64,000 bases of DNA from Ignavibacteria bacterium (lineage in GTDB: Bacteria > Bacteroidota > Ignavibacteria > Ignavibacteriales > SURF-24), in NCBI GenBank assembly GCA_025612375.1, contig JAAXKN010000001.1, positions 40,669 through 104,668 of the forward strand, in the 5' to 3' direction. The position numbers and the translations under genes were made by a program. The notes under the pieces were generated by a model. It had not been told where the DNA came from and ran no database searches. It saw only the letters and a program-made list of their open reading frames with translations. Within the stretch, counting starts at the first letter, position 1; every line of letters begins with the position of its first letter. Shown here one piece after another: positions 1 to 64,000 of this stretch.

Positions 1-2
1 TG

Positions 3-83
3 CGAGAGGCCCTTGAAAAAGAAGATTATGAAAGGGCGGCCAGAATAAGAGATGAAATTAAAAAGATGACAGATCAGAACTAA
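3..83 (+). CDS. C-terminal fragment of a UVR-domain protein (UvrB-like C-terminus); 5' end lies outside the window
   Basis: Frame 3 reads REALEKEDYERAARIRDEIKKMTDQN-stop. The YExAAxxRDxI pattern is the UVR-domain signature typical of UvrB C-termini. A terminator follows. Confidence 0.45.
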   Translation, partial: REALEKEDYERAARIRDEIKKMTDQN

Positions 84-117
84 AAAAAGCCGGTTAAAAA
101 TTTAACCGGCTTTTTTT
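82..117. terminator. bidirectional intrinsic terminator between convergent genes
   Basis: A-run at 82-88, stem gccggtt 89-95 / aaccggc 104-110, T7 run at 111-117. Confidence 0.7.
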
Positions 118-162
118 ATTATACTTTATGAACACATCAAAATTTATTTTACCACGTCAAAT

Positions 163-1383
163 TTATTTTACAGCCTGAAGTGTCTGCTCTGAGACTATCT
201 TCTCCGTATCGAGCGCTATTACAAGCTCTTCATTTGTAGGTATCTTATAAATCTTAACCCTGCTGTCGCTTTCCGAAATAAGCACTTCTCCATCAGGCCT
301 GCTGTTGTTTATGTTTTGATCCAGCTTTATGCCCAGATAGTCCATATTTTCACACACGGCCGCACGAACCACTTCGGAATTTTCTCCAATTCCGCCCGTA
401 AAAACGAGAGCATCCACGCCGCCCAGTGCAGCTATATAGGATCCTATATATTTCTTGATGCGGTATGTAAACACGTCAAAAGCATACTTTGCCTTCTTGT
501 TGCCTTCCTTGACGGCAGCTTCAATCTCCCTCATGTCGCTGCTTTCGCCGCTGATGCCGATGAGGCCAGAGTGCTTGTTTAAGAGAGTATTGGCTTCAGA
601 AAGCGAGAGGCCTTCTTTTCCCATTACATAGAGAATAAGTGAGGGATCCATGTCGCCTCCCCTTGTTCCCATTAAAAGCCCTTCAAGAGGGGTAAAACCC
701 ATTGAGGTATCTATTGAACGCCCCTTGTCAACAGCGGCAATACTGCACCCGTTGCCCAGGTGTGCCGTTATAATCTTCAGCTCTTCAACCGGGCGCCCGA
801 ACATAGCTGCGGCCCTGTTTGAAACAAAAAGGTGAGAGGTTCCGTGGAAACCGTAACGCCTTATCTTGTACTTCTTGTAAAGCTCGTATGGAATACCATA
901 AAGGTAAGCATGAGGCGGCATCTGGCTGTGGAATGCCGTATCGAAAACACCAACCTGCGGAGTTCCCGGCATCTGCTTTAAGACTGCCTCAATGCCTTTA
1001 ATGTTAGGCGGATTGTGAAGCGGCGCAAGCTCAATATTGTCCTTAAGCGCCTGCATAACTTCCTCTGTAATTAAAACTGAACCTGAGAAAGTCTCGCCGC
1101 CGTGAACAACCCTGTGGCCTACGGCATCAATTTCACTCTTATCTTTGATCACGCCGTGGTTCTTGCTTAATAAAACCGCAATAACATATTCAATTGCAAT
1201 TGAGTGATCGAGGATTTCACCTACAATCTTTATTTTTTCTTTTCCGATAGGTGCATGCGTTAAAATAGCACCGCTCATGCCTATTCTTTCAACCAGGCCT
1301 TTTGCAAGGACAAGCTTCTCTTCCGTATCAAAGAACTGGTACTTGATTGAGGAGCTGCCGCTGTTTAATACTAATACTTTCAT
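163..1383 (-). CDS. ackA: acetate kinase
   Basis: 406 aa. The N-terminus MKVLVLNSGSSSIKYQ and the full-length architecture match acetate/propionate kinases. Confidence 0.95.
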   Translation of the reverse strand: MKVLVLNSGSSSIKYQFFDTEEKLVLAKGLVERIGMSGAILTHAPIGKEKIKIVGEILDHSIAIEYVIAVLLSKNHGVIKDKSEIDAVGHRVVHGGETFSGSVLITEEVMQALKDNIELAPLHNPPNIKGIEAVLKQMPGTPQVGVFDTAFHSQMPPHAYLYGIPYELYKKYKIRRYGFHGTSHLFVSNRAAAMFGRPVEELKIITAHLGNGCSIAAVDKGRSIDTSMGFTPLEGLLMGTRGGDMDPSLILYVMGKEGLSLSEANTLLNKHSGLIGISGESSDMREIEAAVKEGNKKAKYAFDVFTYRIKKYIGSYIAALGGVDALVFTGGIGENSEVVRAAVCENMDYLGIKLDQNINNSRPDGEVLISESDSRVKIYKIPTNEELVIALDTEKIVSEQTLQAVK

Positions 1384-1387
1384 CTAT

Positions 1388-2329
1388 TTATTTAATCTCC
1401 TGTTGTTTGCCGTCAGTGTTGTATTTATAAAAACCTTCTCCCGTCTTGCGCCCCAGCTTCTTTTCGCGCACGAGCTTGCGCAGTATCGGGCATGCCCTGT
1501 AGCGCGGCTCACCCAGCGTCTTCCAGAGTGTTTCCATCCAGGCTAAAACCTCGTCAAGCCCCATGGCGTCTGCCATTTCAAGAGGACCCATCGGGAAATT
1601 GTATCCCATCTTCATTGCCGTATCAATACCCTCGGCCGTAGCAACACCTTCCATTAGTATGTACATTGCTTCATTAAGAAGGGGCACAATGGCTCTTGTA
1701 GTTACAAAGCCCGGATATTCATAAACTTCAACAGCGGTTTTGCCTATCCTCTTTGCAAATTCCTTTACCCTTTCAAGCGTGTTTTCTGAGGTGTCAAAAG
1801 CCTTTACCAGCTCAACTAAGGGAATCTTAGGTACAGGATTGAGGAAGTGCATTCCAACAATCTTATCCGTTCTTTTTGTTACTTCTGCAATTTTAGTCAG
1901 GCTGAGTGTGGAGGTGTTTGAAACAAGAATTGTGCTCGGGTGTGCAATTGAATCGATCTGTCTGAAAATCCCTTTCTTCAGCTCCAGATCTTCATCCACG
2001 GCCTCAATTACAAGGTCGCAGTCCGCAATGTCATTAATGTCAACTGTCCATTTAATGCGGCTGAGGATTGACTTCTTCTCGCTTTTTGTCATCGCCCAGC
2101 GCCCGATTTCCCTGTCCATGGCTTCCGACAGGTTCTGCTTTGCGCAGTTAAGATGCTCTTCATCTTTTTCCACGATCAGAACATCTACCCCTGAGGAGGA
2201 AACAGTCTGTGCAATTCCCTGCCCCATAACGCCCGCTCCGATTATAGCCACTAAATCAATTCTTTCTTTTTCTTCCTTCTGCGGAGCTACACCGAGGAGA
2301 TCTTCTAGTTTTAATTTTTCTTCGTCCAT
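1388..2329 (-). CDS. hbd: 3-hydroxyacyl-CoA (3-hydroxybutyryl-CoA) dehydrogenase
   Basis: 313 aa with Rossmann motif IIGAGVMGQGIA and a 3HCDH-like C-terminal half. It ends 4 nt before the ackA start, so the two are probably an operon. Confidence 0.85.
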   Translation of the reverse strand: MDEEKLKLEDLLGVAPQKEEKERIDLVAIIGAGVMGQGIAQTVSSSGVDVLIVEKDEEHLNCAKQNLSEAMDREIGRWAMTKSEKKSILSRIKWTVDINDIADCDLVIEAVDEDLELKKGIFRQIDSIAHPSTILVSNTSTLSLTKIAEVTKRTDKIVGMHFLNPVPKIPLVELVKAFDTSENTLERVKEFAKRIGKTAVEVYEYPGFVTTRAIVPLLNEAMYILMEGVATAEGIDTAMKMGYNFPMGPLEMADAMGLDEVLAWMETLWKTLGEPRYRACPILRKLVREKKLGRKTGEGFYKYNTDGKQQEIK

Positions 2330-2709
2330 AATTGGTTCTTACCTATATATATTTTTTAAACTTTTGCCAGTGTGTTTTATGTCTGAATTGAAATGTATGT
2401 TACCCGGCAGATGCTAAAAAAGAGCAATTTTTGTTCCAGAAAATACTCCCTAAATCAGCTCATATTCAATATATTTATTTATCCTTTATTATAAATAATA
2501 ATCAATGGGCGTTAAAATGAGAACAAGAGCTTAATCTCCCTCTTTATTAAAACCACAGGAAACCTGAAGAAATTCCTTAAAAAGGGAGTAATTTTTGTTT
2601 ATTCAAAGGATTAATTTTCTTATAATAGTGTCAAAAAAGAGAGCTTCTGTTTTAGCTTCAACAAGTCTTTTTTTCCTTTACGTTAGTCGCAAATTAAATT
2701 CTGTATACA

Positions 2710-5325
2710 ATGACCCCTGAAGAAATTCTGCTGAAATACTTTGGACACGGGACTTTCCGCACAGGACAGCGCGAGATAATCACATCCATACTGGAGGGAG
2801 AAAACGTTCTTGCCATCCTCCCGACCGGAGGCGGTAAGTCAATCTGCTTTCAAGTCCCTGCGCTTATGAGCCCGAGGCTTTCAATCGTTATATCCCCTCT
2901 TATTGCCCTGATGAAAGACCAGGTCGACCAGCTGAACAGTACAGAAACCGTTGCTGCATTTATTAACAGCACGGTCGGATACCTTGAAACAGAAGAAATT
3001 TTCCGCGGCATTGTAGAAGGTAAAATAAAACTTTTATACCTGGCCCCGGAAAAACTGGAGGCGGGACAGTTTGCAGATAAGATAAGGTCGCTTAATGCGG
3101 AATACCTTTTTGTCGATGAAGCCCACTGCATTTCTGAATGGGGCCATAACTTCCGCCCCGGCTTCAGGAAAATAAAGAGCTTTGCCGAATATACAGGCAT
3201 CAAAAAAATCGCGGCCTTCACGGCTACTGCAACGCCTGAAGTTGTTGAGGATATTGCACTGCAGCTCGGGATGAAAAATCCCAGAGTCTTCATCAAGGGC
3301 TTTGAAAGAGAAAACCTTTCCTTAAGCGTAGTTAAAACGACGAAGAAAAAAATCGAATGCTTTAATCTTGTCTCCTCCTATGGCACACCGGCAATTATCT
3401 ATGCCGCTTCAAGAAAAAAATGCGAACAGATCACGGATTTCCTTAACCTTTATAACCTTAATGCCGCCTGCTACCACGCGGGACTTGCAGCGGAAAGAAG
3501 AAAACATATCCAGGAGGAATTCCTCTCCGGCAAAATTGACATTATTGTTGCCACAAACGCATTCGGCATGGGTATAGATAAAAAAGATATACGGCTCGTC
3601 ATTCACTACAACATGCCGGGTACAATTGAAAGTTACTACCAGGAGATCGGACGCGCTGGACGCGACGGCAAAGACTCGCATGCCGTCATGCTCTTCGATG
3701 AAAACGACAGGCAAATACACGAATATTTTATCCGGAACTCATACCCCGATAAGGATCTTATTACGGGCGTGTATAATGCTTTATGCGACTTTGGCAGAAT
3801 TGCCCTCGGGACAAAGTCGGATAAGCCCATACCTGTTAATGAAACCTATATTGCAGGCTATATTAAAAAAGACATTTCTAAGACTCTCCTTAGTTCAGTC
3901 CTTAATTCCCTGGAGATGGCGGGCTACATAAAACCGGTCTCTTCCTTCGGACAGAAGTATATGGCGCAGTTTACCTGCGACGTTGAAACGCTGAAGGAAT
4001 ATACAAAGTCTGTTTCAAACAACACTTTAAGAGATATAATAGTTATCCTCCTGAAGAAATACGGCACAGGAATTATTAACTCCCCTACTCCGATATCACC
4101 CGAGGAACTGGCGGCAAACTACGGCATTTCACCTGAATACGTCTATCAGACTCTTGAACTCTTAGACAGCCTGGGCATAATGGACCTCATCAGGCCAACA
4201 TCTGATAACAGGGTGGCGCTTACAAAAACCAGGGTCAGGGATGAATACCTTTTCCTGGAATACGACAAAATAATGCGTAACTGCAATAACGCCCGGAAGA
4301 AGCTTGATGAGATGGTAAGCTACGCATATTCTGATAAGTGCCGGATGAAATTTATTGTTAATTATTTCGGACAGAATGACGATAACTTCAGCTGCGGCAA
4401 GTGTGACAACTGCACTGGAAACACCGAAGTGCCCTCTTCCCTTTCGGATTACCTCTCGGAGCTGATACTCCGCGCGGCTTCCGAAAGTTGCGATGGTATT
4501 TCAGAGGCAAAACTTATTGCCCTTCTGCAGGGAAAATCTTCTGCGGCCCAGATGGGCTCATCCCCCCTTTTCGGAAGCTGCTCCAAATACTCATCAACAG
4601 AACTTAAGAGCGTTATTGAATCGCTTTATGCAGAGTCCTTGCTTGAACATGAAGGCTCCTACAGGAAAAAAATCCTTATCTCGAAGAAAGGACTGGAATT
4701 CCTGGATGAAAGGGACTTCTCCCCTATTCTTCAAAATGTGGAGGAACCGCGCGATGCTGAAGACAGCCTGGAGCTTTTCAATAGTCTGCGCGAGGTCAGA
4801 AGCCAGGCTTCCCGGAAGTTCCAGCAGGCAGACGAACTCATATGCCCCGACGCGGTCCTAAGAGAGCTTGCAAAGCTTAAGCCTTCATCCTACAGTGCAA
4901 TTCTGGGAGTAAAGGGTTTTAACCAGCGCATGTTTAACAAAATAGGGCAGAATTTTCTTGAGGTCATTCAGGAATTTATTAAGAGCAGGCCTGAGGGTAA
5001 AAAAGAGGACAGTCAAAGACAGGTGCCGCAGGTCTTAAGTGAAACCTATGCGCTTCTTAAAGAGCGCTACCCTCTTTCAGACATAGCATCCTTAAGAAAG
5101 CTTAATGAGACCGTTATATCGATGCAGATTGAAACAATCCTTGAGATGTTTCCGGATCTGGACATATCATACCTTTTCCAGGGAAATGATTACGCCATTA
5201 TAACAGATGAAATCGGTAAAGGCTATATGGATCTGAAGGACCTGAAAAGCCGCCTTCCTGAAAATATTGGATTCCCCCTTATCAGAATTGCCGCCGCAAA
5301 AATGAAAAATAAGAAACGGCGCTAA
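2710..5325 (+). CDS. recQ: RecQ-family ATP-dependent DNA helicase with a long C-terminal extension
   Basis: 871 aa. Motifs seen: PTGGGKS, DEAHCISEWGHNFRP, the Zn-binding CRMKF..CGKCDNC, an HRDC-like segment (LFNSLREVRSQASRK..) and an extra roughly 120-aa C-terminal tail. Confidence 0.9.
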   Translation: MTPEEILLKYFGHGTFRTGQREIITSILEGENVLAILPTGGGKSICFQVPALMSPRLSIVISPLIALMKDQVDQLNSTETVAAFINSTVGYLETEEIFRGIVEGKIKLLYLAPEKLEAGQFADKIRSLNAEYLFVDEAHCISEWGHNFRPGFRKIKSFAEYTGIKKIAAFTATATPEVVEDIALQLGMKNPRVFIKGFERENLSLSVVKTTKKKIECFNLVSSYGTPAIIYAASRKKCEQITDFLNLYNLNAACYHAGLAAERRKHIQEEFLSGKIDIIVATNAFGMGIDKKDIRLVIHYNMPGTIESYYQEIGRAGRDGKDSHAVMLFDENDRQIHEYFIRNSYPDKDLITGVYNALCDFGRIALGTKSDKPIPVNETYIAGYIKKDISKTLLSSVLNSLEMAGYIKPVSSFGQKYMAQFTCDVETLKEYTKSVSNNTLRDIIVILLKKYGTGIINSPTPISPEELAANYGISPEYVYQTLELLDSLGIMDLIRPTSDNRVALTKTRVRDEYLFLEYDKIMRNCNNARKKLDEMVSYAYSDKCRMKFIVNYFGQNDDNFSCGKCDNCTGNTEVPSSLSDYLSELILRAASESCDGISEAKLIALLQGKSSAAQMGSSPLFGSCSKYSSTELKSVIESLYAESLLEHEGSYRKKILISKKGLEFLDERDFSPILQNVEEPRDAEDSLELFNSLREVRSQASRKFQQADELICPDAVLRELAKLKPSSYSAILGVKGFNQRMFNKIGQNFLEVIQEFIKSRPEGKKEDSQRQVPQVLSETYALLKERYPLSDIASLRKLNETVISMQIETILEMFPDLDISYLFQGNDYAIITDEIGKGYMDLKDLKSRLPENIGFPLIRIAAAKMKNKKRR

Positions 5326-5636
5326 ACCTTGTTATTCTTTCTTATTGCGGCAAGACGGGCATTTACCTTGTCAAAAAAGTCCTTCCAGCGTTCGGGCTTT
5401 TCAGAGTAGTAATTAAGTGTGGCTTTATATTCTTCTAATGAGATGTCATATTTGGCAAATACCTTCTGCCTTTCAGACTTAACCACGTTAATGTCGCCGC
5501 TGCTTTTTTCAGATGCAATCAGCAGATCCACATAAAATGCGGCAAACTTTTCGTCGTCTTTGATTACTTTCCTGTCGGAGCATGAACTAAGAGCAAAGAC
5601 AAACAGTATTATCCCGAGATATTTTAAGGATTTCAA
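5322..5636 (-). CDS. small lipoprotein (DUF4296-like), function unknown
   Basis: The longest ORF starts at a GTG at 5693 and overlaps the rhomboid gene by 41 nt. A TTG at 5636 gives a clean lipoprotein signal, MKSLKYLGIILFVFALSSC. The start is uncertain. Confidence 0.5.
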   Translation of the reverse strand: MKSLKYLGIILFVFALSSCSDRKVIKDDEKFAAFYVDLLIASEKSSGDINVVKSERQKVFAKYDISLEEYKATLNYYSEKPERWKDFFDKVNARLAAIRKNNKV

Positions 5637-5652
5637 TTTTAATTCTCTTGCT

Positions 5653-6552
5653 TTAACTTCTCTTGCTGGCTTCAAATAAGATCTTCTTCTCACGCTCTGT
5701 CAGATTCTGATATCCGCTCTGGCTTATCTTGTCGAGTATTCGGTCTATCTCTTCCTGTGTAATCGGATTTTCTTCTTTTTTGTTTATTTCATAATAATCT
5801 GCGTCAACAACTTTTTCATCGTTGTTAATAAAAGGCCTCCTCCGGAACTGTGCCTGCCGGGGTGAATAAGGCTTCTTATACGACGAAAAGATGTTCCTCA
5901 GGCTGAAGCCGCTCCTGGAATCAAGCAGTATGAATGCAAAACCCACTACGGCGCCGCCTATATGAGCCAGGTGCGCTACGAGAGACATATCTCCTGCCGA
6001 GAGGAATTCAAGCACAACAAGAAAAGCAATCAGGTACTTTGCCTTTACTGGAATGAGGAAGTAAATGAAGATATACCTGTCTGGAAACATCATTGCAAAG
6101 GCTATCATCACGCCGTAAATTGCGCCTGAGGCGCCGATTGTTGGAGCCATCATATCTGCAATCACAGGTGAGAGCAGAAGGTGCGCAAGGCCGCCGCCTA
6201 TTCCGCAGACCAGGTAAAAAATGAGAAATTTCTTTGATCCCCACAAGTTTTCAATTTCCATTCCGAACATCCAGAGCGCAAACATATTAAAGAAGATATG
6301 AGAAAAACTTCCGTGGAGGAACTGGTAAGTTATGAGCTGCCAGATAAAAAACCCGTGCCCTAAGGGCATGAGGGCGAAATACTGGTTTATCTTGTCACTG
6401 GCTATAACACCGTCGACGCTTACGCTCGAGAGAATTAAATTTGTAACCAGAAACACCACGACGTTAATGATCAAAAGATTTTTGATCACCGGTGGAAAAA
6501 AGCTGAAACCGCCGAAACCGGTCGGCCTGTAATAATCACGCTCGGAATACAT
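5653..6552 (-). CDS. rhomboid-family intramembrane serine protease
   Basis: 299 aa, multi-pass membrane protein. Motifs HIFFNMFALWMFG and the catalytic GASGAIYG plus AHLAHIGG. Confidence 0.85.
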   Translation of the reverse strand: MYSERDYYRPTGFGGFSFFPPVIKNLLIINVVVFLVTNLILSSVSVDGVIASDKINQYFALMPLGHGFFIWQLITYQFLHGSFSHIFFNMFALWMFGMEIENLWGSKKFLIFYLVCGIGGGLAHLLLSPVIADMMAPTIGASGAIYGVMIAFAMMFPDRYIFIYFLIPVKAKYLIAFLVVLEFLSAGDMSLVAHLAHIGGAVVGFAFILLDSRSGFSLRNIFSSYKKPYSPRQAQFRRRPFINNDEKVVDADYYEINKKEENPITQEEIDRILDKISQSGYQNLTEREKKILFEASKRS

Positions 6553-6735
6553 TAAACTTCCTTTTTTCTTTTACCTTCTTTAAATTAAAACATATTACAG
6601 AAAAAAATAATTCATTTCAAATTCTGATACACTCTGAAGCTCTCATGGGTTTCAGGAGAATCCTAAAAAAAATACGGGAACGCGCACGTAAATGCGCGCC
6701 CCTTCAATTTATCCGTAAGCAAAAGCCAGTTGAGG

Positions 6736-7935
6736 CTATTTTGCTTCATTTAATGCTGCAACTCCGGGAAGAGTCTTTCCTTCCAGAAATTCCAGTGATG
6801 CTCCGCCGCCGGTCGAGACGTGCGAAACCTTCTCTTCAAGCCCGGCTTTCTTAATTGCAGCTGCCGAGTCTCCGCCGCCTATAATGGTTGTTGCACCCTT
6901 TCCTGTGGCCTCAACAAGCGCCTCTGCAATTGCATTTGTGCCTTTTGCAAAATTGTCAAATTCAAAAACTCCCATTGGGCCGTTCCAGATGACAGTCTTG
7001 CTCTTTAAGACCTCGGCCTTAAAAAGTTCAATTGTCTTTGGACCTATATCCATTCCCATCTTCTCCGCAGGAATATTCTTGATGTCCACAACTTCTGAGG
7101 GTGAATCGTTGCTGAAATCATCTGCAACCACTACGTCGACCGGAAGCAGGAAGTTGACCTTTGAGTTCTTTGCCTTTTCAAGTATTTCCTTGGCCAGACC
7201 AATCTTCTCTTCTTCAAGAAGCGATTTGCCTATTTCATAACCCATGGCCTTATAGAAAGTGTAAGCCATGCCGCCCCCAATGATCAGTGTGTCGACCTTC
7301 GGGAAAAGGTTCTGTATAACGTCAATCTTGCCCGATATCTTTGCGCCGCCTAAGATTGCGCAGTACGGCCTTTCAGGTTCTGAGATTGCCTTGCCCAGGT
7401 AATCAAGCTCTTTCTGCATCAGGTATCCTGAGGCATTAACCTTAATATACTTTGTCACTCCTTCTGTAGAAGCGTGTGCGCGGTGAGCGCTTCCAAAGGC
7501 GTCGTTAATGTAAACTTCGCCAAGCTCTGAAAGCTGCTTTGCAAATTCAGGATTGTTTTTCTCTTCTTCTGCGTGAAATCTTAAATTCTCAAGCAGAACC
7601 ACGTCGCCGTCCTTCATTGAATTAACAAGGCTCTTTACCTCTTCACCAACACAGTCGGGAGCCATTTTAACTTCTTTTCCGAGCAGTTCGGAAAGTCTTT
7701 TTGCCGCCGGCTTAAGGCTGTATTTGGGGTTTGGTTGACCCTTGGGCCTTCCCAGGTGGCTCATTAAAATAACCTTTCCCCCCTCGTTTATTATCTTCTT
7801 TATAGTAGGTAAAGATGAGGTTATTCTGATATCATCGGTTATATTCAGATTTTCATCCAAAGGCACGTTGAAATCCACTCTTACCAGGACTTTTTTGCCT
7901 TTGAGATCCACCTGGTCAATTGACAATTTGTTCAT
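6736..7935 (-). CDS. pgk: phosphoglycerate kinase
   Basis: 399 aa; VRVDFNVP, full-length PGK-like sequence, GGGDSAAA. Confidence 0.95.
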
Positions 7936-8076
7936 TTATCCTCCGCTTAAAAATAATTTATGAAAAAATAAGTAAAAGAGCTACATTTCATACTTCCCCC
8001 ATGCTGAAGCCTTTTTACTTTTTGCGATCATTCAGGCTGATAAAAATTGCCTGGAAAGATCAGAATGTATAAATAT

Positions 8077-8118
8077 AAAAAAAGACGCAGCCTATTTTAA
8101 TAGGGAAACTGCGTCTTT
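8077..8118 (-). terminator. intrinsic terminator downstream of gap
   Basis: 10-bp stem aaagacgcag 8081-8090 / ctgcgtcttt 8109-8118. On the minus strand it is followed by a T-run (plus-strand A-run at 8077-8083). Confidence 0.7.
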
Positions 8119-8145
8119 AAAAAAGATAGTATCTATCTTAAAAGA

Positions 8146-9150
<1,005 letters not shown>

Positions 9151-9475
9151 TCAGTTTTTTTTAATTGTGGTAATAATATACTTATTTATCCCTTTATATT
9201 CAATTTTAAGTTATGAATTTTACACGGTTATTGTACCAAAACTACACATTAAATGCAACATCCGTCACAATAAAATGTGCCACAACCCGGGAAAACTAAA
9301 ACTCTTCCGTAAAATCAATCAGTTAATATAAGTAATAACTAATTAAAAATAATAACAAAAAAATAGTAATTTATTAAAAAATTGTTATATTAGCATAAAA
9401 TGAGTTCCCAAAATATTACTGGCTTTCCGTCAGAGAATAGGTAAGAATCAACATAATTTAAAAGAGGGGTTAATT

Positions 9476-10159
9476 ATGTCTTCTTTATCGGAATTTCTGT
9501 TGAACGTTCCTATCTTTACCGACCTGGAGCACGAGGCTCTGGAGATGATTGCCAACGTTGGCAAGCACAAGTTCTATGAAAAGGATAGTATCATTTTGAT
9601 GGAAGAAGAGGCAGGCAGTGCACTCTTTGTTATTATCAGCGGGAAGGTTAAGGTCTCCAGAACAAGCAACGACGGCCGTGAAGTTATTCTGACCATACTT
9701 GGCGAAAGCGACTTCTTCGGCGAAATGGCTATTCTAGACGGCCTGAAACGTTCGGCTAGCGTTATTGCCATTGAGGACTCGGAACTCTTTATTGTGCAGA
9801 GAAACGATTTCCTTAATCTCTTGAGGATTCATCCTGAGGTCTCAATTTCACTTCTGCAGGAACTGACAAGCCGCCTCAGAAGCGCCGATATGAAAATTAA
9901 ATCCCTCTCACTCAAGGATGCCGAAGGCAAGGTGGCCTCCGTAATTCTTCAGATTGCCGATGAGATCGGGAAAATTCGCCAGGGCATCGTGGAAATTGAA
10001 AGACTCCCCCTGCAGCAGGACCTTGCTAATATGGCCGGGACTTCAAGAGAAACAATTTCAAGAACCATCCATTCATTTGCAAAAAAAGGACTCGTTGAAC
10101 TGGATGGCTCACGGCTTAGAATATTAAATTACGACAAGTTTAAGGAGAATTTCGGCTGA
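9476..10159 (+). CDS. Crp/Fnr-family transcriptional regulator
   Basis: 227 aa. A cNMP-binding fold (FFGEMAILDG..RSASV) followed by a C-terminal HTH (RETISRTIHSFAKKGLV). Confidence 0.85.
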   Translation: MSSLSEFLLNVPIFTDLEHEALEMIANVGKHKFYEKDSIILMEEEAGSALFVIISGKVKVSRTSNDGREVILTILGESDFFGEMAILDGLKRSASVIAIEDSELFIVQRNDFLNLLRIHPEVSISLLQELTSRLRSADMKIKSLSLKDAEGKVASVILQIADEIGKIRQGIVEIERLPLQQDLANMAGTSRETISRTIHSFAKKGLVELDGSRLRILNYDKFKENFG

Positions 10160-10191
10160 GAACTTTTTTCGGCCGGGAAAAGATTAGATTG

Positions 10192-11022
10192 ATGAGCTCT
10201 AAAATAGATTTACATTTGCATACTACCTGTTCAGATGGTGTCTGTTCCCCGCTGGAAATAGTTTATAAGGCTAAGAAAGCTGGACTAGATGTTATTAGCA
10301 TTACAGATCACGATAATCTTGCCGGCATTGAAGCAGCCGCGGAATTCGGAAAACAGATGGACGTGGAGGTTATCCCGGGAGTGGAAATCTCAACGGATAT
10401 TGAAGATAAGGAAGTCCACCTTCTGGGCTACTTTATTGACATATATCACGATGAATTCCAGAAATACCTCAGCTTCTTCCGCCAGGAACGCTATAACCGC
10501 GCTCTCAGGATCGTTAAGAAGCTGAACCGCCAGGGCGTCTTTATTTCAATCGAAAGCGTGCTGCAGAAGGCTAAAAACGGAGCCGTGGGAAGACCTCACA
10601 TAGCTCAGACCTTAATTGAAGCAGGCTATGTTAATAACTTCTATGAGGCTTTCGACAAGTATATCGGCAACCAGTGCCCTGCCTTTGAAAGAAAGATCCA
10701 CCTTTCACCGCAAAGCGCTCTGAAACTGATCAGCGACGCCGGGGGACTTTCATTTATTGCTCATCCGGGCTACGTCAGCGAAAAAATTCTGCTGAGCCTC
10801 ATTAACGCGGGAATTGACGGAATAGAAGTAGTCCACCCGTCTCATAACCAGAACCAGGTAAAGTACTACCGCGGGATCGTAAATGAATACTGCCTCCTGG
10901 CCTCAGGGGGAAGTGACTACCATGGCGGAAAACGCGAGGACGAACAGAACCTCGGGAAATTCTACATTACGCGCAACAACCTGGACGCCATGAAGAAAAT
11001 GCTCGTTAAAAACAGCGCATGA
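10192..11022 (+). CDS. PHP-domain metal-dependent phosphoesterase (TrpH/YciV-like)
   Basis: IDLHLHTTCSDG, ITDHD, AHPG and GGSDYHG motifs. The ATG is at 10192; the ORF-track start at 10189 is a TTG. Confidence 0.8.
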   Translation: MSSKIDLHLHTTCSDGVCSPLEIVYKAKKAGLDVISITDHDNLAGIEAAAEFGKQMDVEVIPGVEISTDIEDKEVHLLGYFIDIYHDEFQKYLSFFRQERYNRALRIVKKLNRQGVFISIESVLQKAKNGAVGRPHIAQTLIEAGYVNNFYEAFDKYIGNQCPAFERKIHLSPQSALKLISDAGGLSFIAHPGYVSEKILLSLINAGIDGIEVVHPSHNQNQVKYYRGIVNEYCLLASGGSDYHGGKREDEQNLGKFYITRNNLDAMKKMLVKNSA

Positions 11023-11133
11023 AAATCAGCAACTGAAAACTAGCGGCTGAAAATCATCGCCCGGGACTTTTAAGAAAGCAATATTAAGCTTATATTTCAA
11101 CCATTAATTGAACTAATTCAGGAATGTCCAAAA

Positions 11134-11610
11134 ATGCCAAGAGTAATTGAAGGTAAACTTTCAGCAAAGGATTATAAGTTTGCATTGGTAGTAAGCAGGT
11201 TCAACGATTTCATCAGCCAGAAGCTCCTTGAAGGCGCACTGGATTGCCTCAACAGACACCACGCTGAGGACGACAACATAGATATTGTTAAGGTGCCGGG
11301 ATCTTTTGAAATCCCCCTTGCCGCTTCCCGTCTTGCAGACTCACAGAAGTATAACGCCATAATCTGCCTCGGAGCAGTAATCCGCGGGGCAACACCCCAC
11401 TTTGATTACGTCGCTTCTGAGGTTTCAAAGGGTATCGCACAGACTTCACTTAAGTCAGGCGTGCCCATAGCATTCGGAGTCCTTACTACAGACACAATTG
11501 AACAGGCTATCGAACGCGCCGGAACAAAATCGGGAAACAAGGGCTGGGATGCAGCTCTTACGGCAATTGAAATGGCTGACCTCATGAATAACTTCCAGGC
11601 TGAAAAGTAA
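11134..11610 (+). CDS. ribH: 6,7-dimethyl-8-ribityllumazine synthase
   Basis: 158 aa; [31 protein letters not shown]. Confidence 0.95.
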
Positions 11611-11637
11611 ACCATTTTTCCTAAATACCTTTTTTAA

Positions 11638-11666
11638 GGGATGTGCCCTTGGCATGTCCCTTTTTT
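11638..11666 (+). terminator. intrinsic terminator after ribH
   Basis: Stem gggatgtgcc / ggcatgtccc (with G-U pairs), then a T6 run at 11661-11666. Confidence 0.55.
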
Positions 11667-13302
11667 ATTTCCCGGCAGTCTTAAATTCCTTCCCGTCAAA
11701 ATAGAGCTGCGAATACCCGCGGGGATTCCTGAAATAAACCCCTGCAATTGACTGCGGCACGTTGTTTTCACCCAGGAAAGTTTTTATCCTTATTCTTACC
11801 CCTTCAGGCTCAGCATCGATTGCCTCATTATGAATAGCAGCCCTCGATTCTCCCCCGTAAGGCAGAAAGCGCCCGTTATTTATGTGGAATACAAGTGAAG
11901 TGTCCGTTTTTTCCACGAGCTTTATGCTGCTCTCAAAACCGCTCATTTCACTCCTCAGTGGCGTAATAACGGCAGCATTTTTGTCCTTCAGACCCCATTG
12001 AACCGATTCCTGTATTCCAAGCTTCATCATCGGAATTCTTGTCAGCTTGTCAGGTGTGGCCCAAACGTAGACCGTATCGGTTTTTATTTCATCCTTTACA
12101 CCGCTCAGGCTCATTAGAGCATGGTCCATCCTTTTCCCTACACTCCCCCACCTGAGCATGAGACTGAAGTCATATACCGATGAGGAAAGTATAACGAGAA
12201 GGAATAATACAAGTGAAGCCTTCTTTGAGAAAGAACCGGCCTTTATATTCTCCCCCGCGGCAGATGCTGCCCAGACGAGCCCAATCGACGCTGTAAAAAC
12301 ATACCAGCGCATAAGCGTCGGCAGCCCGGGCAGAATAAATACAGTAAACCACGCTAAGGATGTAATAAGAATCCAAATCAAATGCCTGTCAGTTCTTAGG
12401 GGCTTCCTGTATATGAAAAGTATATAGAAAATAATTAAGAAAACCAGGGCACCCAGCACCAGAAGAACCCTTGAAGTGGAGGCCAGAAGTTCCAGCGACT
12501 CCGGAGAAAAAAAGCTGAGAGGTATGTATATAATAAAATTTTGTACCCACCTGAAAATGCCTGAATGGGCAAAATGGTTTGAACTGAAGGGTGTTCCCCC
12601 GATAAAGTACCACCTGTAAAGAAGAATGCACGCAATAATGACAATGCCTGCTAAGGTGTCCCTGAGGGCAGTAACGGTTTTTCTTTTCTTTAAGTCTCTT
12701 CCCGCAATGAGTGCAATTACCGGAATGAGGACGCCCGCAAATGCCGACTCCTTAATGAGTGCCGAAAGAAGGAGCAGTACATAAAAAAGAATTACATTCC
12801 TTCTGCCAGAACTTTCTTTCCCCAGAACATCTGCATAAGTGCAGAATGCCGCAAGAAGCATAATTGTAACAAGTGATTCTCCCTGGTCTGCAATCCACGC
12901 GGCCTGATATTCATGTGAAGGAAGTACGGCAAACAGTATTGCGCCAAGGGCAGAGTAGGTTTTGGATAGTCCCGCCTTCTCCCCCGCCTTTGCAACGAAG
13001 AGGCAGCATAAGGCATATAAAAGTAGGCTCGCAACTCTGAATACCATGGGATGAAAGCCCGCCGTAAGCAGTATCAATGGATGCAGCACATTGCCCAGAG
13101 GCCTCCAGTAAAAGTTCGAAACGTCAGGCATGTAGAATGGCCTTAAAATTGAGATCCACCCCTTCCCTGCGTGGTAGCCGAGAATCTGGTAATCGTCGTT
13201 AATAAAGGGAATAAAGACCGCGGGCAGCCAGGCAATTACAGCAGAAAGAAAAACTGCATAGTAAGGATATTTCCTGACAATTTTTTTTATCTGTTCAGGC
13301 AT
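11665..13302 (-). CDS. polytopic membrane protein, GT-C/PMT_2-like glycosyltransferase fold
   Basis: 545 aa with more than 10 predicted TM helices. An acidic INDDYQ motif lies in the first loop, as in ArnT/PMT-type enzymes, followed by a soluble C-terminal domain. Confidence 0.45.
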   Translation of the reverse strand: MPEQIKKIVRKYPYYAVFLSAVIAWLPAVFIPFINDDYQILGYHAGKGWISILRPFYMPDVSNFYWRPLGNVLHPLILLTAGFHPMVFRVASLLLYALCCLFVAKAGEKAGLSKTYSALGAILFAVLPSHEYQAAWIADQGESLVTIMLLAAFCTYADVLGKESSGRRNVILFYVLLLLSALIKESAFAGVLIPVIALIAGRDLKKRKTVTALRDTLAGIVIIACILLYRWYFIGGTPFSSNHFAHSGIFRWVQNFIIYIPLSFFSPESLELLASTSRVLLVLGALVFLIIFYILFIYRKPLRTDRHLIWILITSLAWFTVFILPGLPTLMRWYVFTASIGLVWAASAAGENIKAGSFSKKASLVLFLLVILSSSVYDFSLMLRWGSVGKRMDHALMSLSGVKDEIKTDTVYVWATPDKLTRIPMMKLGIQESVQWGLKDKNAAVITPLRSEMSGFESSIKLVEKTDTSLVFHINNGRFLPYGGESRAAIHNEAIDAEPEGVRIRIKTFLGENNVPQSIAGVYFRNPRGYSQLYFDGKEFKTAGK

Positions 13303-13588
13303 TTAAGCACAGCAAATTGTTCAAAAATGAATTATAATATTGGCTTCAGGCATCCTTTTGGAAAGCCAGGCAGTAATCTACTTAAAGAAAAATCTTTATT
13401 CAAATGTCTTCCAGCATTCCGGGAAGTAATTTTGCTTAATAGCGGTATTTTTTTGATCCTTATCAATATACTTCAATTTGTACTTCCCGATTTTGTTAAA
13501 AGTATTATATTTGTAATTTAATTTAGTTCTTATTGGCAAAGACTATAACTGAATATTTAATCTTTCTTGAAATACACAGGAAAACTAC

Positions 13589-15847
13589 ATGAAGCCCAGA
13601 ACAATTCTTACAGCCGTTACACTGCTGCTCTTAAGCTGGTCCTTATACCCGCAGCAGATAGGAACATGGAGAAACTATTCCAACATGCAGAACGTAAATG
13701 CTGCACAGGCATCTAATGATGGAATGTGGGCGGCTACTTCAGGCGGTGCATTCTTCTATAGCTTCAGCGACAGCTCTTACCTGAAACTCACTAAAGTAGA
13801 AGGCCTAAGCAGCAATTCGCTTATGTCGCTTGCAATAGACAAAAATGGCATGATCTGGTTAGGCGGCGAATCGGGAACAATTGACGTTTATGACAATGCT
13901 AAGAGGGCTTTTGTAAAGAATATACTCGATATATCCTCTCTGGACAGGGGACAAAAGAAAATAAACTACTTTTTTGTCACAGGCGACTCGATGTATGTAG
14001 CAACGGATTTCGGCGTTTCACTAATGAAAACCGGTGATTTTACTTTCCAGGATTCGTACCTTAAGCTCGGAAGCTTTCCTTCAGATACAAAGGTTAATTC
14101 AATTTTCCACAAAGGACTCCTTTACGCTGCTACTGAAAACGGCGTGGCAATGCAGAAGCCCGGGACTTCTAACCTCTCGGCTCCTGAATCCTGGATTAAC
14201 TTTACGGTTGCACAGGGGCTCCCTTCCAACTCAGTGACAAGAATTGTGAGCTTCAGGGATTCAATTATTGCCGCAACAGCCGGGGGGCTGGCTTTTCTAA
14301 ATGGAGACTCCTGGACGAGCATTCTGCCTCAGATTGGGGCATCTTCAGTAGTGGACCTTCTGGTCAAAGGCGACTCACTTATGATTGCAACGCCCCTTAC
14401 AATAAGCATTTATTATAACGGCACGATTTCCACAGCAGCACAGGTGCCCGCAAATGCAGCTTTTACCGGCATCATATCAGCTAATTCGCACGGGCTTTTT
14501 GCTAAAACCACACGGGGACTCATGAGCATTTCCTCAGGAGCTCTTTACTTCCCCGAAGGCCCTGCCTCAAACCTCTTTAACGGATTGTCTGTCGACAGGA
14601 GCGGCAGCCTTTGGTCTGGCAGCGGTACGGGAAAAGGCGCAGCAGGTTTTTACACATTTAATGGCCAGACCTGGACAAATTATTCAGGCAGCAGCCTGCC
14701 GGCCCCGGCAAGTTCTCCAACATTTTTTAAGACATATATCGCGCCCGATAATACACCTTATGTGATGGGCTGGGGTGAAGGATTCTTCAGGTACAAGGAC
14801 GGACATTTTCAGCTTTTTAACAACTCTAACTCCCCTCTTGTCGGAACACCTGAAAACCCCGCCTATGTGGTTATTCAGGGGCTTTCAACCGACTCTAAGG
14901 GCAACCTTTGGGTGCTCACATATAAATCGGGCAACAAAATTCCATTATACGTCCTTAAGACTGACAGCACCTGGGGCACAGTTACAAGCTCCCTTTTCAC
15001 TAATAAAGTAATGCTGGGGTTCGACCTTGTGGTTGACCAGTACGATACCAAGTTTTTCCTCCTTAACGGGGAGCTGACTTCTTCAGCAGCCAGCGCTTTG
15101 TACTTCTATAACGGCGAGAGTCCGCTCTACGCGGACGATAGTTATAACGATAAGGGATTTGGATATATTTCAAGCACCAACAGCGCCCTTAATTCTAGCA
15201 GCATTAACGCCCTGGCGCTCGACCGCAGGGGTGAACTCTGGGTGGCTACAAGCAGCGGAATTTTTGTAATACCCGATACACGCGACCCGTTTGCAAATAT
15301 CAGTACTGTCGAGCCTCTGCGCTCACGCGTGGTTAACTGTATTGCCGTTGACGCGCTCAACCAGAAGTGGGTTGGTACTCCGCAGGGAGTCTTTGTGGTC
15401 TCTTCAGACGGAACAAAGCTCATAAATAATTACACCGCATCAAACAGCCCCCTGCCAAGCGATATTGTAAAAAGCATTGCAATAGATAACAATACTGGCA
15501 CGGTCTACATGGGAACTGACTATGGCCTGACTTCTGTTACTACTACAGCCGTTAAACCACAGGAGAGCTTCACAGGAATGTTCGTCTATCCAAATCCTGT
15601 GGTCATTCAAAACGGATCTCCCGTTAAAATAACAATTGAAGGCCTGGTAAGGGATTCGGATATTAAAATTCTTTCTATATCAGGCAAGGTGTTGAACACT
15701 TTCACCTCCCCCGGAGCAGGAGTTGCGGTCTGGGACGGCAAAGACCTGGAAGGCAATTACGTTCCAAGCGGCATATATATAATTGTTGCTTACGATAAAG
15801 ACGGAACAAACGTTTCTTCGGCCAAGGTGGCCATACTCAGAAAATAA
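13589..15847 (+). CDS. secreted two-component-regulator-propeller (Reg_prop) repeat protein with T9SS C-terminal domain
   Basis: 752 aa with a signal peptide, repeated GL(S/P)SNSV and W(V/I)GT motifs, and a C-terminal VYPNPV..SGIYIIVA..AKVAILRK sorting-domain pattern. Confidence 0.7.
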   Translation: MKPRTILTAVTLLLLSWSLYPQQIGTWRNYSNMQNVNAAQASNDGMWAATSGGAFFYSFSDSSYLKLTKVEGLSSNSLMSLAIDKNGMIWLGGESGTIDVYDNAKRAFVKNILDISSLDRGQKKINYFFVTGDSMYVATDFGVSLMKTGDFTFQDSYLKLGSFPSDTKVNSIFHKGLLYAATENGVAMQKPGTSNLSAPESWINFTVAQGLPSNSVTRIVSFRDSIIAATAGGLAFLNGDSWTSILPQIGASSVVDLLVKGDSLMIATPLTISIYYNGTISTAAQVPANAAFTGIISANSHGLFAKTTRGLMSISSGALYFPEGPASNLFNGLSVDRSGSLWSGSGTGKGAAGFYTFNGQTWTNYSGSSLPAPASSPTFFKTYIAPDNTPYVMGWGEGFFRYKDGHFQLFNNSNSPLVGTPENPAYVVIQGLSTDSKGNLWVLTYKSGNKIPLYVLKTDSTWGTVTSSLFTNKVMLGFDLVVDQYDTKFFLLNGELTSSAASALYFYNGESPLYADDSYNDKGFGYISSTNSALNSSSINALALDRRGELWVATSSGIFVIPDTRDPFANISTVEPLRSRVVNCIAVDALNQKWVGTPQGVFVVSSDGTKLINNYTASNSPLPSDIVKSIAIDNNTGTVYMGTDYGLTSVTTTAVKPQESFTGMFVYPNPVVIQNGSPVKITIEGLVRDSDIKILSISGKVLNTFTSPGAGVAVWDGKDLEGNYVPSGIYIIVAYDKDGTNVSSAKVAILRK

Positions 15848-15913
15848 AACGGGTTCAGACAAAAACAGGCTTTTGAGGCTTTAATTCAGCTATATTAACT
15901 AAGAAAAGTAGAA

Positions 15914-17860
15914 ATGATCGATCTATTAAATTTATCTGTACAGTTCTCGGGTGAATATCTTTTTAAGGATGTAAATCTAAAAATAAATTCTTCAGACAAA
16001 ATTGCACTCGTCGGTGCTAACGGCGCGGGCAAGACTACGCTGTTCAGGATAATTTCAGGCATGCAGCAGCCTGAATCAGGCAAAGTCCTGATGCAGAAAG
16101 GAATAAGCCTGGGCTACCTGCCGCAGGAAATAGTTATACACTCCGGAAAACCTCTTTTTGAGGAGGTTAAAACCTCCCTAAGGCAGATTAATTCCCTGGG
16201 GGTTGAAGAGCACGAAATTACACTCAGGCTCGAGGACTCCTCACTGCCCGAAGAGGAAAGGGATCAGCTTATCCATAAACTTGGCGAAATCCACCACCGC
16301 ATGGAGGAAGTCGGCTATTACGGCATTAATTCCGAAATAGAGAAAGTTTTAATCGGTCTCGGCTTCGAAGAAAAGGATTTCATAAAGCAGACAAACGCCT
16401 TCTCCGGAGGCTGGCAGATGCGTATTGCACTTGCAAAGCTCCTTTTATCAAACCATGAGATACTTCTCCTTGACGAGCCTACAAACCACCTGGACCTTGA
16501 TTCACTCGAGTGGCTCATAAGCTTCCTTAAGGGCTATAAAGGCGCCCTGCTGGTCATTTCACACGATAAGCACTTTGTAAATGAGGTTACAACCAAAACC
16601 CTAGAGATATTCCTCAACAAAATATCTTTCTTTAACGGCAACTTTGACGCTTACCTGAAATTTAAGGACGAAAGGGATTCCCAGTTGGAGGCCCGGTACA
16701 TACTTCAGCAGAAAAAAATTAAGGAAACTGAAAAGTTCATTGAACGCTTCAGGTATAAGGCTACTAAAGCAAAACAAGTCCAAAGCAGGATTAAACAGCT
16801 CGAAAAAGTTGAACAGATAGACATGCCGGAGTTTGAGGAGGAGATCAATATCCGCTTCCCCGATCCGCCTCAAAGCGGTGTTGTTCCCCTTGAGCTTGTG
16901 AAGATCAATAAATCGTTCGAAGACAACCATGTGCTTCAGAATATAGATTTCAGGCTCGACCGCGGCGATAAGATTGCATTTGTCGGCCCTAACGGCGCCG
17001 GTAAAACCACCTTGTCAAAAATAATCTCGGGCAGGATCCCTTCCGACAGCGGAGAGAGAATTATAGGGCATAATACAATTATTTCCTACTACGCACAGGA
17101 CGTGGCAGACAGCCTGGAGCCCTCTTTCGATATACTGCAGACCGTGGAAGGCATCGGTGAGAATAAAACAATAGGACAGCTTCGTTCCATACTGGGATCT
17201 TTTCTTTTTACAGGCGATGACGTTTTTAAGAAGGTCCAGGTGCTCTCAGGCGGCGAGAAAAGCCGCGTTGCACTGGCAAAGATACTTTTAACCAAGGCTA
17301 ACCTGATCGTGCTCGATGAGCCTACGAACCACCTCGATATTTCTTCCAAACAGGTGCTCCAGAAGGCTTTAATCGACTTTAAGGGTACGCTCATTCTTGT
17401 CTCACACGACGTGGACTTCTTAAAGCCTGTTGTTAACAAGGTGTGCGAGATCCGCAACCACTCAGCAAAAATTTATTACGGCGGCATTGACTACTACCTG
17501 GAAAAGAAAAATGAAGCTGCCGCGGCCGAAAAACCTGCTGCAAAGCAGAACGAGCAGAATAACACAGGAAGCAGGAAAGACCAGAAGCGCCTGGAGGCAG
17601 AATTAAGGCAGAAGAAGTATGCCGCAACAAAAGACATAGTAAAAGAAATATCGGCACTGGAAGTTAAAATAGAGGCTCTGGAAGAAAAGAGAAAACAGCT
17701 CGAAAGTGACCTGGCGGATCCTTCCGTTTACAGCAATTCGCAGATGGCAAAAGAAAAAACCTCGGATTATAACAGTACAAAAGAAGGTCTTGAAAAGTGC
17801 TTTGAAAAGTGGACAGAATTGACAGAGAAGCTTGAAGAGATTGAAAACTCGTTTTCCTGA
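15914..17860 (+). CDS. ABC-F family ATPase (two ABC cassettes, C-terminal coiled coil)
   Basis: 648 aa; GANGAGKTT and GPNGAGKTT Walker A motifs, LSGGW/LSGGE signatures, no TM domain. Confidence 0.9.
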   Translation: MIDLLNLSVQFSGEYLFKDVNLKINSSDKIALVGANGAGKTTLFRIISGMQQPESGKVLMQKGISLGYLPQEIVIHSGKPLFEEVKTSLRQINSLGVEEHEITLRLEDSSLPEEERDQLIHKLGEIHHRMEEVGYYGINSEIEKVLIGLGFEEKDFIKQTNAFSGGWQMRIALAKLLLSNHEILLLDEPTNHLDLDSLEWLISFLKGYKGALLVISHDKHFVNEVTTKTLEIFLNKISFFNGNFDAYLKFKDERDSQLEARYILQQKKIKETEKFIERFRYKATKAKQVQSRIKQLEKVEQIDMPEFEEEINIRFPDPPQSGVVPLELVKINKSFEDNHVLQNIDFRLDRGDKIAFVGPNGAGKTTLSKIISGRIPSDSGERIIGHNTIISYYAQDVADSLEPSFDILQTVEGIGENKTIGQLRSILGSFLFTGDDVFKKVQVLSGGEKSRVALAKILLTKANLIVLDEPTNHLDISSKQVLQKALIDFKGTLILVSHDVDFLKPVVNKVCEIRNHSAKIYYGGIDYYLEKKNEAAAAEKPAAKQNEQNNTGSRKDQKRLEAELRQKKYAATKDIVKEISALEVKIEALEEKRKQLESDLADPSVYSNSQMAKEKTSDYNSTKEGLEKCFEKWTELTEKLEEIENSFS

Positions 17861-17983
17861 ATTCCATAAATAAAATAAAAAGTAAGGGCAGTAAGAAGAG
17901 ATTTTAATACAAAGTATCAATTGCATTTAAAACACGTCCTACTGCCGCCGTCTTTTTGGCCGCAGGCCAAAACTCTTCACTTT

Positions 17984-18958
17984 TTAATTTTTAATTGTCC
18001 CCATTTCCTGCGCCAGCGCTATGCCGCCGAAGAGGGCCGCGTCATCACCAAGCTTAGTTGCTATAATCTTAACTCCCCTGCCTGCATCGCTCAGGACTGT
18101 CTTATTAAAGGATTCCTTAATTATCGGAACCATAAACTTTGCAAGCGACTCAATTACGCCACCACCTAAGACTATCATATCCAGGTTCAGAAGGTTTGTA
18201 ACGTTGGCAAGCGCCGTCCCAAGGACGTTTGAAGCCTTTGTTAATTCCTTAATTACAATCGGATCATTTTTCTTAACTGCCAGAGCTAAACCCTTACTTT
18301 TTATGGGCTTATTCTTTGGAAGTATCTGAAGAAGTTTGCTGTTCTTTTTAGTCTTAAGCTCTTTTCTTATATCCCTTACAATTGCGGTCCTGCTTGCAAT
18401 TGCCTCCAGGCATCCTTTGTTGCCGCAGCCGCATTTGGGTCCGTTTTTCTCGACTATCATATGCCCTATTTCCCCGGCAAAGAAGTCGCTTCCACGGTAA
18501 AGCTTATTGTCAAATACCAGTGCGCCGCCTACTCCGGTACCCACAAATACAACAAGAACATTCTTCCCTTTTCCCTTCAGCTCAAAATTCTTAATTCCCA
18601 GGGCTGCAAGGTTAACGTCATTTTCAATCAGTATAGGAATATCTATCTGTTTTGCAAGTTCCTGCTTCATATTGTAGTTTATAATATTCAGGTTGGGGGC
18701 AACCCCTATCTTCCCCGTAAAAGGATTTACCGAACCCGGAACGCCCAGGCTTACGGCTTTTATATCCTTAGGTTCCATGCCTCCCTGCACTATTACGCTG
18801 TTTATTGCCTCTGCAAGCCCGCCAATGAGCCCGCGTTTCCCATTCTCCAGCTGGGTTGCCACTTTTGTCTTTGCAAGAATTTCGCCATCCATGCTCATTA
18901 AAGCGGCCAGGATTTTTGTTCCCCCGAAATCGACGCTTACAATATATTCTCTTTCCAA
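17984..18958 (-). CDS. ROK-family sugar kinase (glucokinase-like)
   Basis: 324 aa; DFGGTK, GTGVGGA and the Zn motif CGCGNKGCLE. TTG start with an AGAGGA RBS. Confidence 0.85.
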   Translation of the reverse strand: MEREYIVSVDFGGTKILAALMSMDGEILAKTKVATQLENGKRGLIGGLAEAINSVIVQGGMEPKDIKAVSLGVPGSVNPFTGKIGVAPNLNIINYNMKQELAKQIDIPILIENDVNLAALGIKNFELKGKGKNVLVVFVGTGVGGALVFDNKLYRGSDFFAGEIGHMIVEKNGPKCGCGNKGCLEAIASRTAIVRDIRKELKTKKNSKLLQILPKNKPIKSKGLALAVKKNDPIVIKELTKASNVLGTALANVTNLLNLDMIVLGGGVIESLAKFMVPIIKESFNKTVLSDAGRGVKIIATKLGDDAALFGGIALAQEMGTIKN

Positions 18959-19049
18959 GTGGTTCCTCTTTAAAAATATGCCGGGTTCCGGAGAATATGT
19001 TTTTGCTGCACCTCCTAAAACCCGGCCGGATTCAAAATCAAATATACAA

Positions 19050-19454
19050 TTAGATTACTTCTACCAAAGCACTGGTAATAGTGTTCTTGTCTGGATCAAG
19101 TAAAAACACCCTGTAAATCCCCTTCTCGCTGAACTCGATGTCCCTGAAGTAAATATAAGTCATATCGCTGTCTGTATCAAATTCATAATCCTTGTAGTAT
19201 TCGAACTTCCCCTCACGCGGATTATACTTGTCAGCCTGGACAAATACTTTTGTGAAATAAATTGCTTTCTGGAGTTTTGCCATAACTGTGATTTTCCCGG
19301 TAGTAAACCTGTCGGAACAGTCAACTTCCTTGCCGTCATATTTAACACAGAAGTAGAGCATATCGCAGCTCTGAGCCTTAAGCGTATTATTGAAAGAAAG
19401 GATAATAAAACCCAGCATGAATATTGTAAAAAACTTTTTCATGTACTCCCCCAT
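19050..19454 (-). CDS. small secreted protein, function unknown
   Basis: Signal peptide MKKFFTIFMLGFIILSF. The likelier start is the ATG at 19442, just downstream of a GGGGGAG RBS. Confidence 0.5.
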   Translation of the reverse strand: MGEYMKKFFTIFMLGFIILSFNNTLKAQSCDMLYFCVKYDGKEVDCSDRFTTGKITVMAKLQKAIYFTKVFVQADKYNPREGKFEYYKDYEFDTDSDMTYIYFRDIEFSEKGIYRVFLLDPDKNTITSALVEVI

Positions 19455-19589
19455 CGGTTGGTTTATTAATAATTATGGTTATATTTGACGGATGAATATA
19501 GTTTAAATTGTTTTTTTTAGCAACCGTTTTTTTGTAAAATATTGCCTCATGTCAAACTTAAACTGAAGTAAGGGAAAGTCTTTTAATAC

Positions 19590-20375
19590 ATGGATAAAAT
19601 CAGACCACTGAAGCAGTTCGGCCAGAACTACCTTAAGGACAGGAATATTCTTCTTAAAATTGTTAACGAGATCTCCCCAAAGGAGGAGGATGCCTTAATT
19701 GAAATAGGCCCCGGTATGGGAATGCTGACTCAGGAACTCTATAGCCGCACTAGAAATATGACTGCCGTTGAAATAGACAGGCGTGTCATTGAGGAGCTGA
19801 AAACTGAATTCCCGACTCTCAGGTTAATAAACGGGGATTTCCTTAAAATTGACCTTAAGGAAATCTATAATGAAAAGCAGAAGCCGCTTAGAATTGCTGG
19901 AAATATTCCTTATAATATAACCTCACCCATTATCTTTAAGCTGATTGAAAACATCACTCTGGTTGAGGATGCCGTCTTTATGGTGCAGTACGAGGTTGCA
20001 AGGCGCCTTTCAGCCATTCAGGGCTCTGAAGACTACGGAATTCTGGCCGTTATACTGAAATATTTTGCCGATGTTGAACTGTGCTTTAAGGTATCGCCTA
20101 ACGTTTTTTACCCCAAACCCAAGGTGTTTTCGGCCGTAGTGCACATAAGATTTAACAATACTAGGACTGATGAGCCCTTCAATAAGCTGTTCAGAAGTAT
20201 TGTAAAAGCCTCCTTCGGCAACCGAAGAAAAACCTTAAAGAATTCCTTAAATAATAGTATATTTAGCGGGATAAATTTTGAAGGGTCCGGAATAGACCTC
20301 TCCAAAAGAGCCGAACAGCTCAAAGTGGAGGATTTTATTCAGCTTACGGACTTTGTAAAAGGAAAACAACAATAA
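19590..20375 (+). CDS. rsmA: 16S rRNA (adenine1518/1519-N6)-dimethyltransferase
   Basis: 261 aa; FGQNYL, EIGPGMG, GNIPYNITS. Confidence 0.92.
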   Translation: MDKIRPLKQFGQNYLKDRNILLKIVNEISPKEEDALIEIGPGMGMLTQELYSRTRNMTAVEIDRRVIEELKTEFPTLRLINGDFLKIDLKEIYNEKQKPLRIAGNIPYNITSPIIFKLIENITLVEDAVFMVQYEVARRLSAIQGSEDYGILAVILKYFADVELCFKVSPNVFYPKPKVFSAVVHIRFNNTRTDEPFNKLFRSIVKASFGNRRKTLKNSLNNSIFSGINFEGSGIDLSKRAEQLKVEDFIQLTDFVKGKQQ

Positions 20376-20384
20376 TATTGGTCT

Positions 20385-21416
20385 ATGCATCAGAATTCAG
20401 ATACAGTGAAAAATTTTGAAAACAAATCCGCAGCTTTAGGGAAAGCTTCCACTGAAAACGCCCGTGAAGGTGCTTTTTACCACCTGCTTTTGAGATTAAA
20501 CGCAACGGATCTGGTTGTAATTGCCTTCTACCTGTTTCTTACCGCCCTTAATCTTATTTATTATGCAAGAATTCACGAGTGGCCGTTCCTTATTCTGATT
20601 AACTTTGCCGTCATTTCATTTGTCGTTTCTGTAGCCATTCTGGATGACTCGGGAAGAAGGAAATTCTGGTCGCAGGTTCATTACTGGTATCTGGCGCCTC
20701 TGATCCTTCTGACATTCAAAGAGCTTTATCTTATGATTCAGCCGATCAGGGGGCACGACTACGATTATATCCTGATAAATATAGACCGCTTTATCTTTGG
20801 CGGGGATCCGACGAAGTTCCTTTTGAAGATTGCCAATCCGTTTTTAACCGAGATACTTCAGATAGCCTACGGATCGTTCTATCTTCTGCCCATAATCCTG
20901 GGCGTCAATCTGATGATGCAGAAAAGACTTACGGCACTCGACTTCAGCGTTTTTTCAGTCGTCTACGGCTTCTTTTTGTCGTATTACGGATACTTCCTCC
21001 TGCCGGCCATAGGACCCCGTTTTACTCTTCACGACTTTAACAACCTGAATAATGAGCTTCCGGGACTTTTTCTTACAAACTTCCTGCGTGAGGTTGTAAA
21101 CACCGGAGAGTCAATTCCTGCGGGCACACCTAACCCGGCTTCAATTGTGCAGAGGGACGTGTTTCCAAGCGGGCACACCGAAATGACGCTAATTGTCATG
21201 TACCTGTCGTATAAGTTTAAGGTAAAAAGCCGCTATTTTCTTATTCCCATAGGGACGCTTTTAATAATAGCCACGGTTTATTTGCGCTATCATTACGTAA
21301 TTGACCTCATCGGAGGGGCTGTATTCATGATATTTACTATGTGGAGCGGAAAGAAAATTTACAACTACTGGCAGAACTTCAAGGGCAAAACTGACTTTGA
21401 ATACAGCAAATTCTAG
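20385..21416 (+). CDS. PAP2-superfamily membrane phosphatase
   Basis: 343 aa, multi-TM, with PSGHT and RYHYVIDLIGG motifs. Confidence 0.7.
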   Translation: MHQNSDTVKNFENKSAALGKASTENAREGAFYHLLLRLNATDLVVIAFYLFLTALNLIYYARIHEWPFLILINFAVISFVVSVAILDDSGRRKFWSQVHYWYLAPLILLTFKELYLMIQPIRGHDYDYILINIDRFIFGGDPTKFLLKIANPFLTEILQIAYGSFYLLPIILGVNLMMQKRLTALDFSVFSVVYGFFLSYYGYFLLPAIGPRFTLHDFNNLNNELPGLFLTNFLREVVNTGESIPAGTPNPASIVQRDVFPSGHTEMTLIVMYLSYKFKVKSRYFLIPIGTLLIIATVYLRYHYVIDLIGGAVFMIFTMWSGKKIYNYWQNFKGKTDFEYSKF

Positions 21417-21417
21417 G

Positions 21418-21732
21418 TTACCGGTCTGCCTTCTGGATCGTTTCAACGATGAGAGGAAAATACCTGTCCAATGAGCAGTTTACGTCCTCTCTTAAATAGC
21501 AGTAGCCGTTTTCCTCTTGCGTACGGCATTCAGAACATACCTCCCTGCGGAGGACGTTTACATAGTCCTGAATGTCGCTGCTGTCAATCGAATGCACAAT
21601 TTCAACTATCTGCGGAAGATAAGCCTCAAGGGCGCAGACTTCGTCTTGTGTCAGGCTGCATTTACCCAGGTCGTTTGAATCGGCGCATATTGAACATATA
21701 TTCTGCCGGATGGCTTTAAGATACTTATCCAT
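21418..21732 (-). CDS. Cys-rich protein with an internal duplication, function unknown
   Basis: The ATG at 21732 is preceded by an AAGGAG RBS; the ORF-track start at 21786 is less likely. There are two copies of CxxC..C..C.L..Y.P.IVE (8 Cys in total). Confidence 0.55.
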   Translation of the reverse strand: MDKYLKAIRQNICSICADSNDLGKCSLTQDEVCALEAYLPQIVEIVHSIDSSDIQDYVNVLRREVCSECRTQEENGYCYLREDVNCSLDRYFPLIVETIQKADR

Positions 21733-21801
21733 GTGACGGCTCCTTTTATTAAGTAAGAAATTACAAATTATGAACCCTACTTTCAATACTATTTAGGAAC
21801 T

Positions 21802-22482
21802 ATGAATAAAAAAACTCAGGTAAAAAACATGTTCGATTCCATCGCTTACAGGTATGATCTTCTGAATCATCTCTTAAGCGCAGGGGTCGATGTATACTGG
21901 AGAAAGCGCTCGCTTAAGATGACGGGAATAACAAAAGATGCAGTTCTTCTGGACGTGGCCTGCGGCACAGGCGACTTTGCCATTACGGCAAGGAAGATGG
22001 GCGTACAGAAAATCTTCGGGGCCGACCTGTCATTCCAGATGCTGAAATTCTTCAACGCCAAAACCAGCTGGAGCCTGGGAAACACGATGGAGATGGTGGC
22101 TGAAATGCCCCCCATTAAAGATGAGGCAATTACAAATATTACGGTTGGCTTCGGGGTCAGGAATTTCTACGACATACAGAAGGCATTCGACTCATTCCAC
22201 CGCATATTAAAGCCCGGGGGAAAAGCTACAATTCTGGAGTTCAGACTCCCATCAAACCCTTTAATTAAAGCAGTTTACCAGTTTTACTTCAGGCGGATTC
22301 TACCTATGATTGGAGGGCTTATTTCGAAGGACAAGGCTGCCTACACCTACCTGCCGGAGTCGGTCCAGGAGTTCGATAAAAATGTAAATTTACCGGAGCT
22401 CTTTAAGAACTCCGGCTTCAGAAAAGTTGAAAAACACTCTCTTACCTTCGGCATTGTGCAGATAGTAATAGCTGCAAAATAG
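21802..22482 (+). CDS. ubiE: demethylmenaquinone/ubiquinone C-methyltransferase
   Basis: 226 aa; YDLLNHLLSAGVDVYWR, the SAM motif LDVACGTGD and GGKATILEF. Confidence 0.9.
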   Translation: MNKKTQVKNMFDSIAYRYDLLNHLLSAGVDVYWRKRSLKMTGITKDAVLLDVACGTGDFAITARKMGVQKIFGADLSFQMLKFFNAKTSWSLGNTMEMVAEMPPIKDEAITNITVGFGVRNFYDIQKAFDSFHRILKPGGKATILEFRLPSNPLIKAVYQFYFRRILPMIGGLISKDKAAYTYLPESVQEFDKNVNLPELFKNSGFRKVEKHSLTFGIVQIVIAAK

Positions 22483-23289
22483 CTATTTGATGTCGTACGA
22501 AGTCAGGTTCTGCGAAACAGTTTTCGTGGTGTCGGCAAAATTGATTCCGCCCCCGCTGAGCGCCCCGAGAATTGTTCCGTTGCCCTGGAACCTGACAACC
22601 CCTATATCCTTAACAAACCAGGCATCGGCATTGAAAGTCCTTTTTGAAGGATTAAGCGGATTATTAAGGTCAGGGATTGTAAGTATAAAATCGTACCTGA
22701 TCTTCTCGGCATCGAGTGTCTTCTGCCCGGTGGAAAGGTTAAGCGTCAGGCTCTCACTCCCCTGGTAATTTGCCGTAAGGTCGATTATGTTTAGCGTTAT
22801 TAGCGATCCGTATTTGACATTCATCCTGAAAGCTGACCACGGAAGGCTCTTATCGAGCGGATAGTTAAAAGCGCGGAGCTCGTTATCGATTTGCAGTGTA
22901 AGCTGCGACTTTATGGAGTCGGGGAAGAATTTACTAAGACCTGTCGTATCGATATAAAAGTACACTCCGACGTCAGAACGCCTGAAGTACATTGTGCTTT
23001 TGACAGAATCCGGGCCTATTTTGACAGAGCTTACCTGTGAAATATACTCTGTTCCATTAATTGTCTTCGTGCCCGTAAAAACGGAAGTCCTGGTGCTTAA
23101 TGCCCCGCCTGCCCCTGTAGTATCGACGCTGTATACGAATCTGGAGCCCACGCCTCCCGGGTAGTAGTTTTTGGCAGTTGTCACGCCCTCGGGAGCCGTA
23201 GGTTCAGTAGAACTTTTCTTGCACGAATAAAAAAGAAAGCCTGTTGCAAAAACCAAAAGGACCAGATACCTAAGTTTCATATTTTCCAT
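22483..23289 (-). CDS. lipoprotein, function unknown
   Basis: Lipobox ..FLFYSC. An alternative ATG lies at 23280. Confidence 0.5.
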   Translation of the reverse strand: MENMKLRYLVLLVFATGFLFYSCKKSSTEPTAPEGVTTAKNYYPGGVGSRFVYSVDTTGAGGALSTRTSVFTGTKTINGTEYISQVSSVKIGPDSVKSTMYFRRSDVGVYFYIDTTGLSKFFPDSIKSQLTLQIDNELRAFNYPLDKSLPWSAFRMNVKYGSLITLNIIDLTANYQGSESLTLNLSTGQKTLDAEKIRYDFILTIPDLNNPLNPSKRTFNADAWFVKDIGVVRFQGNGTILGALSGGGINFADTTKTVSQNLTSYDIK

Positions 23290-23866
23290 CCCTTCTCATT
23301 ATATCTTTCAGTAAATTAAACGCCTTTGCACGGTGACTTATTTTATTTTTCTCATCAAGACTTATTTCCGCCATAGTTTTGTCGTATCCTTCGGGCAGGA
23401 ACAACGGGTCGTAGCCGAAGCCATGCTCCCCTCTGGGTTCACCTATAATTCTGCCGGGGATTTCGCCGAAAGCCTTTAGATATGTGCATCCGTCGTAAAA
23501 GACAGCGCAGCAGATGAAGCTTGCCGGGTGGGGTTCGGGCAAATTTAGGAGCTCCCGGAGGAGCTTTTTATTATTGTCAAAGTCGGTGGCATTTTCTCCT
23601 GCATAGCGTGCGGAATAGACCCCCGGGGCGCCATGGAGTTGATCGACCGAGAGGCCGGAATCGTCAGCAAAAACGGGCTTTCTGAAAAGGTCGTAGATTG
23701 TAACGGCTTTAATTCTTGCATTTTCCTCGAATGTCAGGCCGTCTTCAACAATTTCAGGAATCACGGTTAACTCTTTTAATGATATAACCTTATGACTTGT
23801 GTCCTGAAAGATTGCTTTAACTTCCTTTAGTTTGCCTTTATTGCCTGTCGCGAAAATTATTTCCAT
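23270..23866 (-). CDS. rdgB: dITP/XTP pyrophosphatase (Ham1/RdgB family)
   Basis: From the ATG at 23866 the protein reads MEIIFATGNKGKLKE.., then FADDSGL and GFGYDPLF. The upstream 25 codons of the maximal ORF look non-coding. Confidence 0.88.
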   Translation of the reverse strand: MEIIFATGNKGKLKEVKAIFQDTSHKVISLKELTVIPEIVEDGLTFEENARIKAVTIYDLFRKPVFADDSGLSVDQLHGAPGVYSARYAGENATDFDNNKKLLRELLNLPEPHPASFICCAVFYDGCTYLKAFGEIPGRIIGEPRGEHGFGYDPLFLPEGYDKTMAEISLDEKNKISHRAKAFNLLKDIMRRDGKYET

Positions 23867-23997
23867 AGTGCATTCTGTATTGGTGAAAAATAGAAGAACA
23901 ATTAAATGAAACTGCTTAAAAGAAAAATGCCGTTCATACAATAAATATTATACAAACGGCACAACTACTTAAATGTTAAAATTTTGCTCGTTCAGGG

Positions 23998-24363
23998 TTA
24001 TTTGGATTCTTCCTTCGGCTCAACTGCGAGGAGTTCATCCAGGATTTCCATGGCGTATCTGAGGTGAGGGATGACGATAGAGCCTCCGATGATAAGTCCT
24101 ATATTAAAGGCCTCATAGATCTCCTGGCGTGTGGCGCCTTCTGAGACGCAGCGGTCGACGTGGTAGAAAATGCAGTCGTTGCATCTTAAGACCATTGAGC
24201 CGACGAGGCCCATAAGTTCCTTCATTTTAGCCGGCAGTGCGCCGTCTATGTAGGCTTTATTATCGAGAGCGAAGAATTTATTAAAGTCCCTGAAGCCCGA
24301 GTTCAGGATTTTCTCATTCATATCGGTGCGGTACTTGCGGGTTTCCGAGATAGATTTTTTCAT
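23998..24363 (-). CDS. carboxymuconolactone decarboxylase (AhpD-like) family protein
   Basis: The ATG at 24363 gives MKKSISETRKY.. followed by the CMD-type RCNDCIFYH motif. Confidence 0.7.
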   Translation of the reverse strand: MKKSISETRKYRTDMNEKILNSGFRDFNKFFALDNKAYIDGALPAKMKELMGLVGSMVLRCNDCIFYHVDRCVSEGATRQEIYEAFNIGLIIGGSIVIPHLRYAMEILDELLAVEPKEESK

Positions 24364-24560
24364 AATTAACCTTCGTAATTTTAATAATTTATGACTGAAA
24401 AATATGTAAGGAGGAAGTAAGATCAAAATTCATAAAATGTACTTTTTGAGAGGTCGATAAAAAATCCACAAAAAGGGGTAAGAAAGGGAAAAAAATATTT
24501 TATTATTTGGCAAGTTATGCTTATATTAGTAATTCAAAATGATGAAATTCAGCTACACAC

Positions 24561-24650
24561 GGAGAGATGGGTGAGTGGCTGAAACCAACGGTTTGCTAAA
24601 CCGTCGTAGGGGGTAAACCTCTACCCCGGGTTCGAATCCCGGTCTCTCCG
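24561..24650 (+). tRNA. tRNA-Ser (anticodon GCT)
   Basis: Hand-folded. Acceptor GGAGAGA/TCTCTCC with G73. Anticodon stem ACGGT/ACCGT with loop TTGCTAA. Long variable arm GTAGGGG..CCTCTAC. T arm CCGGG-TTCGAAT-CCCGG. Confidence 0.92.
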
Positions 24651-24663
24651 CATAATGATAAAA

Positions 24664-24695
24664 GGCTCAAAATGGTGTGATTTTGAGCCTTTTTC
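24664..24695 (+). terminator. intrinsic terminator after tRNA-Ser
   Basis: Stem ggctcaaaa 24664-24672 / ttttgagcc 24681-24689, then a T-run. Confidence 0.7.
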
Positions 24696-24833
24696 GTATC
24701 TTCCCTGCTCTGAAAACTACCCAAAACTACTATGTACTACTCACGATATGCCACTTTTTTGCCAAATCTTTGCCAAATCAGTTAACGATAAAATCTTTTT
24801 CTTGGCTTAATGCTTTTGAATGAGAAAAGACTT

Positions 24834-24900
24834 TCATAGAAAGGTTGAGCCGAATTACTTATTGAATTCTCATAGAAATCTACTGTAATAGCTCATAGAA
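24834..24900 (+). promoter_or_regulatory. three direct TCATAGAAA repeats between attL and the integrase gene (candidate arm-type sites)
   Basis: Exact copies at 24834, 24870 and 24893. See the findings for the other copies. Confidence 0.5.
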
Positions 24901-24920
24901 AAGAATGAGGAAGCTGATTC

Positions 24921-26000
24921 TTAAAAATAAATTGAAGGTAATTTTTGAATCTCATAATGCATGTGGTCTGGCCTGTTGTGAGCATAAATTTCTGTTTCTG
25001 TGATGCTTGAATGTCCTAATAGTTCTTTAATTGATTCAATTGGAGCATTATTCTGGATCAAATGAGTTGCAAACGTATGACGGAATTTGTGCAAGAACGC
25101 TCTAGATTTTATTCCAGCATCCCTAGCAACTCTTTTACAAATTTCCAAAGCTCTCCTTTCCCTCATCTTACATCCATCCGAAGAGCAAAACGGATATATT
25201 TCAGAAATCTTATTCTCATTCAATGATTTTAATAAATTTAGTAATTCGTCATTTATTGGAATTGCTCTTTCAGAATTATAGGTTTTTGTCTTAAAACCAT
25301 CTTTGGGTCTGACATATATTAATCTTCTTTGGAAGTCAATATCATTCCAAGTCAAATTAGCTAACTCACCAAACCGCATCCCTGTCAAGAATAAGCATAG
25401 GAAAGCATTTTTATATGCTGGCGGCATTGACTGCGAAAAGAATCTTTTTAACTCTTCAAGAGTATAATACTCAGGTTTCTTTGCCTCATTCTTAAGATTT
25501 TTCAAATGCTGTACCGGGCTTTTTGGAATATGGTCTTTAGATACTTCATCTTTGAAAAATGCCTTAATCGTCTGAATATGGAAATTAACTGTTTTGGGTT
25601 GAGGTTTTATTATTTTATCCGTATTTCCTTTGGGATCTATTTTTTCCCTGATCAACTCTTGATAGAACAAAGTACCATGATCCGGTGTAAATTCATCTAA
25701 GAAAAGAATATTACACGCTTCAATGAAGTATTGAAACTGCTTAATGGCAAAACGATATTTCTTTACTGAAGTCGGCCTTAAGTTTTGTTTAGAAATCTCA
25801 AAATCACTTAATGCTTTCTCAAATGAATATCTTGCTTTTCGAAGGCTTAACCCTGCTAGTTTTTTTTCGTATTTTATTTTTGTTACTTTTGCTTTTAATG
25901 CTTCTGCATCAGCTCTCTTTTCAAAAGTTCGGCGAATTCTCTTCCCGAATTCATCCGTAATATAGAGGTAATATTTTCCATCAGTTCTCTTTTTAATCAA
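24921..26000 (-). CDS. tyrosine-type site-specific integrase
   Basis: 359 aa with TGMRFGELANL (Arg), HKFRHTFATHL (HxxR) and LGHSSITETEIYAH (His..Tyr). TTG start with an AAGGAG RBS, 2 nt after the upstream HTH gene. Confidence 0.9.
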   Translation of the reverse strand: MIKKRTDGKYYLYITDEFGKRIRRTFEKRADAEALKAKVTKIKYEKKLAGLSLRKARYSFEKALSDFEISKQNLRPTSVKKYRFAIKQFQYFIEACNILFLDEFTPDHGTLFYQELIREKIDPKGNTDKIIKPQPKTVNFHIQTIKAFFKDEVSKDHIPKSPVQHLKNLKNEAKKPEYYTLEELKRFFSQSMPPAYKNAFLCLFLTGMRFGELANLTWNDIDFQRRLIYVRPKDGFKTKTYNSERAIPINDELLNLLKSLNENKISEIYPFCSSDGCKMRERRALEICKRVARDAGIKSRAFLHKFRHTFATHLIQNNAPIESIKELLGHSSITETEIYAHNRPDHMHYEIQKLPSIYF

Positions 26001-26002
26001 TT

Positions 26003-26368
26003 TTATACTCCTTTTGTGATGATTCTGGCTAATTCTAAAATGGAGATCATTTTCTTATCGCCATAGTTGATTGATGATATTTTGTTATGTCGAACTTGCC
26101 GCCTGACAAATTCATAACTCAAGTTCAATATTTCCGCACAGTCTTTAATTGTAAAATTAAATTTTCCATTATGCTCTTTTAACAATAAAGATAAAGCTGA
26201 ATCCGTATTGGTCTTTTGATCAATTGGAGTGTCAGAATATTGTTGCATTTTGCTTTGAACTGGTTCCCTGTTCATTACTCCCTTCGGAGTTGAAAGGTTC
26301 TTAAAATCAATGATCTGTCCCATTTTGCATCCCATAAAAATGTTATTCCTACTTACATATACCGACAT
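26003..26368 (-). CDS. excisionase/MerR-like HTH DNA-binding protein
   Basis: The C-terminal FTIKDCAEILNLSYEFVRRQVRHNKISSINYGDKKMISILEL matches the HTH_17 (excisionase) pattern. The start is uncertain, with internal ATGs at 26335 and 26323. Confidence 0.6.
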   Translation of the reverse strand: MSVYVSRNNIFMGCKMGQIIDFKNLSTPKGVMNREPVQSKMQQYSDTPIDQKTNTDSALSLLLKEHNGKFNFTIKDCAEILNLSYEFVRRQVRHNKISSINYGDKKMISILELARIITKGV

Positions 26369-26472
26369 GAATTCCGATTTGGATACTATTTTTTGAAGAT
26401 TTTAAATATTTTTATGAGAAGCTAAAAAGGGCTTTTTTCTATGTTATGTAAAAAGGATTATAGAACTCAGAA

Positions 26473-27402
26473 CTAATTCATAGCAATATTTTCAAAACAG
26501 CTGAATACTTTATCCTTCTTATTCCTTAGGTCCAGCAAATCATCATATATAATTAGAGTATCCACTGACCTGTGCCTAGTAAACTTTCTTACTGTATTCA
26601 CATCCCCAAGCTGTTCTAAAAGTGCGGTACAATAATGATGCCTAAAACCATGAATTGTCCTGTCAATATCAAGTTCCCTAAAAAGACTTTTGACTTCCCT
26701 AAAAAGAGATGTGTGGCTAAGCTGTCCAGTACCTTTCCTATTGCTGAAGCTCGTAAACAGAAAGCCATTTTTAATATTTGCAAATTCAATATACTTGCCG
26801 ATTGCTTTCGCTGTGGCAGGATGAATAAATATATTTTCTTTATCTTGATACCCCTTGCCTTGAATCTGGATAACTCCTTGTCTTAAATCTATATCTTCGA
26901 TTGTTAATCTTAGAATTTCTATTTGACGTAAGCCTTGAAATATAAGCAACGCAAGCAATGCCTTTAGTCTATAGGTTTTCTTTGTAGCTGGCAAATCATT
27001 GAGCTTTCCAGTAATTCTTCGAATCTCTTCTTCTGTAAGGCCAAACTTCTTATGTTTTTTTAAATCTTTGAAACCTTTTACATTGGCAGTGTAGTCGATA
27101 GGAATTTTTCCTAACCTTGATAACTCTCTTAGAAATATTTTGCCCACTACAAAGAATTTATTCTTTGTGGATACTTTTAAATCAATTCTCTTTTCGAGCT
27201 CTCGTTTATAATCCAGCAGAGAATTCCTATGAAGTCCCTGACTTGAAATAAATTTAATAAAGCTTTCAATTCTATAAGAATAATCTTTCCGAGACGTACT
27301 TGAAATATCAATTGAACCAAATACATAGTTAGCTATTTGCTTCAGCTCAGGTATCTGTTCTCTTTGAATTATCTTATTATCGACTGGAAGTTGAGTATTC
27401 AT
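26473..27402 (-). CDS. second tyrosine recombinase (XerC/D-like)
   Basis: FQGLRQIEILRL (Arg), HGFRHHYCTALL (HxxR) and TRHRSVDTLIIYDD (His..Tyr). The ATG at 27402 follows a GAGGAA RBS. Confidence 0.85.
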   Translation of the reverse strand: MNTQLPVDNKIIQREQIPELKQIANYVFGSIDISSTSRKDYSYRIESFIKFISSQGLHRNSLLDYKRELEKRIDLKVSTKNKFFVVGKIFLRELSRLGKIPIDYTANVKGFKDLKKHKKFGLTEEEIRRITGKLNDLPATKKTYRLKALLALLIFQGLRQIEILRLTIEDIDLRQGVIQIQGKGYQDKENIFIHPATAKAIGKYIEFANIKNGFLFTSFSNRKGTGQLSHTSLFREVKSLFRELDIDRTIHGFRHHYCTALLEQLGDVNTVRKFTRHRSVDTLIIYDDLLDLRNKKDKVFSCFENIAMN

Positions 27403-27428
27403 TTTATTCCTCAATAATTATTTTTGTT

Positions 27429-28091
27429 TTATTCAGTTAAAAGAAATTTATCATAAATATCATTTTTCGTAATACTGACAGAAATATCTTCCTCCCAAAG
27501 ATCAATGAAGTGACCGAAATATTTTTTATCAAATAGATTAGGGAACCAAAAAATGCATGACATGCAATCTTCGCTGTCATAAAATTTTGCGACGTCCGAG
27601 TTTACATTTAGATAATTAATAAACTCCAGATATTCATTTCGACTTGCCTTAGAATATTTAGTCGTTCTGAAATTACATTGGAATATGAGGCCAGCTGAAT
27701 ACTCACCAAGAAGGAAAGAACTTTTCTCTGGGTGTGTAATAAGAAATATCCCGGCCTTACTTTTGATGGAATAGCCCAAGAAACGCAGATATTCTATGAA
27801 AGGATCAATTCTGCCGCTTTCATTTTTGCCTTCCTTTCTGATTTTCCGCTTCTTATTAATTTCATTTTCAATGAAAGAGCCGAACATGAAGCCAACTCGG
27901 AACACATCAATTATCTTTTTGAACTTCAAAAAGAATATACTCGAATCGCTCGTTTGGAAGTCATCACTTACTGAATAGTCGATGTCGGGATATTTCTCTG
28001 GAAGGAGATTGTAAATGAAATTAACGAACAAATCTCTTTCTTTGACTTTGTTCTTATTATTTAGTTTAAGCTGAAATTCTAGATCTGTCAT
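27429..28091 (-). CDS. hypothetical protein, 220 aa
   Basis: ATG-initiated ORF ending 26 nt upstream of the second recombinase start, so probably co-transcribed. No motif recognised. Confidence 0.5.
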   Translation of the reverse strand: MTDLEFQLKLNNKNKVKERDLFVNFIYNLLPEKYPDIDYSVSDDFQTSDSSIFFLKFKKIIDVFRVGFMFGSFIENEINKKRKIRKEGKNESGRIDPFIEYLRFLGYSIKSKAGIFLITHPEKSSFLLGEYSAGLIFQCNFRTTKYSKASRNEYLEFINYLNVNSDVAKFYDSEDCMSCIFWFPNLFDKKYFGHFIDLWEEDISVSITKNDIYDKFLLTE

Positions 28092-28390
28092 ATTTGCTCC
28101 TTTATTTGGTTTCTATGACTATAATAAATAATTATTTCATAGAATCCCCGGAGCAACATTTTTTTTAAGAATTTCGAACGATTTGTGAAAATATTTTTTT
28201 AGCGATAAATTATTTCGATTACTTTGAAGACTGTTATTTGGAATTGCATAAATTATTCTCTTATATCGTATATTATTGATATACTGGTTAAATAACCACC
28301 CATCTTCTTATTTTAACCACATTTATCTTAAATTATAGTTGATTTTTATTGGTATTAATAATTAAATGAACCCATATTAGAAAATGTGCT

Positions 28391-29479
28391 TTACTTTAAT
28401 ATTTTGCCTCTTATCAGCATAAAATCCTTTAATCCCATTTTTAATTCATCCCGATATATTCTTCTATAAGTTTTCAAATACTTTGCCCTTTTATAACTGG
28501 GATTTGAATTAGTTATCCTTAAAAGATTATTAATAGTCCCCATATTTTGTCTATAGATATTTAGCACCTTTTCTCGTCTTTCTTCTTTATTTCTTTCATT
28601 AACCGTTTTAATTTCGTCCGTTTCCTCATACAGGTTCTCGAAGTTTCTTAATCTCATAAATTCTCTCAATTGCTTTGATATTGGATTTGCGTCGGAGTTG
28701 AGAACATCTTTAAGAGTAATCACTGATTTCTGAATATTAAGATACTTACGAATATGCTTGAATTTATTTAAACTGATCTCTATTCTTAGAATATTTTTGA
28801 ATTGTTCTTTATGCTTTTTGGAAAGAAAGCTATATTTATTTTCCTCTGACATAATCTCATTGTATTTATCATAGAACAGAATTCTTCTCCTATTATTCTT
28901 TTTCGTTCTTGTACAAAGTGTCAGGCCAGATAATTTATTGCTTTCTTTTCCCGGATATGCATGAATTTTATTTCTATGATTGGCAATAGCCAGTCTATAT
29001 AGGCTTTTAATATATTTGTGAATCTCAGCATTCATTCTCAAATTGCAAGTAACATGACAAGAAATCACTTGGGCTTCTTCAAGGAAATCCTCTTGACTTA
29101 TTCTTATTATGCCTGTCTTGTTTATCTTTTCTATGACTTTATGGAAATTATTTTTATTTATCATTTCCATGTAATCTTCCCCAAGAATCTTTGATGATAT
29201 TTTCATAGTCACATTATTTTTCAATTTATTTTTCGGTTCATTTCCTTGTAATCCTTTTTTATATACTATTTTCATATAATTTAGCCCCGGATAAGGATTT
29301 GAAGAATTCTCCCCGTAATATTCTTCCCATTCTTCTATTTCCCCCAGTTTATTTCTTGTTTTCCTTTTTTTGAAAACTGAGCTATTATAGTCTTCAATTA
29401 AGAGTGAATTGTATTTTAGCTTGAGCATATCACACCTTAGAAATTTTCTTTGCATAATTAGATTCCTGATTTTTTCCAA
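28391..29479 (-). CDS. putative rolling-circle-type replication initiator (Rep_trans / gene II-like)
   Basis: 362 aa. ILFYDKYNEI ... ILRIEISLNK resembles the YDK and RxElxl motifs of Rep_trans/Phage_CRI families. The N-terminal DMLKLKY resembles their IDxLKL start. An alternative ATG lies at 29455. Confidence 0.4.
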   Translation of the reverse strand: MEKIRNLIMQRKFLRCDMLKLKYNSLLIEDYNSSVFKKRKTRNKLGEIEEWEEYYGENSSNPYPGLNYMKIVYKKGLQGNEPKNKLKNNVTMKISSKILGEDYMEMINKNNFHKVIEKINKTGIIRISQEDFLEEAQVISCHVTCNLRMNAEIHKYIKSLYRLAIANHRNKIHAYPGKESNKLSGLTLCTRTKKNNRRRILFYDKYNEIMSEENKYSFLSKKHKEQFKNILRIEISLNKFKHIRKYLNIQKSVITLKDVLNSDANPISKQLREFMRLRNFENLYEETDEIKTVNERNKEERREKVLNIYRQNMGTINNLLRITNSNPSYKRAKYLKTYRRIYRDELKMGLKDFMLIRGKILK

Positions 29480-29860
29480 AAAGTTACATTGTTAAGGTAA
29501 TAGTGAGTTTTAACTTCATAGAAGTCATAGAATATATCATATTTCTACTTCCTAATAGTAAATACCGACTTAAATCTGGAAATGGATTCTTCTTAAATAT
29601 ATTTTTTTATAGAATGATTTATTACTTGAGATAGGATTTGGGATATTGCCTTTATTCGGCATTTTAGCATAGATTGGGTGGGAAAGTTGGCTTGACTGAA
29701 GAAAGTGTCTTGAAGAGGCTCCAATGAAGAAATATGGAGCCTCTATGTGTTACACTGAAAGGAACATTTAGTGAGTATTTCGACCATTATTTTATTGAAT
29801 CCATAGAACCTAAATTCCATTTTTCAGGATTCTTTCTATGATAGTTGTTTTCTATAGATT

Positions 29861-30571
29861 TTATCCTTCGACACCTTCAGCATGAATTTCATAATCATCT
29901 AACATGCTTATAAAAATATCTGTATCTCTTCTGAATATTGCTCTATAGATTTCATTTGTTACAAATCGGAAGTTTATTTTTTCTATTTTATCTTTAGTTA
30001 AGGTGTAGGTTGCTATGATTAATTTTTTCTTTCCCATATCATTTCCATAATTATCAGTTGTCGACCTGAATATCACGAAATACATTTTGATTTTCTGAAC
30101 TTGAGGAAATACATAATACAATTTTTCAGCGGACAAAAAGAATGTGGGCATAGTTTGAAATAAAGTTGCCGTTTCTGGTGAATTATAGAAAAGAATACCA
30201 TTGCCCAAAGTTCTCATATCATTTAACACCATAGTAACATGCAAAATACCGGATTCATCTATCAAGCCGCCATAAACTTTCGAGTCATTTGCATCTTTAC
30301 CAAGTAAGCGAATTACTTTTTTTGCTTCTTTAGTAATATCTTTTTTCAATGTTGTTTCGGCTGAGACTTTAGATTTGTTTGATAAATTCAATGATGTGTC
30401 TGATTGTCCGCTTGAACCTCCTATCTGTATTTCCGCTTTTTTGTGGGGCCATAAAAGAGTTATTATTTGCCAGATAAAAAAGAGCATTATAACAATTAAA
30501 ACAAGGTTATATACTTTAGAAAGATTTTTAAGGCGAGGAATAAAGCCAAGGAACTTTTTAAATACTCCCAT
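29861..30571 (-). CDS. N-terminally membrane-anchored protein, function unknown
   Basis: 236 aa with an AAGGAG RBS and a single TM helix (VYNLVLIVIMLFFIWQIITLLW) followed by a soluble domain. Confidence 0.55.
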   Translation of the reverse strand: MGVFKKFLGFIPRLKNLSKVYNLVLIVIMLFFIWQIITLLWPHKKAEIQIGGSSGQSDTSLNLSNKSKVSAETTLKKDITKEAKKVIRLLGKDANDSKVYGGLIDESGILHVTMVLNDMRTLGNGILFYNSPETATLFQTMPTFFLSAEKLYYVFPQVQKIKMYFVIFRSTTDNYGNDMGKKKLIIATYTLTKDKIEKINFRFVTNEIYRAIFRRDTDIFISMLDDYEIHAEGVEG

Positions 30572-30660
30572 TGTAAATTCTCCTTAAATATTTTGTTCGA
30601 TTTCTGAATAAGCTATATGATTTTATTTGAGCATGTTTTTAATTCATTTAACTTTATTTA

Positions 30661-30888
30661 TTATCCAAAAATTAGGAACACAAATATTAATAGAAATAAT
30701 ATTGCTATTGAACCAAGTACAAAAGTACAACCGATATTAAGGGTCTGTAGAAAACAACCTTCTTTGGCAACAACTTTAATTTTTTCAGTGCTTGGTCTGC
30801 CATCTAAATATTCTCCTCAGTGCTTACATTTTATGGCATTTACATTAATTTCTTCAGCGCAAATCGGACAGGTTTTATAAGGTTCCAA
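30661..30888 (-). pseudogene. zinc-ribbon plus C-terminal TM small protein interrupted by an in-frame TGA (30817-30819)
   Basis: A GGAGGAG RBS is followed by a TTG at 30888. The protein reads MEPYKTCPICAEEINVNAIKCKH-TGA-GEYLDGRPS..FVLGSIAILFLLIFVFLIFG-TAA. The TGA sits where the fourth Cys of the CxxC..CxxC ribbon is expected. Confidence 0.55.
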
Positions 30889-30976
30889 TTATTTCTCCTC
30901 CGCTGAAAAGTATTTTTTATATTTCTTATAAGAGGTCTTATTTCTCTTCAGTTAGAAACAATATGAATTTTAATCT

Positions 30977-31585
30977 CTAAACTTCTCTATTACAATATCT
31001 ACAAATTCTTGCCTTTGCTTTTATTGTCTCTGCGCAATACGGACATATTTTTGTATCCTCTCTATCATCAAGATTAGCCTCATTCATTGGATTAGCAAAT
31101 GCAAAAGCTTGTTTATGATAGTCAGCCACTTTCTTACTTTCCATTGCATCTACAATTGAATCCCTCACCGCTATAGGATTTACCACATCATAATAAATTG
31201 TACTTCCTTTTTTTGCCGCTGTCTGAATTTCAATATCTCCAAAATTGAATATTTTTCCTATAAATGGTTGTCTGTAAGTAATATTATTGATTTTTTCCAA
31301 CGGGCTTTCTTTTGAATAAAAAGAAAACACACCATATTCTTCTATTACTCTCTGGTTTGTAACAACCCACATATAATATTTCCAAGAATAGAATTTATAG
31401 ATTCCGTAAATAATTGTTCCCGAACATAGAATTATATAAAACAAACCACCATTGCTTTTTCCAAATAATAAAGAGATAGAGATTATAAGTATAATGGAAG
31501 CTATTATAAAAGGAAGGATTAATACTTTCCAATGCTTTTGGGTTGTAAATATTATTTCCTCATTTTCTTTTAATTCAGTTCTCAT
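30977..31585 (-). CDS. membrane bPH_2 (DUF304/YdbT-like) domain protein with C-terminal zinc ribbon
   Basis: ATG at 31585. Two TM helices are followed by a PH-like domain (YRQPFIGKIFNFGDIEIQTA) and a C-terminal CPYCAETIKAKARICRYC. Confidence 0.6.
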   Translation of the reverse strand: MRTELKENEEIIFTTQKHWKVLILPFIIASIILIISISLLFGKSNGGLFYIILCSGTIIYGIYKFYSWKYYMWVVTNQRVIEEYGVFSFYSKESPLEKINNITYRQPFIGKIFNFGDIEIQTAAKKGSTIYYDVVNPIAVRDSIVDAMESKKVADYHKQAFAFANPMNEANLDDREDTKICPYCAETIKAKARICRYCNREV

Positions 31586-31868
31586 AATACGCCTCAAAGG
31601 TTTGTTGATGTAAATTATTAATGTAACCAGTATTTTTCAATCTGAAGTAGGAGTTCATATTTTATAGACACTTAGAAATATTTCTTGATTTCTTTACATT
31701 ATTAGTTCAGATATTTGGAAATGCTAAACAGCACATTTGTCATAGGTAGTCGATGATTTGAACTGAATTATTCGAGGTCAGTAATGTTTGATAGTCAAAG
31801 AAGAAAAAATATTTTCATTTTTCATTGCGCTATCTTCATATCAATTAAATGAATTCCATATAATAGTT

Positions 31869-32630
31869 TTACATGGTCCGCCGACTTTTGAAAGCTTTGA
31901 CATCCTCTTTTGATAGAAGAAACCATTCACCATTTTTTCTCTTTTCAACGAATCTTCTATGCCAGTATTTTTCAATTCCAAAAGTATCATCTGTTTCTAT
32001 TTTATGAATTAATTTAGGTTCTTCAGGCAACTTCAATCCTATTTCTTTTTTTCTTCTCTCCACATCGCAGCTTAGTCCAACCTTATAATATTTCCCCGAT
32101 TTCATCATATAAATAAATCCGTAGTTATATTTTTCATCCGTTTTCACAATCTTATTTTGTGGTGCTATTATTTTATATTCTTTTCGGCATATGGTCTGAA
32201 TATCAGACAATTCTTTTTTCCCTTTACAATATATCAGTAGCCTTTCCATTAATTCACTTTTTCGCCCAAATCTCTTATAAAACAACTGATAATATGGAAA
32301 GCTTTTTTGATATTTATAATATTTCATCTTTATTTCTGCATCTGTTGGATACTTACCAATTTCCCTAATAAACTCTATAAGCTTACTTAGAAGTTCTTCA
32401 TCGGTATATTTTTCTACTTTCATTGTATTTGGCTTTATTCCAGCTTCTTTTACAGCATCACTCCATTTTAGCCAATACTTATTTATCATATATTCCGTAA
32501 TATCATATTGCTTGCAGAATGTTTTTACGCCTACATCTAATTTCCCTTTTGAATTAGCAACATTTTTAATTGCTTTCAATATCTCTTTTTTTGTCATATA
32601 ATTCCCCAATAAAAAAGGTGCAGACCTCAT
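31869..32630 (-). CDS. homing-endonuclease-associated repeat x2 plus T5orf172/MUG113 (GIY-YIG-clan) domain protein
   Basis: GFIYMMKSGKYYKVGLS..RRKKEI..IEKYWHRRFVEKRKNGEWF fits the T5orf172 pattern. The N-terminal half has two YTDEELL..G.P-type repeats. The likelier start is the ATG at 32597. Confidence 0.6.
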   Translation of the reverse strand: MRSAPFLLGNYMTKKEILKAIKNVANSKGKLDVGVKTFCKQYDITEYMINKYWLKWSDAVKEAGIKPNTMKVEKYTDEELLSKLIEFIREIGKYPTDAEIKMKYYKYQKSFPYYQLFYKRFGRKSELMERLLIYCKGKKELSDIQTICRKEYKIIAPQNKIVKTDEKYNYGFIYMMKSGKYYKVGLSCDVERRKKEIGLKLPEEPKLIHKIETDDTFGIEKYWHRRFVEKRKNGEWFLLSKEDVKAFKSRRTM

Positions 32631-33102
32631 CTCATTCAGCTTCGTGGTACTGGCATACCATACACCAAAATGATAGAAGCTGCACCCAAGTATGGGTGCA
32701 ACCCTTCTATCTTGTTCTGGTGTTTGTGAAAATTGCCAGTTTTCGAAGCGAACAAGTAGATTGATTACAAATTTTATTTTCTAATACTAATTATAGTATT
32801 TTTGAGAATTCCCCTTCAATAGACTCTAAATAATAGTTAAACGATATAGATCAAATTCATGAATGAAAAATATATTATAATTATGATATTTTAAAGTCTA
32901 ATATTTGTAAAACACAATAACTATTCAAATTCTATTATTACCATTCATTCTTTTCATATAGTAAGTAAGATAAGGGTGGCAATATGTCCTTTTTCAGATT
33001 AGAATATCCAGAGGATGTTAATTGGTTTATGCCACATTTACGCCAACGGCTTAGAATTGTTTTGTTTTTGAACTGATTCCAAAGTTTTTCTGAATTCTCG
33101 CA

Positions 33103-33120
33103 GAATCCCGGTCTCTCCGC
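33103..33120 (+). repeat. direct repeat of the tRNA-Ser 3' end (attR of island 1)
   Basis: 18/18 identity to 24634-24651. Confidence 0.85.
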
Positions 33121-33134
33121 CATCAAACAATTTA

Positions 33135-33166
33135 AGCCTGAAGTCAGAAGATTTCAGGCTTTTTTG
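33135..33166 (+). terminator. intrinsic terminator following att copy 1
   Basis: Stem agcctgaagtc / gatttcaggct, then a T6 run. Confidence 0.65.
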
Positions 33167-33221
33167 TGCCTGCAAATTAAAGTAATGAAGAGCAAATCTC
33201 TTATGGAATTCCGATTTGGGA

Positions 33222-33566
33222 CTAAATATCTGTAATCACCCATTTTATGCCGGATTCAATTTTAGACATAATATCTTCCGGCATGTCTCCGATTTTATTA
33301 CTTATCCGTTCTTCCTTATCAATAGCCCTGATCTGCCCACAATGAACAATACTATCCTTAGTCAAGCCACCCTGATCTTTAGGAACAAAAACATGCATCT
33401 TACTGGTCTTGCCAAATGCATCGGTAATGGGACAGATAACAACTACAGCCGCGTTCTTATTAACAATATCGTTAGATACAACTACCGCCGGACGGAATTT
33501 TTGCATTTCTCTGCCCCTGACCGGCTCCAAATCTACGTAGTATATTTCACCTCTTTTAATTTCCAT
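33222..33566 (-). CDS. mazF: MazF/PemK-family toxin endoribonuclease
   Basis: MEIKRGEIYYVDLEPVRGREMQKFRPAVVVS..VVICPITD..CGQIRAIDK. The ATG overlaps the antitoxin stop (TAATG). Confidence 0.8.
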   Translation of the reverse strand: MEIKRGEIYYVDLEPVRGREMQKFRPAVVVSNDIVNKNAAVVVICPITDAFGKTSKMHVFVPKDQGGLTKDSIVHCGQIRAIDKEERISNKIGDMPEDIMSKIESGIKWVITDI

Positions 33567-33817
33567 TATATCTTCGCCTCGGCAGATTTCCAATCCTTAG
33601 CCATCTGCTTGTCATTTTCATAATAAAACTTACAAGCTTCAATGACTTCCTGCTCTGTTTTCTTTTCCTCCATTTTTTTCATGTATTCATCCAGAGCTGC
33701 ACGAACCATCTGGCTGAGATTGATATTTAACTCCCTGGCCATTGACTCAGCTTTTTCAATCATATCAGCCGGCAAAAGAAAGTTCTTTCTTAAATTTCCA
33801 GTTGCTGCATTTTTCAT
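33566..33817 (-). CDS. ribbon-helix-helix-type antitoxin
   Basis: 83 aa. The RKNFLLPADMIEKAESMARELNINLSQMVRAAL pattern matches CopG/RHH. It sits upstream of mazF and overlaps it. Confidence 0.65.
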   Translation of the reverse strand: MKNAATGNLRKNFLLPADMIEKAESMARELNINLSQMVRAALDEYMKKMEEKKTEQEVIEACKFYYENDKQMAKDWKSAEAKI

Positions 33818-34033
33818 AATTCACTTCCTATTCTCGATTCAATTATAACAGAGCTAACCGTATTTTCTCAGAGACCCCATGATATACAATTAAGTACATA
33901 TGGAATATATGTATAATACATACACCCATAAAGTACACCCGAATGTATACAAAGTCAAGAGAGAAATCAGGTGATAATAGGAACTTCCTTTTCCCAAGGG
34001 AAACGCATTTGAGGAAGAGTTAAAGATTTTTAC

Positions 34034-34067
34034 AAAATTTTCCGAAAACGCTTCTCGTCACCATATA
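34034..34067 (+). promoter_or_regulatory. 34-nt conserved upstream element, copy 1
   Basis: aaaattttccgaaaacgcttctcgtcaccatata matches 39080-39113 at 32/34 positions. It lies 47 nt upstream of the ATG at 34114. Confidence 0.45.
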
Positions 34068-34113
34068 TATATATGTATAAGGAAATAGCTTTTTGCCAAC
34101 TTCTGAGGAATTC

Positions 34114-34476
34114 ATGAAAAAGGGCATCTGTTCAATTCTTCTTTTTACCATTATGCTTACACTGACATCCTGCTATTCAGAACGTTTTGTTAATTCTCAG
34201 AATAATCTTAATGAAGTTAAGGACAGCGACATTATTGTCTCTGTTGAGACAAATGACGGCAGGTTAATAATGAATGAGCGTCCAAACGCAGTATATAAAT
34301 CCGATAAGGGTCTTTATGTCGTGGATACAACGGGTACAAAGGTTCTCCCTTATAAGGATGTGAAATCAGTTAAAATAAAGGAAGTAAGTTACTTTAAGAC
34401 AGCTTCTCTGGTAGCAGGAGCGAGTCTGATTGGAAATATTGTTTTATTCGTTACCAGCTTTCATGGATTTCAATAA
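34114..34476 (+). CDS. lipoprotein, function unknown
   Basis: MKKGICSILLFTIMLTLTSC lipobox plus a C-terminal hydrophobic helix. The ORF-track start at 34093 is a TTG. Confidence 0.5.
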   Translation: MKKGICSILLFTIMLTLTSCYSERFVNSQNNLNEVKDSDIIVSVETNDGRLIMNERPNAVYKSDKGLYVVDTTGTKVLPYKDVKSVKIKEVSYFKTASLVAGASLIGNIVLFVTSFHGFQ

Positions 34477-34677
34477 TTCACATGAGAAATAAATTAAATT
34501 ATCCATCTGTCCCGGATTTAAGTTCTAAAACCCTTTACTTTGCAAGAAGGATGTTTCTGGTTTATACGAAATTTGGTTAAATTCACATGGGCGTAGTTTT
34601 GGATATAGGTAACATTTGCCCGCAGGCACTGCGTTCACAATATCTGCAATAGTCTTTACTTTTTAGGAATACATTTG

Positions 34678-36429
34678 ATGAAAAGGCTCTACTTCATAAT
34701 TTTTATACTTGGAATTACATCAACTATATTTTCCCAGAACTTTAATCCGGTTAAATGCAGGGCTTTAAATCGTGACTGGAAAACCATTATCGACACAACA
34801 TGGGGAGAGGGAAATCCAACTGCGGTTAAACTGGCAGTGTTTGATTCCGTTTGGAACACAATAGACCGCCAGTATGCCTGCTTTCAGAACCTTGATATTG
34901 ACTGGAAAGCGCTAAAAGATAAGTACAGACCTGAAATAGAAAGTGGAGTAAGCAGGGGCAGATTTGCGGCTATCATGAATTATCTTGGATTAAGTCTTCA
35001 GGAAACACACACAAATTTTTCAGATCCGGGAGTAAATTATAGATATGTATTAGATGCTCCTCCTGGAGCCCCCATCCTTTATACAGGCTTTTGGGGACGA
35101 GATTCCCGTTTCGGGGCCGGACTCACACCCCTTGCTGACAGTTCACTGCTGGTATATCAGGCTGTTGAGAATCATCCGCTTGGCTTGATACCAGGAGATA
35201 TTGTTCTGGGCTATGACGGCGTACCCTGGAAAATACTTTATAAGGAACTGCATAAGCTTGAAATACCCATTAATATGTCAAGCCAATGGGGATCAAACAA
35301 TGAGGCATTCACGCACCTATGGCTTTCAGGAGCAGGACAGAACTGGCACTTGTTCGATACAATTGATATAAAGAAATTCAGAACAGGCGAAATTGTCCAC
35401 ATCCCTACAAATCTTTTGGTAAATAAGAAATTCAATATTACTTATTCCGAACAGTTGCCTGTTCCCGGAGTACCATGGATAGATAAAAGCAATAATTGGT
35501 CTGTTGCCTGGGGCATGGTGGAAGGGACAAAAGTAGGATATATCTACGTTTGGAATTGGTTTAGTGGAATTTCAGTGAAATTTCATAACGCACTGGATTC
35601 GCTGATAAATGTCAATAAGGCTGAAGGTCTTATTCTGGACTTCAGAGCAAATTATGGCGGGTATGTAAGGGAAAGTGACTGGGGACTAAGCCTTCTTTTT
35701 AAGAATTCTGCTCCTACTTTATCTTTAGTTACCAGAAGTAACCCGTATGATCATTTTCAAATGAAGAATACATCTAATTACATTTTTTCAGATGATTCAA
35801 CTGCTTATTTTGATAAGCCGATTGCCGTACTGACTGGACCAATGTCAATAAGCGCTTCTGATTTTATTGTAAAAAGACTGCAGTACCATCCCAAAGTAAG
35901 GGTATTCGGGAAGTCCACATCTTCAGCATTTGCATCCGCCTCAAGAATTATGATTTCTAATATCGAATTGGATTTTGCCGAATATAACGGTATGGATATT
36001 AGTAATCCCGGGGAATATCTGACGCATAATAAACAGAAAGTGGATGATGATGTTTGGTTTACTCCGGAGGACGTAAACAAAGGAGAAGATTCAGTAGTTA
36101 AAGAAGCTTTGAAATGGATAAATGATAATGTACTTTCTATACATCCTGAAAACACATCTGTAGTAACAGAATTCAATCTTAAACAAAATTATCCAAATCC
36201 TTTCAACCCGGCAACAACCATAAGCTATTCAATCCCAAAAGGGGCATTTGTTGACCTGAAAGTATTTGACATGCTGGGACGTGAAGTATCAACACTTGTA
36301 AGTAAAGAACAAAGTGCAGGAGAGTATAAGGTTCAGTTTGACGCATCCTCCCTGCCCAGCGGAGTGTACATATACACTTTGCAGGCAGGCCAGTTCAAAG
36401 ATTCCAGGAAACTACTAATCCTTAAGTAA
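34678..36429 (+). CDS. peptidase S41-like (tail-specific protease family) with T9SS C-terminal domain
   Basis: LILDFRANYGGYV and GPMSISASDFIV match S41 motifs. The C-terminal NYPNPFNPATTISYSIP..SGVYIYTLQAG..LLILK matches the CTD pattern. Confidence 0.7.
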   Translation: MKRLYFIIFILGITSTIFSQNFNPVKCRALNRDWKTIIDTTWGEGNPTAVKLAVFDSVWNTIDRQYACFQNLDIDWKALKDKYRPEIESGVSRGRFAAIMNYLGLSLQETHTNFSDPGVNYRYVLDAPPGAPILYTGFWGRDSRFGAGLTPLADSSLLVYQAVENHPLGLIPGDIVLGYDGVPWKILYKELHKLEIPINMSSQWGSNNEAFTHLWLSGAGQNWHLFDTIDIKKFRTGEIVHIPTNLLVNKKFNITYSEQLPVPGVPWIDKSNNWSVAWGMVEGTKVGYIYVWNWFSGISVKFHNALDSLINVNKAEGLILDFRANYGGYVRESDWGLSLLFKNSAPTLSLVTRSNPYDHFQMKNTSNYIFSDDSTAYFDKPIAVLTGPMSISASDFIVKRLQYHPKVRVFGKSTSSAFASASRIMISNIELDFAEYNGMDISNPGEYLTHNKQKVDDDVWFTPEDVNKGEDSVVKEALKWINDNVLSIHPENTSVVTEFNLKQNYPNPFNPATTISYSIPKGAFVDLKVFDMLGREVSTLVSKEQSAGEYKVQFDASSLPSGVYIYTLQAGQFKDSRKLLILK

Positions 36430-36478
36430 TTTTGAGCTCATCTATTCAATACTGTATATTTTATGGCGAAAAGTTTTC

Positions 36479-36493
36479 TCCCGGTCTCTCCGC
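36479..36493 (+). repeat. tRNA-Ser 3'-end repeat, copy 2
   Basis: tcccggtctctccgc matches 24637-24651 at 15/15 positions. Confidence 0.75.
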
Positions 36494-36505
36494 AAAAAAG
36501 AAGAA

Positions 36506-36537
36506 AGCCCAAAACCCCACAGCTTTGGGCTTTTTTG
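36506..36537. terminator. bidirectional terminator between convergent CTD genes
   Basis: Stem agcccaaa / tttgggct, flanked by A- and T-runs. Confidence 0.65.
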
Positions 36538-36542
36538 TATCC

Positions 36543-37268
36543 TCACTTAAATAGCAGTAATTTCTTTGAATCGGTGAACTGTCCTGCCCTGATCGTGTAA
36601 ATGTATATTCCGCTGGGAAGATTGGATGCATCATAATGAACAGTATAAGTCCCTGCTTCTTTGTATCCGTTAACCAGTACAGCCGCCTCATTGCCAAGTA
36701 TGTCGTAAACCCTTAGACTTACAAACTGGCTCTTTGGTAATAAAAATGTAATGTTTGTACCTGGATTAAAAGGATTGGGATAATTCTGCTCTAAGGAATA
36801 CTTGTCAGGCCCCGGGTTTTTACCTGTTTCAACTCCGGATGTGCCCAATAGATTTAACGGCATGCTGAATACTCCCCCGCCTTCAGTTCCTGCAAAGAGG
36901 TCAGATTCGCTTGCTGCCAGAGATTTAACACTAGTATTTGTAAGGCCCGTATTGACCTTACTCCAGTTCGCCCCGTTATTTGCCGATTGGAATACCCCTC
37001 CGGGAGTCCCGGCAAAAAGATTAGAACCGCTAACTGCAATAGTGTAAATATCGTTATATGGTAATCCAGTGCTGCGCTGAGTCCAGCTTTCGCCATTGTC
37101 AGTTGACACGAATACTCCGCCATTTGTTCCGGCAAACATATTATTCCCGCTTACAGCCAGGGAATAAAAACTATAACCGCCGGACGGCCCGTTGGTATGT
37201 ATCCACTGTACCCGGATCTGAGCAACCAGACATAAAATAAATGTTAAACTTAAGAGCAGTCGTTTCAT
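36543..37268 (-). CDS. BNR/Asp-box repeat protein with T9SS C-terminal domain
   Basis: 241 aa with a signal peptide, STDNGESWTQ and SANNGANWSK Asp-boxes, and an NYPNPFNPGTNITF.. CTD. Confidence 0.65.
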   Translation of the reverse strand: MKRLLLSLTFILCLVAQIRVQWIHTNGPSGGYSFYSLAVSGNNMFAGTNGGVFVSTDNGESWTQRSTGLPYNDIYTIAVSGSNLFAGTPGGVFQSANNGANWSKVNTGLTNTSVKSLAASESDLFAGTEGGGVFSMPLNLLGTSGVETGKNPGPDKYSLEQNYPNPFNPGTNITFLLPKSQFVSLRVYDILGNEAAVLVNGYKEAGTYTVHYDASNLPSGIYIYTIRAGQFTDSKKLLLFK

Positions 37269-37643
37269 ATGGCTGTATACAGAAATTTATGATAATTAGT
37301 AAGTAAGTTTTTCCATTATATCAGGCACCGGATGCCTGATGCGTTAAAAATATTCCTGTATAGCCTCTAAACGATACAACATGCAATTAAACCGGCAGGT
37401 ATAATAACCAGGCATAAAGCTATTCTGTCAAGTGGATTTGACACATTTTACTTTTAAGAATGCTTGCAGTTAAGGCCTGTTCGGTTTTATTCTAAATAAA
37501 AACTTAAGTTAACAAGAACCTGTTCACACAGCCATCAAAGATAAAAGAAAACCGGGAAATAACATAGAAGCAATTTCTAAGCCTACGGTCTTAAAAAAGA
37601 TTAAGTAAATAACAGGAAATTATACCGCCCGGACACAAGGATT

Positions 37644-37659
37644 ATCCCGGTCCCGCCAC
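37644..37659 (+). repeat. degraded tRNA 3'-end-like repeat, copy 3
   Basis: atcccggtc matches exactly and is followed by ccgccac. The same A-run and hairpin context (cacggctttgggcttttc) follows. Confidence 0.45.
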
Positions 37660-37717
37660 AAAAAAAACACAAAATCACACGGCTTTGGGCTTTTCTGTGC
37701 CCTTTCGTTAATGCAAG

Positions 37718-37851
37718 CCCCCATTTCTCTGGCCTGCCATGAGATTAATTATCAAAGATTTGATATATTATCAAATTTCTGAATATTAATTTTATTCTAT
37801 CCGCCAAAATTTAATTTTTCAGGCTGTTTATTCCGGCCCGATCTTTGAACA
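37718..37851 (+). repeat. roughly 134-nt repeat R, copy 1 (paralog of 40588-40722)
   Basis: It shares cccccattt..gcctgccatgagatt.attatca..tgatatat.atcaaatttctga..ttattccggcccgatctttgaaca with copy 2. Identity is roughly four-fifths by eye. Confidence 0.75.
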
Positions 37852-37855
37852 ACGT

Positions 37856-38092
37856 CCATTTAACCCAACTACTTCAATCAGCTATTCCATTCCTGAACAG
37901 TTTCTGGTAGAATTAAAAGTTTATGATCTGTTAAGCCGTCAGATTTCAACTCTGATAAATAAAGAGCAGAGTGCAGGTGAGTATAAGTTTCAGTTTGACG
38001 GCTCTTCGCTGCTCACAGGGATGTATGTATATTCCATACAGGCCGGGGAGTTCAGAGTCTCAAAGATACCCATCCTGATTAAGCAGCTATAG
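37856..38092 (+). pseudogene. T9SS C-terminal-domain-only gene remnant (no start codon)
   Basis: It reads PFNPTTSISYSIPEQFLVELKVYDLLSRQISTLINKEQSAGEYKFQFDGSSLLTGMYVYSIQAGEFRVSKIPILIKQL-stop. The frame is open back to a TAA at 37787-37789 with no ATG, GTG or TTG. It is fused directly to repeat R. Confidence 0.7.
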
Positions 38093-38154
38093 GATAAGCT
38101 AAAATATAATTGATGGCGGGAGTTCTTTAGGATAATTAGATAGCATTAGAAGAA

Positions 38155-38184
38155 AAGGCCGGTCAATTACGACCGGCCTTTTTC
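38155..38184. terminator. bidirectional intrinsic terminator
   Basis: Stem aaggccggtc / gaccggcctt with flanking A- and T-runs. Confidence 0.7.
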
Positions 38185-38217
38185 ATTAAGGTCTTTTCCT
38201 GGCAGTTAATTACTCCC

Positions 38218-38826
38218 CTATTGCAAAGGGAAGTTTATGATTTTATTTTCTAACGGCAGAAAATATGCACTCTGTCCAGTTCCATAGTACAATTTATTTC
38301 GTATTTCCTGAATGCTTGTTTCGTTCTGAATATGCCCTGCCTGTACATACCAGGCCAGGACTACGTTAATAGGTCCATTTTGATTGGATAAAGGTAACTC
38401 TGAAAGCTTTTCTTTTGAAATCTTGAATTGATAATTTTTGCTTAATTTATCCTTAAGAAAAACTAAGCTGTCCAGGAAAAAGGTAGGAACAATTATCTCG
38501 GTATTTGATTTTATCTTAAGGGAATCTCCATAAAAGACAAATGTATGCATATATACCATCGCTGCATTGACTTCCATACTATCGCCCCCATATGTTACCT
38601 TAGGCCATCCGTATAGATTCCTGTCAAAGTCAAGCTTCAGCTGGAAAGTATAGAACTGTGTACTGTCTGCGCTGTCTTTCTGAATTTCCCATGTGCCTTT
38701 GTAAAAACGTTCGAAATTTTGAGGCGGTGTTTCTGAAGCAACTGAAGAAGATGTGGGATTTGAGGATTTTTGGCAGCCCAAAATCATTGAGCAAACAATA
38801 ACTATAAGAAACAATTTGTTTTGCAT
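38218..38826 (-). CDS. lipoprotein, function unknown
   Basis: The ATG at 38826 gives MQNKLFLIVIVCSMILGC, which contains a lipobox. Confidence 0.5.
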   Translation of the reverse strand: MQNKLFLIVIVCSMILGCQKSSNPTSSSVASETPPQNFERFYKGTWEIQKDSADSTQFYTFQLKLDFDRNLYGWPKVTYGGDSMEVNAAMVYMHTFVFYGDSLKIKSNTEIIVPTFFLDSLVFLKDKLSKNYQFKISKEKLSELPLSNQNGPINVVLAWYVQAGHIQNETSIQEIRNKLYYGTGQSAYFLPLENKIINFPLQ

Positions 38827-39079
38827 AGTGTGCACCAGGAATTTTATTTATAAAGGTGGATTAATGAGCAAGCAAAAACACAGATTCTTAAACTAAGAGC
38901 TCAAAGTATTATAAAACGAATAAATTTCTATTAAATAATAAGAAATGTTTGTTCAACAACCAACGTTCCAGGGAGGAAAAATGGATATGTTCTTTATTTT
39001 TCCCCTTTCCCGTCCTTGCAAATTTCTACATAATGTGGCCCATTCTGTAATAAATTCTTAATTTTCTATTTTGTTCAGG

Positions 39080-39113
39080 AAAATTTTCCGAAAACGCTCT
39101 TCGTCACCATATA
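39080..39113 (+). promoter_or_regulatory. 34-nt conserved upstream element, copy 2
   Basis: aaaattttccgaaaacgctcttcgtcaccatata ends in tataat and lies 59 nt upstream of the ATG at 39172. Confidence 0.45.
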
Positions 39114-39171
39114 ATACATATAGAAAAATTATTGGGAACTTACTGGTTTGGGAAAACATGGAGAAATATAT

Positions 39172-39741
39172 ATGAAACGTTTTCACACAGTTTTTCTTTT
39201 TCTGGTGCTTTTAAGCAGCATCCGGTTTGCACAAAACAGGAACGTCGCAGTTGTACTAAAAATGGGCCCATCCAGCTATGAGTTTGATGGTTTTAACGAA
39301 TCCAGCAGTTGGCGCAGTGCCCTGCAGACCTCGGCAGGGGTAGAATTCCCCATAAGCAGCAACTTCTCTCTACAAACCCAGCTATATTACTCACAGCACG
39401 AAGTAGAGGCCACTGGTATTTATATGAATCTTGTACAGAAGGATCCCAAAATCAGGCTTGTTGATTTTCTGTGCAGCCTAAAGTGGAATATCGGCTATTT
39501 TTACCTTATTGGAGGCTACGGCCTATCGCTCCAGAATACGGATGAAATGGGCGTTTACGTAAAAGGGGTCTATACGAAGCTGGATTCCAAAGATAATAAG
39601 ATTTTTAAGGCGTACCTCCTGGGCATGGGGGCGGACGTAAATGTCTGGGAAAATCTGAATTTAATTGCTGAAGCCAATCTGCATATAAGAGATGAATATG
39701 GCGGTAATCTGCTTATGGGAGTTAAATATTTTATTTACTGA
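39172..39741 (+). CDS. small outer-membrane beta-barrel protein
   Basis: Signal peptide MKRFHTVFLFLVLLSSIRFAQ, alternating beta-strand pattern, C-terminal ..GVKYFIY. Confidence 0.5.
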   Translation: MKRFHTVFLFLVLLSSIRFAQNRNVAVVLKMGPSSYEFDGFNESSSWRSALQTSAGVEFPISSNFSLQTQLYYSQHEVEATGIYMNLVQKDPKIRLVDFLCSLKWNIGYFYLIGGYGLSLQNTDEMGVYVKGVYTKLDSKDNKIFKAYLLGMGADVNVWENLNLIAEANLHIRDEYGGNLLMGVKYFIY

Positions 39742-39856
39742 TAAATCATGTGGATCTATTCTGGTAGCAAAATACTCAGAACATTTTCAGGACACCGGCA
39801 TAGAGAAAAAGCATAAATCAGCCTAAGTTAAATATGTTTTGTGGCGGGGAACTTTC

Positions 39857-39871
39857 TCCCGGTCTCTCCGC
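39857..39871 (+). repeat. tRNA-Ser 3'-end repeat, copy 4
   Basis: tcccggtctctccgc at 15/15, followed by an A-run and a hairpin terminator at 39882-39914. Confidence 0.75.
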
Positions 39872-40054
39872 AAAAAATGGAAGCTCAAAACCACACGATT
39901 TGGGGCTTTTTTTTGTGACTGCACATAAATGCAAGATTCTCTTCTCCCCTCCTTTCACTCATTGGAATGTTAATAGAGCCGACACATATATTCCAGAATA
40001 TTTGATTTAGATAAATTTCTGTGGTAATTTAAAGCAAGAATTGGATAAAAGATT

Positions 40055-40312
40055 ATGCCGGAAATTTGCAGATTTTATGGCATTATAATATTCATGAACT
40101 ACAATGACCACAATCCTCCTCATTTTCACGCAAGGTATCAGGAGCAGGAAATAATTGTGGAAATACAGACAGGAAACATTGAAGGTAAAATGTCCCAAAG
40201 AGCTCTTACAATGATTTTCGAGTGGACAGACAAATACAGAAATGAGCTTCTTGAAAATTGGGAGCTGACAAAGCAAAGAAAATCATTGAAAAATATTCCT
40301 CCACTTCACTAA
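40055..40312 (+). CDS. DUF4160-family protein
   Basis: MPEICRFYGIIIFMNYNDHNPPHFHARY.. matches the characteristic DUF4160 N-terminus. Confidence 0.8.
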   Translation: MPEICRFYGIIIFMNYNDHNPPHFHARYQEQEIIVEIQTGNIEGKMSQRALTMIFEWTDKYRNELLENWELTKQRKSLKNIPPLH

Positions 40313-40315
40313 AGG

Positions 40316-40576
40316 ATGATTATGTTTTTACATATTGAGCATTTTGAATTTAAGGGCGGTTACAGTCTAAAAGTCAGGTTCAATAATGGAATTGAAAAGG
40401 ATGTAGATCTTTCGAATGAACTCTACGGAGAAGTATTTGAGCCCCTTAAAGATGAATCTTATTTCAGAAAAGCATTTCTCAACAGGGATACCAACACAAT
40501 CGAATGGCCTAATGGTGCAGATTTTGCTCCCGAATTTCTCTTTGAAATAGGGAAAGAGGTAAGAAGATCCGCCTAA
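40316..40576 (+). CDS. DUF2442-family protein
   Basis: ..LKVRFNNGIEKDVDLS..IEWPNGADFAPEFLF matches the DUF2442 pattern. It starts 3 nt after the DUF4160 gene. Confidence 0.8.
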   Translation: MIMFLHIEHFEFKGGYSLKVRFNNGIEKDVDLSNELYGEVFEPLKDESYFRKAFLNRDTNTIEWPNGADFAPEFLFEIGKEVRRSA

Positions 40577-40587
40577 AACCCACCCCG

Positions 40588-40722
40588 CCCCCATTTGCCT
40601 TGCCTGCCATGAGATTGATTATCAGAAATCTGATATATCATCAAATTTCTGACAATTAAATTTCATTCCACCTGCCGGATTCTTGTTTTTTAGGCAGCTT
40701 ATTCCGGCCCGATCTTTGAACA
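40588..40722 (+). repeat. repeat R, copy 2 (upstream region of the BNR/T9SS gene)
   Basis: Paralog of 37718-37851. Confidence 0.75.
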
Positions 40723-40793
40723 GCATTTACAAAAGATTAATTCAATAGGAAATTAAGGAAGTCAATTAGCTTAAATTTTCAGGAGGACTCCCA

Positions 40794-42146
40794 ATGCTCA
40801 GGTTAAACTTAGTTCTGGCAGTTCTTTTTATTTCATCTATTGTTTCAGCTCAGACATGGGTAAAACTTAACCCCAATTTCCCAAAACCGGATACGGTAGG
40901 TCGGATAGCCCAGATTATATTCACAAGTAAGAACATTGGTTGGCTATACACAACGTATGACAATACCCCTCATATTGATTTTGTAAAAGTACTATATAAA
41001 ACGACTGATGGCGGTCATAACTGGGAGACTACGAAGAAAGAGATTACCAACAGGTATTCAACCTTTACAATGTTTTCGCTTGACCCTAACCATTTAATTA
41101 CAGTAGATGTGAACTTCTTTGACAGCACCTTTACTTCACTTCGAACATTAGATGGCGGGGAAAGCTGGGACTCGACACTTTTGGCTCCTCAGAAACACTA
41201 TTATTCGGGAGGGGATAATATTTACTTCTTCGACAAAGACAACGGGATCTTTTTCAACGACAATAGGTGGTTTACAAGGGATGGAGGCCGTTCCTGGGAA
41301 AAGGGAGAAGATAACTTTTATTTGCCATACGTAAGTGGTGTCGATTTTGTAGATCGCAACCTGGGTTGGATTGTCTGCAGTTATTCCAACTATGCTACTG
41401 ACAGCGGAGCCATTCTTGTGACTGCTGATGGAGGTAAAACATGGCAATACCAGGATTCTTTAGCTATGATACTGTATGGAGTCGATTTTATCACTCCCGA
41501 TAAAGGATTTGCCGTGGGTACAAACTGGGACCACTCTACGGGATTCATATATTCAACAATTGATGGTGGTAAAACCTGGCAGCACGAGCAGTTTAAGGAT
41601 TTTGGAGCATTCACGGACATTAAATTTTTGAATGACACCGCCGGGTGGATTACCTGCGCCGATCCCAGAAAGCTAAATACCGGAAAGATCTTAAGAACGA
41701 CAGATGGCGGGAAGTCGTGGGAGATACAAGCTAGCGGCATCAGTTCACAGTTAAAGAAAATTATGATCAGGGATAATACAGGTTTTATTTTTGGTGACGA
41801 TTACAATTTAATGACTCATACACTTCTCCGGGCAGATCTTTGTAAGATTACAGGGGTAAAGGATGGTCAAACGGAACTCCCGTCTGACTTTTGCCTTTCC
41901 CAGAATTATCCTAACCCATTCAACCCCACTACTACAATCAACTATTCAATTCCCAAAGCTTCATTCGTTGAGATGAAGGTTTTTGACATGCTTGGACGCC
42001 AAGTTCAGACGCTCGTAAATAAAGAACAAATTGCAGGAGATTATTATATAAAGTTTAACGGCTCTTCCCTGCCGAGCGGAATGTATGTGTATTCAATTCA
42101 CGCCGGAGAGTTAAGAGCTTCAAAGAAACTCATCCTGATTAAATAG
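40794..42146 (+). CDS. BNR/Asp-box (Ycf48/sortilin-type) beta-propeller protein with T9SS C-terminal domain
   Basis: 450 aa. Six SxDxGxxW boxes: TTDGGHNWE, TLDGGESWD, TRDGGRSWE, TADGGKTWQ, TIDGGKTWQ and TTDGGKSWE. NYPNPFNPTTTINYSIP CTD. Confidence 0.75.
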   Translation: MLRLNLVLAVLFISSIVSAQTWVKLNPNFPKPDTVGRIAQIIFTSKNIGWLYTTYDNTPHIDFVKVLYKTTDGGHNWETTKKEITNRYSTFTMFSLDPNHLITVDVNFFDSTFTSLRTLDGGESWDSTLLAPQKHYYSGGDNIYFFDKDNGIFFNDNRWFTRDGGRSWEKGEDNFYLPYVSGVDFVDRNLGWIVCSYSNYATDSGAILVTADGGKTWQYQDSLAMILYGVDFITPDKGFAVGTNWDHSTGFIYSTIDGGKTWQHEQFKDFGAFTDIKFLNDTAGWITCADPRKLNTGKILRTTDGGKSWEIQASGISSQLKKIMIRDNTGFIFGDDYNLMTHTLLRADLCKITGVKDGQTELPSDFCLSQNYPNPFNPTTTINYSIPKASFVEMKVFDMLGRQVQTLVNKEQIAGDYYIKFNGSSLPSGMYVYSIHAGELRASKKLILIK

Positions 42147-42310
42147 CATCAGGCAATATTATAGTCAAAGCACTTCTTGCAATTGGCTCAAATCTTATTG
42201 TTTTGGGCGATCTTTGATGGCCTGATCTTTGATTTATGTTCATATAAAAGTATAAGGACTTTAATTTTATAAGGATTTAATACCATGCGCCCGATTCTTC
42301 TTAACCTCCC

Positions 42311-43675
42311 TCAGGCCGGCAGAAGAGGAAGTGCCGGTGGAACTATGGGAGTTTCCTCCGGAGCATCCAGCTCAACTAACTCCCCGTTTTCGAGCCTGAG
42401 CGGGAACTTGATTCCCTGCACTGAATGACGCGAGGCGCACAGATTAATGAAGAATATTTCACTGGAAAGATAAATTTTCTTATTGTACTCTATTGTCTCC
42501 GCCGCATTGTTTGCAGCGGGCCTGGAAACAGAGAAAAGGAAGTTGCAGTCGCGTGCAAGAGCTATGCTTTCGCTTAAGTTTACAGCCGAGTCATCTTTTT
42601 CCCTTACGGCCGTGCGGTTAAGCTGTGTGAGGGCTATAATGCAGACGTTAAGTTCAGCGGCAAGGCTTTTCAGCATTCTTGACAGGTAGGCTACTTCCTC
42701 TTCCCTTGAACGCAAAATCCGGGAAACATTAATGAGGTTTACATAGTCTATAAATACGCACTTTACACCGCAGCTTATGACCCAGCTCCTCATTCTGGAC
42801 TTCACCTCTTCATCGTTCATGGATCCTGTATGGATATAAATTGATGCATCTTTTAACACTTCAGGAGCCTCCCTGAGTCTTTCCATCTCGGTTTTTGTAA
42901 GCATCTGCGGCTGCCTCAGGTGCCCGAAGGGTATGTGCAGTTTTGCGCTCAGGATCTTTTGTATAAACTCATCTTCTGTTACTTCCAGGCTCATGTAGCC
43001 CACTTTGTACCCTGAATTCAGTGCCAGGTCGCACGCCATCTCAAGTGCCAGGGTGGTTTTACCCACCTTCCATGCGCCCGCAATTACCATCAGGTTCTGC
43101 AGCTTGAGCCCGTTTGTGGCTATGTTGAAGTGATGGAGCTTCCTGAACCTTAAAGAATTATTCTCCAGCGGCGCTAGGGTTTCTTCCTCAAGGCGGCTTA
43201 AATATCCCGGCACGATTTCTGCGAGTGTCATATCGGTGTAAAAGTTGTCCCTGAGGCTAACAAGCTCTTCGAGGCGGCCGGTCAGGTTCTGAGCCTCATC
43301 AAGGCCTTTTCCTGTTTCAATGGCCCTGCCCACTAAGGCCGGCGTAATGCTGCTCAGTTCAAGTGCGATATGGCAATCCATGAGCTCCTGGCACTGGAAT
43401 ATGAGCGCAGGCTCGTCCGGTATGAAGTCTGTTTTCAGATAATCATTTATCACGATTCCGTTCTGCCTGAACGAGGCTTCAAGCATTGCATCCGTCAGGC
43501 TGCCCGCATTATAGAGCTCTTTTATGAGGCTGTATACTACCCTTTCATTGCCGCTGAAACATCGTAAAGGAAGCCTCTGCAAAACTATGTAAGTCAGTGC
43601 AGGATCATAAATAATACAGCTAAGGACGAAGACTTCAAGCTGCTTTTTTTTAGATTTGAGGCATGTCTTATCCAT
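42311..43675 (-). CDS. DnaB-like replicative helicase (mobile-element type)
   Basis: 454 aa with a DnaB-N-like N-terminal domain, RecA-fold Walker A GAWKVGKTTLALE and Walker B CVFIDYVNL. Confidence 0.7.
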   Translation of the reverse strand: MDKTCLKSKKKQLEVFVLSCIIYDPALTYIVLQRLPLRCFSGNERVVYSLIKELYNAGSLTDAMLEASFRQNGIVINDYLKTDFIPDEPALIFQCQELMDCHIALELSSITPALVGRAIETGKGLDEAQNLTGRLEELVSLRDNFYTDMTLAEIVPGYLSRLEEETLAPLENNSLRFRKLHHFNIATNGLKLQNLMVIAGAWKVGKTTLALEMACDLALNSGYKVGYMSLEVTEDEFIQKILSAKLHIPFGHLRQPQMLTKTEMERLREAPEVLKDASIYIHTGSMNDEEVKSRMRSWVISCGVKCVFIDYVNLINVSRILRSREEEVAYLSRMLKSLAAELNVCIIALTQLNRTAVREKDDSAVNLSESIALARDCNFLFSVSRPAANNAAETIEYNKKIYLSSEIFFINLCASRHSVQGIKFPLRLENGELVELDAPEETPIVPPALPLLPA

Positions 43676-43695
43676 GAGATTTACTCCTTTTGATG

Positions 43696-44604
43696 TTAAA
43701 TGATTTGGTAATTCTCAGTAGAGCCGAACGGTTCATTGTAGTTATTCGGGTATGATCTATTGACGCCGCTGTAAGATGATCTCATTTCTCTTAAGAGCCA
43801 GTTCCTTATAAAGCTTTCGTAATCGCGCCTGGGAGCCTTTTGGTTCCTTATATATTCGTCCATGTTATAGAAGTGAGCGCGTAATCCATCCTCGGAAAAC
43901 CTGAGGGAAAGTTTCTCAGTAAGCTTTTCTTTCAGTGCGCAGGTTACATAAAAGTTGTCCCCCCTGTAAAATATTGTTTCCTTTTCCAGAGGCAGAAATT
44001 CAGCGGAATACCGCCTGGGGCTGCCTGAAATTTTGTCCCCTGATTTTTCCTCTTTTAGACTGCCTGCCTCTGAAGAAGATGCTTCCGGGTCTTCTTTTTT
44101 CTTTAATCTATATTCATTTATATTTCCTTTGTTTCCCAATTGAGGACTCTGGGCGTTTCCCAGTTGAACACTCTGATGTGTCCCAAATGGGGACTGTTTC
44201 CCTTTTGGGGACTCTTTTTCCATGGGAACGATGGAATCCTTTTCAGCGACTTTTGCCTGAGGCTTTCCGCGCGACTTATACTTATGGAATCTTATCCATG
44301 TCCTATAGTCCTTATTTACAGACAGCACCCTTCCTTTATGGCCGGCTGCGGCCTCCTCCAGGACAAAGATTATATTGGCTTCAATAAGCTTTTCAAGCGC
44401 CTGTGCGGCCCTTGGGAATGTTGAACCTATATCCCTGGCAATAAACCTCACGGCCAGTTCATGCGAGTCCCTATGGTAACCCAGTGTATGCCTCATAACT
44501 GATAAAAGCACCCTTAACTGCAGGCCGGAAATCTCAAGCCTGTAACTTTCCTCGAACATGCACGTGCATACCTGTAAAAAAGGCTCTTTCGTCCTCTGTT
44601 CCAT
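43696..44604 (-). CDS. phage replication protein O-like initiator (N-terminal wHTH)
   Basis: LQLRVLLSVMRHTLGYHRDSHELAVRFIARDIGSTFPRAAQALEKLIEANII fits the Phage_rep_O N-terminal pattern. A low-complexity linker is encoded by the iteron-like repeats. Confidence 0.6.
   Translation of the reverse strand: MEQRTKEPFLQVCTCMFEESYRLEISGLQLRVLLSVMRHTLGYHRDSHELAVRFIARDIGSTFPRAAQALEKLIEANIIFVLEEAAAGHKGRVLSVNKDYRTWIRFHKYKSRGKPQAKVAEKDSIVPMEKESPKGKQSPFGTHQSVQLGNAQSPQLGNKGNINEYRLKKKEDPEASSSEAGSLKEEKSGDKISGSPRRYSAEFLPLEKETIFYRGDNFYVTCALKEKLTEKLSLRFSEDGLRAHFYNMDEYIRNQKAPRRDYESFIRNWLLREMRSSYSGVNRSYPNNYNEPFGSTENYQII
44132..44215. repeat. four to five iteron-like direct repeats inside the O-like gene, next to an AT-rich tract (44093-44130)
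   Basis: tttcccaattgaggactctg (44132), tttcccagttgaacactctg (44156), tcccaaatggggactg (44181), tttcccttttggggactc (44197). Spacing is 24, 23 and 18 nt. Confidence 0.6.
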
Positions 44605-44606
44605 GG

Positions 44607-45029
44607 CTAGTCCTTTCCCTTAATATTAACCAAAGACTCTTTGCGCCTGCGCATTGTGAAATAACGCGTAAGGCGCTTTATATGACGGGTAAGCAAAAGA
44701 GGGTACCTCAAGCCGCTTCCGGGCACACCGGGCGGAAAATTACGGCAGGTGAACTCGTGGTGCCTGTTAATGATCAGATACAACTCATGGAGATACTTAA
44801 GAACCGGCAGAAAAGAATCCCGGGGTATTTTCTCCCGCAGCAGTTCAGAAACTGCATAAGGGTTTATGTTCTCCGACTTATATACCAGAACTGAAACTGC
44901 CTCTGCGACAGTCCTGTTCAAAGGAGCCTGAAAATCCCTTTTATAAAGAGCAAGCAGGCAATTCAGCATTGCCTCATTGGGGGTTTCGGGACTGAAGAAG
45001 ACGCAGAGCAGTTTTTTCTCAGCATTCAT
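44607..45029 (-). CDS. hypothetical protein, first gene of the replication-module operon
   Basis: The ATG at 45029 lies 6 nt after a GGAGGA RBS. The gene ends 2 nt before the O-like gene. No motif recognised. Confidence 0.45.
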   Translation of the reverse strand: MNAEKKLLCVFFSPETPNEAMLNCLLALYKRDFQAPLNRTVAEAVSVLVYKSENINPYAVSELLREKIPRDSFLPVLKYLHELYLIINRHHEFTCRNFPPGVPGSGLRYPLLLTRHIKRLTRYFTMRRRKESLVNIKGKD

Positions 45030-45421
45030 GACCATTCCTCCGGCAATTTGTATAATCCAGACTAAAGGTGCGGGAACACTAATGCTAAATGTCATTCCCG
45101 GGCTGAGGGGTCCAGCCCCGGATAATACTTCCAGCGCTGCAGGATCCGAAAAAGAGAACAGATTTCAGTAGATTTGATGCAAATGGGGATTCCCTTAATA
45201 ATGTACAACTATTATAATATACATAATAGTTTCCTAAATGCAAGTTTTACTAGTCACAATCCGGCCGCATTTTTACATTTTTTGCACATTTACGCCATAA
45301 ATTGCGCTAATTTTACAAAAGGTAAGATTTTATTATTGCAGTTAAGTATACTTTAAGCCTGTTTTTAAAGGATAATTTCGCAGATATATAAGGCAAGCAT
45401 CCCGCTTCAGAAAGGAACTTT

Positions 45422-45931
45422 TCAGCAGGATCTTATAAATATTACTCTTTTACCCTGCTGTTCCTTCACTATGAATTTACATTTCCCGAGTACTCTTCTG
45501 GAAGCATAATTGTCCTCCATTGTCTGTGCAGTTACCATTTTAACGCCGCTCTGTTTTAAGGCCCACTCAGTAATTGCAGATGCCATTTCGGTGGCAATTG
45601 ATCTTCCCTGGAATTCGTCCAGAACTGAATAACCGATCTCCACCATTCCATTTTTATCCGGCGCCCCCTTAAAGCCAACGGAGCCTACAAGCACATTTTC
45701 TGCAGACTCCCCTTTCTCAAGCAATGCGTACCAGAAGTACCAGCATTCATCTCCCGGATTCTTATCGAGCTGTTCAATAAACCAGGGGATTGCATCTATA
45801 AGTGTTTCAGGCGGCCAGCTCTCAGGAATATATGCATTCAGCAAAGAAGACAGCCTCGTCCTGTCCCCCGCTTCGGCCCTAAGCATCTCTCCTGTTGCCG
45901 GGATAAGTATAAGTCTTGGTGTTTTAATCAT
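45422..45931 (-). CDS. GNAT-family N-acetyltransferase (RimJ/RimL-like)
   Basis: 169 aa; TPRLILIP.., VGSVGFKG.., IGYSVLDEFQGRSIATEM. Confidence 0.75.
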   Translation of the reverse strand: MIKTPRLILIPATGEMLRAEAGDRTRLSSLLNAYIPESWPPETLIDAIPWFIEQLDKNPGDECWYFWYALLEKGESAENVLVGSVGFKGAPDKNGMVEIGYSVLDEFQGRSIATEMASAITEWALKQSGVKMVTAQTMEDNYASRRVLGKCKFIVKEQQGKRVIFIRSC

Positions 45932-46229
45932 CCCACTCCTGCTCTTCTTCTGAAAAATGGGCTTAAACTATTCCGGAAAATTATTTTAATTTTGCGTGGA
46001 ATGCCAGCGTTTTCTGAATCATTTAATATTTCCCATTATATGTTGCGCTGGCATGAAAGGCTCAACTGCTTAAATATTTCATTCACAGTTGATACTCTTT
46101 GTGATTGAAGTATTTGACCAATTTACACGCACATCTGCCTTTATGGCATCATGAGGCTTGCGTTTTTCAAGTACTTAGTGCATTTTAAAATCCACAAATA
46201 ATATCTAATTACGAATACAAAGTTTAATC

Positions 46230-46925
46230 ATGAAAAATATTTTCAGCTACATCGTTCTTTTTTTTGTATTATTCCAGCATTCCGCTTATAGCCAAAATAT
46301 TGACATTACAAAATGGGTAAATTGGAATAAGTACGCAGCTTCTAATGATAATTTAGATCTCCCTGCTGCCGGGGAAAAGCGGGTAGTTTTTTTAGGTAAT
46401 TCAATAACTGAATCCTGGGCTATTATAGACAGCAGCTTTTTTAAGGTAAACGGTTATCTCGACAGAGGTATAAGCGGGCAAACTTCTTCGCAGATGCTTA
46501 TCCGTTTCAGACAGGACGTAATTGACCTGAAACCGGCCCTGGTTGTTATTCTGGCGGGCACAAATGACATTGCAGAAAACGCAGGCCCTATTGCATTAAA
46601 GTATGTCTTCGGAAATATTGTTTCTATGGTCCAGCTGGCCCAGGCAAATAACATAAAAATAATTCTCTCGTCGGTCTTACCGGTTTATCAATTTCCATGG
46701 CGCAAAGAATTGCAACCGGCAGAAGATATAATAAAGCTGAACTCAATGATTAAGTCTTATTGCAATGAAAATAACATTCCTTATGTGGATTATTATCCAC
46801 TGCTGGTTGATGAAAGCAAGGGACTGGATGCTAAATATTCGAAAGACGGTGTGCACCCGAACTATGACGGTTATAAAATAATGGAGGATCTGGTACTGGG
46901 AGCCATAAAGAAGGTGCTTGAGTAA
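46230..46925 (+). CDS. secreted SGNH/GDSL-type hydrolase
   Basis: Signal peptide; block I FLGNSITE, block III AGTNDI, block V DGVHPN. Confidence 0.75.
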   Translation: MKNIFSYIVLFFVLFQHSAYSQNIDITKWVNWNKYAASNDNLDLPAAGEKRVVFLGNSITESWAIIDSSFFKVNGYLDRGISGQTSSQMLIRFRQDVIDLKPALVVILAGTNDIAENAGPIALKYVFGNIVSMVQLAQANNIKIILSSVLPVYQFPWRKELQPAEDIIKLNSMIKSYCNENNIPYVDYYPLLVDESKGLDAKYSKDGVHPNYDGYKIMEDLVLGAIKKVLE

Positions 46926-47061
46926 AAGTAAACATTCTGCCCGGCACTATTGAAAAACGAGTTGCGCAGGGACCCCGGGGGGAAAACAGGATTAAGACTA
47001 CCAAAGGATGATTCAATCATTCAATAAATTCTTCTCATTTTCAATTATTCACGGAGAAACA

Positions 47062-47898
47062 ATGAAACTCAAGGCTTTTATTCTGACGGCAGTTCTTTTA
47101 TCATCAGGCTTTAATTTCGCGCAGGAATGCTATGTAAGGCTCCATGCCGGATATGGAATCGGGATCTCAACCCAAACTGATTACGACTACTTTTCTAATG
47201 AAACTGCCCCAAACGTCTCCAATTATTCCTATAAGACAAAGGATTATTCTTTCGGCCAGGGAGCCTATTTCAGTGCCGGATTCGGATACTTTGCAAATCA
47301 GAATATTGGCCTTGACCTGGAACTCCAGTACCTGGACGGTTCAAGCTATCCTTTACATAGAGAATATAACTTTCTGGATGGCCAAAAACTTGTTTATGAT
47401 TATAAGAACTATGGCACTGCCTTTATGATCAATCCCTCTATGGTACTGAGGACACAATTGAAGAGTTTCAAACCATATCTGAAGCTAGGTCCCGTTTTCA
47501 GTTTTGGAACTATAAACAGCAACGTATCAGGTATTAATATAAACAGTGAAAATTACAGAAGTGCTTTTTCAAATGAGACGCAGTACAGCGGAGGTTCAAT
47601 GCTGGGACTGAATGCCGCCGTCGGCACTTCATACGAAGTTTATAGCAGTATCGACCTTTTTGTTGAAATCAGCAGCAAAAATTTGTCTTACGCCCCCAAG
47701 GAAGCGGAAATGAAAAAATATCAGGTAAATGGAATAGATTATCTGACGAAATTATCTGTCTCATCAAAGAAAATGAATTTTGTGGAGAATTGGGACTCAA
47801 GTGCATCACAGGATCCAAACAGCCCCGCACAACAGCGTAAGCAATATTTCCCTTTCAGCAGTCTTGCTTTCTCTGTGGGTGTTTCATTTACCCTATAA
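47062..47898 (+). CDS. outer-membrane beta-barrel protein
   Basis: The ATG at 47062 follows a GGAGAAAC RBS. Signal peptide MKLKAFILTAVLLSSGFNFAQ and an alternating strand pattern. Confidence 0.5.
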   Translation: MKLKAFILTAVLLSSGFNFAQECYVRLHAGYGIGISTQTDYDYFSNETAPNVSNYSYKTKDYSFGQGAYFSAGFGYFANQNIGLDLELQYLDGSSYPLHREYNFLDGQKLVYDYKNYGTAFMINPSMVLRTQLKSFKPYLKLGPVFSFGTINSNVSGININSENYRSAFSNETQYSGGSMLGLNAAVGTSYEVYSSIDLFVEISSKNLSYAPKEAEMKKYQVNGIDYLTKLSVSSKKMNFVENWDSSASQDPNSPAQQRKQYFPFSSLAFSVGVSFTL

Positions 47899-47949
47899 TG
47901 CTGATTTCTCTCTATACCTGTAACATGTTTGATAATCAGGAATAACTTT

Positions 47950-48534
47950 ATGAAAACGCTTTGCATCTCAATTCTGATCTCTGTATTGTCTCTTTCATCA
48001 ATTTCATCTGCCCAGACCTTTCAGGCCGGCCTTAGACTTAACAGCGAACAGATGAATACAGGTCCCGAAAAATTCATAAGATCCAGCCCCATCTTTTCTT
48101 CTTTTTACGTTACCGGTACAGCCTTTATGGAGATGGACATTGCCTTTGAGGCCCGGCTGGGCTATAACTGGGAGGACCGCTATAACGGCATTGAGGCAGG
48201 AATATTTTCAAAGTACTACTATAAAGACCTCTATGCCATTGGCGGAGTAGCTTATCACCACGTAAATGATAAGGAGTTTTCTGACGGCATTCACGGGAAC
48301 TACTTCACGCAGAAAGCGGACCTCTTTATGCCTGCCCTGGGATTAGGGTTTAACCCCGGAAGGCATTTCGCGCTTGAACTGATGCTTCAGCACGGGTTAA
48401 ATCAAAAGATCGGGTACCGTATAAATCAGGCTATTGTAATTAACGACCATTATCACCCTTTATCAGAAGTGTTCCCGGACGTAAACCTGAAATGGATTTT
48501 GAAATTCGGAATGAGTTATTGTTTCAGCCTTTGA
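47950..48534 (+). CDS. secreted beta-rich protein (OM beta-barrel-like)
   Basis: The ATG at 47950 gives the signal peptide MKTLCISILISVLSLSSISSAQ. Confidence 0.4.
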   Translation: MKTLCISILISVLSLSSISSAQTFQAGLRLNSEQMNTGPEKFIRSSPIFSSFYVTGTAFMEMDIAFEARLGYNWEDRYNGIEAGIFSKYYYKDLYAIGGVAYHHVNDKEFSDGIHGNYFTQKADLFMPALGLGFNPGRHFALELMLQHGLNQKIGYRINQAIVINDHYHPLSEVFPDVNLKWILKFGMSYCFSL

Positions 48535-48910
48535 GATTCAGCATGTATAGCTTCTTTTTGTGATCTATAGCACAATGTGGAGCTGTTTTCAAATCAGCCC
48601 CGTTTTTGAAGTAATTTCAAGGTTTTTTAATCCGGTAAGGAGTTCCTTTGATTAAAAAAAGCCCCGTGGAAGGCCTGGCCGGGCCCTTCCCAGGGCTTCA
48701 CATTTTAAGACAGCCCGTTAAATCTTCGCTTTGTACTTGCGGTTCTTCGGTCAAATTATTTGTTTATATTTGGGTGCAAATAAATATAACCTTCCACCAG
48801 GCTAACAAGAACTCTGCGGCCGCATGGATAATTATACTGAAAGTCATGGTAATGACTGGAACTATTTAGAAAGGGTTGTAATGATGAAATAATAAATATG
48901 AGAGGACGTT

Positions 48911-50179
48911 ATGAAAAAGCTATGTTTATTTGTTCTGATCCTTGCCTCTTCCTATTCCTTCTGCCAGGATACAAACTGGGTGACATACAACACTAAAAAC
49001 TCAAAGCTGCCCTCGGATAAGATCAACTCCGTGGCAGTTGATTCTTTTGGCGTTAAATGGGTCTCGGCCGACAAAGGCCTCGTTAAAATTGCCGGGAAGG
49101 ACTGGACGCTCTACGACAAATCAAATTCTGCCGTAACATGCCTCTACCCGGGCAAAATTACAATCGAGGGTAAGGATACTATCTGGCTATCCACATTCTG
49201 CGCGGGACTTATAAGGTTCGACGGCAAAAACTGGAAAGTTTATAACAGCTCCAACTCTCCCCTGCCGGGGGATAAATGGGTAACCGACGTTGCAATAGAT
49301 CCCCACGGGAATAAATGGATTGGAACCGGCACCGGCGGGGCGGCCAAGTTTGACGGCAAAAACTGGACTGTCTATAACACTTCAAACTCCAAGATCCCCA
49401 GCAATCACGTAAACTGTGTTGCCTACCACAGCATGATGGGCCTTACGGTCTTCGGCACGGACAGCGGCGTTGCAATGTATGACGGGACCAACTGGATGAT
49501 CAACAATAAGGACAACTCCCCCCTGCCGGGCAATGATGTTCAGACGATAACTATCGACAAAAAAGGAGTCCTCTGGGTGGGCACCAAGGGACAGGGATTT
49601 GTAGCCCATGCAGGCACAACGTGCGATATTTATAATATTTATAACTCGGGACTGAAAAGTAACTTTGTAAGTATAATTTTCATAGACAAAAATGATCAGA
49701 AGTGGATTGGGACAGAAACCGGAGGCCTGCATAAATTCCTTGCCCCCGACTGGAGCGTCTACGACACTTCCAATTCAGGCATCGCAAGCGATTCCATTAC
49801 GGCAATTACTGCTGATACAAGCGGGGCTATATGGGTCGGAACAATTAACAAGGGTCTTTCAGTTTATTATCCGCCTCTGTCGGATGTAGAAGACGGCCCG
49901 GGCACGGGAAGCATCCGTTCATATTCACTTTCGCAGAATTATCCCAATCCTTTTAACCCTTCGACCAGGATCACTTACGCAATTCCGCAGGAAGAATTTG
50001 TTAGCCTTAAAATTTACAATGTTCTGGGAAGCGAAGTGGCCACCATGGTAAATGAAGTTAAAAGGGCCGGCAGTCATTCGGTGGAGTTTAACGCATCGAA
50101 GCTTCCGAGCGGAGTGTACATTTACACAATAAAGGCAGGAAAGTTCATGGATTCCAGGAAGCTATTGCTCCTGAAATAG
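48911..50179 (+). CDS. Reg_prop (two-component regulator propeller) repeat protein with T9SS C-terminal domain
   Basis: 422 aa with repeated W(I/V)GT..G(L/A)..(F/Y)DG.NW..Y units and an NYPNPFNPSTRITYAIP CTD. Confidence 0.7.
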   Translation: MKKLCLFVLILASSYSFCQDTNWVTYNTKNSKLPSDKINSVAVDSFGVKWVSADKGLVKIAGKDWTLYDKSNSAVTCLYPGKITIEGKDTIWLSTFCAGLIRFDGKNWKVYNSSNSPLPGDKWVTDVAIDPHGNKWIGTGTGGAAKFDGKNWTVYNTSNSKIPSNHVNCVAYHSMMGLTVFGTDSGVAMYDGTNWMINNKDNSPLPGNDVQTITIDKKGVLWVGTKGQGFVAHAGTTCDIYNIYNSGLKSNFVSIIFIDKNDQKWIGTETGGLHKFLAPDWSVYDTSNSGIASDSITAITADTSGAIWVGTINKGLSVYYPPLSDVEDGPGTGSIRSYSLSQNYPNPFNPSTRITYAIPQEEFVSLKIYNVLGSEVATMVNEVKRAGSHSVEFNASKLPSGVYIYTIKAGKFMDSRKLLLLK

Positions 50180-50333
50180 TCCTTTAATGCATTTTTATTA
50201 GTGTACCGCGAGATTATTTACCCCGGAGGCAGCCTGTTAAAACTGTTTCCGGGGTTTTCCATTTTAAATGGGCATATTTCCCGGCCAGAAAAATCAAAAA
50301 ATTCTTGCACACATGAATAATATGCGGTATTTT

Positions 50334-50351
50334 TCGATATTAAAATATCGA
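50334..50351. promoter_or_regulatory. palindrome TCGATATT-AA-AATATCGA 35 nt upstream of rex
   Basis: 8-bp inverted arms read directly from the sequence. It is not the canonical Rex box. Confidence 0.3.
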
Positions 50352-50385
50352 TATATAAATATCAATAAAATACGAGCATGTTTTA

Positions 50386-51057
50386 ATGGATTCCTTCCCG
50401 GAAAATGCCGAAAGGCCTGACACTATAATCAGAATGCCGACCGTACGCCGCCTGCCCAGGTATTTAAGGCTGTTAAACCAGCTTAAATCAGAGGGCAGAG
50501 AATTTGTTTCCTCAGACAGAATTGCGCAGGAGCTGGATCTTAAACCAATTGTGGTGCGCAAGGATCTGGGTTTTACAGGCATTTGCGGCAAGCCCCGCAT
50601 AGGCTACAGCGTTGAGCATTTAATTATTTCAATTGAGAATGTCATTACTTTCAAGGGGAAAGACATAGCATTTTTAGCCGGGGTTGGAAATCTGGGTTCA
50701 GCGCTATTGGGTTACAATGGTTTTGGGAAGTATGGATTAAACATTGCAGCCGCATTCGATCCTGATAAAGAAAAAGTAAATAAGACAGTCCACGATAAAA
50801 ATATCTATCCGCTTGAAATGCTTCCGGAACTGGCCTCACGCCTGCATCCGCATATAGGAATACTGTGCGTACCTGAAGAATCGGCACAGGAAGTAACGGA
50901 TATAATGGTCTCCTGCGGAATTAAGGGGATCTGGAATTTCTCAAGCAAGGAACTAAAAGTCCCCTCTGATGTAGTTCTTCAGAATGAAGATCTGGCAGCA
51001 GGGCTTGCAGTTTTGTCCATTTCAATTGACAGGAAATCAAAGGCTCCGGTGAAATAA
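50386..51057 (+). CDS. rex: redox-sensing transcriptional repressor Rex
   Basis: RLPRYLRLLNQLKSEG..VSS..IA wHTH followed by the Rossmann motif AGVGNLGSALLGY. Confidence 0.85.
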   Translation: MDSFPENAERPDTIIRMPTVRRLPRYLRLLNQLKSEGREFVSSDRIAQELDLKPIVVRKDLGFTGICGKPRIGYSVEHLIISIENVITFKGKDIAFLAGVGNLGSALLGYNGFGKYGLNIAAAFDPDKEKVNKTVHDKNIYPLEMLPELASRLHPHIGILCVPEESAQEVTDIMVSCGIKGIWNFSSKELKVPSDVVLQNEDLAAGLAVLSISIDRKSKAPVK

Positions 51058-51058
51058 T

Positions 51059-51337
51059 ATGGCAATTGACACAGAAAAGAAAAAAGTATGCATATGCATG
51101 GGAAGTTCCTGTTTTGCACGGGGAAATGATAAGAACCTTGGGATAATTGAAGAATGCATTTCGAATTACAGGCTGCAGGAGAAAGTTGAGCTTTCCGGCA
51201 GCAGGTGCGAGGGAAGGTGCTGTAAAGGGCCCAACATTCTAATAGATGGAGTTATTCACAACCAGGTTGAATCGGGCTGCCTGCTTGACCTTTTGGATCA
51301 GATGTTAAAGAAAGGATACTCAGATAATAATCAGTAA
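51059..51337 (+). CDS. thioredoxin-like [2Fe-2S] ferredoxin (NuoE/HndA-type)
   Basis: 92 aa. The Cys pattern CMGSSC ... CEGRC (Cx4C..Cx3C) is followed by GPNILIDG. Confidence 0.7.
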   Translation: MAIDTEKKKVCICMGSSCFARGNDKNLGIIEECISNYRLQEKVELSGSRCEGRCCKGPNILIDGVIHNQVESGCLLDLLDQMLKKGYSDNNQ

Positions 51338-51399
51338 CATTAAAATTTCATGCTTTTTCAGATTTGGATGAATAATCTTAAGCAAGCAGGAGACAAGGT

Positions 51400-53154
51400 A
51401 TGGATCACAGCCATCCTATATACACCGAAATTGTAGAGTGCCAGGACTGTTATAAATGCGTGCGGGGCTGCCTTTCGAAGGCGATCCGCGTTCAGGACGG
51501 GCACGCCAGCATAATAAAAGAACTGTGCACAGCCTGCGGACATTGTGTGGCAATATGTCCGGCCAAGGCAAAGAAGGTAAGAAATGACGTAAAGCGGGCA
51601 GAGAATCTTCTGCAGAGAAAAGCCAAAGTTATTGCCTCAGTTGCACCTTCCTGGGCCGCAGAATTTCCGGATATGGATTCATCAGTCCTGATCAGCGCCA
51701 TAAAGGCGCTCGGCTTCTACGGCGTCAGTGAAACCGCTCTGGGTGCACAGGAAGTCTCGGCACGCCTGATTGATGATCTTAACGCATCAAAAGCCGCATT
51801 ATCTATTTCATCGGCATGCCCGGCTGTAGTGGAGTACATAAGTAAGTACATGCCGGCTTACAAAAAAAACGTTACCGCAATTACATCTCCCCTTCTTGCC
51901 CATACGAGGATTTTAAGGAAAGAATACGGCAATGATATCGGCATAGTATTCTTCGGACCGTGCACGGCAAAAAAGCTTGAGGCCGACCGCAATAAGGATA
52001 TGCTGGATCTGGCGCTGACGTTTCATGAACTGAAGGAATGGCTTTCAGCAAAAGAAATTAAACTGCCGGCTAGCCCTGAAAACTCCGGCGAGAGTTTTAT
52101 TCCCTGGCCTGCCCATGAAGGAAGCGTTTACCCGATTGAAGGAGGAATGAATGAAACTCTTACGGGCTGGCTTGACAGAAATAAAACAGAAACCTTTTCC
52201 GTAAGCGGGCTGGACGGGTTAAGATATTACCTTGAGAATTTTGAGAGCAGCAGCCTGGATAAAAATATATTCCTGGAAGCACTTGCCTGCAAGGGGGGCT
52301 GTATCAACGGGCCGTGCAGATCGGAGGCAAGCACAGGGTTAAATGACAGGCTGCAGGTCAGAAAGAGGGTAATTTATCCTGAGAAAAACCAAAAGAGGAC
52401 CCCCTGCGTCAGTACGGATCTTCCCCTGCCCTACTTGCTGCCTGCAAAACAGGATTCATCTTCAAAAAGTGAACTCACTCTGGCGCTGGCTAAAATCGGC
52501 AAGACTTCCCCTTCCGACGAGCTGAATTGCGGAGGCTGCGGCTACGATACGTGCCGGCTCTTTGCAGAGGCTTTGATCAACAAAAAGGCTGAGACAGCCA
52601 TGTGTGCCTCTTTCATGAAAAAGCAGGCACAGAAAAAGGCAAATGCGCTTTTAAGGTGCATGCCCTCGGCTGCAGTCATAATAGATTCCGGTTTAAGGGT
52701 AATTGAATGCAACAGGCATTTTGCCGAAATGTTCGGCGAGGAGACTCTGCAGATATACAAGGTGCTTTCAACATTAAACGGTGTATACATTGAGAAGATA
52801 CTGCCGTTTGCAAATTTATTTAAGACCGCACTCAGGACGGGAGATGACATTTCAAGAGAGAACTTCAAGTCGGATGGCAAGCTTCTCAACATCAGCATAT
52901 TCACCATTGAGCCGCAGCAGACCGTAGGCGCAATAATACAGGATGCAACGAGCATAGAGGCAAAGCGTGAGGCCATTGCAAGTAAGGCAAATGAAGTGCT
53001 CAGAAAAAATCTGAATACTGTTCAGGGCATTGCCAAGCTTCTGGGTGAACACATGGCTGATACCGAAATTATTTTAAGATCCATTGCCAAAGGCTTTACG
53101 AATGACGAAGCGCAGCCGGTACTAATAAAGCAGCAGGGGTCTCAGGAGAAATGA
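51400..53154 (+). CDS. sensory [FeFe]-hydrogenase-like protein (HydS / group C type) with PAS domain
   Basis: Two 4Fe-4S motifs at the N-terminus (CQDCYKCVRGC, CTACGHCVAICP). H-domain motifs SSACPAVVEY, FFGPCTAKKLEA and EALACKGGCINGPC. A CGGCGYDTC Fe-S motif, then a PAS-like segment (AVIIDSGLRVIECNRHFAEMFG). Confidence 0.7.
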   Translation: MDHSHPIYTEIVECQDCYKCVRGCLSKAIRVQDGHASIIKELCTACGHCVAICPAKAKKVRNDVKRAENLLQRKAKVIASVAPSWAAEFPDMDSSVLISAIKALGFYGVSETALGAQEVSARLIDDLNASKAALSISSACPAVVEYISKYMPAYKKNVTAITSPLLAHTRILRKEYGNDIGIVFFGPCTAKKLEADRNKDMLDLALTFHELKEWLSAKEIKLPASPENSGESFIPWPAHEGSVYPIEGGMNETLTGWLDRNKTETFSVSGLDGLRYYLENFESSSLDKNIFLEALACKGGCINGPCRSEASTGLNDRLQVRKRVIYPEKNQKRTPCVSTDLPLPYLLPAKQDSSSKSELTLALAKIGKTSPSDELNCGGCGYDTCRLFAEALINKKAETAMCASFMKKQAQKKANALLRCMPSAAVIIDSGLRVIECNRHFAEMFGEETLQIYKVLSTLNGVYIEKILPFANLFKTALRTGDDISRENFKSDGKLLNISIFTIEPQQTVGAIIQDATSIEAKREAIASKANEVLRKNLNTVQGIAKLLGEHMADTEIILRSIAKGFTNDEAQPVLIKQQGSQEK

Positions 53155-54326
53155 AAGACCAGCAGATGTTTGTAGATATCGATTATGCCCAGGAAAAGAA
53201 GTCCGGTGAAGAGATCTGCGGCGATTCATTTGCCGTAAAGCAGTTCCGGGAGGGGCACAGGCGCATTGCTGTACTTTCAGACGGGCTTGGAAGCGGTGTA
53301 AAAGCCAATATTTTGTCGTGCATGACCGCGGAAATGGCAATTCGTTTTATTGCAAATGAAATGGATATTATTGAATCCATAAAGATTATTATGGACGTGC
53401 TGCCGGTGTGCGAGGTGCGCAAGATCAGTTACTCGACCCTGACAGTTGTTGATACGCAGCTCTACGGTGAGACCAGAATAATTGAGATGGGTAACCCGCA
53501 GTTTATTCACCTTCGGGGAGACAAAATTATTCCCTCTGAATTCAAACTCTATACTGCTGCCGGCTGGCAGAACAGGACCATACGAATTTCGGAGGTGAAT
53601 GTGGAGCCGGAAGACAGGATAATAATTTTCTCTGACGGAGTAACTCAGGCAGGACTTGGCAGCAGGAATATTCCAATGGGATGGCGTGAAAAAGGATGCA
53701 GGGACTTCATTGTTTCTCTGGTTTCAAAAAATCCTTTTATTTCCGCCGCAAGGCTTTCCGAAGAGATAATCCTTAAGGCAAGGCATTGCGAGCCCGATGC
53801 GCAGGCACATGACGACATGACCTGTTCTGTTCTTTATTACCGCCGTCCCAGAAAGACTATTGTAATGACCGGTCCCCCTTTCCACCCTGAAAAGGATTCA
53901 GACTACGCACAGAAGCTAATTCAGTATAACGGGAAAAAAGTAATCTGCGGGGGCACTACTGCAAATATTATTTCAAGGGAGTTAAATCTGCCCGTAGAAA
54001 CTTCCATAAAAAGACAGGGGGATCTGCCCGCAGCCTCCAAGATGTCCGGTATCGATCTTGTAACGGAAGGCATCCTTACGCTTACAAGAACATACCAGCT
54101 CTTAAAGGACAGGGACAACTGGCAGGATGAGACCGCGGCGGCTGATCTGGTAAAACTGTTAAAGGAAAGCGACATAATCGACTTTTACGTCGGGACTCGC
54201 ATCAATGAGGCGCATCAGGACCCCTCGCTTCCAAGGGAGCTTGAGATCCGAAGGAACATAATAAAAAAGATTAAGGCCATACTGGAAGAAGAGTACGTAA
54301 AGGAGATCCACCTGTTCTATATTTAA
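53151..54326 (+). CDS. SpoIIE/PP2C-family serine phosphatase with an uncharacterised C-terminal domain
   Basis: SDGLGSGVKANILS, IIFSDGVTQAG and DDMTCSVLYY. The start overlaps the hydS-like stop (ATGA). Confidence 0.7.
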   Translation: MKDQQMFVDIDYAQEKKSGEEICGDSFAVKQFREGHRRIAVLSDGLGSGVKANILSCMTAEMAIRFIANEMDIIESIKIIMDVLPVCEVRKISYSTLTVVDTQLYGETRIIEMGNPQFIHLRGDKIIPSEFKLYTAAGWQNRTIRISEVNVEPEDRIIIFSDGVTQAGLGSRNIPMGWREKGCRDFIVSLVSKNPFISAARLSEEIILKARHCEPDAQAHDDMTCSVLYYRRPRKTIVMTGPPFHPEKDSDYAQKLIQYNGKKVICGGTTANIISRELNLPVETSIKRQGDLPAASKMSGIDLVTEGILTLTRTYQLLKDRDNWQDETAAADLVKLLKESDIIDFYVGTRINEAHQDPSLPRELEIRRNIIKKIKAILEEEYVKEIHLFYI

Positions 54327-54464
54327 CTGCAATCTTAATGCCCATTTGGGGCTTATTTCCTGGAAAGGTCCCTAATGCAAAGTTTTTCTCAGGGCGCGGG
54401 AACATAATATGTTCATAATGCGTCTAAAGATGTAAAGTTTCTCTTAATTTGTTTATTTATATGC

Positions 54465-54497
54465 AGGCCGGAAGCTGCACAATCCGGCCTTTTTTTA
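54465..54497 (+). terminator. intrinsic terminator after the rex-hydS-PP2C operon
   Basis: Stem aggccgga / tccggcct, then a T7 run. Confidence 0.65.
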
Positions 54498-54582
54498 TGT
54501 TTCCCTATTTTTATTGTCCCCCGCCCGGGTGGGGCGCGCAGGAATGTAATTCAGTCCATTTTTGTAATATATTGAGGAATCC

Positions 54583-57000
54583 ATGAAACTCAGACCTGTT
54601 CTCCCGTTTATTATGCTCATTTTATTCTATTCCCTGGGTAATGCCCAGACAACTCATGAAACATACAAGGTTACCGGCGCAATTGCCGACAGCGCGACCA
54701 GCAAGGGACTTGCAGGCGTTAATGTTGTCATCTTGTCGCGCGCGGACAATAAAAACCTGGGCGGCGGCACCACGGACGCAAAGGGAAACTTTTCAGTTGA
54801 TAACATTAAAAAAAGAAACGTCAGGGTTAAATTTTCGATGATAGGTTACCAGACGAAGACGCTGGATTCAGTGGATCTGGAAGCGACCCCGCGCGTTGGG
54901 CTTTTTAAGCTGAGATCAACCGTAATACAGATGCCTGAAATTGTAGTACAGACCGTAAGACCTATGGTTGAATACAAGGTGGACAGGCAGGTTATAAATA
55001 TGGACCGGGTGCCCGGAAGCAGCGGGTCTGTAACTGATGCCTTGAAGAATTCCGGTACAGTGGAAGTGAACCCTTCAAACAACAATATCACGGTAAGGGG
55101 CCAGTCTGTAAAGCTTCAGATGGACGGACGCCCGTTTGAGATGCCCGCGGATATGCTTTCGCAGATGCCGGCTTCAATGATCGAGCAGGTGGAGGTTATT
55201 CTTGCACCCGGCGCCAAGGAAAGCGCTGAGGGAGGAGCATACATTCTGAACCTCGTTTCAAAGAAAAATGACATGGATAACTATAACGGTTCGGTTAACG
55301 TCAGCTCATCTACAAATAAAATGAATTTCGGCGGGCTTAACATGAACTACAAAGAAGGCAAGCTCAACATTTTCACCTCATTTTTCGGGGGCTTCGGCGA
55401 ACAGAGCTTTATAAGTGAAACAAACAAGTTTAATTACGACAGCAAAAGCCTCTATCATGAATATGGCAGAAGCGATAACACTATGCCGGGCAACATGGTC
55501 AATTTCAAGCTCGGGGCAGACTACGACCTGGATGCCAACAACTCATTTACTTTCTACGGAGCCTACAGCAGAACAAAGTTCGACGGCGACAACAAGAGCG
55601 GCAATACGGTCTGGAATCAAAACAATATAGCCCAGTATACCTACAGCAACAACAGCAAATCGGGCAACAAGTGGGCAAACCTTTCATTCTACGGATTCTA
55701 CAAGAAGAAATTTGCCGACAAGGGGCACGAGATAACCTTTGATGCCATGTATACCGATATGGATATGCCTTCAACATCGGACCTCAGCATAGGCTACAGC
55801 TACCGCCCATCTACCCCCTATCAGCAGAAGAGCAGCACGGGCGTTAATGCAAAGACGTTTATTTTTAAGGCAGACTATACCAGGCCCATTGAAACCGCAA
55901 AGCTCGAGTCGGGCTACAGCTATACATACAGAACGAGAGATAACGATTACAGCGTTCGGGATTTTTCATATCTCGCAAATGCATGGCAGGACAGCATGAG
56001 TCTGAGCAACCTTTTCAGGTACAGAGAGGATATTCATGCAGCATATGCAACTTATTCACAGAAGTTCGGGCGCTTTGACCTTAAAGCTGGAATCAGGGCC
56101 GAGAACCTGCATACACAGGGTGACCAGCTGACTTCGGGCGAGGACTTTTCGGGAAATTTCTTCAATCTTTTCCCGAATTTTAACCTTGGTTATAAACTGA
56201 ACGATATGTTTATGATCACATTTAACACTTTCAGGAGGGTTACTTATCCGCAGGTGTACTACATTAATCCTTTCAAGCAGTACATGGGTCCAAACAGCTA
56301 CAGGATGGGCAACCCGGGGCTGAAGCCTTTTTTCCTGAACTCATACAGCCTGAGCCTGTCGCAGTTCATAAACGTTTACTATGTATTCTCCAACGGCAAT
56401 TTCACCCGCTTTACAGGAAATGTTGACGACAGCGTTTCGGTTTACAGCTTTATCAACCTGGGAAAAAGCAAATTGTACGGAGTTGAGCTTACGCTTCCCT
56501 ACTACAATTCGCCTCAGATGCCGGTACATCTGCCCGACTTTATATCGATGATGAATGTGGTCTGGGGATTTACTTACCGCGAGCAGGAAGGACAGTACCT
56601 GAGCGAAAACCTTACTTACGCCGACAGGCGCATGTGGCTGAGGGCAAACCTTGCCCTGAACCTCTGGTACGACGTAAGCATGAGTACATTTTTTATGTAC
56701 AGTCCCAGGACGAAAAACGCCAGAATGACATCAAACGCCACAAAGAATCTTTCTATTTCATTCAGCAAGTCGTTCCTGGACAACAAGCTGAAGGTAAACT
56801 TAAGCTTTTCAGACCTGCTAAGGGCGATGAGGTTTGATAATGAAACATTCGGAAGCAACTTCTATTCTTTTGAGAAATTCACGATCAACAACAGCAGGAG
56901 CGTGAGCCTGGGGCTGACCTGGATGTTCAACGATTACAAACCCCACCGCGAGCGCAATATTGATGATGGACGTGACAAGGCCGAAGGAGGAATGTTCTAG
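54583..57000 (+). CDS. TonB-dependent receptor-like OM beta-barrel with N-terminal CarboxypepD_reg domain
   Basis: 805 aa; signal peptide, VTGAIADSATSKGLAGVNVVI, a plug-like region, a long beta-barrel, and a C-terminal ..AEGGMF. Confidence 0.75.
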   Translation: MKLRPVLPFIMLILFYSLGNAQTTHETYKVTGAIADSATSKGLAGVNVVILSRADNKNLGGGTTDAKGNFSVDNIKKRNVRVKFSMIGYQTKTLDSVDLEATPRVGLFKLRSTVIQMPEIVVQTVRPMVEYKVDRQVINMDRVPGSSGSVTDALKNSGTVEVNPSNNNITVRGQSVKLQMDGRPFEMPADMLSQMPASMIEQVEVILAPGAKESAEGGAYILNLVSKKNDMDNYNGSVNVSSSTNKMNFGGLNMNYKEGKLNIFTSFFGGFGEQSFISETNKFNYDSKSLYHEYGRSDNTMPGNMVNFKLGADYDLDANNSFTFYGAYSRTKFDGDNKSGNTVWNQNNIAQYTYSNNSKSGNKWANLSFYGFYKKKFADKGHEITFDAMYTDMDMPSTSDLSIGYSYRPSTPYQQKSSTGVNAKTFIFKADYTRPIETAKLESGYSYTYRTRDNDYSVRDFSYLANAWQDSMSLSNLFRYREDIHAAYATYSQKFGRFDLKAGIRAENLHTQGDQLTSGEDFSGNFFNLFPNFNLGYKLNDMFMITFNTFRRVTYPQVYYINPFKQYMGPNSYRMGNPGLKPFFLNSYSLSLSQFINVYYVFSNGNFTRFTGNVDDSVSVYSFINLGKSKLYGVELTLPYYNSPQMPVHLPDFISMMNVVWGFTYREQEGQYLSENLTYADRRMWLRANLALNLWYDVSMSTFFMYSPRTKNARMTSNATKNLSISFSKSFLDNKLKVNLSFSDLLRAMRFDNETFGSNFYSFEKFTINNSRSVSLGLTWMFNDYKPHRERNIDDGRDKAEGGMF

Positions 57001-57050
57001 TCGTTCTACGTTCAACAGAAAGAAATAAAGTTCGAGGTTATTAAGACAAA

Positions 57051-57084
57051 AGCCTGAAGTCTTTTTAGATTTCAGGCTTTTTGT
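57051..57084. terminator. bidirectional intrinsic terminator
   Basis: Stem agcctgaagtc / gatttcaggct, then a T-run. The stem is nearly identical to the terminator at 33135. Confidence 0.65.
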
Positions 57085-57112
57085 TTAAAACATCGGTTGA
57101 TGACATTTTCGC

Positions 57113-58594
57113 TTAAGTCCGCCAGAACAGTTTTCTTTTGGTAAAGTATCCTGCTGTCAGGGCAACAAGAAGAGTAAATATAAGGCCCTTCAGAAATCCC
57201 AACCATGGATTGATCAGCATATAATTAAGCAATGTACCCAGTGTTGTGAGTGCCAAGACAGGCATTATGAAATTGCTCCCGGCTATGTATGCTATCATGG
57301 GGTTTTGGCCGCTGCTGATTAAAAGGCTGAAATATTTTTTCTTTTTCATACAGTCTATGAATACGGATAGCGCAATATAGCAGAAAATGGCAAGTCCCGT
57401 AGTAACAAAATAATAACTTAAAGTCGATTTATCTTTTTTTATGCCCCCTTCGAAGGCCTCAAAGAAAAGCCCGAGCAGAAGCCAGTAAACTCCCCAGTTG
57501 AAAAGTGACCGGTAAAGCCTGCCGGTTGCATTTTCAGCTTTCCTTAAAAGGAGATAGCCCAGGAAACAAATTACTGCATCTGCAAGGAGAGTAAAAACAA
57601 GAGCCCGTGTAAAAAGCCCGTAAAGTGTGATTGTTATACAAATAAATAAAAGTGCAGATGCAAGAGAATACCTGCTTTTTGCCTCACTTGAAAGGGCTGC
57701 ATTTTTCTCTCCTGAATTCATCCATTTCAGTATCATGTCCCCCGCTATGGTACCTGGGAGCACAATGAAAAGATACTGCAGATAATATAATTTGTAAAGC
57801 CAGGAGGCAGGAGTTGCATACCAGAGGAGCAGGTTCCAGCTCCCTTCAACATTCTGCGTAAGCCTGATTGCCAGGTAAAACGCCAGAATCCCCAATCTCA
57901 GCAATACATTTTCCCTTGTAAAAAGCCACACAACTGCACCAAAGAATGCTACGTTTGCAAGCACAAGGATTATGATATCGCTCCTGTTTGGAGAAAATCC
58001 GCTTCCGTTAGCATATCTCAGTACAGAAAGCAGAACTGCAGCGCCTCCGTACCCGGCCATTCTGATTAAAATTTTATAAGCCGGTTTCATTGCAGAAGGC
58101 AGCCTTAGGAGCATTGGGAATAAAAGTATAAAACCCAGGATGCCCGTAAGCCAGGTTAATGCGCCGGGTTCAGACATAAGCGAGTAGGGTTTTATGTGCT
58201 GAATGTATATTGCAAAAGCCGCAAGGAGCAGACCCCTTCCCAGCGACTGGAGGGCCAGCTTCCATTCAGGAACTCCCACACTTATTTTTTTGGATAATGC
58301 AAGGGGAATTGCGGCGCCCATTGCAAAAAGGAAAAAAGGGAATACCAGATCGACCCAGGTAATTCCGGGAAGATTGGGGTTAAAGATGTGGTCCGGCGGA
58401 GGCACCTGTGCATGATACATCCAGGCAGGCAGCGCTGCTATTCCGCTGAAAGGGATGCTTCCGGATAAAATCATGGCAAGAATTGCAAGCCCTCTTAGTG
58501 CATCGAGCGCGTCGGCGCGAAGAGGAGCGGTTTTCTCATTTGATTTTATCTCGGGTCCCAATGTCTGCACTTCGGTTAAAGTCACGTTTTCCAC
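57113..58594 (-). CDS. DUF5009/HGSNAT-like membrane acyltransferase
   Basis: 493 aa with about 11 TM helices. N-terminal RADALDALRGLAILAMIL motif. GTG start with an AAGGAAG RBS. Confidence 0.6.
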   Translation of the reverse strand: MENVTLTEVQTLGPEIKSNEKTAPLRADALDALRGLAILAMILSGSIPFSGIAALPAWMYHAQVPPPDHIFNPNLPGITWVDLVFPFFLFAMGAAIPLALSKKISVGVPEWKLALQSLGRGLLLAAFAIYIQHIKPYSLMSEPGALTWLTGILGFILLFPMLLRLPSAMKPAYKILIRMAGYGGAAVLLSVLRYANGSGFSPNRSDIIILVLANVAFFGAVVWLFTRENVLLRLGILAFYLAIRLTQNVEGSWNLLLWYATPASWLYKLYYLQYLFIVLPGTIAGDMILKWMNSGEKNAALSSEAKSRYSLASALLFICITITLYGLFTRALVFTLLADAVICFLGYLLLRKAENATGRLYRSLFNWGVYWLLLGLFFEAFEGGIKKDKSTLSYYFVTTGLAIFCYIALSVFIDCMKKKKYFSLLISSGQNPMIAYIAGSNFIMPVLALTTLGTLLNYMLINPWLGFLKGLIFTLLVALTAGYFTKRKLFWRT

Positions 58595-58637
58595 AAAAAA
58601 TCTTCCTTAATTATTGCAACAAAGCAAAATGAAATTG

Positions 58638-60689
58638 TTATTTGATCAGGGACATTTTACGGCTGTATGTATACTGCCCTGCTTTCAGCCTGTAGACATA
58701 CATTCCGGAGGGCAGCCTGCTACCATCAAAGCTTACAGAATACCGGCCTGCCGGCTTATATTCCCTTACAAGAGTCAGTACTTCTCTTCCCAGCAGGTCG
58801 AACACTTTCAGCTCAACCATAGATTCCTTTGGTATTTGGAATGTAATCATGGTTGTAGGGTTAAAAGGGTTCGGATAATTCTGTAAAAGCTTATATTCTT
58901 TCATCTGAGCGGCACTTAAATCCAAACCTGACATCCCAAGCTTCTTTCTAAGAAGAGCTGAAAATTTCTCGGGCGTAACAACTTCAATGTTATTTCCTGT
59001 AGTAGGATCAGACTTTAAGATATTTACAAGCTGAAGAAGTCTTCCCACAGAAATATCTGCGTTTTCAGGATCTGTACGGCCAACAAAATCATCCTGCCTC
59101 AGTCTCTGGTATCCCGCAAGCATAAAGCAAGGTTTAGTTTTTGTTTTAAGCGCATTCAGTATCCTGGAGGCTGCAGCGCCAAGGCTGCTTACGTCACCGT
59201 AAAATGTACCATCATCAGAATGATTAAAAAGCAATCCCCCGAAATTCAAATATGGGGTTTGTGTTGAGAGCTTTGGGTCGAAGACAAATGTAAGGCCGGC
59301 ATTAATGGCCCTTTCATATTCGCCAAGCCTGTAGAAATCGAAGCTGTTATCCAGCATTTTGCCGCGGTATGAATATGTGTATGCCCCGTTTGCATAATGC
59401 TTGTATGCGTAAACGTTATTAACATTAAACTTGTTCATTAGAAAAGCCGCAGAATCCACCGCGGTTTTCCAGACTTCCTGCGGGAACAGGTCCGGATAAG
59501 CATATCCCATCGGGGATGTGACGCTGATGAATCCGTCATTTGCCGTGGCTGTTTCAGAATAATAGGAGGCAACAAACGGGCATTCATTCATCAGTTCAAG
59601 GTTCCATCCCCATCCAACCGGCACCTTTCCCCTGTCGGAAGAGAGCCAGGCACCCGACTGGAAGCCGAAGTTCCAGTTTCCGGCATCCCCCTCGGTTCCG
59701 ATAAAGAGAAGGTAATATTTGTCCGAAAGCCTGAGTGTATCCGGATTTACAAGGGAGGCTCTTTTGTATTCCGTTTGGGCTACACGAAAAGAGGAATGCC
59801 AGGACATATTGGACAATAAGGTCTCATGAAAGCTCGCGCCGAAGAATGCGAACCACTGTATTACGGGTTCCGGGGTCATCCAGCCGTAGATATGGAATAC
59901 TGTCTGAGGGTTCTTTGAATGCAAATATGTCAGTATCTGCTCCAGAATCTCAGCCCTTCTGTCGGGCAGAGTTTCAAATTTAGCGCTGTAGGGATCGGTA
60001 CCCGCCAGGTTAACCTGAAACATTTTTTTCTGGATTGTATAATCCGTTATTTCGCGTATATAAAGTTTTGAAGGATTGCACCTGGGCAGAAGGTTTTTAA
60101 TACCCCAGGAAACAATGTTAAGATACTTCTGTTCCTCGGAAAGGATAGAACTGTTCCATGGATTAATTGTGTTCTCCAGCCTGCCCGTCACATAAATATC
60201 AGGATCATTATCAAATGAGTCCTTTACAAGGACAGTGTCATTAAGCCCGAGGTTAAAGGCCAAAGCCTGGGTCTGTGTAACAGGCAGCCTGTCAGTCAAC
60301 CCTCCAAGCAGTGCCGCGTACTCCCCCTGCCACTGAAGGTTCTGGTACTGGAAGTTTGAGTAATACCGGTTCGCATCGTAGCTGATTCCCCCTTTAATAA
60401 AAGGGCGGAACCGGTCTATCAGTGCAGAAACGGACTTCAGTGTGTCAAAAGTGACATTCCCTCTTGTCCTGTAAATTTCAGCCCAATTTTCATCTGTTCC
60501 GGAGTAGTTCCAGGTTTCATAGACATTTAGGAGATAAAGTCTGGAAGAATCGCGGTTAACTATGCCGGCCAGGGTCTTTGCAATCAGTTTTTCCCATGCC
60601 TGTGCGCGGCTTCCGTCATAAAGGACTGCCTTATAGGGATATATGTGTGAACTAAAAAGGAAAAGAAATATAAAAATGGCTTTTTTCAT
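58638..60689 (-). CDS. GxGYxYP-family putative glycoside hydrolase with T9SS C-terminal domain
   Basis: The ATG at 60689 gives the signal peptide MKKAIFIFLFLF. SPMGYAYP is a near match to the GxGYxYP motif. NYPNPFNPTTMITFQIP CTD. The longer track ORF (to 60821) would overlap the upstream gene. Confidence 0.5.
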   Translation of the reverse strand: MKKAIFIFLFLFSSHIYPYKAVLYDGSRAQAWEKLIAKTLAGIVNRDSSRLYLLNVYETWNYSGTDENWAEIYRTRGNVTFDTLKSVSALIDRFRPFIKGGISYDANRYYSNFQYQNLQWQGEYAALLGGLTDRLPVTQTQALAFNLGLNDTVLVKDSFDNDPDIYVTGRLENTINPWNSSILSEEQKYLNIVSWGIKNLLPRCNPSKLYIREITDYTIQKKMFQVNLAGTDPYSAKFETLPDRRAEILEQILTYLHSKNPQTVFHIYGWMTPEPVIQWFAFFGASFHETLLSNMSWHSSFRVAQTEYKRASLVNPDTLRLSDKYYLLFIGTEGDAGNWNFGFQSGAWLSSDRGKVPVGWGWNLELMNECPFVASYYSETATANDGFISVTSPMGYAYPDLFPQEVWKTAVDSAAFLMNKFNVNNVYAYKHYANGAYTYSYRGKMLDNSFDFYRLGEYERAINAGLTFVFDPKLSTQTPYLNFGGLLFNHSDDGTFYGDVSSLGAAASRILNALKTKTKPCFMLAGYQRLRQDDFVGRTDPENADISVGRLLQLVNILKSDPTTGNNIEVVTPEKFSALLRKKLGMSGLDLSAAQMKEYKLLQNYPNPFNPTTMITFQIPKESMVELKVFDLLGREVLTLVREYKPAGRYSVSFDGSRLPSGMYVYRLKAGQYTYSRKMSLIK

Positions 60690-60723
60690 CTTTAGAAGTA
60701 TTGTGCATAAATGGTGAGACCGG

Positions 60724-62667
60724 TTATTTTGCAAGGAGCATCTTTTTTGTCTGGCTGAAATTTCCGGCAGTAAGGCGGTAAAAATAAACACCGCTGGAAA
60801 GACTGCCGGCGTTAAATTCAAGCTGGTGTGTGCCTGCAGGTAAATTTTCAGAAATCAGCGTTGTCACCTCTCTTCCAAGCATGTCAAAGACTTTCAGCGA
60901 TACGTTGCTGTCTGACGGTATGCTGTAACGTATCGTTGTGGAAGGATTAAACGGGTTCGGATAGTTGTTTTCAAGCCTGTAGTTATCAAGGACGGCTTTC
61001 CTTCCGGTCTTTTCTTCATCCTTTACGGAAGTTATAACAACATCCGGGGACAATTTCCTGTTGATCATTATCATTACCGCATCTGCAAGAATATATTTAC
61101 CGTTTTTAACGCCGCTGTTATCAAGTTTTACGGCCTTATGCAATCCTTTCTTCAGGAATACATCCTTCAGTTTATACCACCCTTTGTTTTGGCCCAGGGA
61201 CTGATTCACAACAACTTCAGAGGAATCATTTTCGGAATAAACTTTATAAGAGGCCTTATCCGAAAGCATGAGATTCGGTTCCACGTAGGCATAAACGCCG
61301 AACCATCCGTCATAAGGAACATTAATGTTATAGTTAAAAGATGCATAATTTGTATCGTTAGAAAGGTAGACGTTCGGTTTATAGCCTATTGCGCTGCTTA
61401 CTTCTTTTTTCCAGATGCCCTGCCTGAGAGTAAGTGAATCTTCATCCTCATTAACAATTATTGCCTTTGGGCGCCAGACTTTTCCGTTTCTGTAAGGAAG
61501 CAATGCGGGACTTGAATAAACAGTAGTCTTAAGTGTATCGCCATTCTTCTTATTCAGGTTTGCAATGCCTTCATAAAAGAAATATGTCTCCCCCATTATT
61601 CCCCTGGCACGGTTTTCTTTTACGCAGTTTACAATGTCTCCCGGAGTAATGACATAAGATCCAACCTTTGCAAGAACTCCGGAGAATGAAATATTCTTCT
61701 TTTCGGCTGAAATATCCTGCATTGTACGGTTTAGTATCCACTGATATTCCGAAAAGCTTCTTGCAGGAGGATTCGGATAAATCTGCGGAATAAAGTTATC
61801 CACTATGCCGTTATTGATCCAAGATGGTGAATCCTGCAGGTGGTCATTGTATCCCCAGTAGTAAGGGCTTGGTGCCGAAGAGAGTATAAGATTGCTGCTC
61901 CTGGTTTTCACGGAATCCCTCAGCCTTGAAAGGAACTGTGTCAGCTTGTCTGCGCGCCATTTTTTCCAGCCGCTGTCGTCATAGTTCAATGGAGGGGTAG
62001 AACCATTATGTTCTGCCTTATAGATTGAAACTGTCACGGAATCGTATCCCCCTTCAACTGGCAGAGCCGGGAGCCTGTCGTCACCCTGAATTCCATCAAG
62101 GTCATAGTTGTCCAGCATTTCAGAACAGAGAGAAATTATAAAATTCTGTACTTCAGGATTAATTCCGGACATCCAGACAAATCCCGTGTTAGGAGAGCTG
62201 CCGTCGGTTAAGATATTCCCGTTACTGAATCTGGATGCCCAGTATGGGAATTTGCTTATTATTGCGTCGCTGATTGAACCTGCGGCATAAGAGCTGGCAA
62301 AACCGTATTCCATCCATGGTATCACTTCAATACCGTTCCTGTGGGCTTCAATGACGAGTCTTTTTAATGGGTCCCTCCCGCTGCATTTGGGAGAAATGGA
62401 TCTGTTAAACATCTTTGACATTACCTGGCTCGGATAAAGAGTGTAGCCGTTATTCCACATAACAGGAAACACCACATTTATGCCGATGGAGGCCAGATAA
62501 TCCATCGCTTTTGCAATTGTTGCATCGTCATAAGTAAGGACGTCGCTGTCCACATTTGTAATCCAGACGCCCCTTAATTCCTCGTGCAGCGCCTGAGCAT
62601 TGCTGCTATTAAAAGCGGCTGCCGCAAAAAAAGCCATAAACAGAATCAGTATTGTTTTTTTCGCCAT
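60724..62667 (-). CDS. glycosyl-hydrolase-like family 10 (GHL10/DUF187, YngK-like) protein with T9SS C-terminal domain
   Basis: RGVWITNVDSDVL..DYLASIGINVVFPVMWNNGYTLYPS matches the GHL10 N-terminal pattern. NYPNPFNPSTTIRYSIP CTD. Confidence 0.6.
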   Translation of the reverse strand: MAKKTILILFMAFFAAAAFNSSNAQALHEELRGVWITNVDSDVLTYDDATIAKAMDYLASIGINVVFPVMWNNGYTLYPSQVMSKMFNRSISPKCSGRDPLKRLVIEAHRNGIEVIPWMEYGFASSYAAGSISDAIISKFPYWASRFSNGNILTDGSSPNTGFVWMSGINPEVQNFIISLCSEMLDNYDLDGIQGDDRLPALPVEGGYDSVTVSIYKAEHNGSTPPLNYDDSGWKKWRADKLTQFLSRLRDSVKTRSSNLILSSAPSPYYWGYNDHLQDSPSWINNGIVDNFIPQIYPNPPARSFSEYQWILNRTMQDISAEKKNISFSGVLAKVGSYVITPGDIVNCVKENRARGIMGETYFFYEGIANLNKKNGDTLKTTVYSSPALLPYRNGKVWRPKAIIVNEDEDSLTLRQGIWKKEVSSAIGYKPNVYLSNDTNYASFNYNINVPYDGWFGVYAYVEPNLMLSDKASYKVYSENDSSEVVVNQSLGQNKGWYKLKDVFLKKGLHKAVKLDNSGVKNGKYILADAVMIMINRKLSPDVVITSVKDEEKTGRKAVLDNYRLENNYPNPFNPSTTIRYSIPSDSNVSLKVFDMLGREVTTLISENLPAGTHQLEFNAGSLSSGVYFYRLTAGNFSQTKKMLLAK

Positions 62668-62770
62668 AAAACTTCCCGCTGAAATCTCCTTTGAATTGAA
62701 AAAAGGAAGGAAGACCTGTCTTCCTTCCTAAATAACGACTTTCCTTCTGAAGAAGAAACTTCAGAATCAT

Positions 62771-64000
62771 TTACTTAAGAAGAACCATTTTATTTGTTTT
62801 GACATATTTTTCTGTCTTTAAAGTATAGAAATATATGCCGTTTGACAAGTTCATTGCATTGAATTCAACTGTATGTTTTCCTGCCTGCACAAAGCCGTTG
62901 ACGAGCAGAGCGACTTCCTGTCCCAGACTGTTTGTAACGAAAATCTTTACGTTCATATCCTGCGGAAGCGAATAGCTGATCCTGGTTGCAGGATTAAAAG
63001 GATTGGGATAATTCTGATCCAGTTTGAAATCTGCCGGAGCGACACTGGCTTTCTTCACGTCAGAAGTCCCGTTGTTGAACTGGAAGACGCATCTCTGCCA
63101 TGCATCAATTACATAAGCGGTATTGTCATCAGAGGTAAATGCCACGTCGGCAGGTCCCGTCATCGGAGCACCGTTTGGGTCGGGCTGAGCCTTACTGCCT
63201 GAGGAAGGGAGCTCATCTACCTGAGTGGCATTGGCAGAAACTATGCCTGTTTCCACCTGAAAACCTTTTACCCATCTCCTGGTAGAATCTATACCTGCAA
63301 CCCAGAGTGTTCCCTTATTGTCGCAGGTGATGCCATAAGGAATTGAGCTGTTGAAACTCAAGTAGTTGTCGAGATCAACGACCCTTAAGGCAGTATAGTT
63401 CTGGTGGTTGGAGCTGACGGCTGCCTTATCGTACTGTGTTCCGCCCGTCCAGGAAGCAATTCCGCCATTCAGCTCACCAACAGCCTGTGAATTCCTTGAG
63501 GTATAGAAAGGTGTTTTGGGATCGAAGTAGTCACCATTTGGAATAACGGCACAGTCCCTGATTACGTCGAAACCTGCTGTTGAGGGGCCGCCAGGCTCTG
63601 CATTCTGATTATCGGGAGAAATATAGGCAGCAAAGCCAGCCAGCTTGGATTTTGTAGAAAAGTTGAATGCGCGAATGCCTTTTGTATAATCTGTGCCGGC
63701 AAAAACAATTGAATCTTTAGTTGCCGCAGCGCCCAGAACGAAAGTGCCCCATCCGGAAAGGTACGGGCTATAGCCATAGCGGGTTCCCTTGGATGTATCG
63801 CCGTCCAGGTAGTAGTAAGAACACGACTGTCCTCCCGGAGAGACAAAGTTATTTATCTTTCCTGAGACCAGGATATTATTTTTTATATGCGTAATTCCTA
63901 CCAGCATTTTAATATTTACCGTATCGCCTATTGCGGTATAATCGATCATCCTGGTCATAACTGTGTCTTTAGAATCCTTCAGGAAATAGATTGCATCGTG
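62771..64000 (-). CDS. secreted protein of unknown function with T9SS C-terminal domain (5' end outside the window)
   Basis: The frame stays open from 63958 to the window edge and no signal peptide is seen at MTRMIDY. NYPNPFNPATRISYSLP CTD. Confidence 0.55.
   Translation of the reverse strand, partial: HDAIYFLKDSKDTVMTRMIDYTAIGDTVNIKMLVGITHIKNNILVSGKINNFVSPGGQSCSYYYLDGDTSKGTRYGYSPYLSGWGTFVLGAAATKDSIVFAGTDYTKGIRAFNFSTKSKLAGFAAYISPDNQNAEPGGPSTAGFDVIRDCAVIPNGDYFDPKTPFYTSRNSQAVGELNGGIASWTGGTQYDKAAVSSNHQNYTALRVVDLDNYLSFNSSIPYGITCDNKGTLWVAGIDSTRRWVKGFQVETGIVSANATQVDELPSSGSKAQPDPNGAPMTGPADVAFTSDDNTAYVIDAWQRCVFQFNNGTSDVKKASVAPADFKLDQNYPNPFNPATRISYSLPQDMNVKIFVTNSLGQEVALLVNGFVQAGKHTVEFNAMNLSNGIYFYTLKTEKYVKTNKMVLLK

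Follow-up and report, generated by a model that had tools for sequence, protein, structure and literature searches.

How did several copies of the end of a tRNA gene come to lie one behind the other downstream of the only tRNA gene within a 64,000-nucleotide stretch of an Ignavibacteria bacterium genome (GCA_025612375.1; hereafter the window)? The gene is identified as tRNA-Ser(GCU) by ARAGORN (24561-24651, plus strand), in agreement with Rfam (tRNA, 58 bits) and a pattern search, and constitutes the anchor (attB/attL) of the locus. Its terminal 15-mer, TCCCGGTCTCTCCGC, occurs exactly at 24637, 33106, 36479 and 39857, always on the plus strand, while 0.02 matches with up to two mismatches are expected by chance and four matches were reached in none of 100 shuffles. 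An earlier note on this DNA had claimed that an 18-mer at the tRNA 3' end, GAATCCCGGTCTCTCCGC (24634-24651), recurs at 33103-33120 (copy 2), and that the inner 15-mer recurs at 36479 and 39857 (copies 3 and 5) together with a common upstream flank; all of these repeats are exact, and the flanks of copies 3 and 5 are 84% identical over 45 nt. The degraded copy placed by the same note at 37644-37659 (copy 4) is real as well, although the first of these positions is one base too many: the copy, TCCCGGTCCCGCCAC, occupies 37645-37659 on the plus strand and shows three mismatches to the core. An intact tRNA stands at one end, and repeats of its 3' end in identical orientation bound the successive segments, as in a tandem array. 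We consider it likely that 24561-42185 arose by repeated site-specific integration at the 3' end of tRNA-Ser(GCU), mostly of non-autonomous cassettes. As judged from sequence, the tRNA is followed by one apparently still-mobile element of 8.5 kb and by small cassettes without integrase, at least three and probably four in number, most of which still end with a copy of the terminal 15 bases of the tRNA.

The tRNA-proximal segment, designated E1, is an integrative element of 8469 bp (24652-33120); the 18-bp direct repeat delimits it, and a related contig lacks it. In the latter (L004, GCA_050259655.1) the intact tRNA directly abuts the flank of copy 2, and this empty site identifies segment 1 as a mobile element. 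With an assembly k of at least 21, this junction could not have arisen from an 18-nt overlap. L004 is, however, a mosaic whose 1.3 kb upstream of the tRNA derive from the sister species; a similar patch is carried by L016. In one JGI sample, two contigs have 55 nt in common at the tRNA, one of them stopping exactly at the tRNA 3' end, and this contig break (24651) appears to resemble a branch in an assembly graph.

The GC content amounts to 31% in E1, to 38-41% in the cassettes and to 44% in the host. E1 encodes two tyrosine recombinases on the minus strand. Int1 (24921-26000, 359 aa; Pfam PF00589, E 6e-34; PHROG integrase), whose gene lies 270 nt from the tRNA, puts a recombinase beside the att site; its scores fall below all NCBIfam cut-offs including that of the integron integrase. 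Int2 (26473-27414, 313 aa; PF00589, E 4.7e-21) is conserved in L033/L034, an E1-like relative of identical gene order. Between the two, in the position of an excisionase, lies the gene of a small HTH protein (26003-26368, minus strand; Pfam HTH_17, E 0.0013, below the cut-off), a location conserved in L033 which weakly suggests an Xis-like protein. Homologues of Int1 adjoin tRNA-Ser genes in all four cases in which the tRNA side lies inside the fetched DNA (L035, L038/L039, L040), and in other Ignavibacteria tRNA-Ser(TGA) and tRNA-Ser(CGA) are found next to integrases of the E1 family. The cargo and backbone genes (27429-32630, minus strand) were searched against Pfam, PHROGs, NCBIfam and PADLOC. 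They comprise a bPH_2 membrane protein (30977-31597, minus strand) and a MUG113/T5orf172 protein (31869-32630, minus strand), both recognised by domain searches, as well as proteins of 220, 362 and 236 aa which match no family in these four collections; collections of phages and plasmids contain nothing that matches this region. E1 shows no recognisable genes for conjugation or mobilization (mob/oriT). We rejected its classification as a prophage or phage satellite since structural, packaging and phage-interference genes are absent, PHROGs returning only an integrase, a DNA-binding protein and unknowns; a single weak integrase match is present in IMG/VR. The right arm together with core copy 2 (33019-33120, plus strand; core at 33103-33120), located by pattern and repeat search, represents the attR of E1.

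The four remaining segments span 1.2 to 3.4 kb and harbour one to four genes each, in mixed orientation and with their own promoters and terminators, which encode mostly T9SS-secreted or envelope proteins in addition to toxin-antitoxin-like pairs. Cassette 2 (33121-36493; 3373 bp, 38% GC), characterised by Pfam and folding, contains a predicted hairpin (33134-33161), a MazF toxin (33222-33566, minus strand) and an RHH/CcdA-like antitoxin (33566-33817, minus strand), a lipoprotein (34093-34476, plus strand) and an S41 peptidase with a T9SS sorting tail (34678-36429, plus strand), toxin, antitoxin and peptidase being assigned by Pfam; it ends with a residual arm (36454-36478) and the exact core copy 3 (36479-36493, plus strand). 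Over its initial ~70 nt it agrees at 96% with the beginning of a different cassette of L019, a contig of the sister species. Only the S41 gene has a counterpart, 91% identical, in the tRNA-Ser(GGA) array of the sister species; it changed arrays on its own, without the rest of the cassette. Cassette 3 (36494-37659, 1166 bp) comprises a bidirectional hairpin (36504-36533, from folding), a BNR/T9SS protein (36543-37268, minus strand) and, as its last part, the degenerate copy 4 of the core. Cassette 4 (37660-39871, 2212 bp), with a decayed hairpin at its start, includes at 37717-38085 the remnant of a paralogue of the cassette A BNR gene (40587-42146), an ORF for a lipoprotein-like protein of 205 aa (38218-38835, minus strand), an OMP beta-barrel (39148-39741, plus strand), a full-length arm (39766-39856), which a profile derived exclusively from other arrays detects at E 2.7e-7, and the exact core copy 5 (39857-39871, plus strand). 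Cassette A (39872-42185), delimited by homology to L019 and provided with a weak hairpin, encodes DUF4160 (40055-40312), DUF2442 (40316-40576) and a BNR/T9SS protein (40794-42146), all on the plus strand and assigned by Pfam. On its right-hand side the window has no arm-core junction, and no core copy follows 42146. The array is likely bounded distally by 42186-42302 (plus strand), whose homologue lies just beyond the arrays of relatives (L019 7429-7545; L028) and in L028 forms the start of a gene annotated as DUF6174.

Comparison with relatives reveals breaks exactly at the repeats for E1, for the block 24652-39871 and for the whole array. In L019 the tRNA abuts the flank of copy 5 so that cassette A is tRNA-adjacent; L019:369-2651 and 39857-42151 of the window are 87.6% identical over 2.3 kb, starting exactly at the core. 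The direct connection of the tRNA to this flank in a sister species indicates that 24652-39871 is inserted DNA. The L019 array consists of its own cassettes; its last core copy is partial, and beyond it lies the flank which abuts the tRNA in the cassette-free relative L031/L016. L028 carries a DinB cassette of 1165 bp and a methyltransferase cassette. The two empty sites in L004 and L019, with the tRNA next to a distal flank, bear out the proposal of the earlier note that islands are stacked in tandem at this att site. The segments of the window are not conserved in order, as the relatives possess differing cassette sets or none. No individual empty site for segment 2, 3 or 4 was found among the relatives compared; these segments could have arrived as one composite, while their junctions suggest separate insertions.

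The junctions follow a common layout consisting of an arm of ~105 nt, the 15-nt core and a hairpin, which recurs in the arrays behind tRNA-Ser(GGA) and tRNA-Ser(CGA). When a profile was trained on the arms of these two arrays alone, with the core left out, the arms of the GCU array scored E 3e-8 to 1e-6; L033, an integrase-bearing relative of E1, was matched in its right arm (E 6e-4). The arm of E1 itself, searched with a profile trained without E1, yields E 0.0075 with the core and 0.21 for the arm alone, which renders its link to the cassette arms marginal. Two ATGACA-like repeats 11 nt apart within the arm point to a putative arm-binding region for the integrase. A terminator of its own had been attributed to each core copy. 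This holds for copies 1 to 3, namely the hairpin with T-run supplied by E1, which now terminates the tRNA gene (24661-24697, plus strand; -20.8 kcal/mol, z -8.0), and the strong hairpins of copy 2 (-19.9 kcal/mol, z -4.8) and copy 3 (-16.2 kcal/mol, z -3.6), but the hairpin is decayed at copy 4 (z -0.9) and weak or imperfect at copy 5 (z -0.6). Compensatory changes have preserved the hairpin: among 20 junctions, nine of its 11 pairs vary at both positions. Copy 5 and the L019 tRNA are followed by different terminators despite homologous flanks beyond, which indicates that ordinary recombination also reshapes junctions.

Where, then, are the integrases of the distal segments? Cassettes 2 to 4 are bounded by cores at both ends and contain no recombinase. 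Pfam and tblastn locate recombinases in E1 only, as the earlier note had stated, and not every unit owns an integrase. That note had regarded the distal segments as decayed remnants which kept their cargo. Accordingly, each might once have been a complete integrase-bearing island whose recombination module was later deleted, leaving cargo and att repeat behind. Some decay is indeed visible: junctions 3 and 4 exhibit a truncated arm, a core with three mismatches and a broken hairpin, cassette 4 includes the gene remnant at 37717-38085, and the right-hand junction of cassette A is lost. However, a tblastn search of the distal 31 kb and of the arrays of relatives detects no fragment of either recombinase or of another E1 gene (best E at least 0.1). 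While this lack of remnants by itself neither proves nor excludes an origin by deletion, ~16 integrase-less cassettes are present in five arrays of four species, an integrase being carried by one of ~17 segments. In most of these cassettes the arm-core-hairpin junction is clean, and core and hairpin adjoin directly; in the window, only junctions 3 and 4 look decayed. A deletion origin would thus demand many independent deletions with nearly identical end points, and we consider it unlikely, though the strongest of the alternatives. Instead of decayed islands, the four recombinase-free segments most likely represent non-autonomous cassettes akin to cis-mobilizable elements, belonging to a family of integrase-less cassettes and presumably moved by integrases of the E1 type.

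Far less probable is an origin without serial integration, in which a single tRNA-end remnant with its terminator was locally duplicated or converted along with neighbouring T9SS genes. The units following copies 4 and 5 are paralogous past the core (82% between 37717-37851 and 40587-40722), their sorting-tail regions match at ~74%, and two L019 junctions have ~450 nt in common, including the 3' end of a sorting-tail coding region. In contrast, the cargo between junctions is unrelated between cassettes and between species, the cross-species homology of cassette A sets in exactly at the core, and E1 has demonstrably been inserted at this site. Furthermore, in the sister species (L037) tRNA-Ser(GGA) and tRNA-Ser(CGA) are each followed by an array with exact copies of their own 15-mer, which duplication of one remnant could not produce. 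That the 15-mer is just a common intergenic or terminator-associated repeat matching the tRNA by coincidence may virtually be dismissed: every copy is intergenic and beside a terminator-like hairpin, but no terminator-linked copy exists in the window's remaining ~49 kb (up to four mismatches, both strands), the 15-21 kb loci of relatives show copies only downstream of the matching tRNA-Ser and in the same orientation, and in a scan of a genome collection the 19-mer TTTCTCCCGGTCTCTCCGC occurs within the lineage only at the orthologous array. A dispersed genome-wide repeat of the REP type was rejected as well since the copies are tied to the tRNA.

If the array indeed arose by serial integration, an incoming circle would bring an attachment module in which the ~105-nt arm is followed by 15-18 nt of tRNA 3'-end sequence, an A-rich spacer and finally a hairpin with T-run. 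Recombination at the core would restore an intact tRNA ending in the core and terminator of the newcomer, while the previous tRNA end and its trailing DNA would be displaced downstream, behind the arm of the newcomer. E1, with two tyrosine recombinases and the Xis-like protein, would be the tRNA-proximal, autonomous and polymorphic occupant, and tRNA-Ser-specific integrases of its family may integrate and excise the distal cassettes in trans. More tentatively, and with somewhat more doubt than confidence, we suggest that Ignavibacteriales possess a dedicated tRNA-Ser-anchored system of cassette capture, integron-like in function, in which non-autonomous cassettes with a common module of ~170 bp (arm, 15-nt core fitted to one of several tRNA-Ser isoacceptors, terminator hairpin) are captured, stacked, shuffled between GCU, GGA and CGA sites and excised by a specialised family of tyrosine integrases carried on small E1-like elements. 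If so, the arrays would be exchangeable stores of T9SS-secreted and envelope proteins together with toxin-antitoxin pairs.

Tandem arrays of integrative elements at tRNA and tmRNA genes have been described in general, the Islander/TIGER criterion being an integrase of its own in each unit (PMC7192596). The ssrA islands of Dehalococcoides are tandem elements at the tmRNA gene with 20-bp 3'-end repeats in the same orientation; about half of the segments carry an integrase, the serine recombinase DsiB, and the many islands without integration module were proposed to be cis-mobilizable (PMC3146451). Both loci consist of an RNA gene followed by several 3'-end repeats in the same orientation, with tandem strain-specific sets, an integration module beside attL and a conserved motif just upstream of every repeat. 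Here, in contrast, the recombinases are of the tyrosine type, the integrase-less segments are much smaller (1.2-3.4 kb), only one of ~17 carries an integrase, the conserved arm extends over ~105 nt, and one module family serves three tRNA-Ser isoacceptor genes, its core matched to each.

CIMEs and their accretion-mobilization have reportedly been described for ICESt1/ICESt3 of Streptococcus thermophilus (reviewed in PMC5704250; cited in PMC3146451); they are thought to be deletion derivatives of ICEs. The cassettes resemble them in that they are att-bounded, encode neither recombination nor transfer functions and stand in tandem with an element which has an integrase and might excise them, singly or along with itself, but they show no trace of a deletion origin, and E1 has no detectable conjugation or mobilization genes. 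With integron arrays they have in common the small size, mostly one to four genes, the absence of recombinases, the terminal conserved module containing a hairpin and, presumably, a tyrosine recombinase serving in trans. Yet the anchor is a tRNA gene instead of attI, and the integrase rides on a mobile element. An IntI-type integrase was rejected (TIGR02249, 79.8 and 50.0 bits for the two recombinases versus a cut-off of 265), as were attC sites, the junctions comprising arm, 15-nt tRNA core and a GC-rich intrinsic-terminator hairpin with T-run without R''/L''-L'/R' boxes, and co-oriented cassettes behind a Pc promoter, the genes lying on both strands. The pdif modules of Acinetobacter plasmids and IMEX at dif, which depend on host XerC/XerD and 28-bp dif-like sites, are likewise small recombinase-less modules in series, often with toxin-antitoxin genes, bounded by copies of a short tyrosine recombinase site; the long arm beside the tRNA 3' end that serves as the site here, however, suggests an arm-binding integrase of the lambda type. 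NBU1 and NBU2, mobilizable elements of Bacteroides, integrate at the 3' ends of tRNA-Leu and tRNA-Ser. Compared by description, they correspond to E1 as small tyrosine-integrase elements of the FCB group whose short core is identical to the tRNA 3' end and which rebuild the tRNA, whereas E1 has two recombinases and no recognised mob/oriT genes; to our knowledge, integrase-less cassette arrays are no described feature of NBUs. While tandem arrays, integrase-less islands and this type of insertion hotspot are already known, the distinctive feature of the present locus is a hotspot made almost wholly of non-autonomous cassettes with one common attachment module.

The last 15 nt of the tRNA-Ser(GCU) gene at 24561-24651 (plus strand), which is, in agreement with Rfam, the sole tRNA gene of the window, form the core of a repeat (TCCCGGTCTCTCCGC) found exactly at 24637, 33106, 36479 and 39857, throughout on the plus strand, and as a degraded copy with three mismatches (TCCCGGTCCCGCCAC) at 37645-37659. 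With up to two mismatches permitted, the expected number of matches to this 15-mer is 0.02, and four were not reached in any shuffle. An 18-mer (GAATCCCGGTCTCTCCGC) is common to the tRNA end and 33103-33120. An earlier note, made from the sequence alone, had described this repetition and attributed it to islands stacked in tandem at one attachment site. Our pattern search confirms the four exact copies and the degraded one, and the core is not scattered over the window, as in its other ~49 kb no further terminator-linked copy is present on either strand at up to four mismatches. The claim that each copy possesses its own terminator holds for copies 1, 2 and 3, which are followed by strong hairpins (z = -8.0, -4.8 and -3.6, respectively), and is weakened for copy 4, whose hairpin is decayed, and copy 5, whose hairpin is weak. 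The upstream flank said to be shared by copies 3 and 5 is borne out, with 84% identity over 45 nt. At a permissive threshold Rfam returns the tRNA only, the junction matching no known RNA family.

The tRNA-proximal segment, E1 (24652-33120, 8469 bp), has a GC content of 31% (host: 44%) and all of its genes lie on the reverse strand. Closest to the tRNA, at a distance of 270 nt, is the gene of a 359-residue tyrosine integrase; the others encode a small Xis-like HTH protein at the position of an excisionase, a second tyrosine recombinase of 313 residues and, as cargo, a membrane protein of the bPH_2 type, a MUG113/T5orf172 protein and three proteins that match no family. The E1 proteins of 220, 362 and 236 residues have no counterpart in NCBIfam or PHROGs, and no match was obtained for E1 DNA in a phage collection, for the 362-residue protein among plasmids, or for any protein of E1 or the cassettes among the defence systems of PADLOC. 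Int1, one of the two E1 recombinases, shows a single weak, partial match in IMG/VR. Contigs from two different JGI samples are interrupted at nearly identical positions within the gene of the 362-residue protein (~29131-29138), which hints at a variant or a repeat there in the population.

Further away from the tRNA, segment 2 (33121-36493, 3373 bp, GC 38%) carries a MazF/RHH pair, a lipoprotein and an S41 peptidase with a T9SS tail, segment 3 (36494-37659, 1166 bp, GC 41%) a single BNR/T9SS gene on the reverse strand, and segment 4 (37660-39871, 2212 bp, GC 38%) a BNR gene remnant, a 205-residue ORF and an OMP beta-barrel. Cassette A, beyond copy 5 (39872 to ~42185, ~2.3 kb, GC 39%), comprises a DUF4160/DUF2442 pair and a 450-residue BNR/T9SS protein. 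That recombinases are confined to the tRNA-proximal segment, as the earlier note had stated, agrees with the gene calls and with tblastn using all eight E1 proteins, which yielded no fragment of any of them downstream of 33120 (best E at least 0.1). The BNR/T9SS gene remnant of segment 4 (37717-38085, a 97-residue ORF in the annotation of one MAG) is paralogous to 40587-42146, to which its promoter region is 82% and its sorting tail 74% identical, about 1.2 kb in between being deleted. A palindromic operator-like motif (TATCAGAAATTTGATAT...ATCAAATTTCTGA), which may be a common regulatory site, is located just past the junction hairpins and upstream of a BNR/T9SS gene at 37747-37793 and 40618-40663, and upstream of a DUF6174 gene in two related loci (L019, ~7372-7474; L028, ~2390 in tRNA orientation). 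Another motif of ~40 nt (AAAATTTTCCGAAAACGCT.TTCGTCACCATATA, 90% identical) precedes the lipoprotein and OMP genes of two different cassettes (34034-34074 and 39080-39121) and recurs in the sister species within a different array (locus L037, 310-388). Toxin-antitoxin-like pairs occupy the tRNA-proximal end of several cassettes, right behind the junction hairpin (MazF/RHH at 33222-33817, DUF4160/DUF2442 at 40055-40576, a 109-residue ORF with a HEPN protein at 6467-7217 of L037), and may be addiction modules stabilising the cassettes. Past cassette A follows a replication module of ~3.1 kb (42303-45421) with neither integrase nor tRNA-core repeat, which consists of a DnaB-like helicase (42311-43675, minus strand), a RepO-like initiator (43696-44604, minus strand) and a small ORF. 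It is missing in L028, where its flanks (window 42302 and 45428) are ~460 nt apart, and seems to have taken the place of the greater part of a gene whose homologue in that locus is annotated as DUF6174.

The organisms named as sources of the closest Ham1 homologues suggest that the window stems from an Ignavibacteria/Ignavibacteriales MAG lineage. A precise empty site of E1, of the kind the earlier note had proposed to look for, is present in L004, a locus of a related genome (GCA_050259655.1, JBLNBB010000015.1). Here, an intact tRNA gene is joined directly to the copy-2 flank (...GAATCCCGGTCTCTCCGC|CATCTAACAATTTAAGCCTGAAG...) and followed by 20.5 kb which are 99.98% identical to window 33103-53675. 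This contig is mosaic, the 1.3 kb upstream of the tRNA being those of the sister species. An assembly artefact via the terminator shared with that species is nevertheless rejected since the spacer is of the copy-2 type (CATCTAACAATTTAA) and not of the sister species' type; moreover, an overlap of 18 nt is insufficient for an assembler working with k of at least 21. One JGI contig terminates precisely with the 3' end of the tRNA, and a second one from the same sample starts 55 nt earlier and continues into E1, which is consistent with E1 being polymorphic. The lineage switch at the tRNA is seen in two public contigs, L004 (20556-21365) and L016 (4428-5700), the latter being 99% window-like over 1.3 kb upstream of the tRNA and 75-82% further upstream, with no window homology downstream; it reflects either chimerism of metagenome assembly at a conserved tRNA or real recombination at a hotspot. 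In a metagenome collection the direct tRNA|AAAAAA junction was found only at unrelated tRNA-Ser genes of other organisms, and the 19-mer junction gave nothing in IMG/VR.

Scanning a genome collection with the 19-mer TTTCTCCCGGTCTCTCCGC led to the orthologous locus of the sister species, L019 (JBLMYS010000126.1), which is labelled Acidobacteriota. This is at odds with L025, which is 99.8% identical to it over their overlap and carries the label Ignavibacteriales. In L019, CMD-tRNA-Ser is immediately followed by a homologue of window 39857-42151 (87.6% identity) which starts at the core; hence, the block 24652-39871 is absent, with break points at cores. The locus has cassettes of its own, encoding a 906-residue T9SS protein and, next, a 286-residue protein, which are bounded by cores at 2798 and 5952. 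Farther on, at 7294, a partial core precedes the terminator and flank which are situated directly behind the tRNA in the cassette-free loci L031 and L016. In L028 (JBLNAZ010000199.1) the tRNA is followed by a 1165-bp DinB cassette, a core, a methyltransferase cassette, a degenerate core and the L019-type distal flank, and a further locus, L029, displays a different arrangement again, including an IS66 element. The segments are thus not conserved in relatives, and this variable content supports, together with the empty-site configurations of L004 and L019, the proposed tandem stacking of islands at the tRNA-Ser gene.

Comparable arrays exist behind other tRNA-Ser genes. The closest homologue of the segment-2 S41 peptidase (92% identity at the amino acid and 91% at the nucleotide level, limited to the gene) resides in such an array of the sister species (L037, JBLMYS010000239.1). 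In this locus tRNA-Ser(CGA) and tRNA-Ser(GGA) genes stand back to back (5222-5309 and 6249-6336) with one cassette array each. The 3' 15-mer of the GGA gene (TCCCACTCTTTCCGC) is repeated exactly downstream at 9024, 12836 and 16904, and that of the divergent CGA gene (TCTCCCCCTTTCCGC) possesses three exact downstream copies, each with a nearly identical terminator. Two GGA-type junctions are also found in L029 (1546 and 6357), where the GGA-type array and the tRNA-Ser(GCU) locus converge, the IS66 element lying between them. The gene calls of the L037 and L029 cassettes (1.4-4.8 kb) contain no recombinase; their cargo includes, among others, a HEPN-containing pair, ChrB/MFS and a P-type ATPase.

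Alignment of 16 junctions reveals a conserved arm of ~105 nt left of the core (consensus ...ATTCAKGACAYTTTTAKGACATCGGCTTT...CAGCCTGAATTC...ATTTKG....) and an A-rich spacer plus hairpin to its right. An arm profile trained on the GGA and CGA arms alone, with the core excluded, finds the copy-5 arm of the window (39766-39847, E 2.7e-7), the arms of L019 and L028 (E 3e-8 to 1e-6) and the right arm of L033 (E 6e-4), an integrase-bearing relative of E1 with 71% identity of the integrase, the same gene order and the attR core GAATCCCTGTCTCTCCGC. The arm of E1 itself scores marginally (E 0.21), and those of window junctions 3 and 4 are truncated or degenerate. More than 120 IMG/VR matches to an arm 15-mer all proved to be due to chance after screening with the profile. 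The reading of the arm as the degenerate 5' part of a tRNA was rejected, as a T-arm-like stem is discernible by eye in only one CGA-array junction. Compensatory substitutions maintain the hairpin, 9 of its 11 pairs being altered on both sides across 20 junctions. A short motif (CTTCCCTG / TCTCCCT) behind the hairpin, which may be a piece of the left attachment arm, is found at the tRNA-proximal end of E1 (24700-24716), of other integrase-bearing elements and of CGA-array cassettes (junction flanks of L035, L040 and L037).

Ignavibacteria contain numerous homologues of Int1. All four whose tRNA side is contained in the fetched DNA adjoin tRNA-Ser(TGA) or tRNA-Ser(CGA), and behind each of these tRNA genes is a hairpin supplied by the element; the integrase contexts L035 and L038-L040 confirm the targeting of tRNA-Ser, the fetched DNA ending short of the far (attR) ends. 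According to the best-supported explanation, arm-binding tyrosine integrases carry out successive site-specific integrations into tRNA-Ser genes, their target being the section that begins with the T-stem and extends as far as the 3' end. Arm, core and hairpin would constitute the incoming attP, the arm being the putative integrase-binding region. Crossover within the core would rebuild the tRNA with the core and terminator of the newcomer and leave, on the far side, the newcomer's arm next to the old core and old flank. E1 would be the present autonomous, polymorphic occupant. The earlier note had regarded the distal segments as decayed remnants; given the absence of recombinase fragments in tblastn we replace this by non-autonomous cassettes with a common att module. 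Segments 2-4 would have arrived separately, and the cassettes, including A, are presumably mobilised in trans or carried along by a neighbour. Integration does not always take place beside the tRNA since cassette A, the most distal one in the window, lies beside the tRNA in the sister species, where cassettes distal to it exist. Ordinary recombination reshapes the array as well, as indicated by swapped hairpin types, by the lost right junction of cassette A, by the paralogous BNR remnant (37717-38085) and by the S41 gene, which moved as a single gene, its homology stopping exactly where the residual arm starts (36454/36455).

That elements accrete in tandem at tRNA genes is textbook knowledge; the usual unit is an autonomous island, and units lacking an integrase are regarded as debris. 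Here, such units are the rule and are small with intact genes, and a conserved attachment module recurs behind three tRNA-Ser genes in several species with different cargo each time. If the cassettes were moved in trans, this would represent a second, integron-independent route to exchangeable cassette arrays based on tyrosine recombinases, in a poorly studied phylum and with cargo enriched in T9SS-secreted surface proteins. Arm, tRNA core and hairpin provide a concrete signature by which such arrays can be searched, and island finders that demand an integrase for every island will overlook them or divide them wrongly. An integron is rejected (79.8 bits with the integron-integrase model at a cut-off of 265); unlike integrons, the arrays have no attC architecture and their gene orientations are mixed. 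Full-text searches yielded no account of arrays like these, either from Ignavibacteria or as tRNA-anchored cassette arrays in general. Integrative elements arranged in tandem arrays are a well-documented phenomenon (PMC7192596). Among the known cases the ssrA islands of Dehalococcoides come closest. They, too, are arranged in tandem and have 20-bp repeats corresponding to the 3' end of ssrA, each preceded by a conserved motif; 15 of the islands lack an integration module and were proposed to be cis-mobilizable (PMC3146451). The tRNA-Ser arrays differ from these in using tyrosine instead of serine recombinases, in their much smaller units, of which ~16/17 are without integrase, in the long conserved arm and in one module family extending over three tRNA-Ser isoacceptors. 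Tandem stacking as such is known, and the tRNA-Ser cassette arrays with their common att module are a variant of it.

Follow-up and report, generated by a model that had tools for sequence, protein, structure and literature searches.

A probable lambdoid-type replication module, with iterons inside its initiator gene, in an Ignavibacteria chromosome

What is a three-gene replication operon doing among host-type genes of an Ignavibacteria chromosome, and do the repeats inside its initiator gene mark an origin? We addressed this question in a 64-kb window, meaning the whole stretch of DNA that was analyzed. Very probably, the operon is a self-contained theta-type replication module with its own origin, of the lambdoid "initiator plus own DnaB-type helicase" kind, stranded in an Ignavibacteria/Bacteroidota chromosome. 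That the module is currently active is much less certain than its identity.

Genes of the module

The module comprises three intact ORFs, all on the minus strand and in the following order: a 140-aa ORFan (44607..45029), an O-like replication initiator of 302 aa (43696..44604), and an element-encoded, DnaB-family replicative helicase of 454 aa (42311..43675). The intergenic gaps are 2 and 20 nt, respectively. The limits of the first gene are those given by the gene finders in public assemblies; an in-frame ATG at 45095 would lengthen the protein to 162 aa, the longest ORF. Upstream of the operon, the GC profile revealed a low-GC, non-coding region (45030..45421, minus strand) in which the GC content falls to 0.35-0.38 and which presumably contains the operon promoter. 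The terminator-like hairpin of the upstream GNAT gene is located at 45405-45393. The GC content of the module is 0.466 versus 0.416 for the window, an excess that is modest rather than dramatic, as the module ranked 8th of 307 equal-length windows.

The product of the middle gene is an initiator of the O family. Pfam Phage_rep_O (PF04492) matched residues 6-103 (1.8e-7; 32.0 bits versus a gathering cut-off of 28.7), several PHROG "replication initiation O-like" families matched at 1e-9 to 4e-7, and a full phmmer search returned 660 relatives aligning over residues 1-105. The score for NCBIfam phage_O_Nterm (TIGR01610), 36.1 bits, was under the cut-off of 45.5; the initiator is thus a remote member of the family. 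The protein consists of an N-terminal winged-helix domain (residues ~10-105), a disordered linker (109-197), and a C-terminal domain (200-283). In an AlphaFold2 model calculated with an alignment, pLDDT values were >90 in the two domains and <50 in the linker. Together, the Pfam, PHROG, phmmer, and AlphaFold2 results place the N-terminal domain in the O-type winged-helix class and the protein in the Phage_rep_O family. Using Foldseek, the N-terminal domain had weak matches to MarR/ArsR-type winged-helix proteins (best E = 6e-3, none ≤1e-3), and the initiator profile matched no solved structure at the sequence level.

The helicase was matched by Pfam DnaB_C (1.1e-40) and by PHROG_19, "DnaB-like replicative helicase" (8e-53 over residues 12-421), and it matches solved chains of DnaB and of SPP1 G40P. 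Nevertheless, it is not an orthologue of the cellular DnaB. It scored 142.6 bits with NCBIfam DnaB (TIGR00665) against an equivalog cut-off of 385.25, the Pfam N-terminal DnaB domain was not detected, and a scan of genome_contigs, comprising 185,579 species-representative genomes, with the helicase alignment yielded no relative. Based on these results, the gene is an accessory gene of a mobile element and not the chromosomal dnaB. It shares 68% identity with a homologue on another contig (L007); the dN/dS of 0.15 for this pair indicates purifying selection.

The 140-aa protein is predicted to be all-helical. A word-index search of 5.8 billion proteins returned the protein itself alone, and no significant family was found in Pfam, PHROG, NCBIfam, or PADLOC. 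A match to the DnaB N-terminal domain was sub-threshold (E = 0.038), and a single-sequence AlphaFold2 model had a pLDDT of 50, which was unusable. Using BLAST, the protein was unrelated to the ORFs of 130-169 aa that occupy the same position in related modules. None of the three proteins matched P-like, DnaC-like, or DnaD-like families in Pfam, PHROG, or NCBIfam, and the ORFan could be an unrecognized loader.

A sequence-only reading of this DNA had described a minus-strand operon with gaps of 2-20 nt encoding an unknown 140-aa protein, an O-like initiator with a Phage_rep_O-type N-terminus, and a DnaB-like helicase. The analyses above bear out each of these assignments. The same reading had called the module visibly GC-richer than its surroundings, which holds to a modest degree.

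Iterons and A/T-rich tract in the initiator gene

Repeat analysis, a weight matrix, and comparison with homologues identified four 21-nt direct repeats on the minus strand (44130..44215), which we presume to be initiator-binding sites. The copies start at 44130, 44154, 44177, and 44195 (spacing 24/23/18), are 81-86% identical to the reference copy, and carry a partial dyad of the TCCC-N5-GGGA type. Viewed in gene orientation, they start at nt 390, 408, 431, and 455, for a spacing of 18/23/24. The iteron core, TCCCNNNTGNNNACT, had four matches in the window, every one of them in the array, versus 0.35 expected from shuffles; none of 100 shuffled windows reached four copies. In a scan with the weight matrix built from the four copies, these scored 27-32 bits and the next best site in the window scored 12.8 bits. 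This separation establishes that there are exactly four iterons.

A fifth iteron and a promoter-proximal iteron were rejected: at the two places considered, the palindrome-like TTCCCATGGAA adjoining the array and a 10-nt match at 45171-45189, the weight-matrix scan gave nothing above threshold. The scan also found no iteron-like site in the upstream region at 45030..45421.

The array abuts an A/T-rich tract (44093..44130, minus strand) that lies directly 3′ of its final copy with respect to transcription. The tract is 84% A+T and 66% T on the plus strand, and is thus biased to A on the coding strand. It includes the most AT-rich 30-mer of the gene (90% versus a gene mean of 55%). Its composition, together with equivalents in relatives, lambda, and P22, suggests that it is a DNA-unwinding element. 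In gene coordinates, the iterons occupy nt 390-475 and the tract nt 475-512. Both lie in the part of the gene that codes for the inter-domain linker, as in the intragenic origins of the family: the residues that they encode, 130-172, fall within the segment with pLDDT <50. The sequence-only reading had counted four to five repeats at 44132-44215, 18-24 nt apart, next to an AT-rich tract of roughly 38 nt. Its spacing, its tract, and four of its repeats were recovered, the core proving to be unique to the array within the window, and the fifth repeat was not.

The repeats are DNA-level elements. Translated, the four copies read SPKGKQ and SPFGTH versus SVQLGN and SPQLGN: the step from copy 2 to copy 3 is 23 nt, which puts copies 3-4 out of frame with copies 1-2. 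Indeed, the identity among copies is higher at the DNA level (81-86%) than the similarity of the peptides. In one relative (L012), two iteron copies that are 100% identical lie 65 nt apart and are likewise out of frame. As the frames differ between copies in both genes, the constraint is on the DNA and not on the peptide.

Counterparts in other initiator genes

To place the array in the context of its family, we use a set of 32 O-like genes: that of the window, four metagenomic relatives of the initiator (L011-L014), the HTH_36 gene beside a helicase homologue (L009), genes from IMG/VR viral contigs, and lambda O. At least four copies of an iteron were present in 25 of the 32. Most of the arrays begin at gene nt 310-345, proceed in steps of 18-24 nt, and are followed by a tract of 62-93% A/T. 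The spacing in L012, 18/23/24, is that of the window; L013 has 18/18/23/24 and L011 has 18/23. The core sequences differ between loci and the frame AGTyC...GGkAAACA is retained in the window and in these three relatives. Such a changing sequence in a fixed frame is expected if initiator and sites co-evolve. At the DNA level, iterons and an A/T tract are therefore shared with homologous initiator genes, lambda O and P22 gene 18 among them.

Firmicutes-type prophage modules in IMG/VR share the N-terminal O-type domain, carry four to five intragenic iterons at gene nt 313-413, and have an A-rich tail. Two of these differ from the window in their C-terminal domains and partners: L104 has the order RecE-RecT-O/DnaD-like-DnaC-like loader with a spacing of 19/24/24/24 and most copies in frame, whereas L096 combines an O-like gene with a primase-helicase and retains 19/23/24.

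The closest initiators, those of L011-L014, are 38-41% identical to that of the window in the N-terminal domain. Among 1.8 billion representative proteins, no relative exceeded 38% identity save a truncated homologue fragment (57% over 88 aa), and querying metagenome_contigs and viral_contigs with the initiator yielded no relative. Similarly, tblastn of the initiator against 72,556 PLSDB plasmids returned nothing at E ≤ 1e-3, which provides no link to iteron plasmids. As in the window, a DnaB_C helicase lies directly downstream of the O-like gene in L013 and L014. The C-terminal domain of the initiator is common to three relatives (P0009, P0013, and P0018), among them the initiator of L014. 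No iteron array was detectable in or beside the L014 gene, and the intragenic origin is thus not universal even among initiators that share this domain. The comparison of iterons does not include the 68% helicase homologue, as the two contigs concerned (L007 and L008) both end within the initiator gene, short of where iterons would be expected.

Lambdoid phages carry their origin, made up of iterons and an AT-rich tract, midway along gene O (PMC7466680). Lambda O, which has the same type of N-terminal domain, is 20% identical to the initiator (E = 0.007). Its four annotated iterons, with a TCCC...GGGA-type dyad, start at gene nt 349, have a spacing of 20/24/23, and are followed in the direction of transcription by an A-rich AT tract, as in the window. 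The systems differ in the partner protein: lambda O uses the host DnaB via the loader P, whereas the partner in the window is an element-encoded DnaB-like helicase, with no P-like or DnaC-like loader. P22 gene 18/gene 12 is the best match among known designs, ahead of lambda O/P. In P22, the initiator gene 18 is likewise followed by the phage's own DnaB-family helicase gene, the two helicases each being ~455 aa, and no separate loader is found in the window. The P22 origin is annotated (rep_origin) inside gene 18 at nt 353-497, versus nt 390-512 here, with four iterons spaced 20/24/23 and an A-rich tract after them. The helicases are 23% identical (E = 2.6e-15). By contrast, gp18 and the initiator have no significant BLAST similarity and their iteron sequences differ. 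The context differs as well: the P22 module belongs to a complete early operon of a prophage, with c1 and nin genes, whereas that of the window is on its own, with an unrelated 140-aa ORFan ahead of it. The proposal that the layout mirrors the lambda origin in gene O thus held on every computationally testable point, with P22 as the closer model.

If lambda and P22 are a guide, the initiator would occupy the four iterons as dimers, contacting them with its N-terminal winged helix and wrapping the DNA, and the resulting strain would melt the adjacent A/T tract. The C-terminal domain would then recruit the element's own helicase, possibly aided by the 140-aa protein, and host primase and polymerase would complete replication. 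Transcription of the initiator gene would cross the origin, as it does in lambda.

The module is real, but it is an unremarkable instance of a familiar design, and its biology is otherwise as expected. It extends the "origin inside the initiator gene" design of lambda and P22 to a very remote lineage, uncultured Ignavibacteria/Bacteroidota, and the geometry of the array is conserved well past detectable similarity of the iteron sequences. This geometry, a start just after the winged helix, steps of ~18-24 nt including the frame-breaking 23-nt step, and an A-rich tail, could serve to annotate origins in metagenomic mobile elements. Moreover, the module is a candidate replicon for vectors in a poorly tractable group.

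Chromosomal setting and history

The neighbors of the module are host-type genes: T9SS-tail, outer-membrane, GNAT, GDSL, and DUF4160/DUF2442 genes. Neither an integrase nor a phage structural gene occurs within ~16 kb on either side, and no PHROG structural match was obtained between 24 and 48 kb. The nearest integrases (24921-27414) are beside a tRNA-Ser, ~16 kb away, with host-type T9SS genes in between. No flanking direct or inverted repeats of at least 11 nt were found, and so no element boundary was seen. The integrase, att repeats, and structural genes of an intact prophage or integrative element are thus all missing nearby. In six of six samples, which are independent assemblies, the module was at the same chromosomal site with the same junctions, and there was no circular contig. 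These results agree with the earlier description of the module as an orphan.

A sister species (L016) is syntenic with the window only at 48.6-57.0 kb, which does not include the module region. No module is present in its available sequence, a contig that stops 7.8 kb upstream of Rex and lacks synteny there. A query with the Rex flank found sister genomes that were syntenic only from 48.6 kb rightwards, and no precise empty site.

The module is probably the replication block left over from an integrative element, which would have been a prophage or else a small island carrying an integrase. L014 offers an example of the latter: an integrative element in a 445-kb contig, with the integrase 2.4 kb downstream of the initiator gene. 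The parent element would have lost its integrase and other genes. Because no empty site is available, we infer rather than observe this origin as a remnant. The sequence-only reading had proposed a decayed prophage or a satellite or plasmid-like replicon. "Decayed" fits the surrounding element and not the module, whose genes are intact and whose helicase shows purifying selection; the plasmid search returned no relative.

It is possible, though we consider it unlikely, that the module is instead an active replicon: a small mobile element, satellite, or integrative plasmid without its own integrase that excises or amplifies in situ on induction, perhaps via the integrases at 24.9-27.4 kb or a helper phage. 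The three ORFs are intact and tightly coupled, the helicase has a dN/dS of 0.15 versus its 68% homologue, the iterons are well kept at 81-86% identity, and the module is GC-richer than its flanks; in addition, the relatives L014 and L009 occur with integrases in compact elements. However, purifying selection could predate the stranding, and no integrase, excisionase, att-like repeats, or packaging genes lie within ~16 kb. The host-type T9SS genes between the module and the distant integrases, and the identical junctions in six independent assemblies with no circular contig, also argue for a stranded module.

Retention for the benefit of the host is distinctly improbable. The module would then be an interference or exclusion locus against related elements, or an auxiliary (conditional second) chromosomal origin. 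In the interference version, the iterons and initiator already in the chromosome would titrate the replication machinery of an incoming element with matching specificity, or cause it to mis-fire, like the ori-lambda "inhibition phenotype". A precedent exists: ori-lambda iterons on a plasmid, when combined with oop, exclude rep-lambda phages (PMC3349717). A single chromosomal site in six samples, intact genes with no other element genes around them, and purifying selection on the helicase are consistent with such a role. Nothing oop-like was identified, however, and PADLOC assigned no defence family to the initiator or the ORFan, the helicase having a weak partial match to PDC-S73 (5.8e-6). There is likewise no sign of a conserved host function, as no relatives were found among the 185,579 species representatives, and the available L016 sequence, which ends short of Rex as described above, contains no module.

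Finally, it is scarcely credible that the repeats only encode a repetitive, low-complexity linker peptide or arose by chance, with no DNA-level function: the encoded segment is rich in Ser, Pro, Gly, Lys, and Gln and predicted to be disordered, and linkers tolerate repeats, but the two frames, the DNA identity beyond that of the peptides, and the position, spacing, and A-rich flank kept across homologues with different iteron sequences contradict conservation as a peptide, the outcome that the sequence-only reading had named as fatal to its proposal. Chance is excluded by the shuffles: none of 100 codon-shuffled versions of the initiator gene reached four copies, and 1 of 52 pieces of other genes in the window did.

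Composition of the replication module

The three genes very probably form a replication module that is lambdoid in type and follows the P22 18/12 design, in which an O-family initiator with its own origin is combined with an element-encoded DnaB-family helicase. The lambda-like layout described in a sequence-only reading was confirmed as an observation, and its interpretation was supported with refinements: the origin does lie inside an O-like gene, but the arrangement is closer to that of P22 than to lambda O/P. As that reading described, the ORFs are arranged head to tail along the minus strand, with gaps of 2 and 20 nt. They encode a 140-aa ORFan (44607-45029; the start is that called in public assemblies, and an ORF of maximal length would begin at 45095 and span 162 aa), a 302-aa O-like initiator 2 nt downstream (43696-44604), and a 454-aa DnaB-family helicase a further 20 nt downstream (42311-43675).

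The proposed O-like and DnaB-like identities held up in HMM searches. Specifically, the initiator matched Pfam Phage_rep_O over aa 6-103 (32.0 bits; gathering cut-off, 28.7), scored slightly under the cut-off of NCBIfam phage_O_Nterm (36.1 versus 45.5 bits), and was labelled 'replication initiation O-like' in PHROGs. The helicase matched Pfam DnaB_C (1.1e-40) and aligned over aa 12-421 with the PHROGs family 'DnaB-like replicative helicase', while its score against the NCBIfam cellular DnaB equivalog, 142.6 bits, was far under the cut-off of 385. The 140-aa protein had no family match in Pfam, PHROG, NCBIfam, or PADLOC searches, and a search for its relatives returned only itself. ORFs of 130-135 aa also occur directly upstream of the initiator gene in L009, which carries another homologue of the helicase, and in L012 and L013, metagenomic relatives of the initiator. 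The kinship among these ORFs is distant at best (L013 versus L009, E = 2.5e-8; L012 versus L009, a marginal E = 0.014), L012 and L013 share no significant similarity, and the 140-aa ORFan is unrelated to all three. Thus, the slot is kept but its occupant is not.

An AlphaFold2 model of the initiator, built with a 23-sequence alignment, comprises an N-terminal domain (aa about 10-105; pLDDT above 90) with a helix-helix-strand-helix-helix-strand-strand order, a disordered linker (aa 109-197; pLDDT below 50), and a confidently modelled C-terminal domain (aa 200-283). Foldseek returned no match to the N-terminal domain at E ≤ 1e-3; the weak matches were to MarR/ArsR-type winged-helix DNA binders (best E = 6e-3). 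The C-terminal domain is common to the related proteins P0009, P0013, and P0018 and to the cut-off homologue in L007, a contig encoding a similar helicase.

Initiation in lambda and P22 involves assembly of an O-some, melting of A/T-rich DNA, recruitment of the helicase, and transcriptional activation by read-through. By analogy, the initiator would form an O-some on the iterons, the A/T tract would then melt, the C-terminal domain would recruit the helicase, and read-through transcription would activate the origin (for the lambda/P22 replication mechanism, see PMC7466680).

Iterons and conserved origin geometry

We consider it highly probable that the origin within the initiator gene consists of four iterons and a putative unwinding element. 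A repeat search located four 21-nt copies, at 44130, 44154, 44177, and 44195; read in the direction of the gene, the first copy begins at gene nt 390 and the steps are 18, 23, and 24 nt. The iteron core, TCCCNNNTGNNNACT, has four matches in the 64 kb, all within the array, versus 0.35 expected. In a weight-matrix scan of the window, the four iterons scored 27-32 bits and the next best site 12.8. Of the four to five repeats originally counted, four were therefore borne out; the scan yielded neither a fifth iteron nor a copy in the promoter region. The adjoining AT-rich tract was also found as proposed. Directly past the last iteron in the direction of transcription, it spans 38 nt of 84% A+T, has a strongly A-biased coding strand, and includes the 30-mer with the highest A+T content in the gene. 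Together, the iterons and the tract encode aa 130-172, a segment lying wholly within the linker, which is the place of weakest coding constraint.

An alternative is that the repeats reflect a peptide conserved at the protein level but not in the DNA. The translations argue otherwise: copies 1 and 2 read SPKGKQ and SPFGTH, and copies 3 and 4 read SVQLGN and SPQLGN, the pairs differing because the 23-nt step is not a multiple of three. As the iterons are read in different frames, it is the nucleotide sequence that is conserved rather than the peptide. In the homologues, too, the opposite of peptide-level conservation was seen. The closest relatives have their own iterons at the same gene position and with the same spacing signature: 18/23/24 in L012, 18/18/23/24 in L013, and 18/23 in L011. 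Their iteron sequences differ from those of the window, the two sharing a frame, AGTyC...GGkAAACA, and an A-rich tail. L012 contains two 100%-identical copies that are mutually out of frame because they lie 65 nt apart.

The comparison of DNA covered these closest relatives, IMG/VR relatives, lambda, and P22. In a uniform scan, at least four copies were present in 25 of 32 O-like genes; in the controls, the same was true of none of 100 codon-shuffled versions of the window's initiator gene and of 1 among 52 pieces from other window genes. In most O-like genes scanned, the array begins between gene nt 310 and 345 and has steps of 18-24 nt, with a 62-93% A/T tract after it. In lambda, the first annotated iteron is at gene nt 349 and the steps are 20/24/23, compared to nt 390 and 18/23/24 in the window's initiator gene; the P22 iterons, which fall within the rep_origin annotated in gene 18, have the same 20/24/23 steps. 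The most useful by-product of the analysis is that the geometry of O-family origins is conserved well beyond similarity of the iteron sequences.

The frame-breaking 23-nt step, as x/23/24 or 20/24/23, recurs in L011-L013, L096, L111, lambda, and P22, whose O-like genes are mutually very distant. Steps of 19/24/24(/24) occur in the Firmicutes-type prophage relatives L099-L110, and L098 has five iterons at exact 24-nt spacing, of which four are identical. No iteron array was detectable in or near the initiator gene of L014, despite a C-terminal domain common to this relative, the window, P0009, and P0013; its origin must be elsewhere or too degenerate to detect.

Relatives of the initiator and helicase

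A word-index search with the initiator returned only itself. When 1.84 billion representatives were scanned in full with phmmer, 660 matched, nearly all of them only over aa 1-105. Among full-length relatives the best, P0009, has 38% identity, and a partial fragment from the L007 organism, P0010, has 57% over 88 aa. Judged from these searches, the initiator stands apart in sequence space. Identity to the nearest isolate phages is only about 30-35% for the N-terminal domain and about 25% for the helicase, and PLSDB contained no plasmid relative of the initiator. The module is a very remote new representative of an already known replication design.

Another MAG encodes, in a different gene context, a 68%-identical helicase and a homologue of the initiator C-terminus; the two helicase genes have a dN/dS of 0.15. 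The two contigs with this helicase, L007 (1-308) and L008 (1-104), break off within the initiator gene, some 100-300 nt before the expected place of the iterons. In L014, a relative at 5000-6900 of a 445-kb contig that combines an O-like gene, a helicase, and an integrase, the integrase lies 2.4 kb downstream, beside a type I restriction system. L009 has an integrase fragment upstream. Further relatives occur in prophage early regions, partnered by a DnaC-like loader or a primase-helicase.

Genomic setting and state of the module

No integrase or phage structural gene was found in the roughly 16 kb flanking the module on each side, in agreement with its description as an orphan. Its neighbours encode T9SS-tailed secreted proteins, outer-membrane beta-barrels, a GNAT acetyltransferase, a GDSL lipase, and an adjacent DUF4160/DUF2442 pair (40055-40576, plus strand) 1.7 kb from the helicase end. 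The latter looks like a toxin-antitoxin pair; pairs of this type are typical of mobile DNA. About 16 kb from the module, tRNA-Ser(GCT) (24561-24651, plus strand) directly precedes two minus-strand tyrosine-recombinase genes (24921-26000 and 26473-27414; Pfam Phage_integrase, 6e-34 and 5e-21), and 24561-27414 probably represents one or two integrative islands.

The nearest syntenic relative, the sister MAG Ignavibacteria bin-C14 (L016), has 80-92% protein identity in shared genes. Synteny is limited to 48600-57000 of the window and 5960-14421 of L016, a block encoding a T9SS Reg_prop protein, Rex, an Fe-hydrogenase-like sensor, a SpoIIE phosphatase, and a TonB-dependent receptor. Left of 48.6 kb, the L016 genes are unrelated to those of the window; the module therefore sits in a variable region. 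This region also encodes a bPH_2-domain protein (30977-31597) adjoining a 253-aa protein with HNH-associated repeat and MUG113/T5orf172 (GIY-YIG-like) domains (31869-32630).

The module appears to be stranded, with the remainder of its element missing. It was found at identical chromosomal junctions in six independent assemblies, none of which contained a circular form, and no flanking repeats were found. The GC enrichment claimed earlier was borne out but is modest rather than strong (0.466 versus 0.416 for the window; 8th of 307 equal-length windows). The term 'decayed' does not fit the module genes, which are intact. From its sequence, the module may be silent, still firing, or co-opted; we place much lower confidence in its current activity than in its identity. 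Co-option could possibly take the form of excluding related replicons, as plasmid-borne ori-lambda iterons do (PMC3349717).

Finally, genes with T9SS C-terminal sorting domains lie at 34675-36429, 36543-37268, 40794-42146, and 48911-50179, and further ones past 57 kb. L007 encodes a T9SS-tail protein whose tail shares 46-73% identity with theirs, a likeness that produces spurious 'synteny' matches between genomes.
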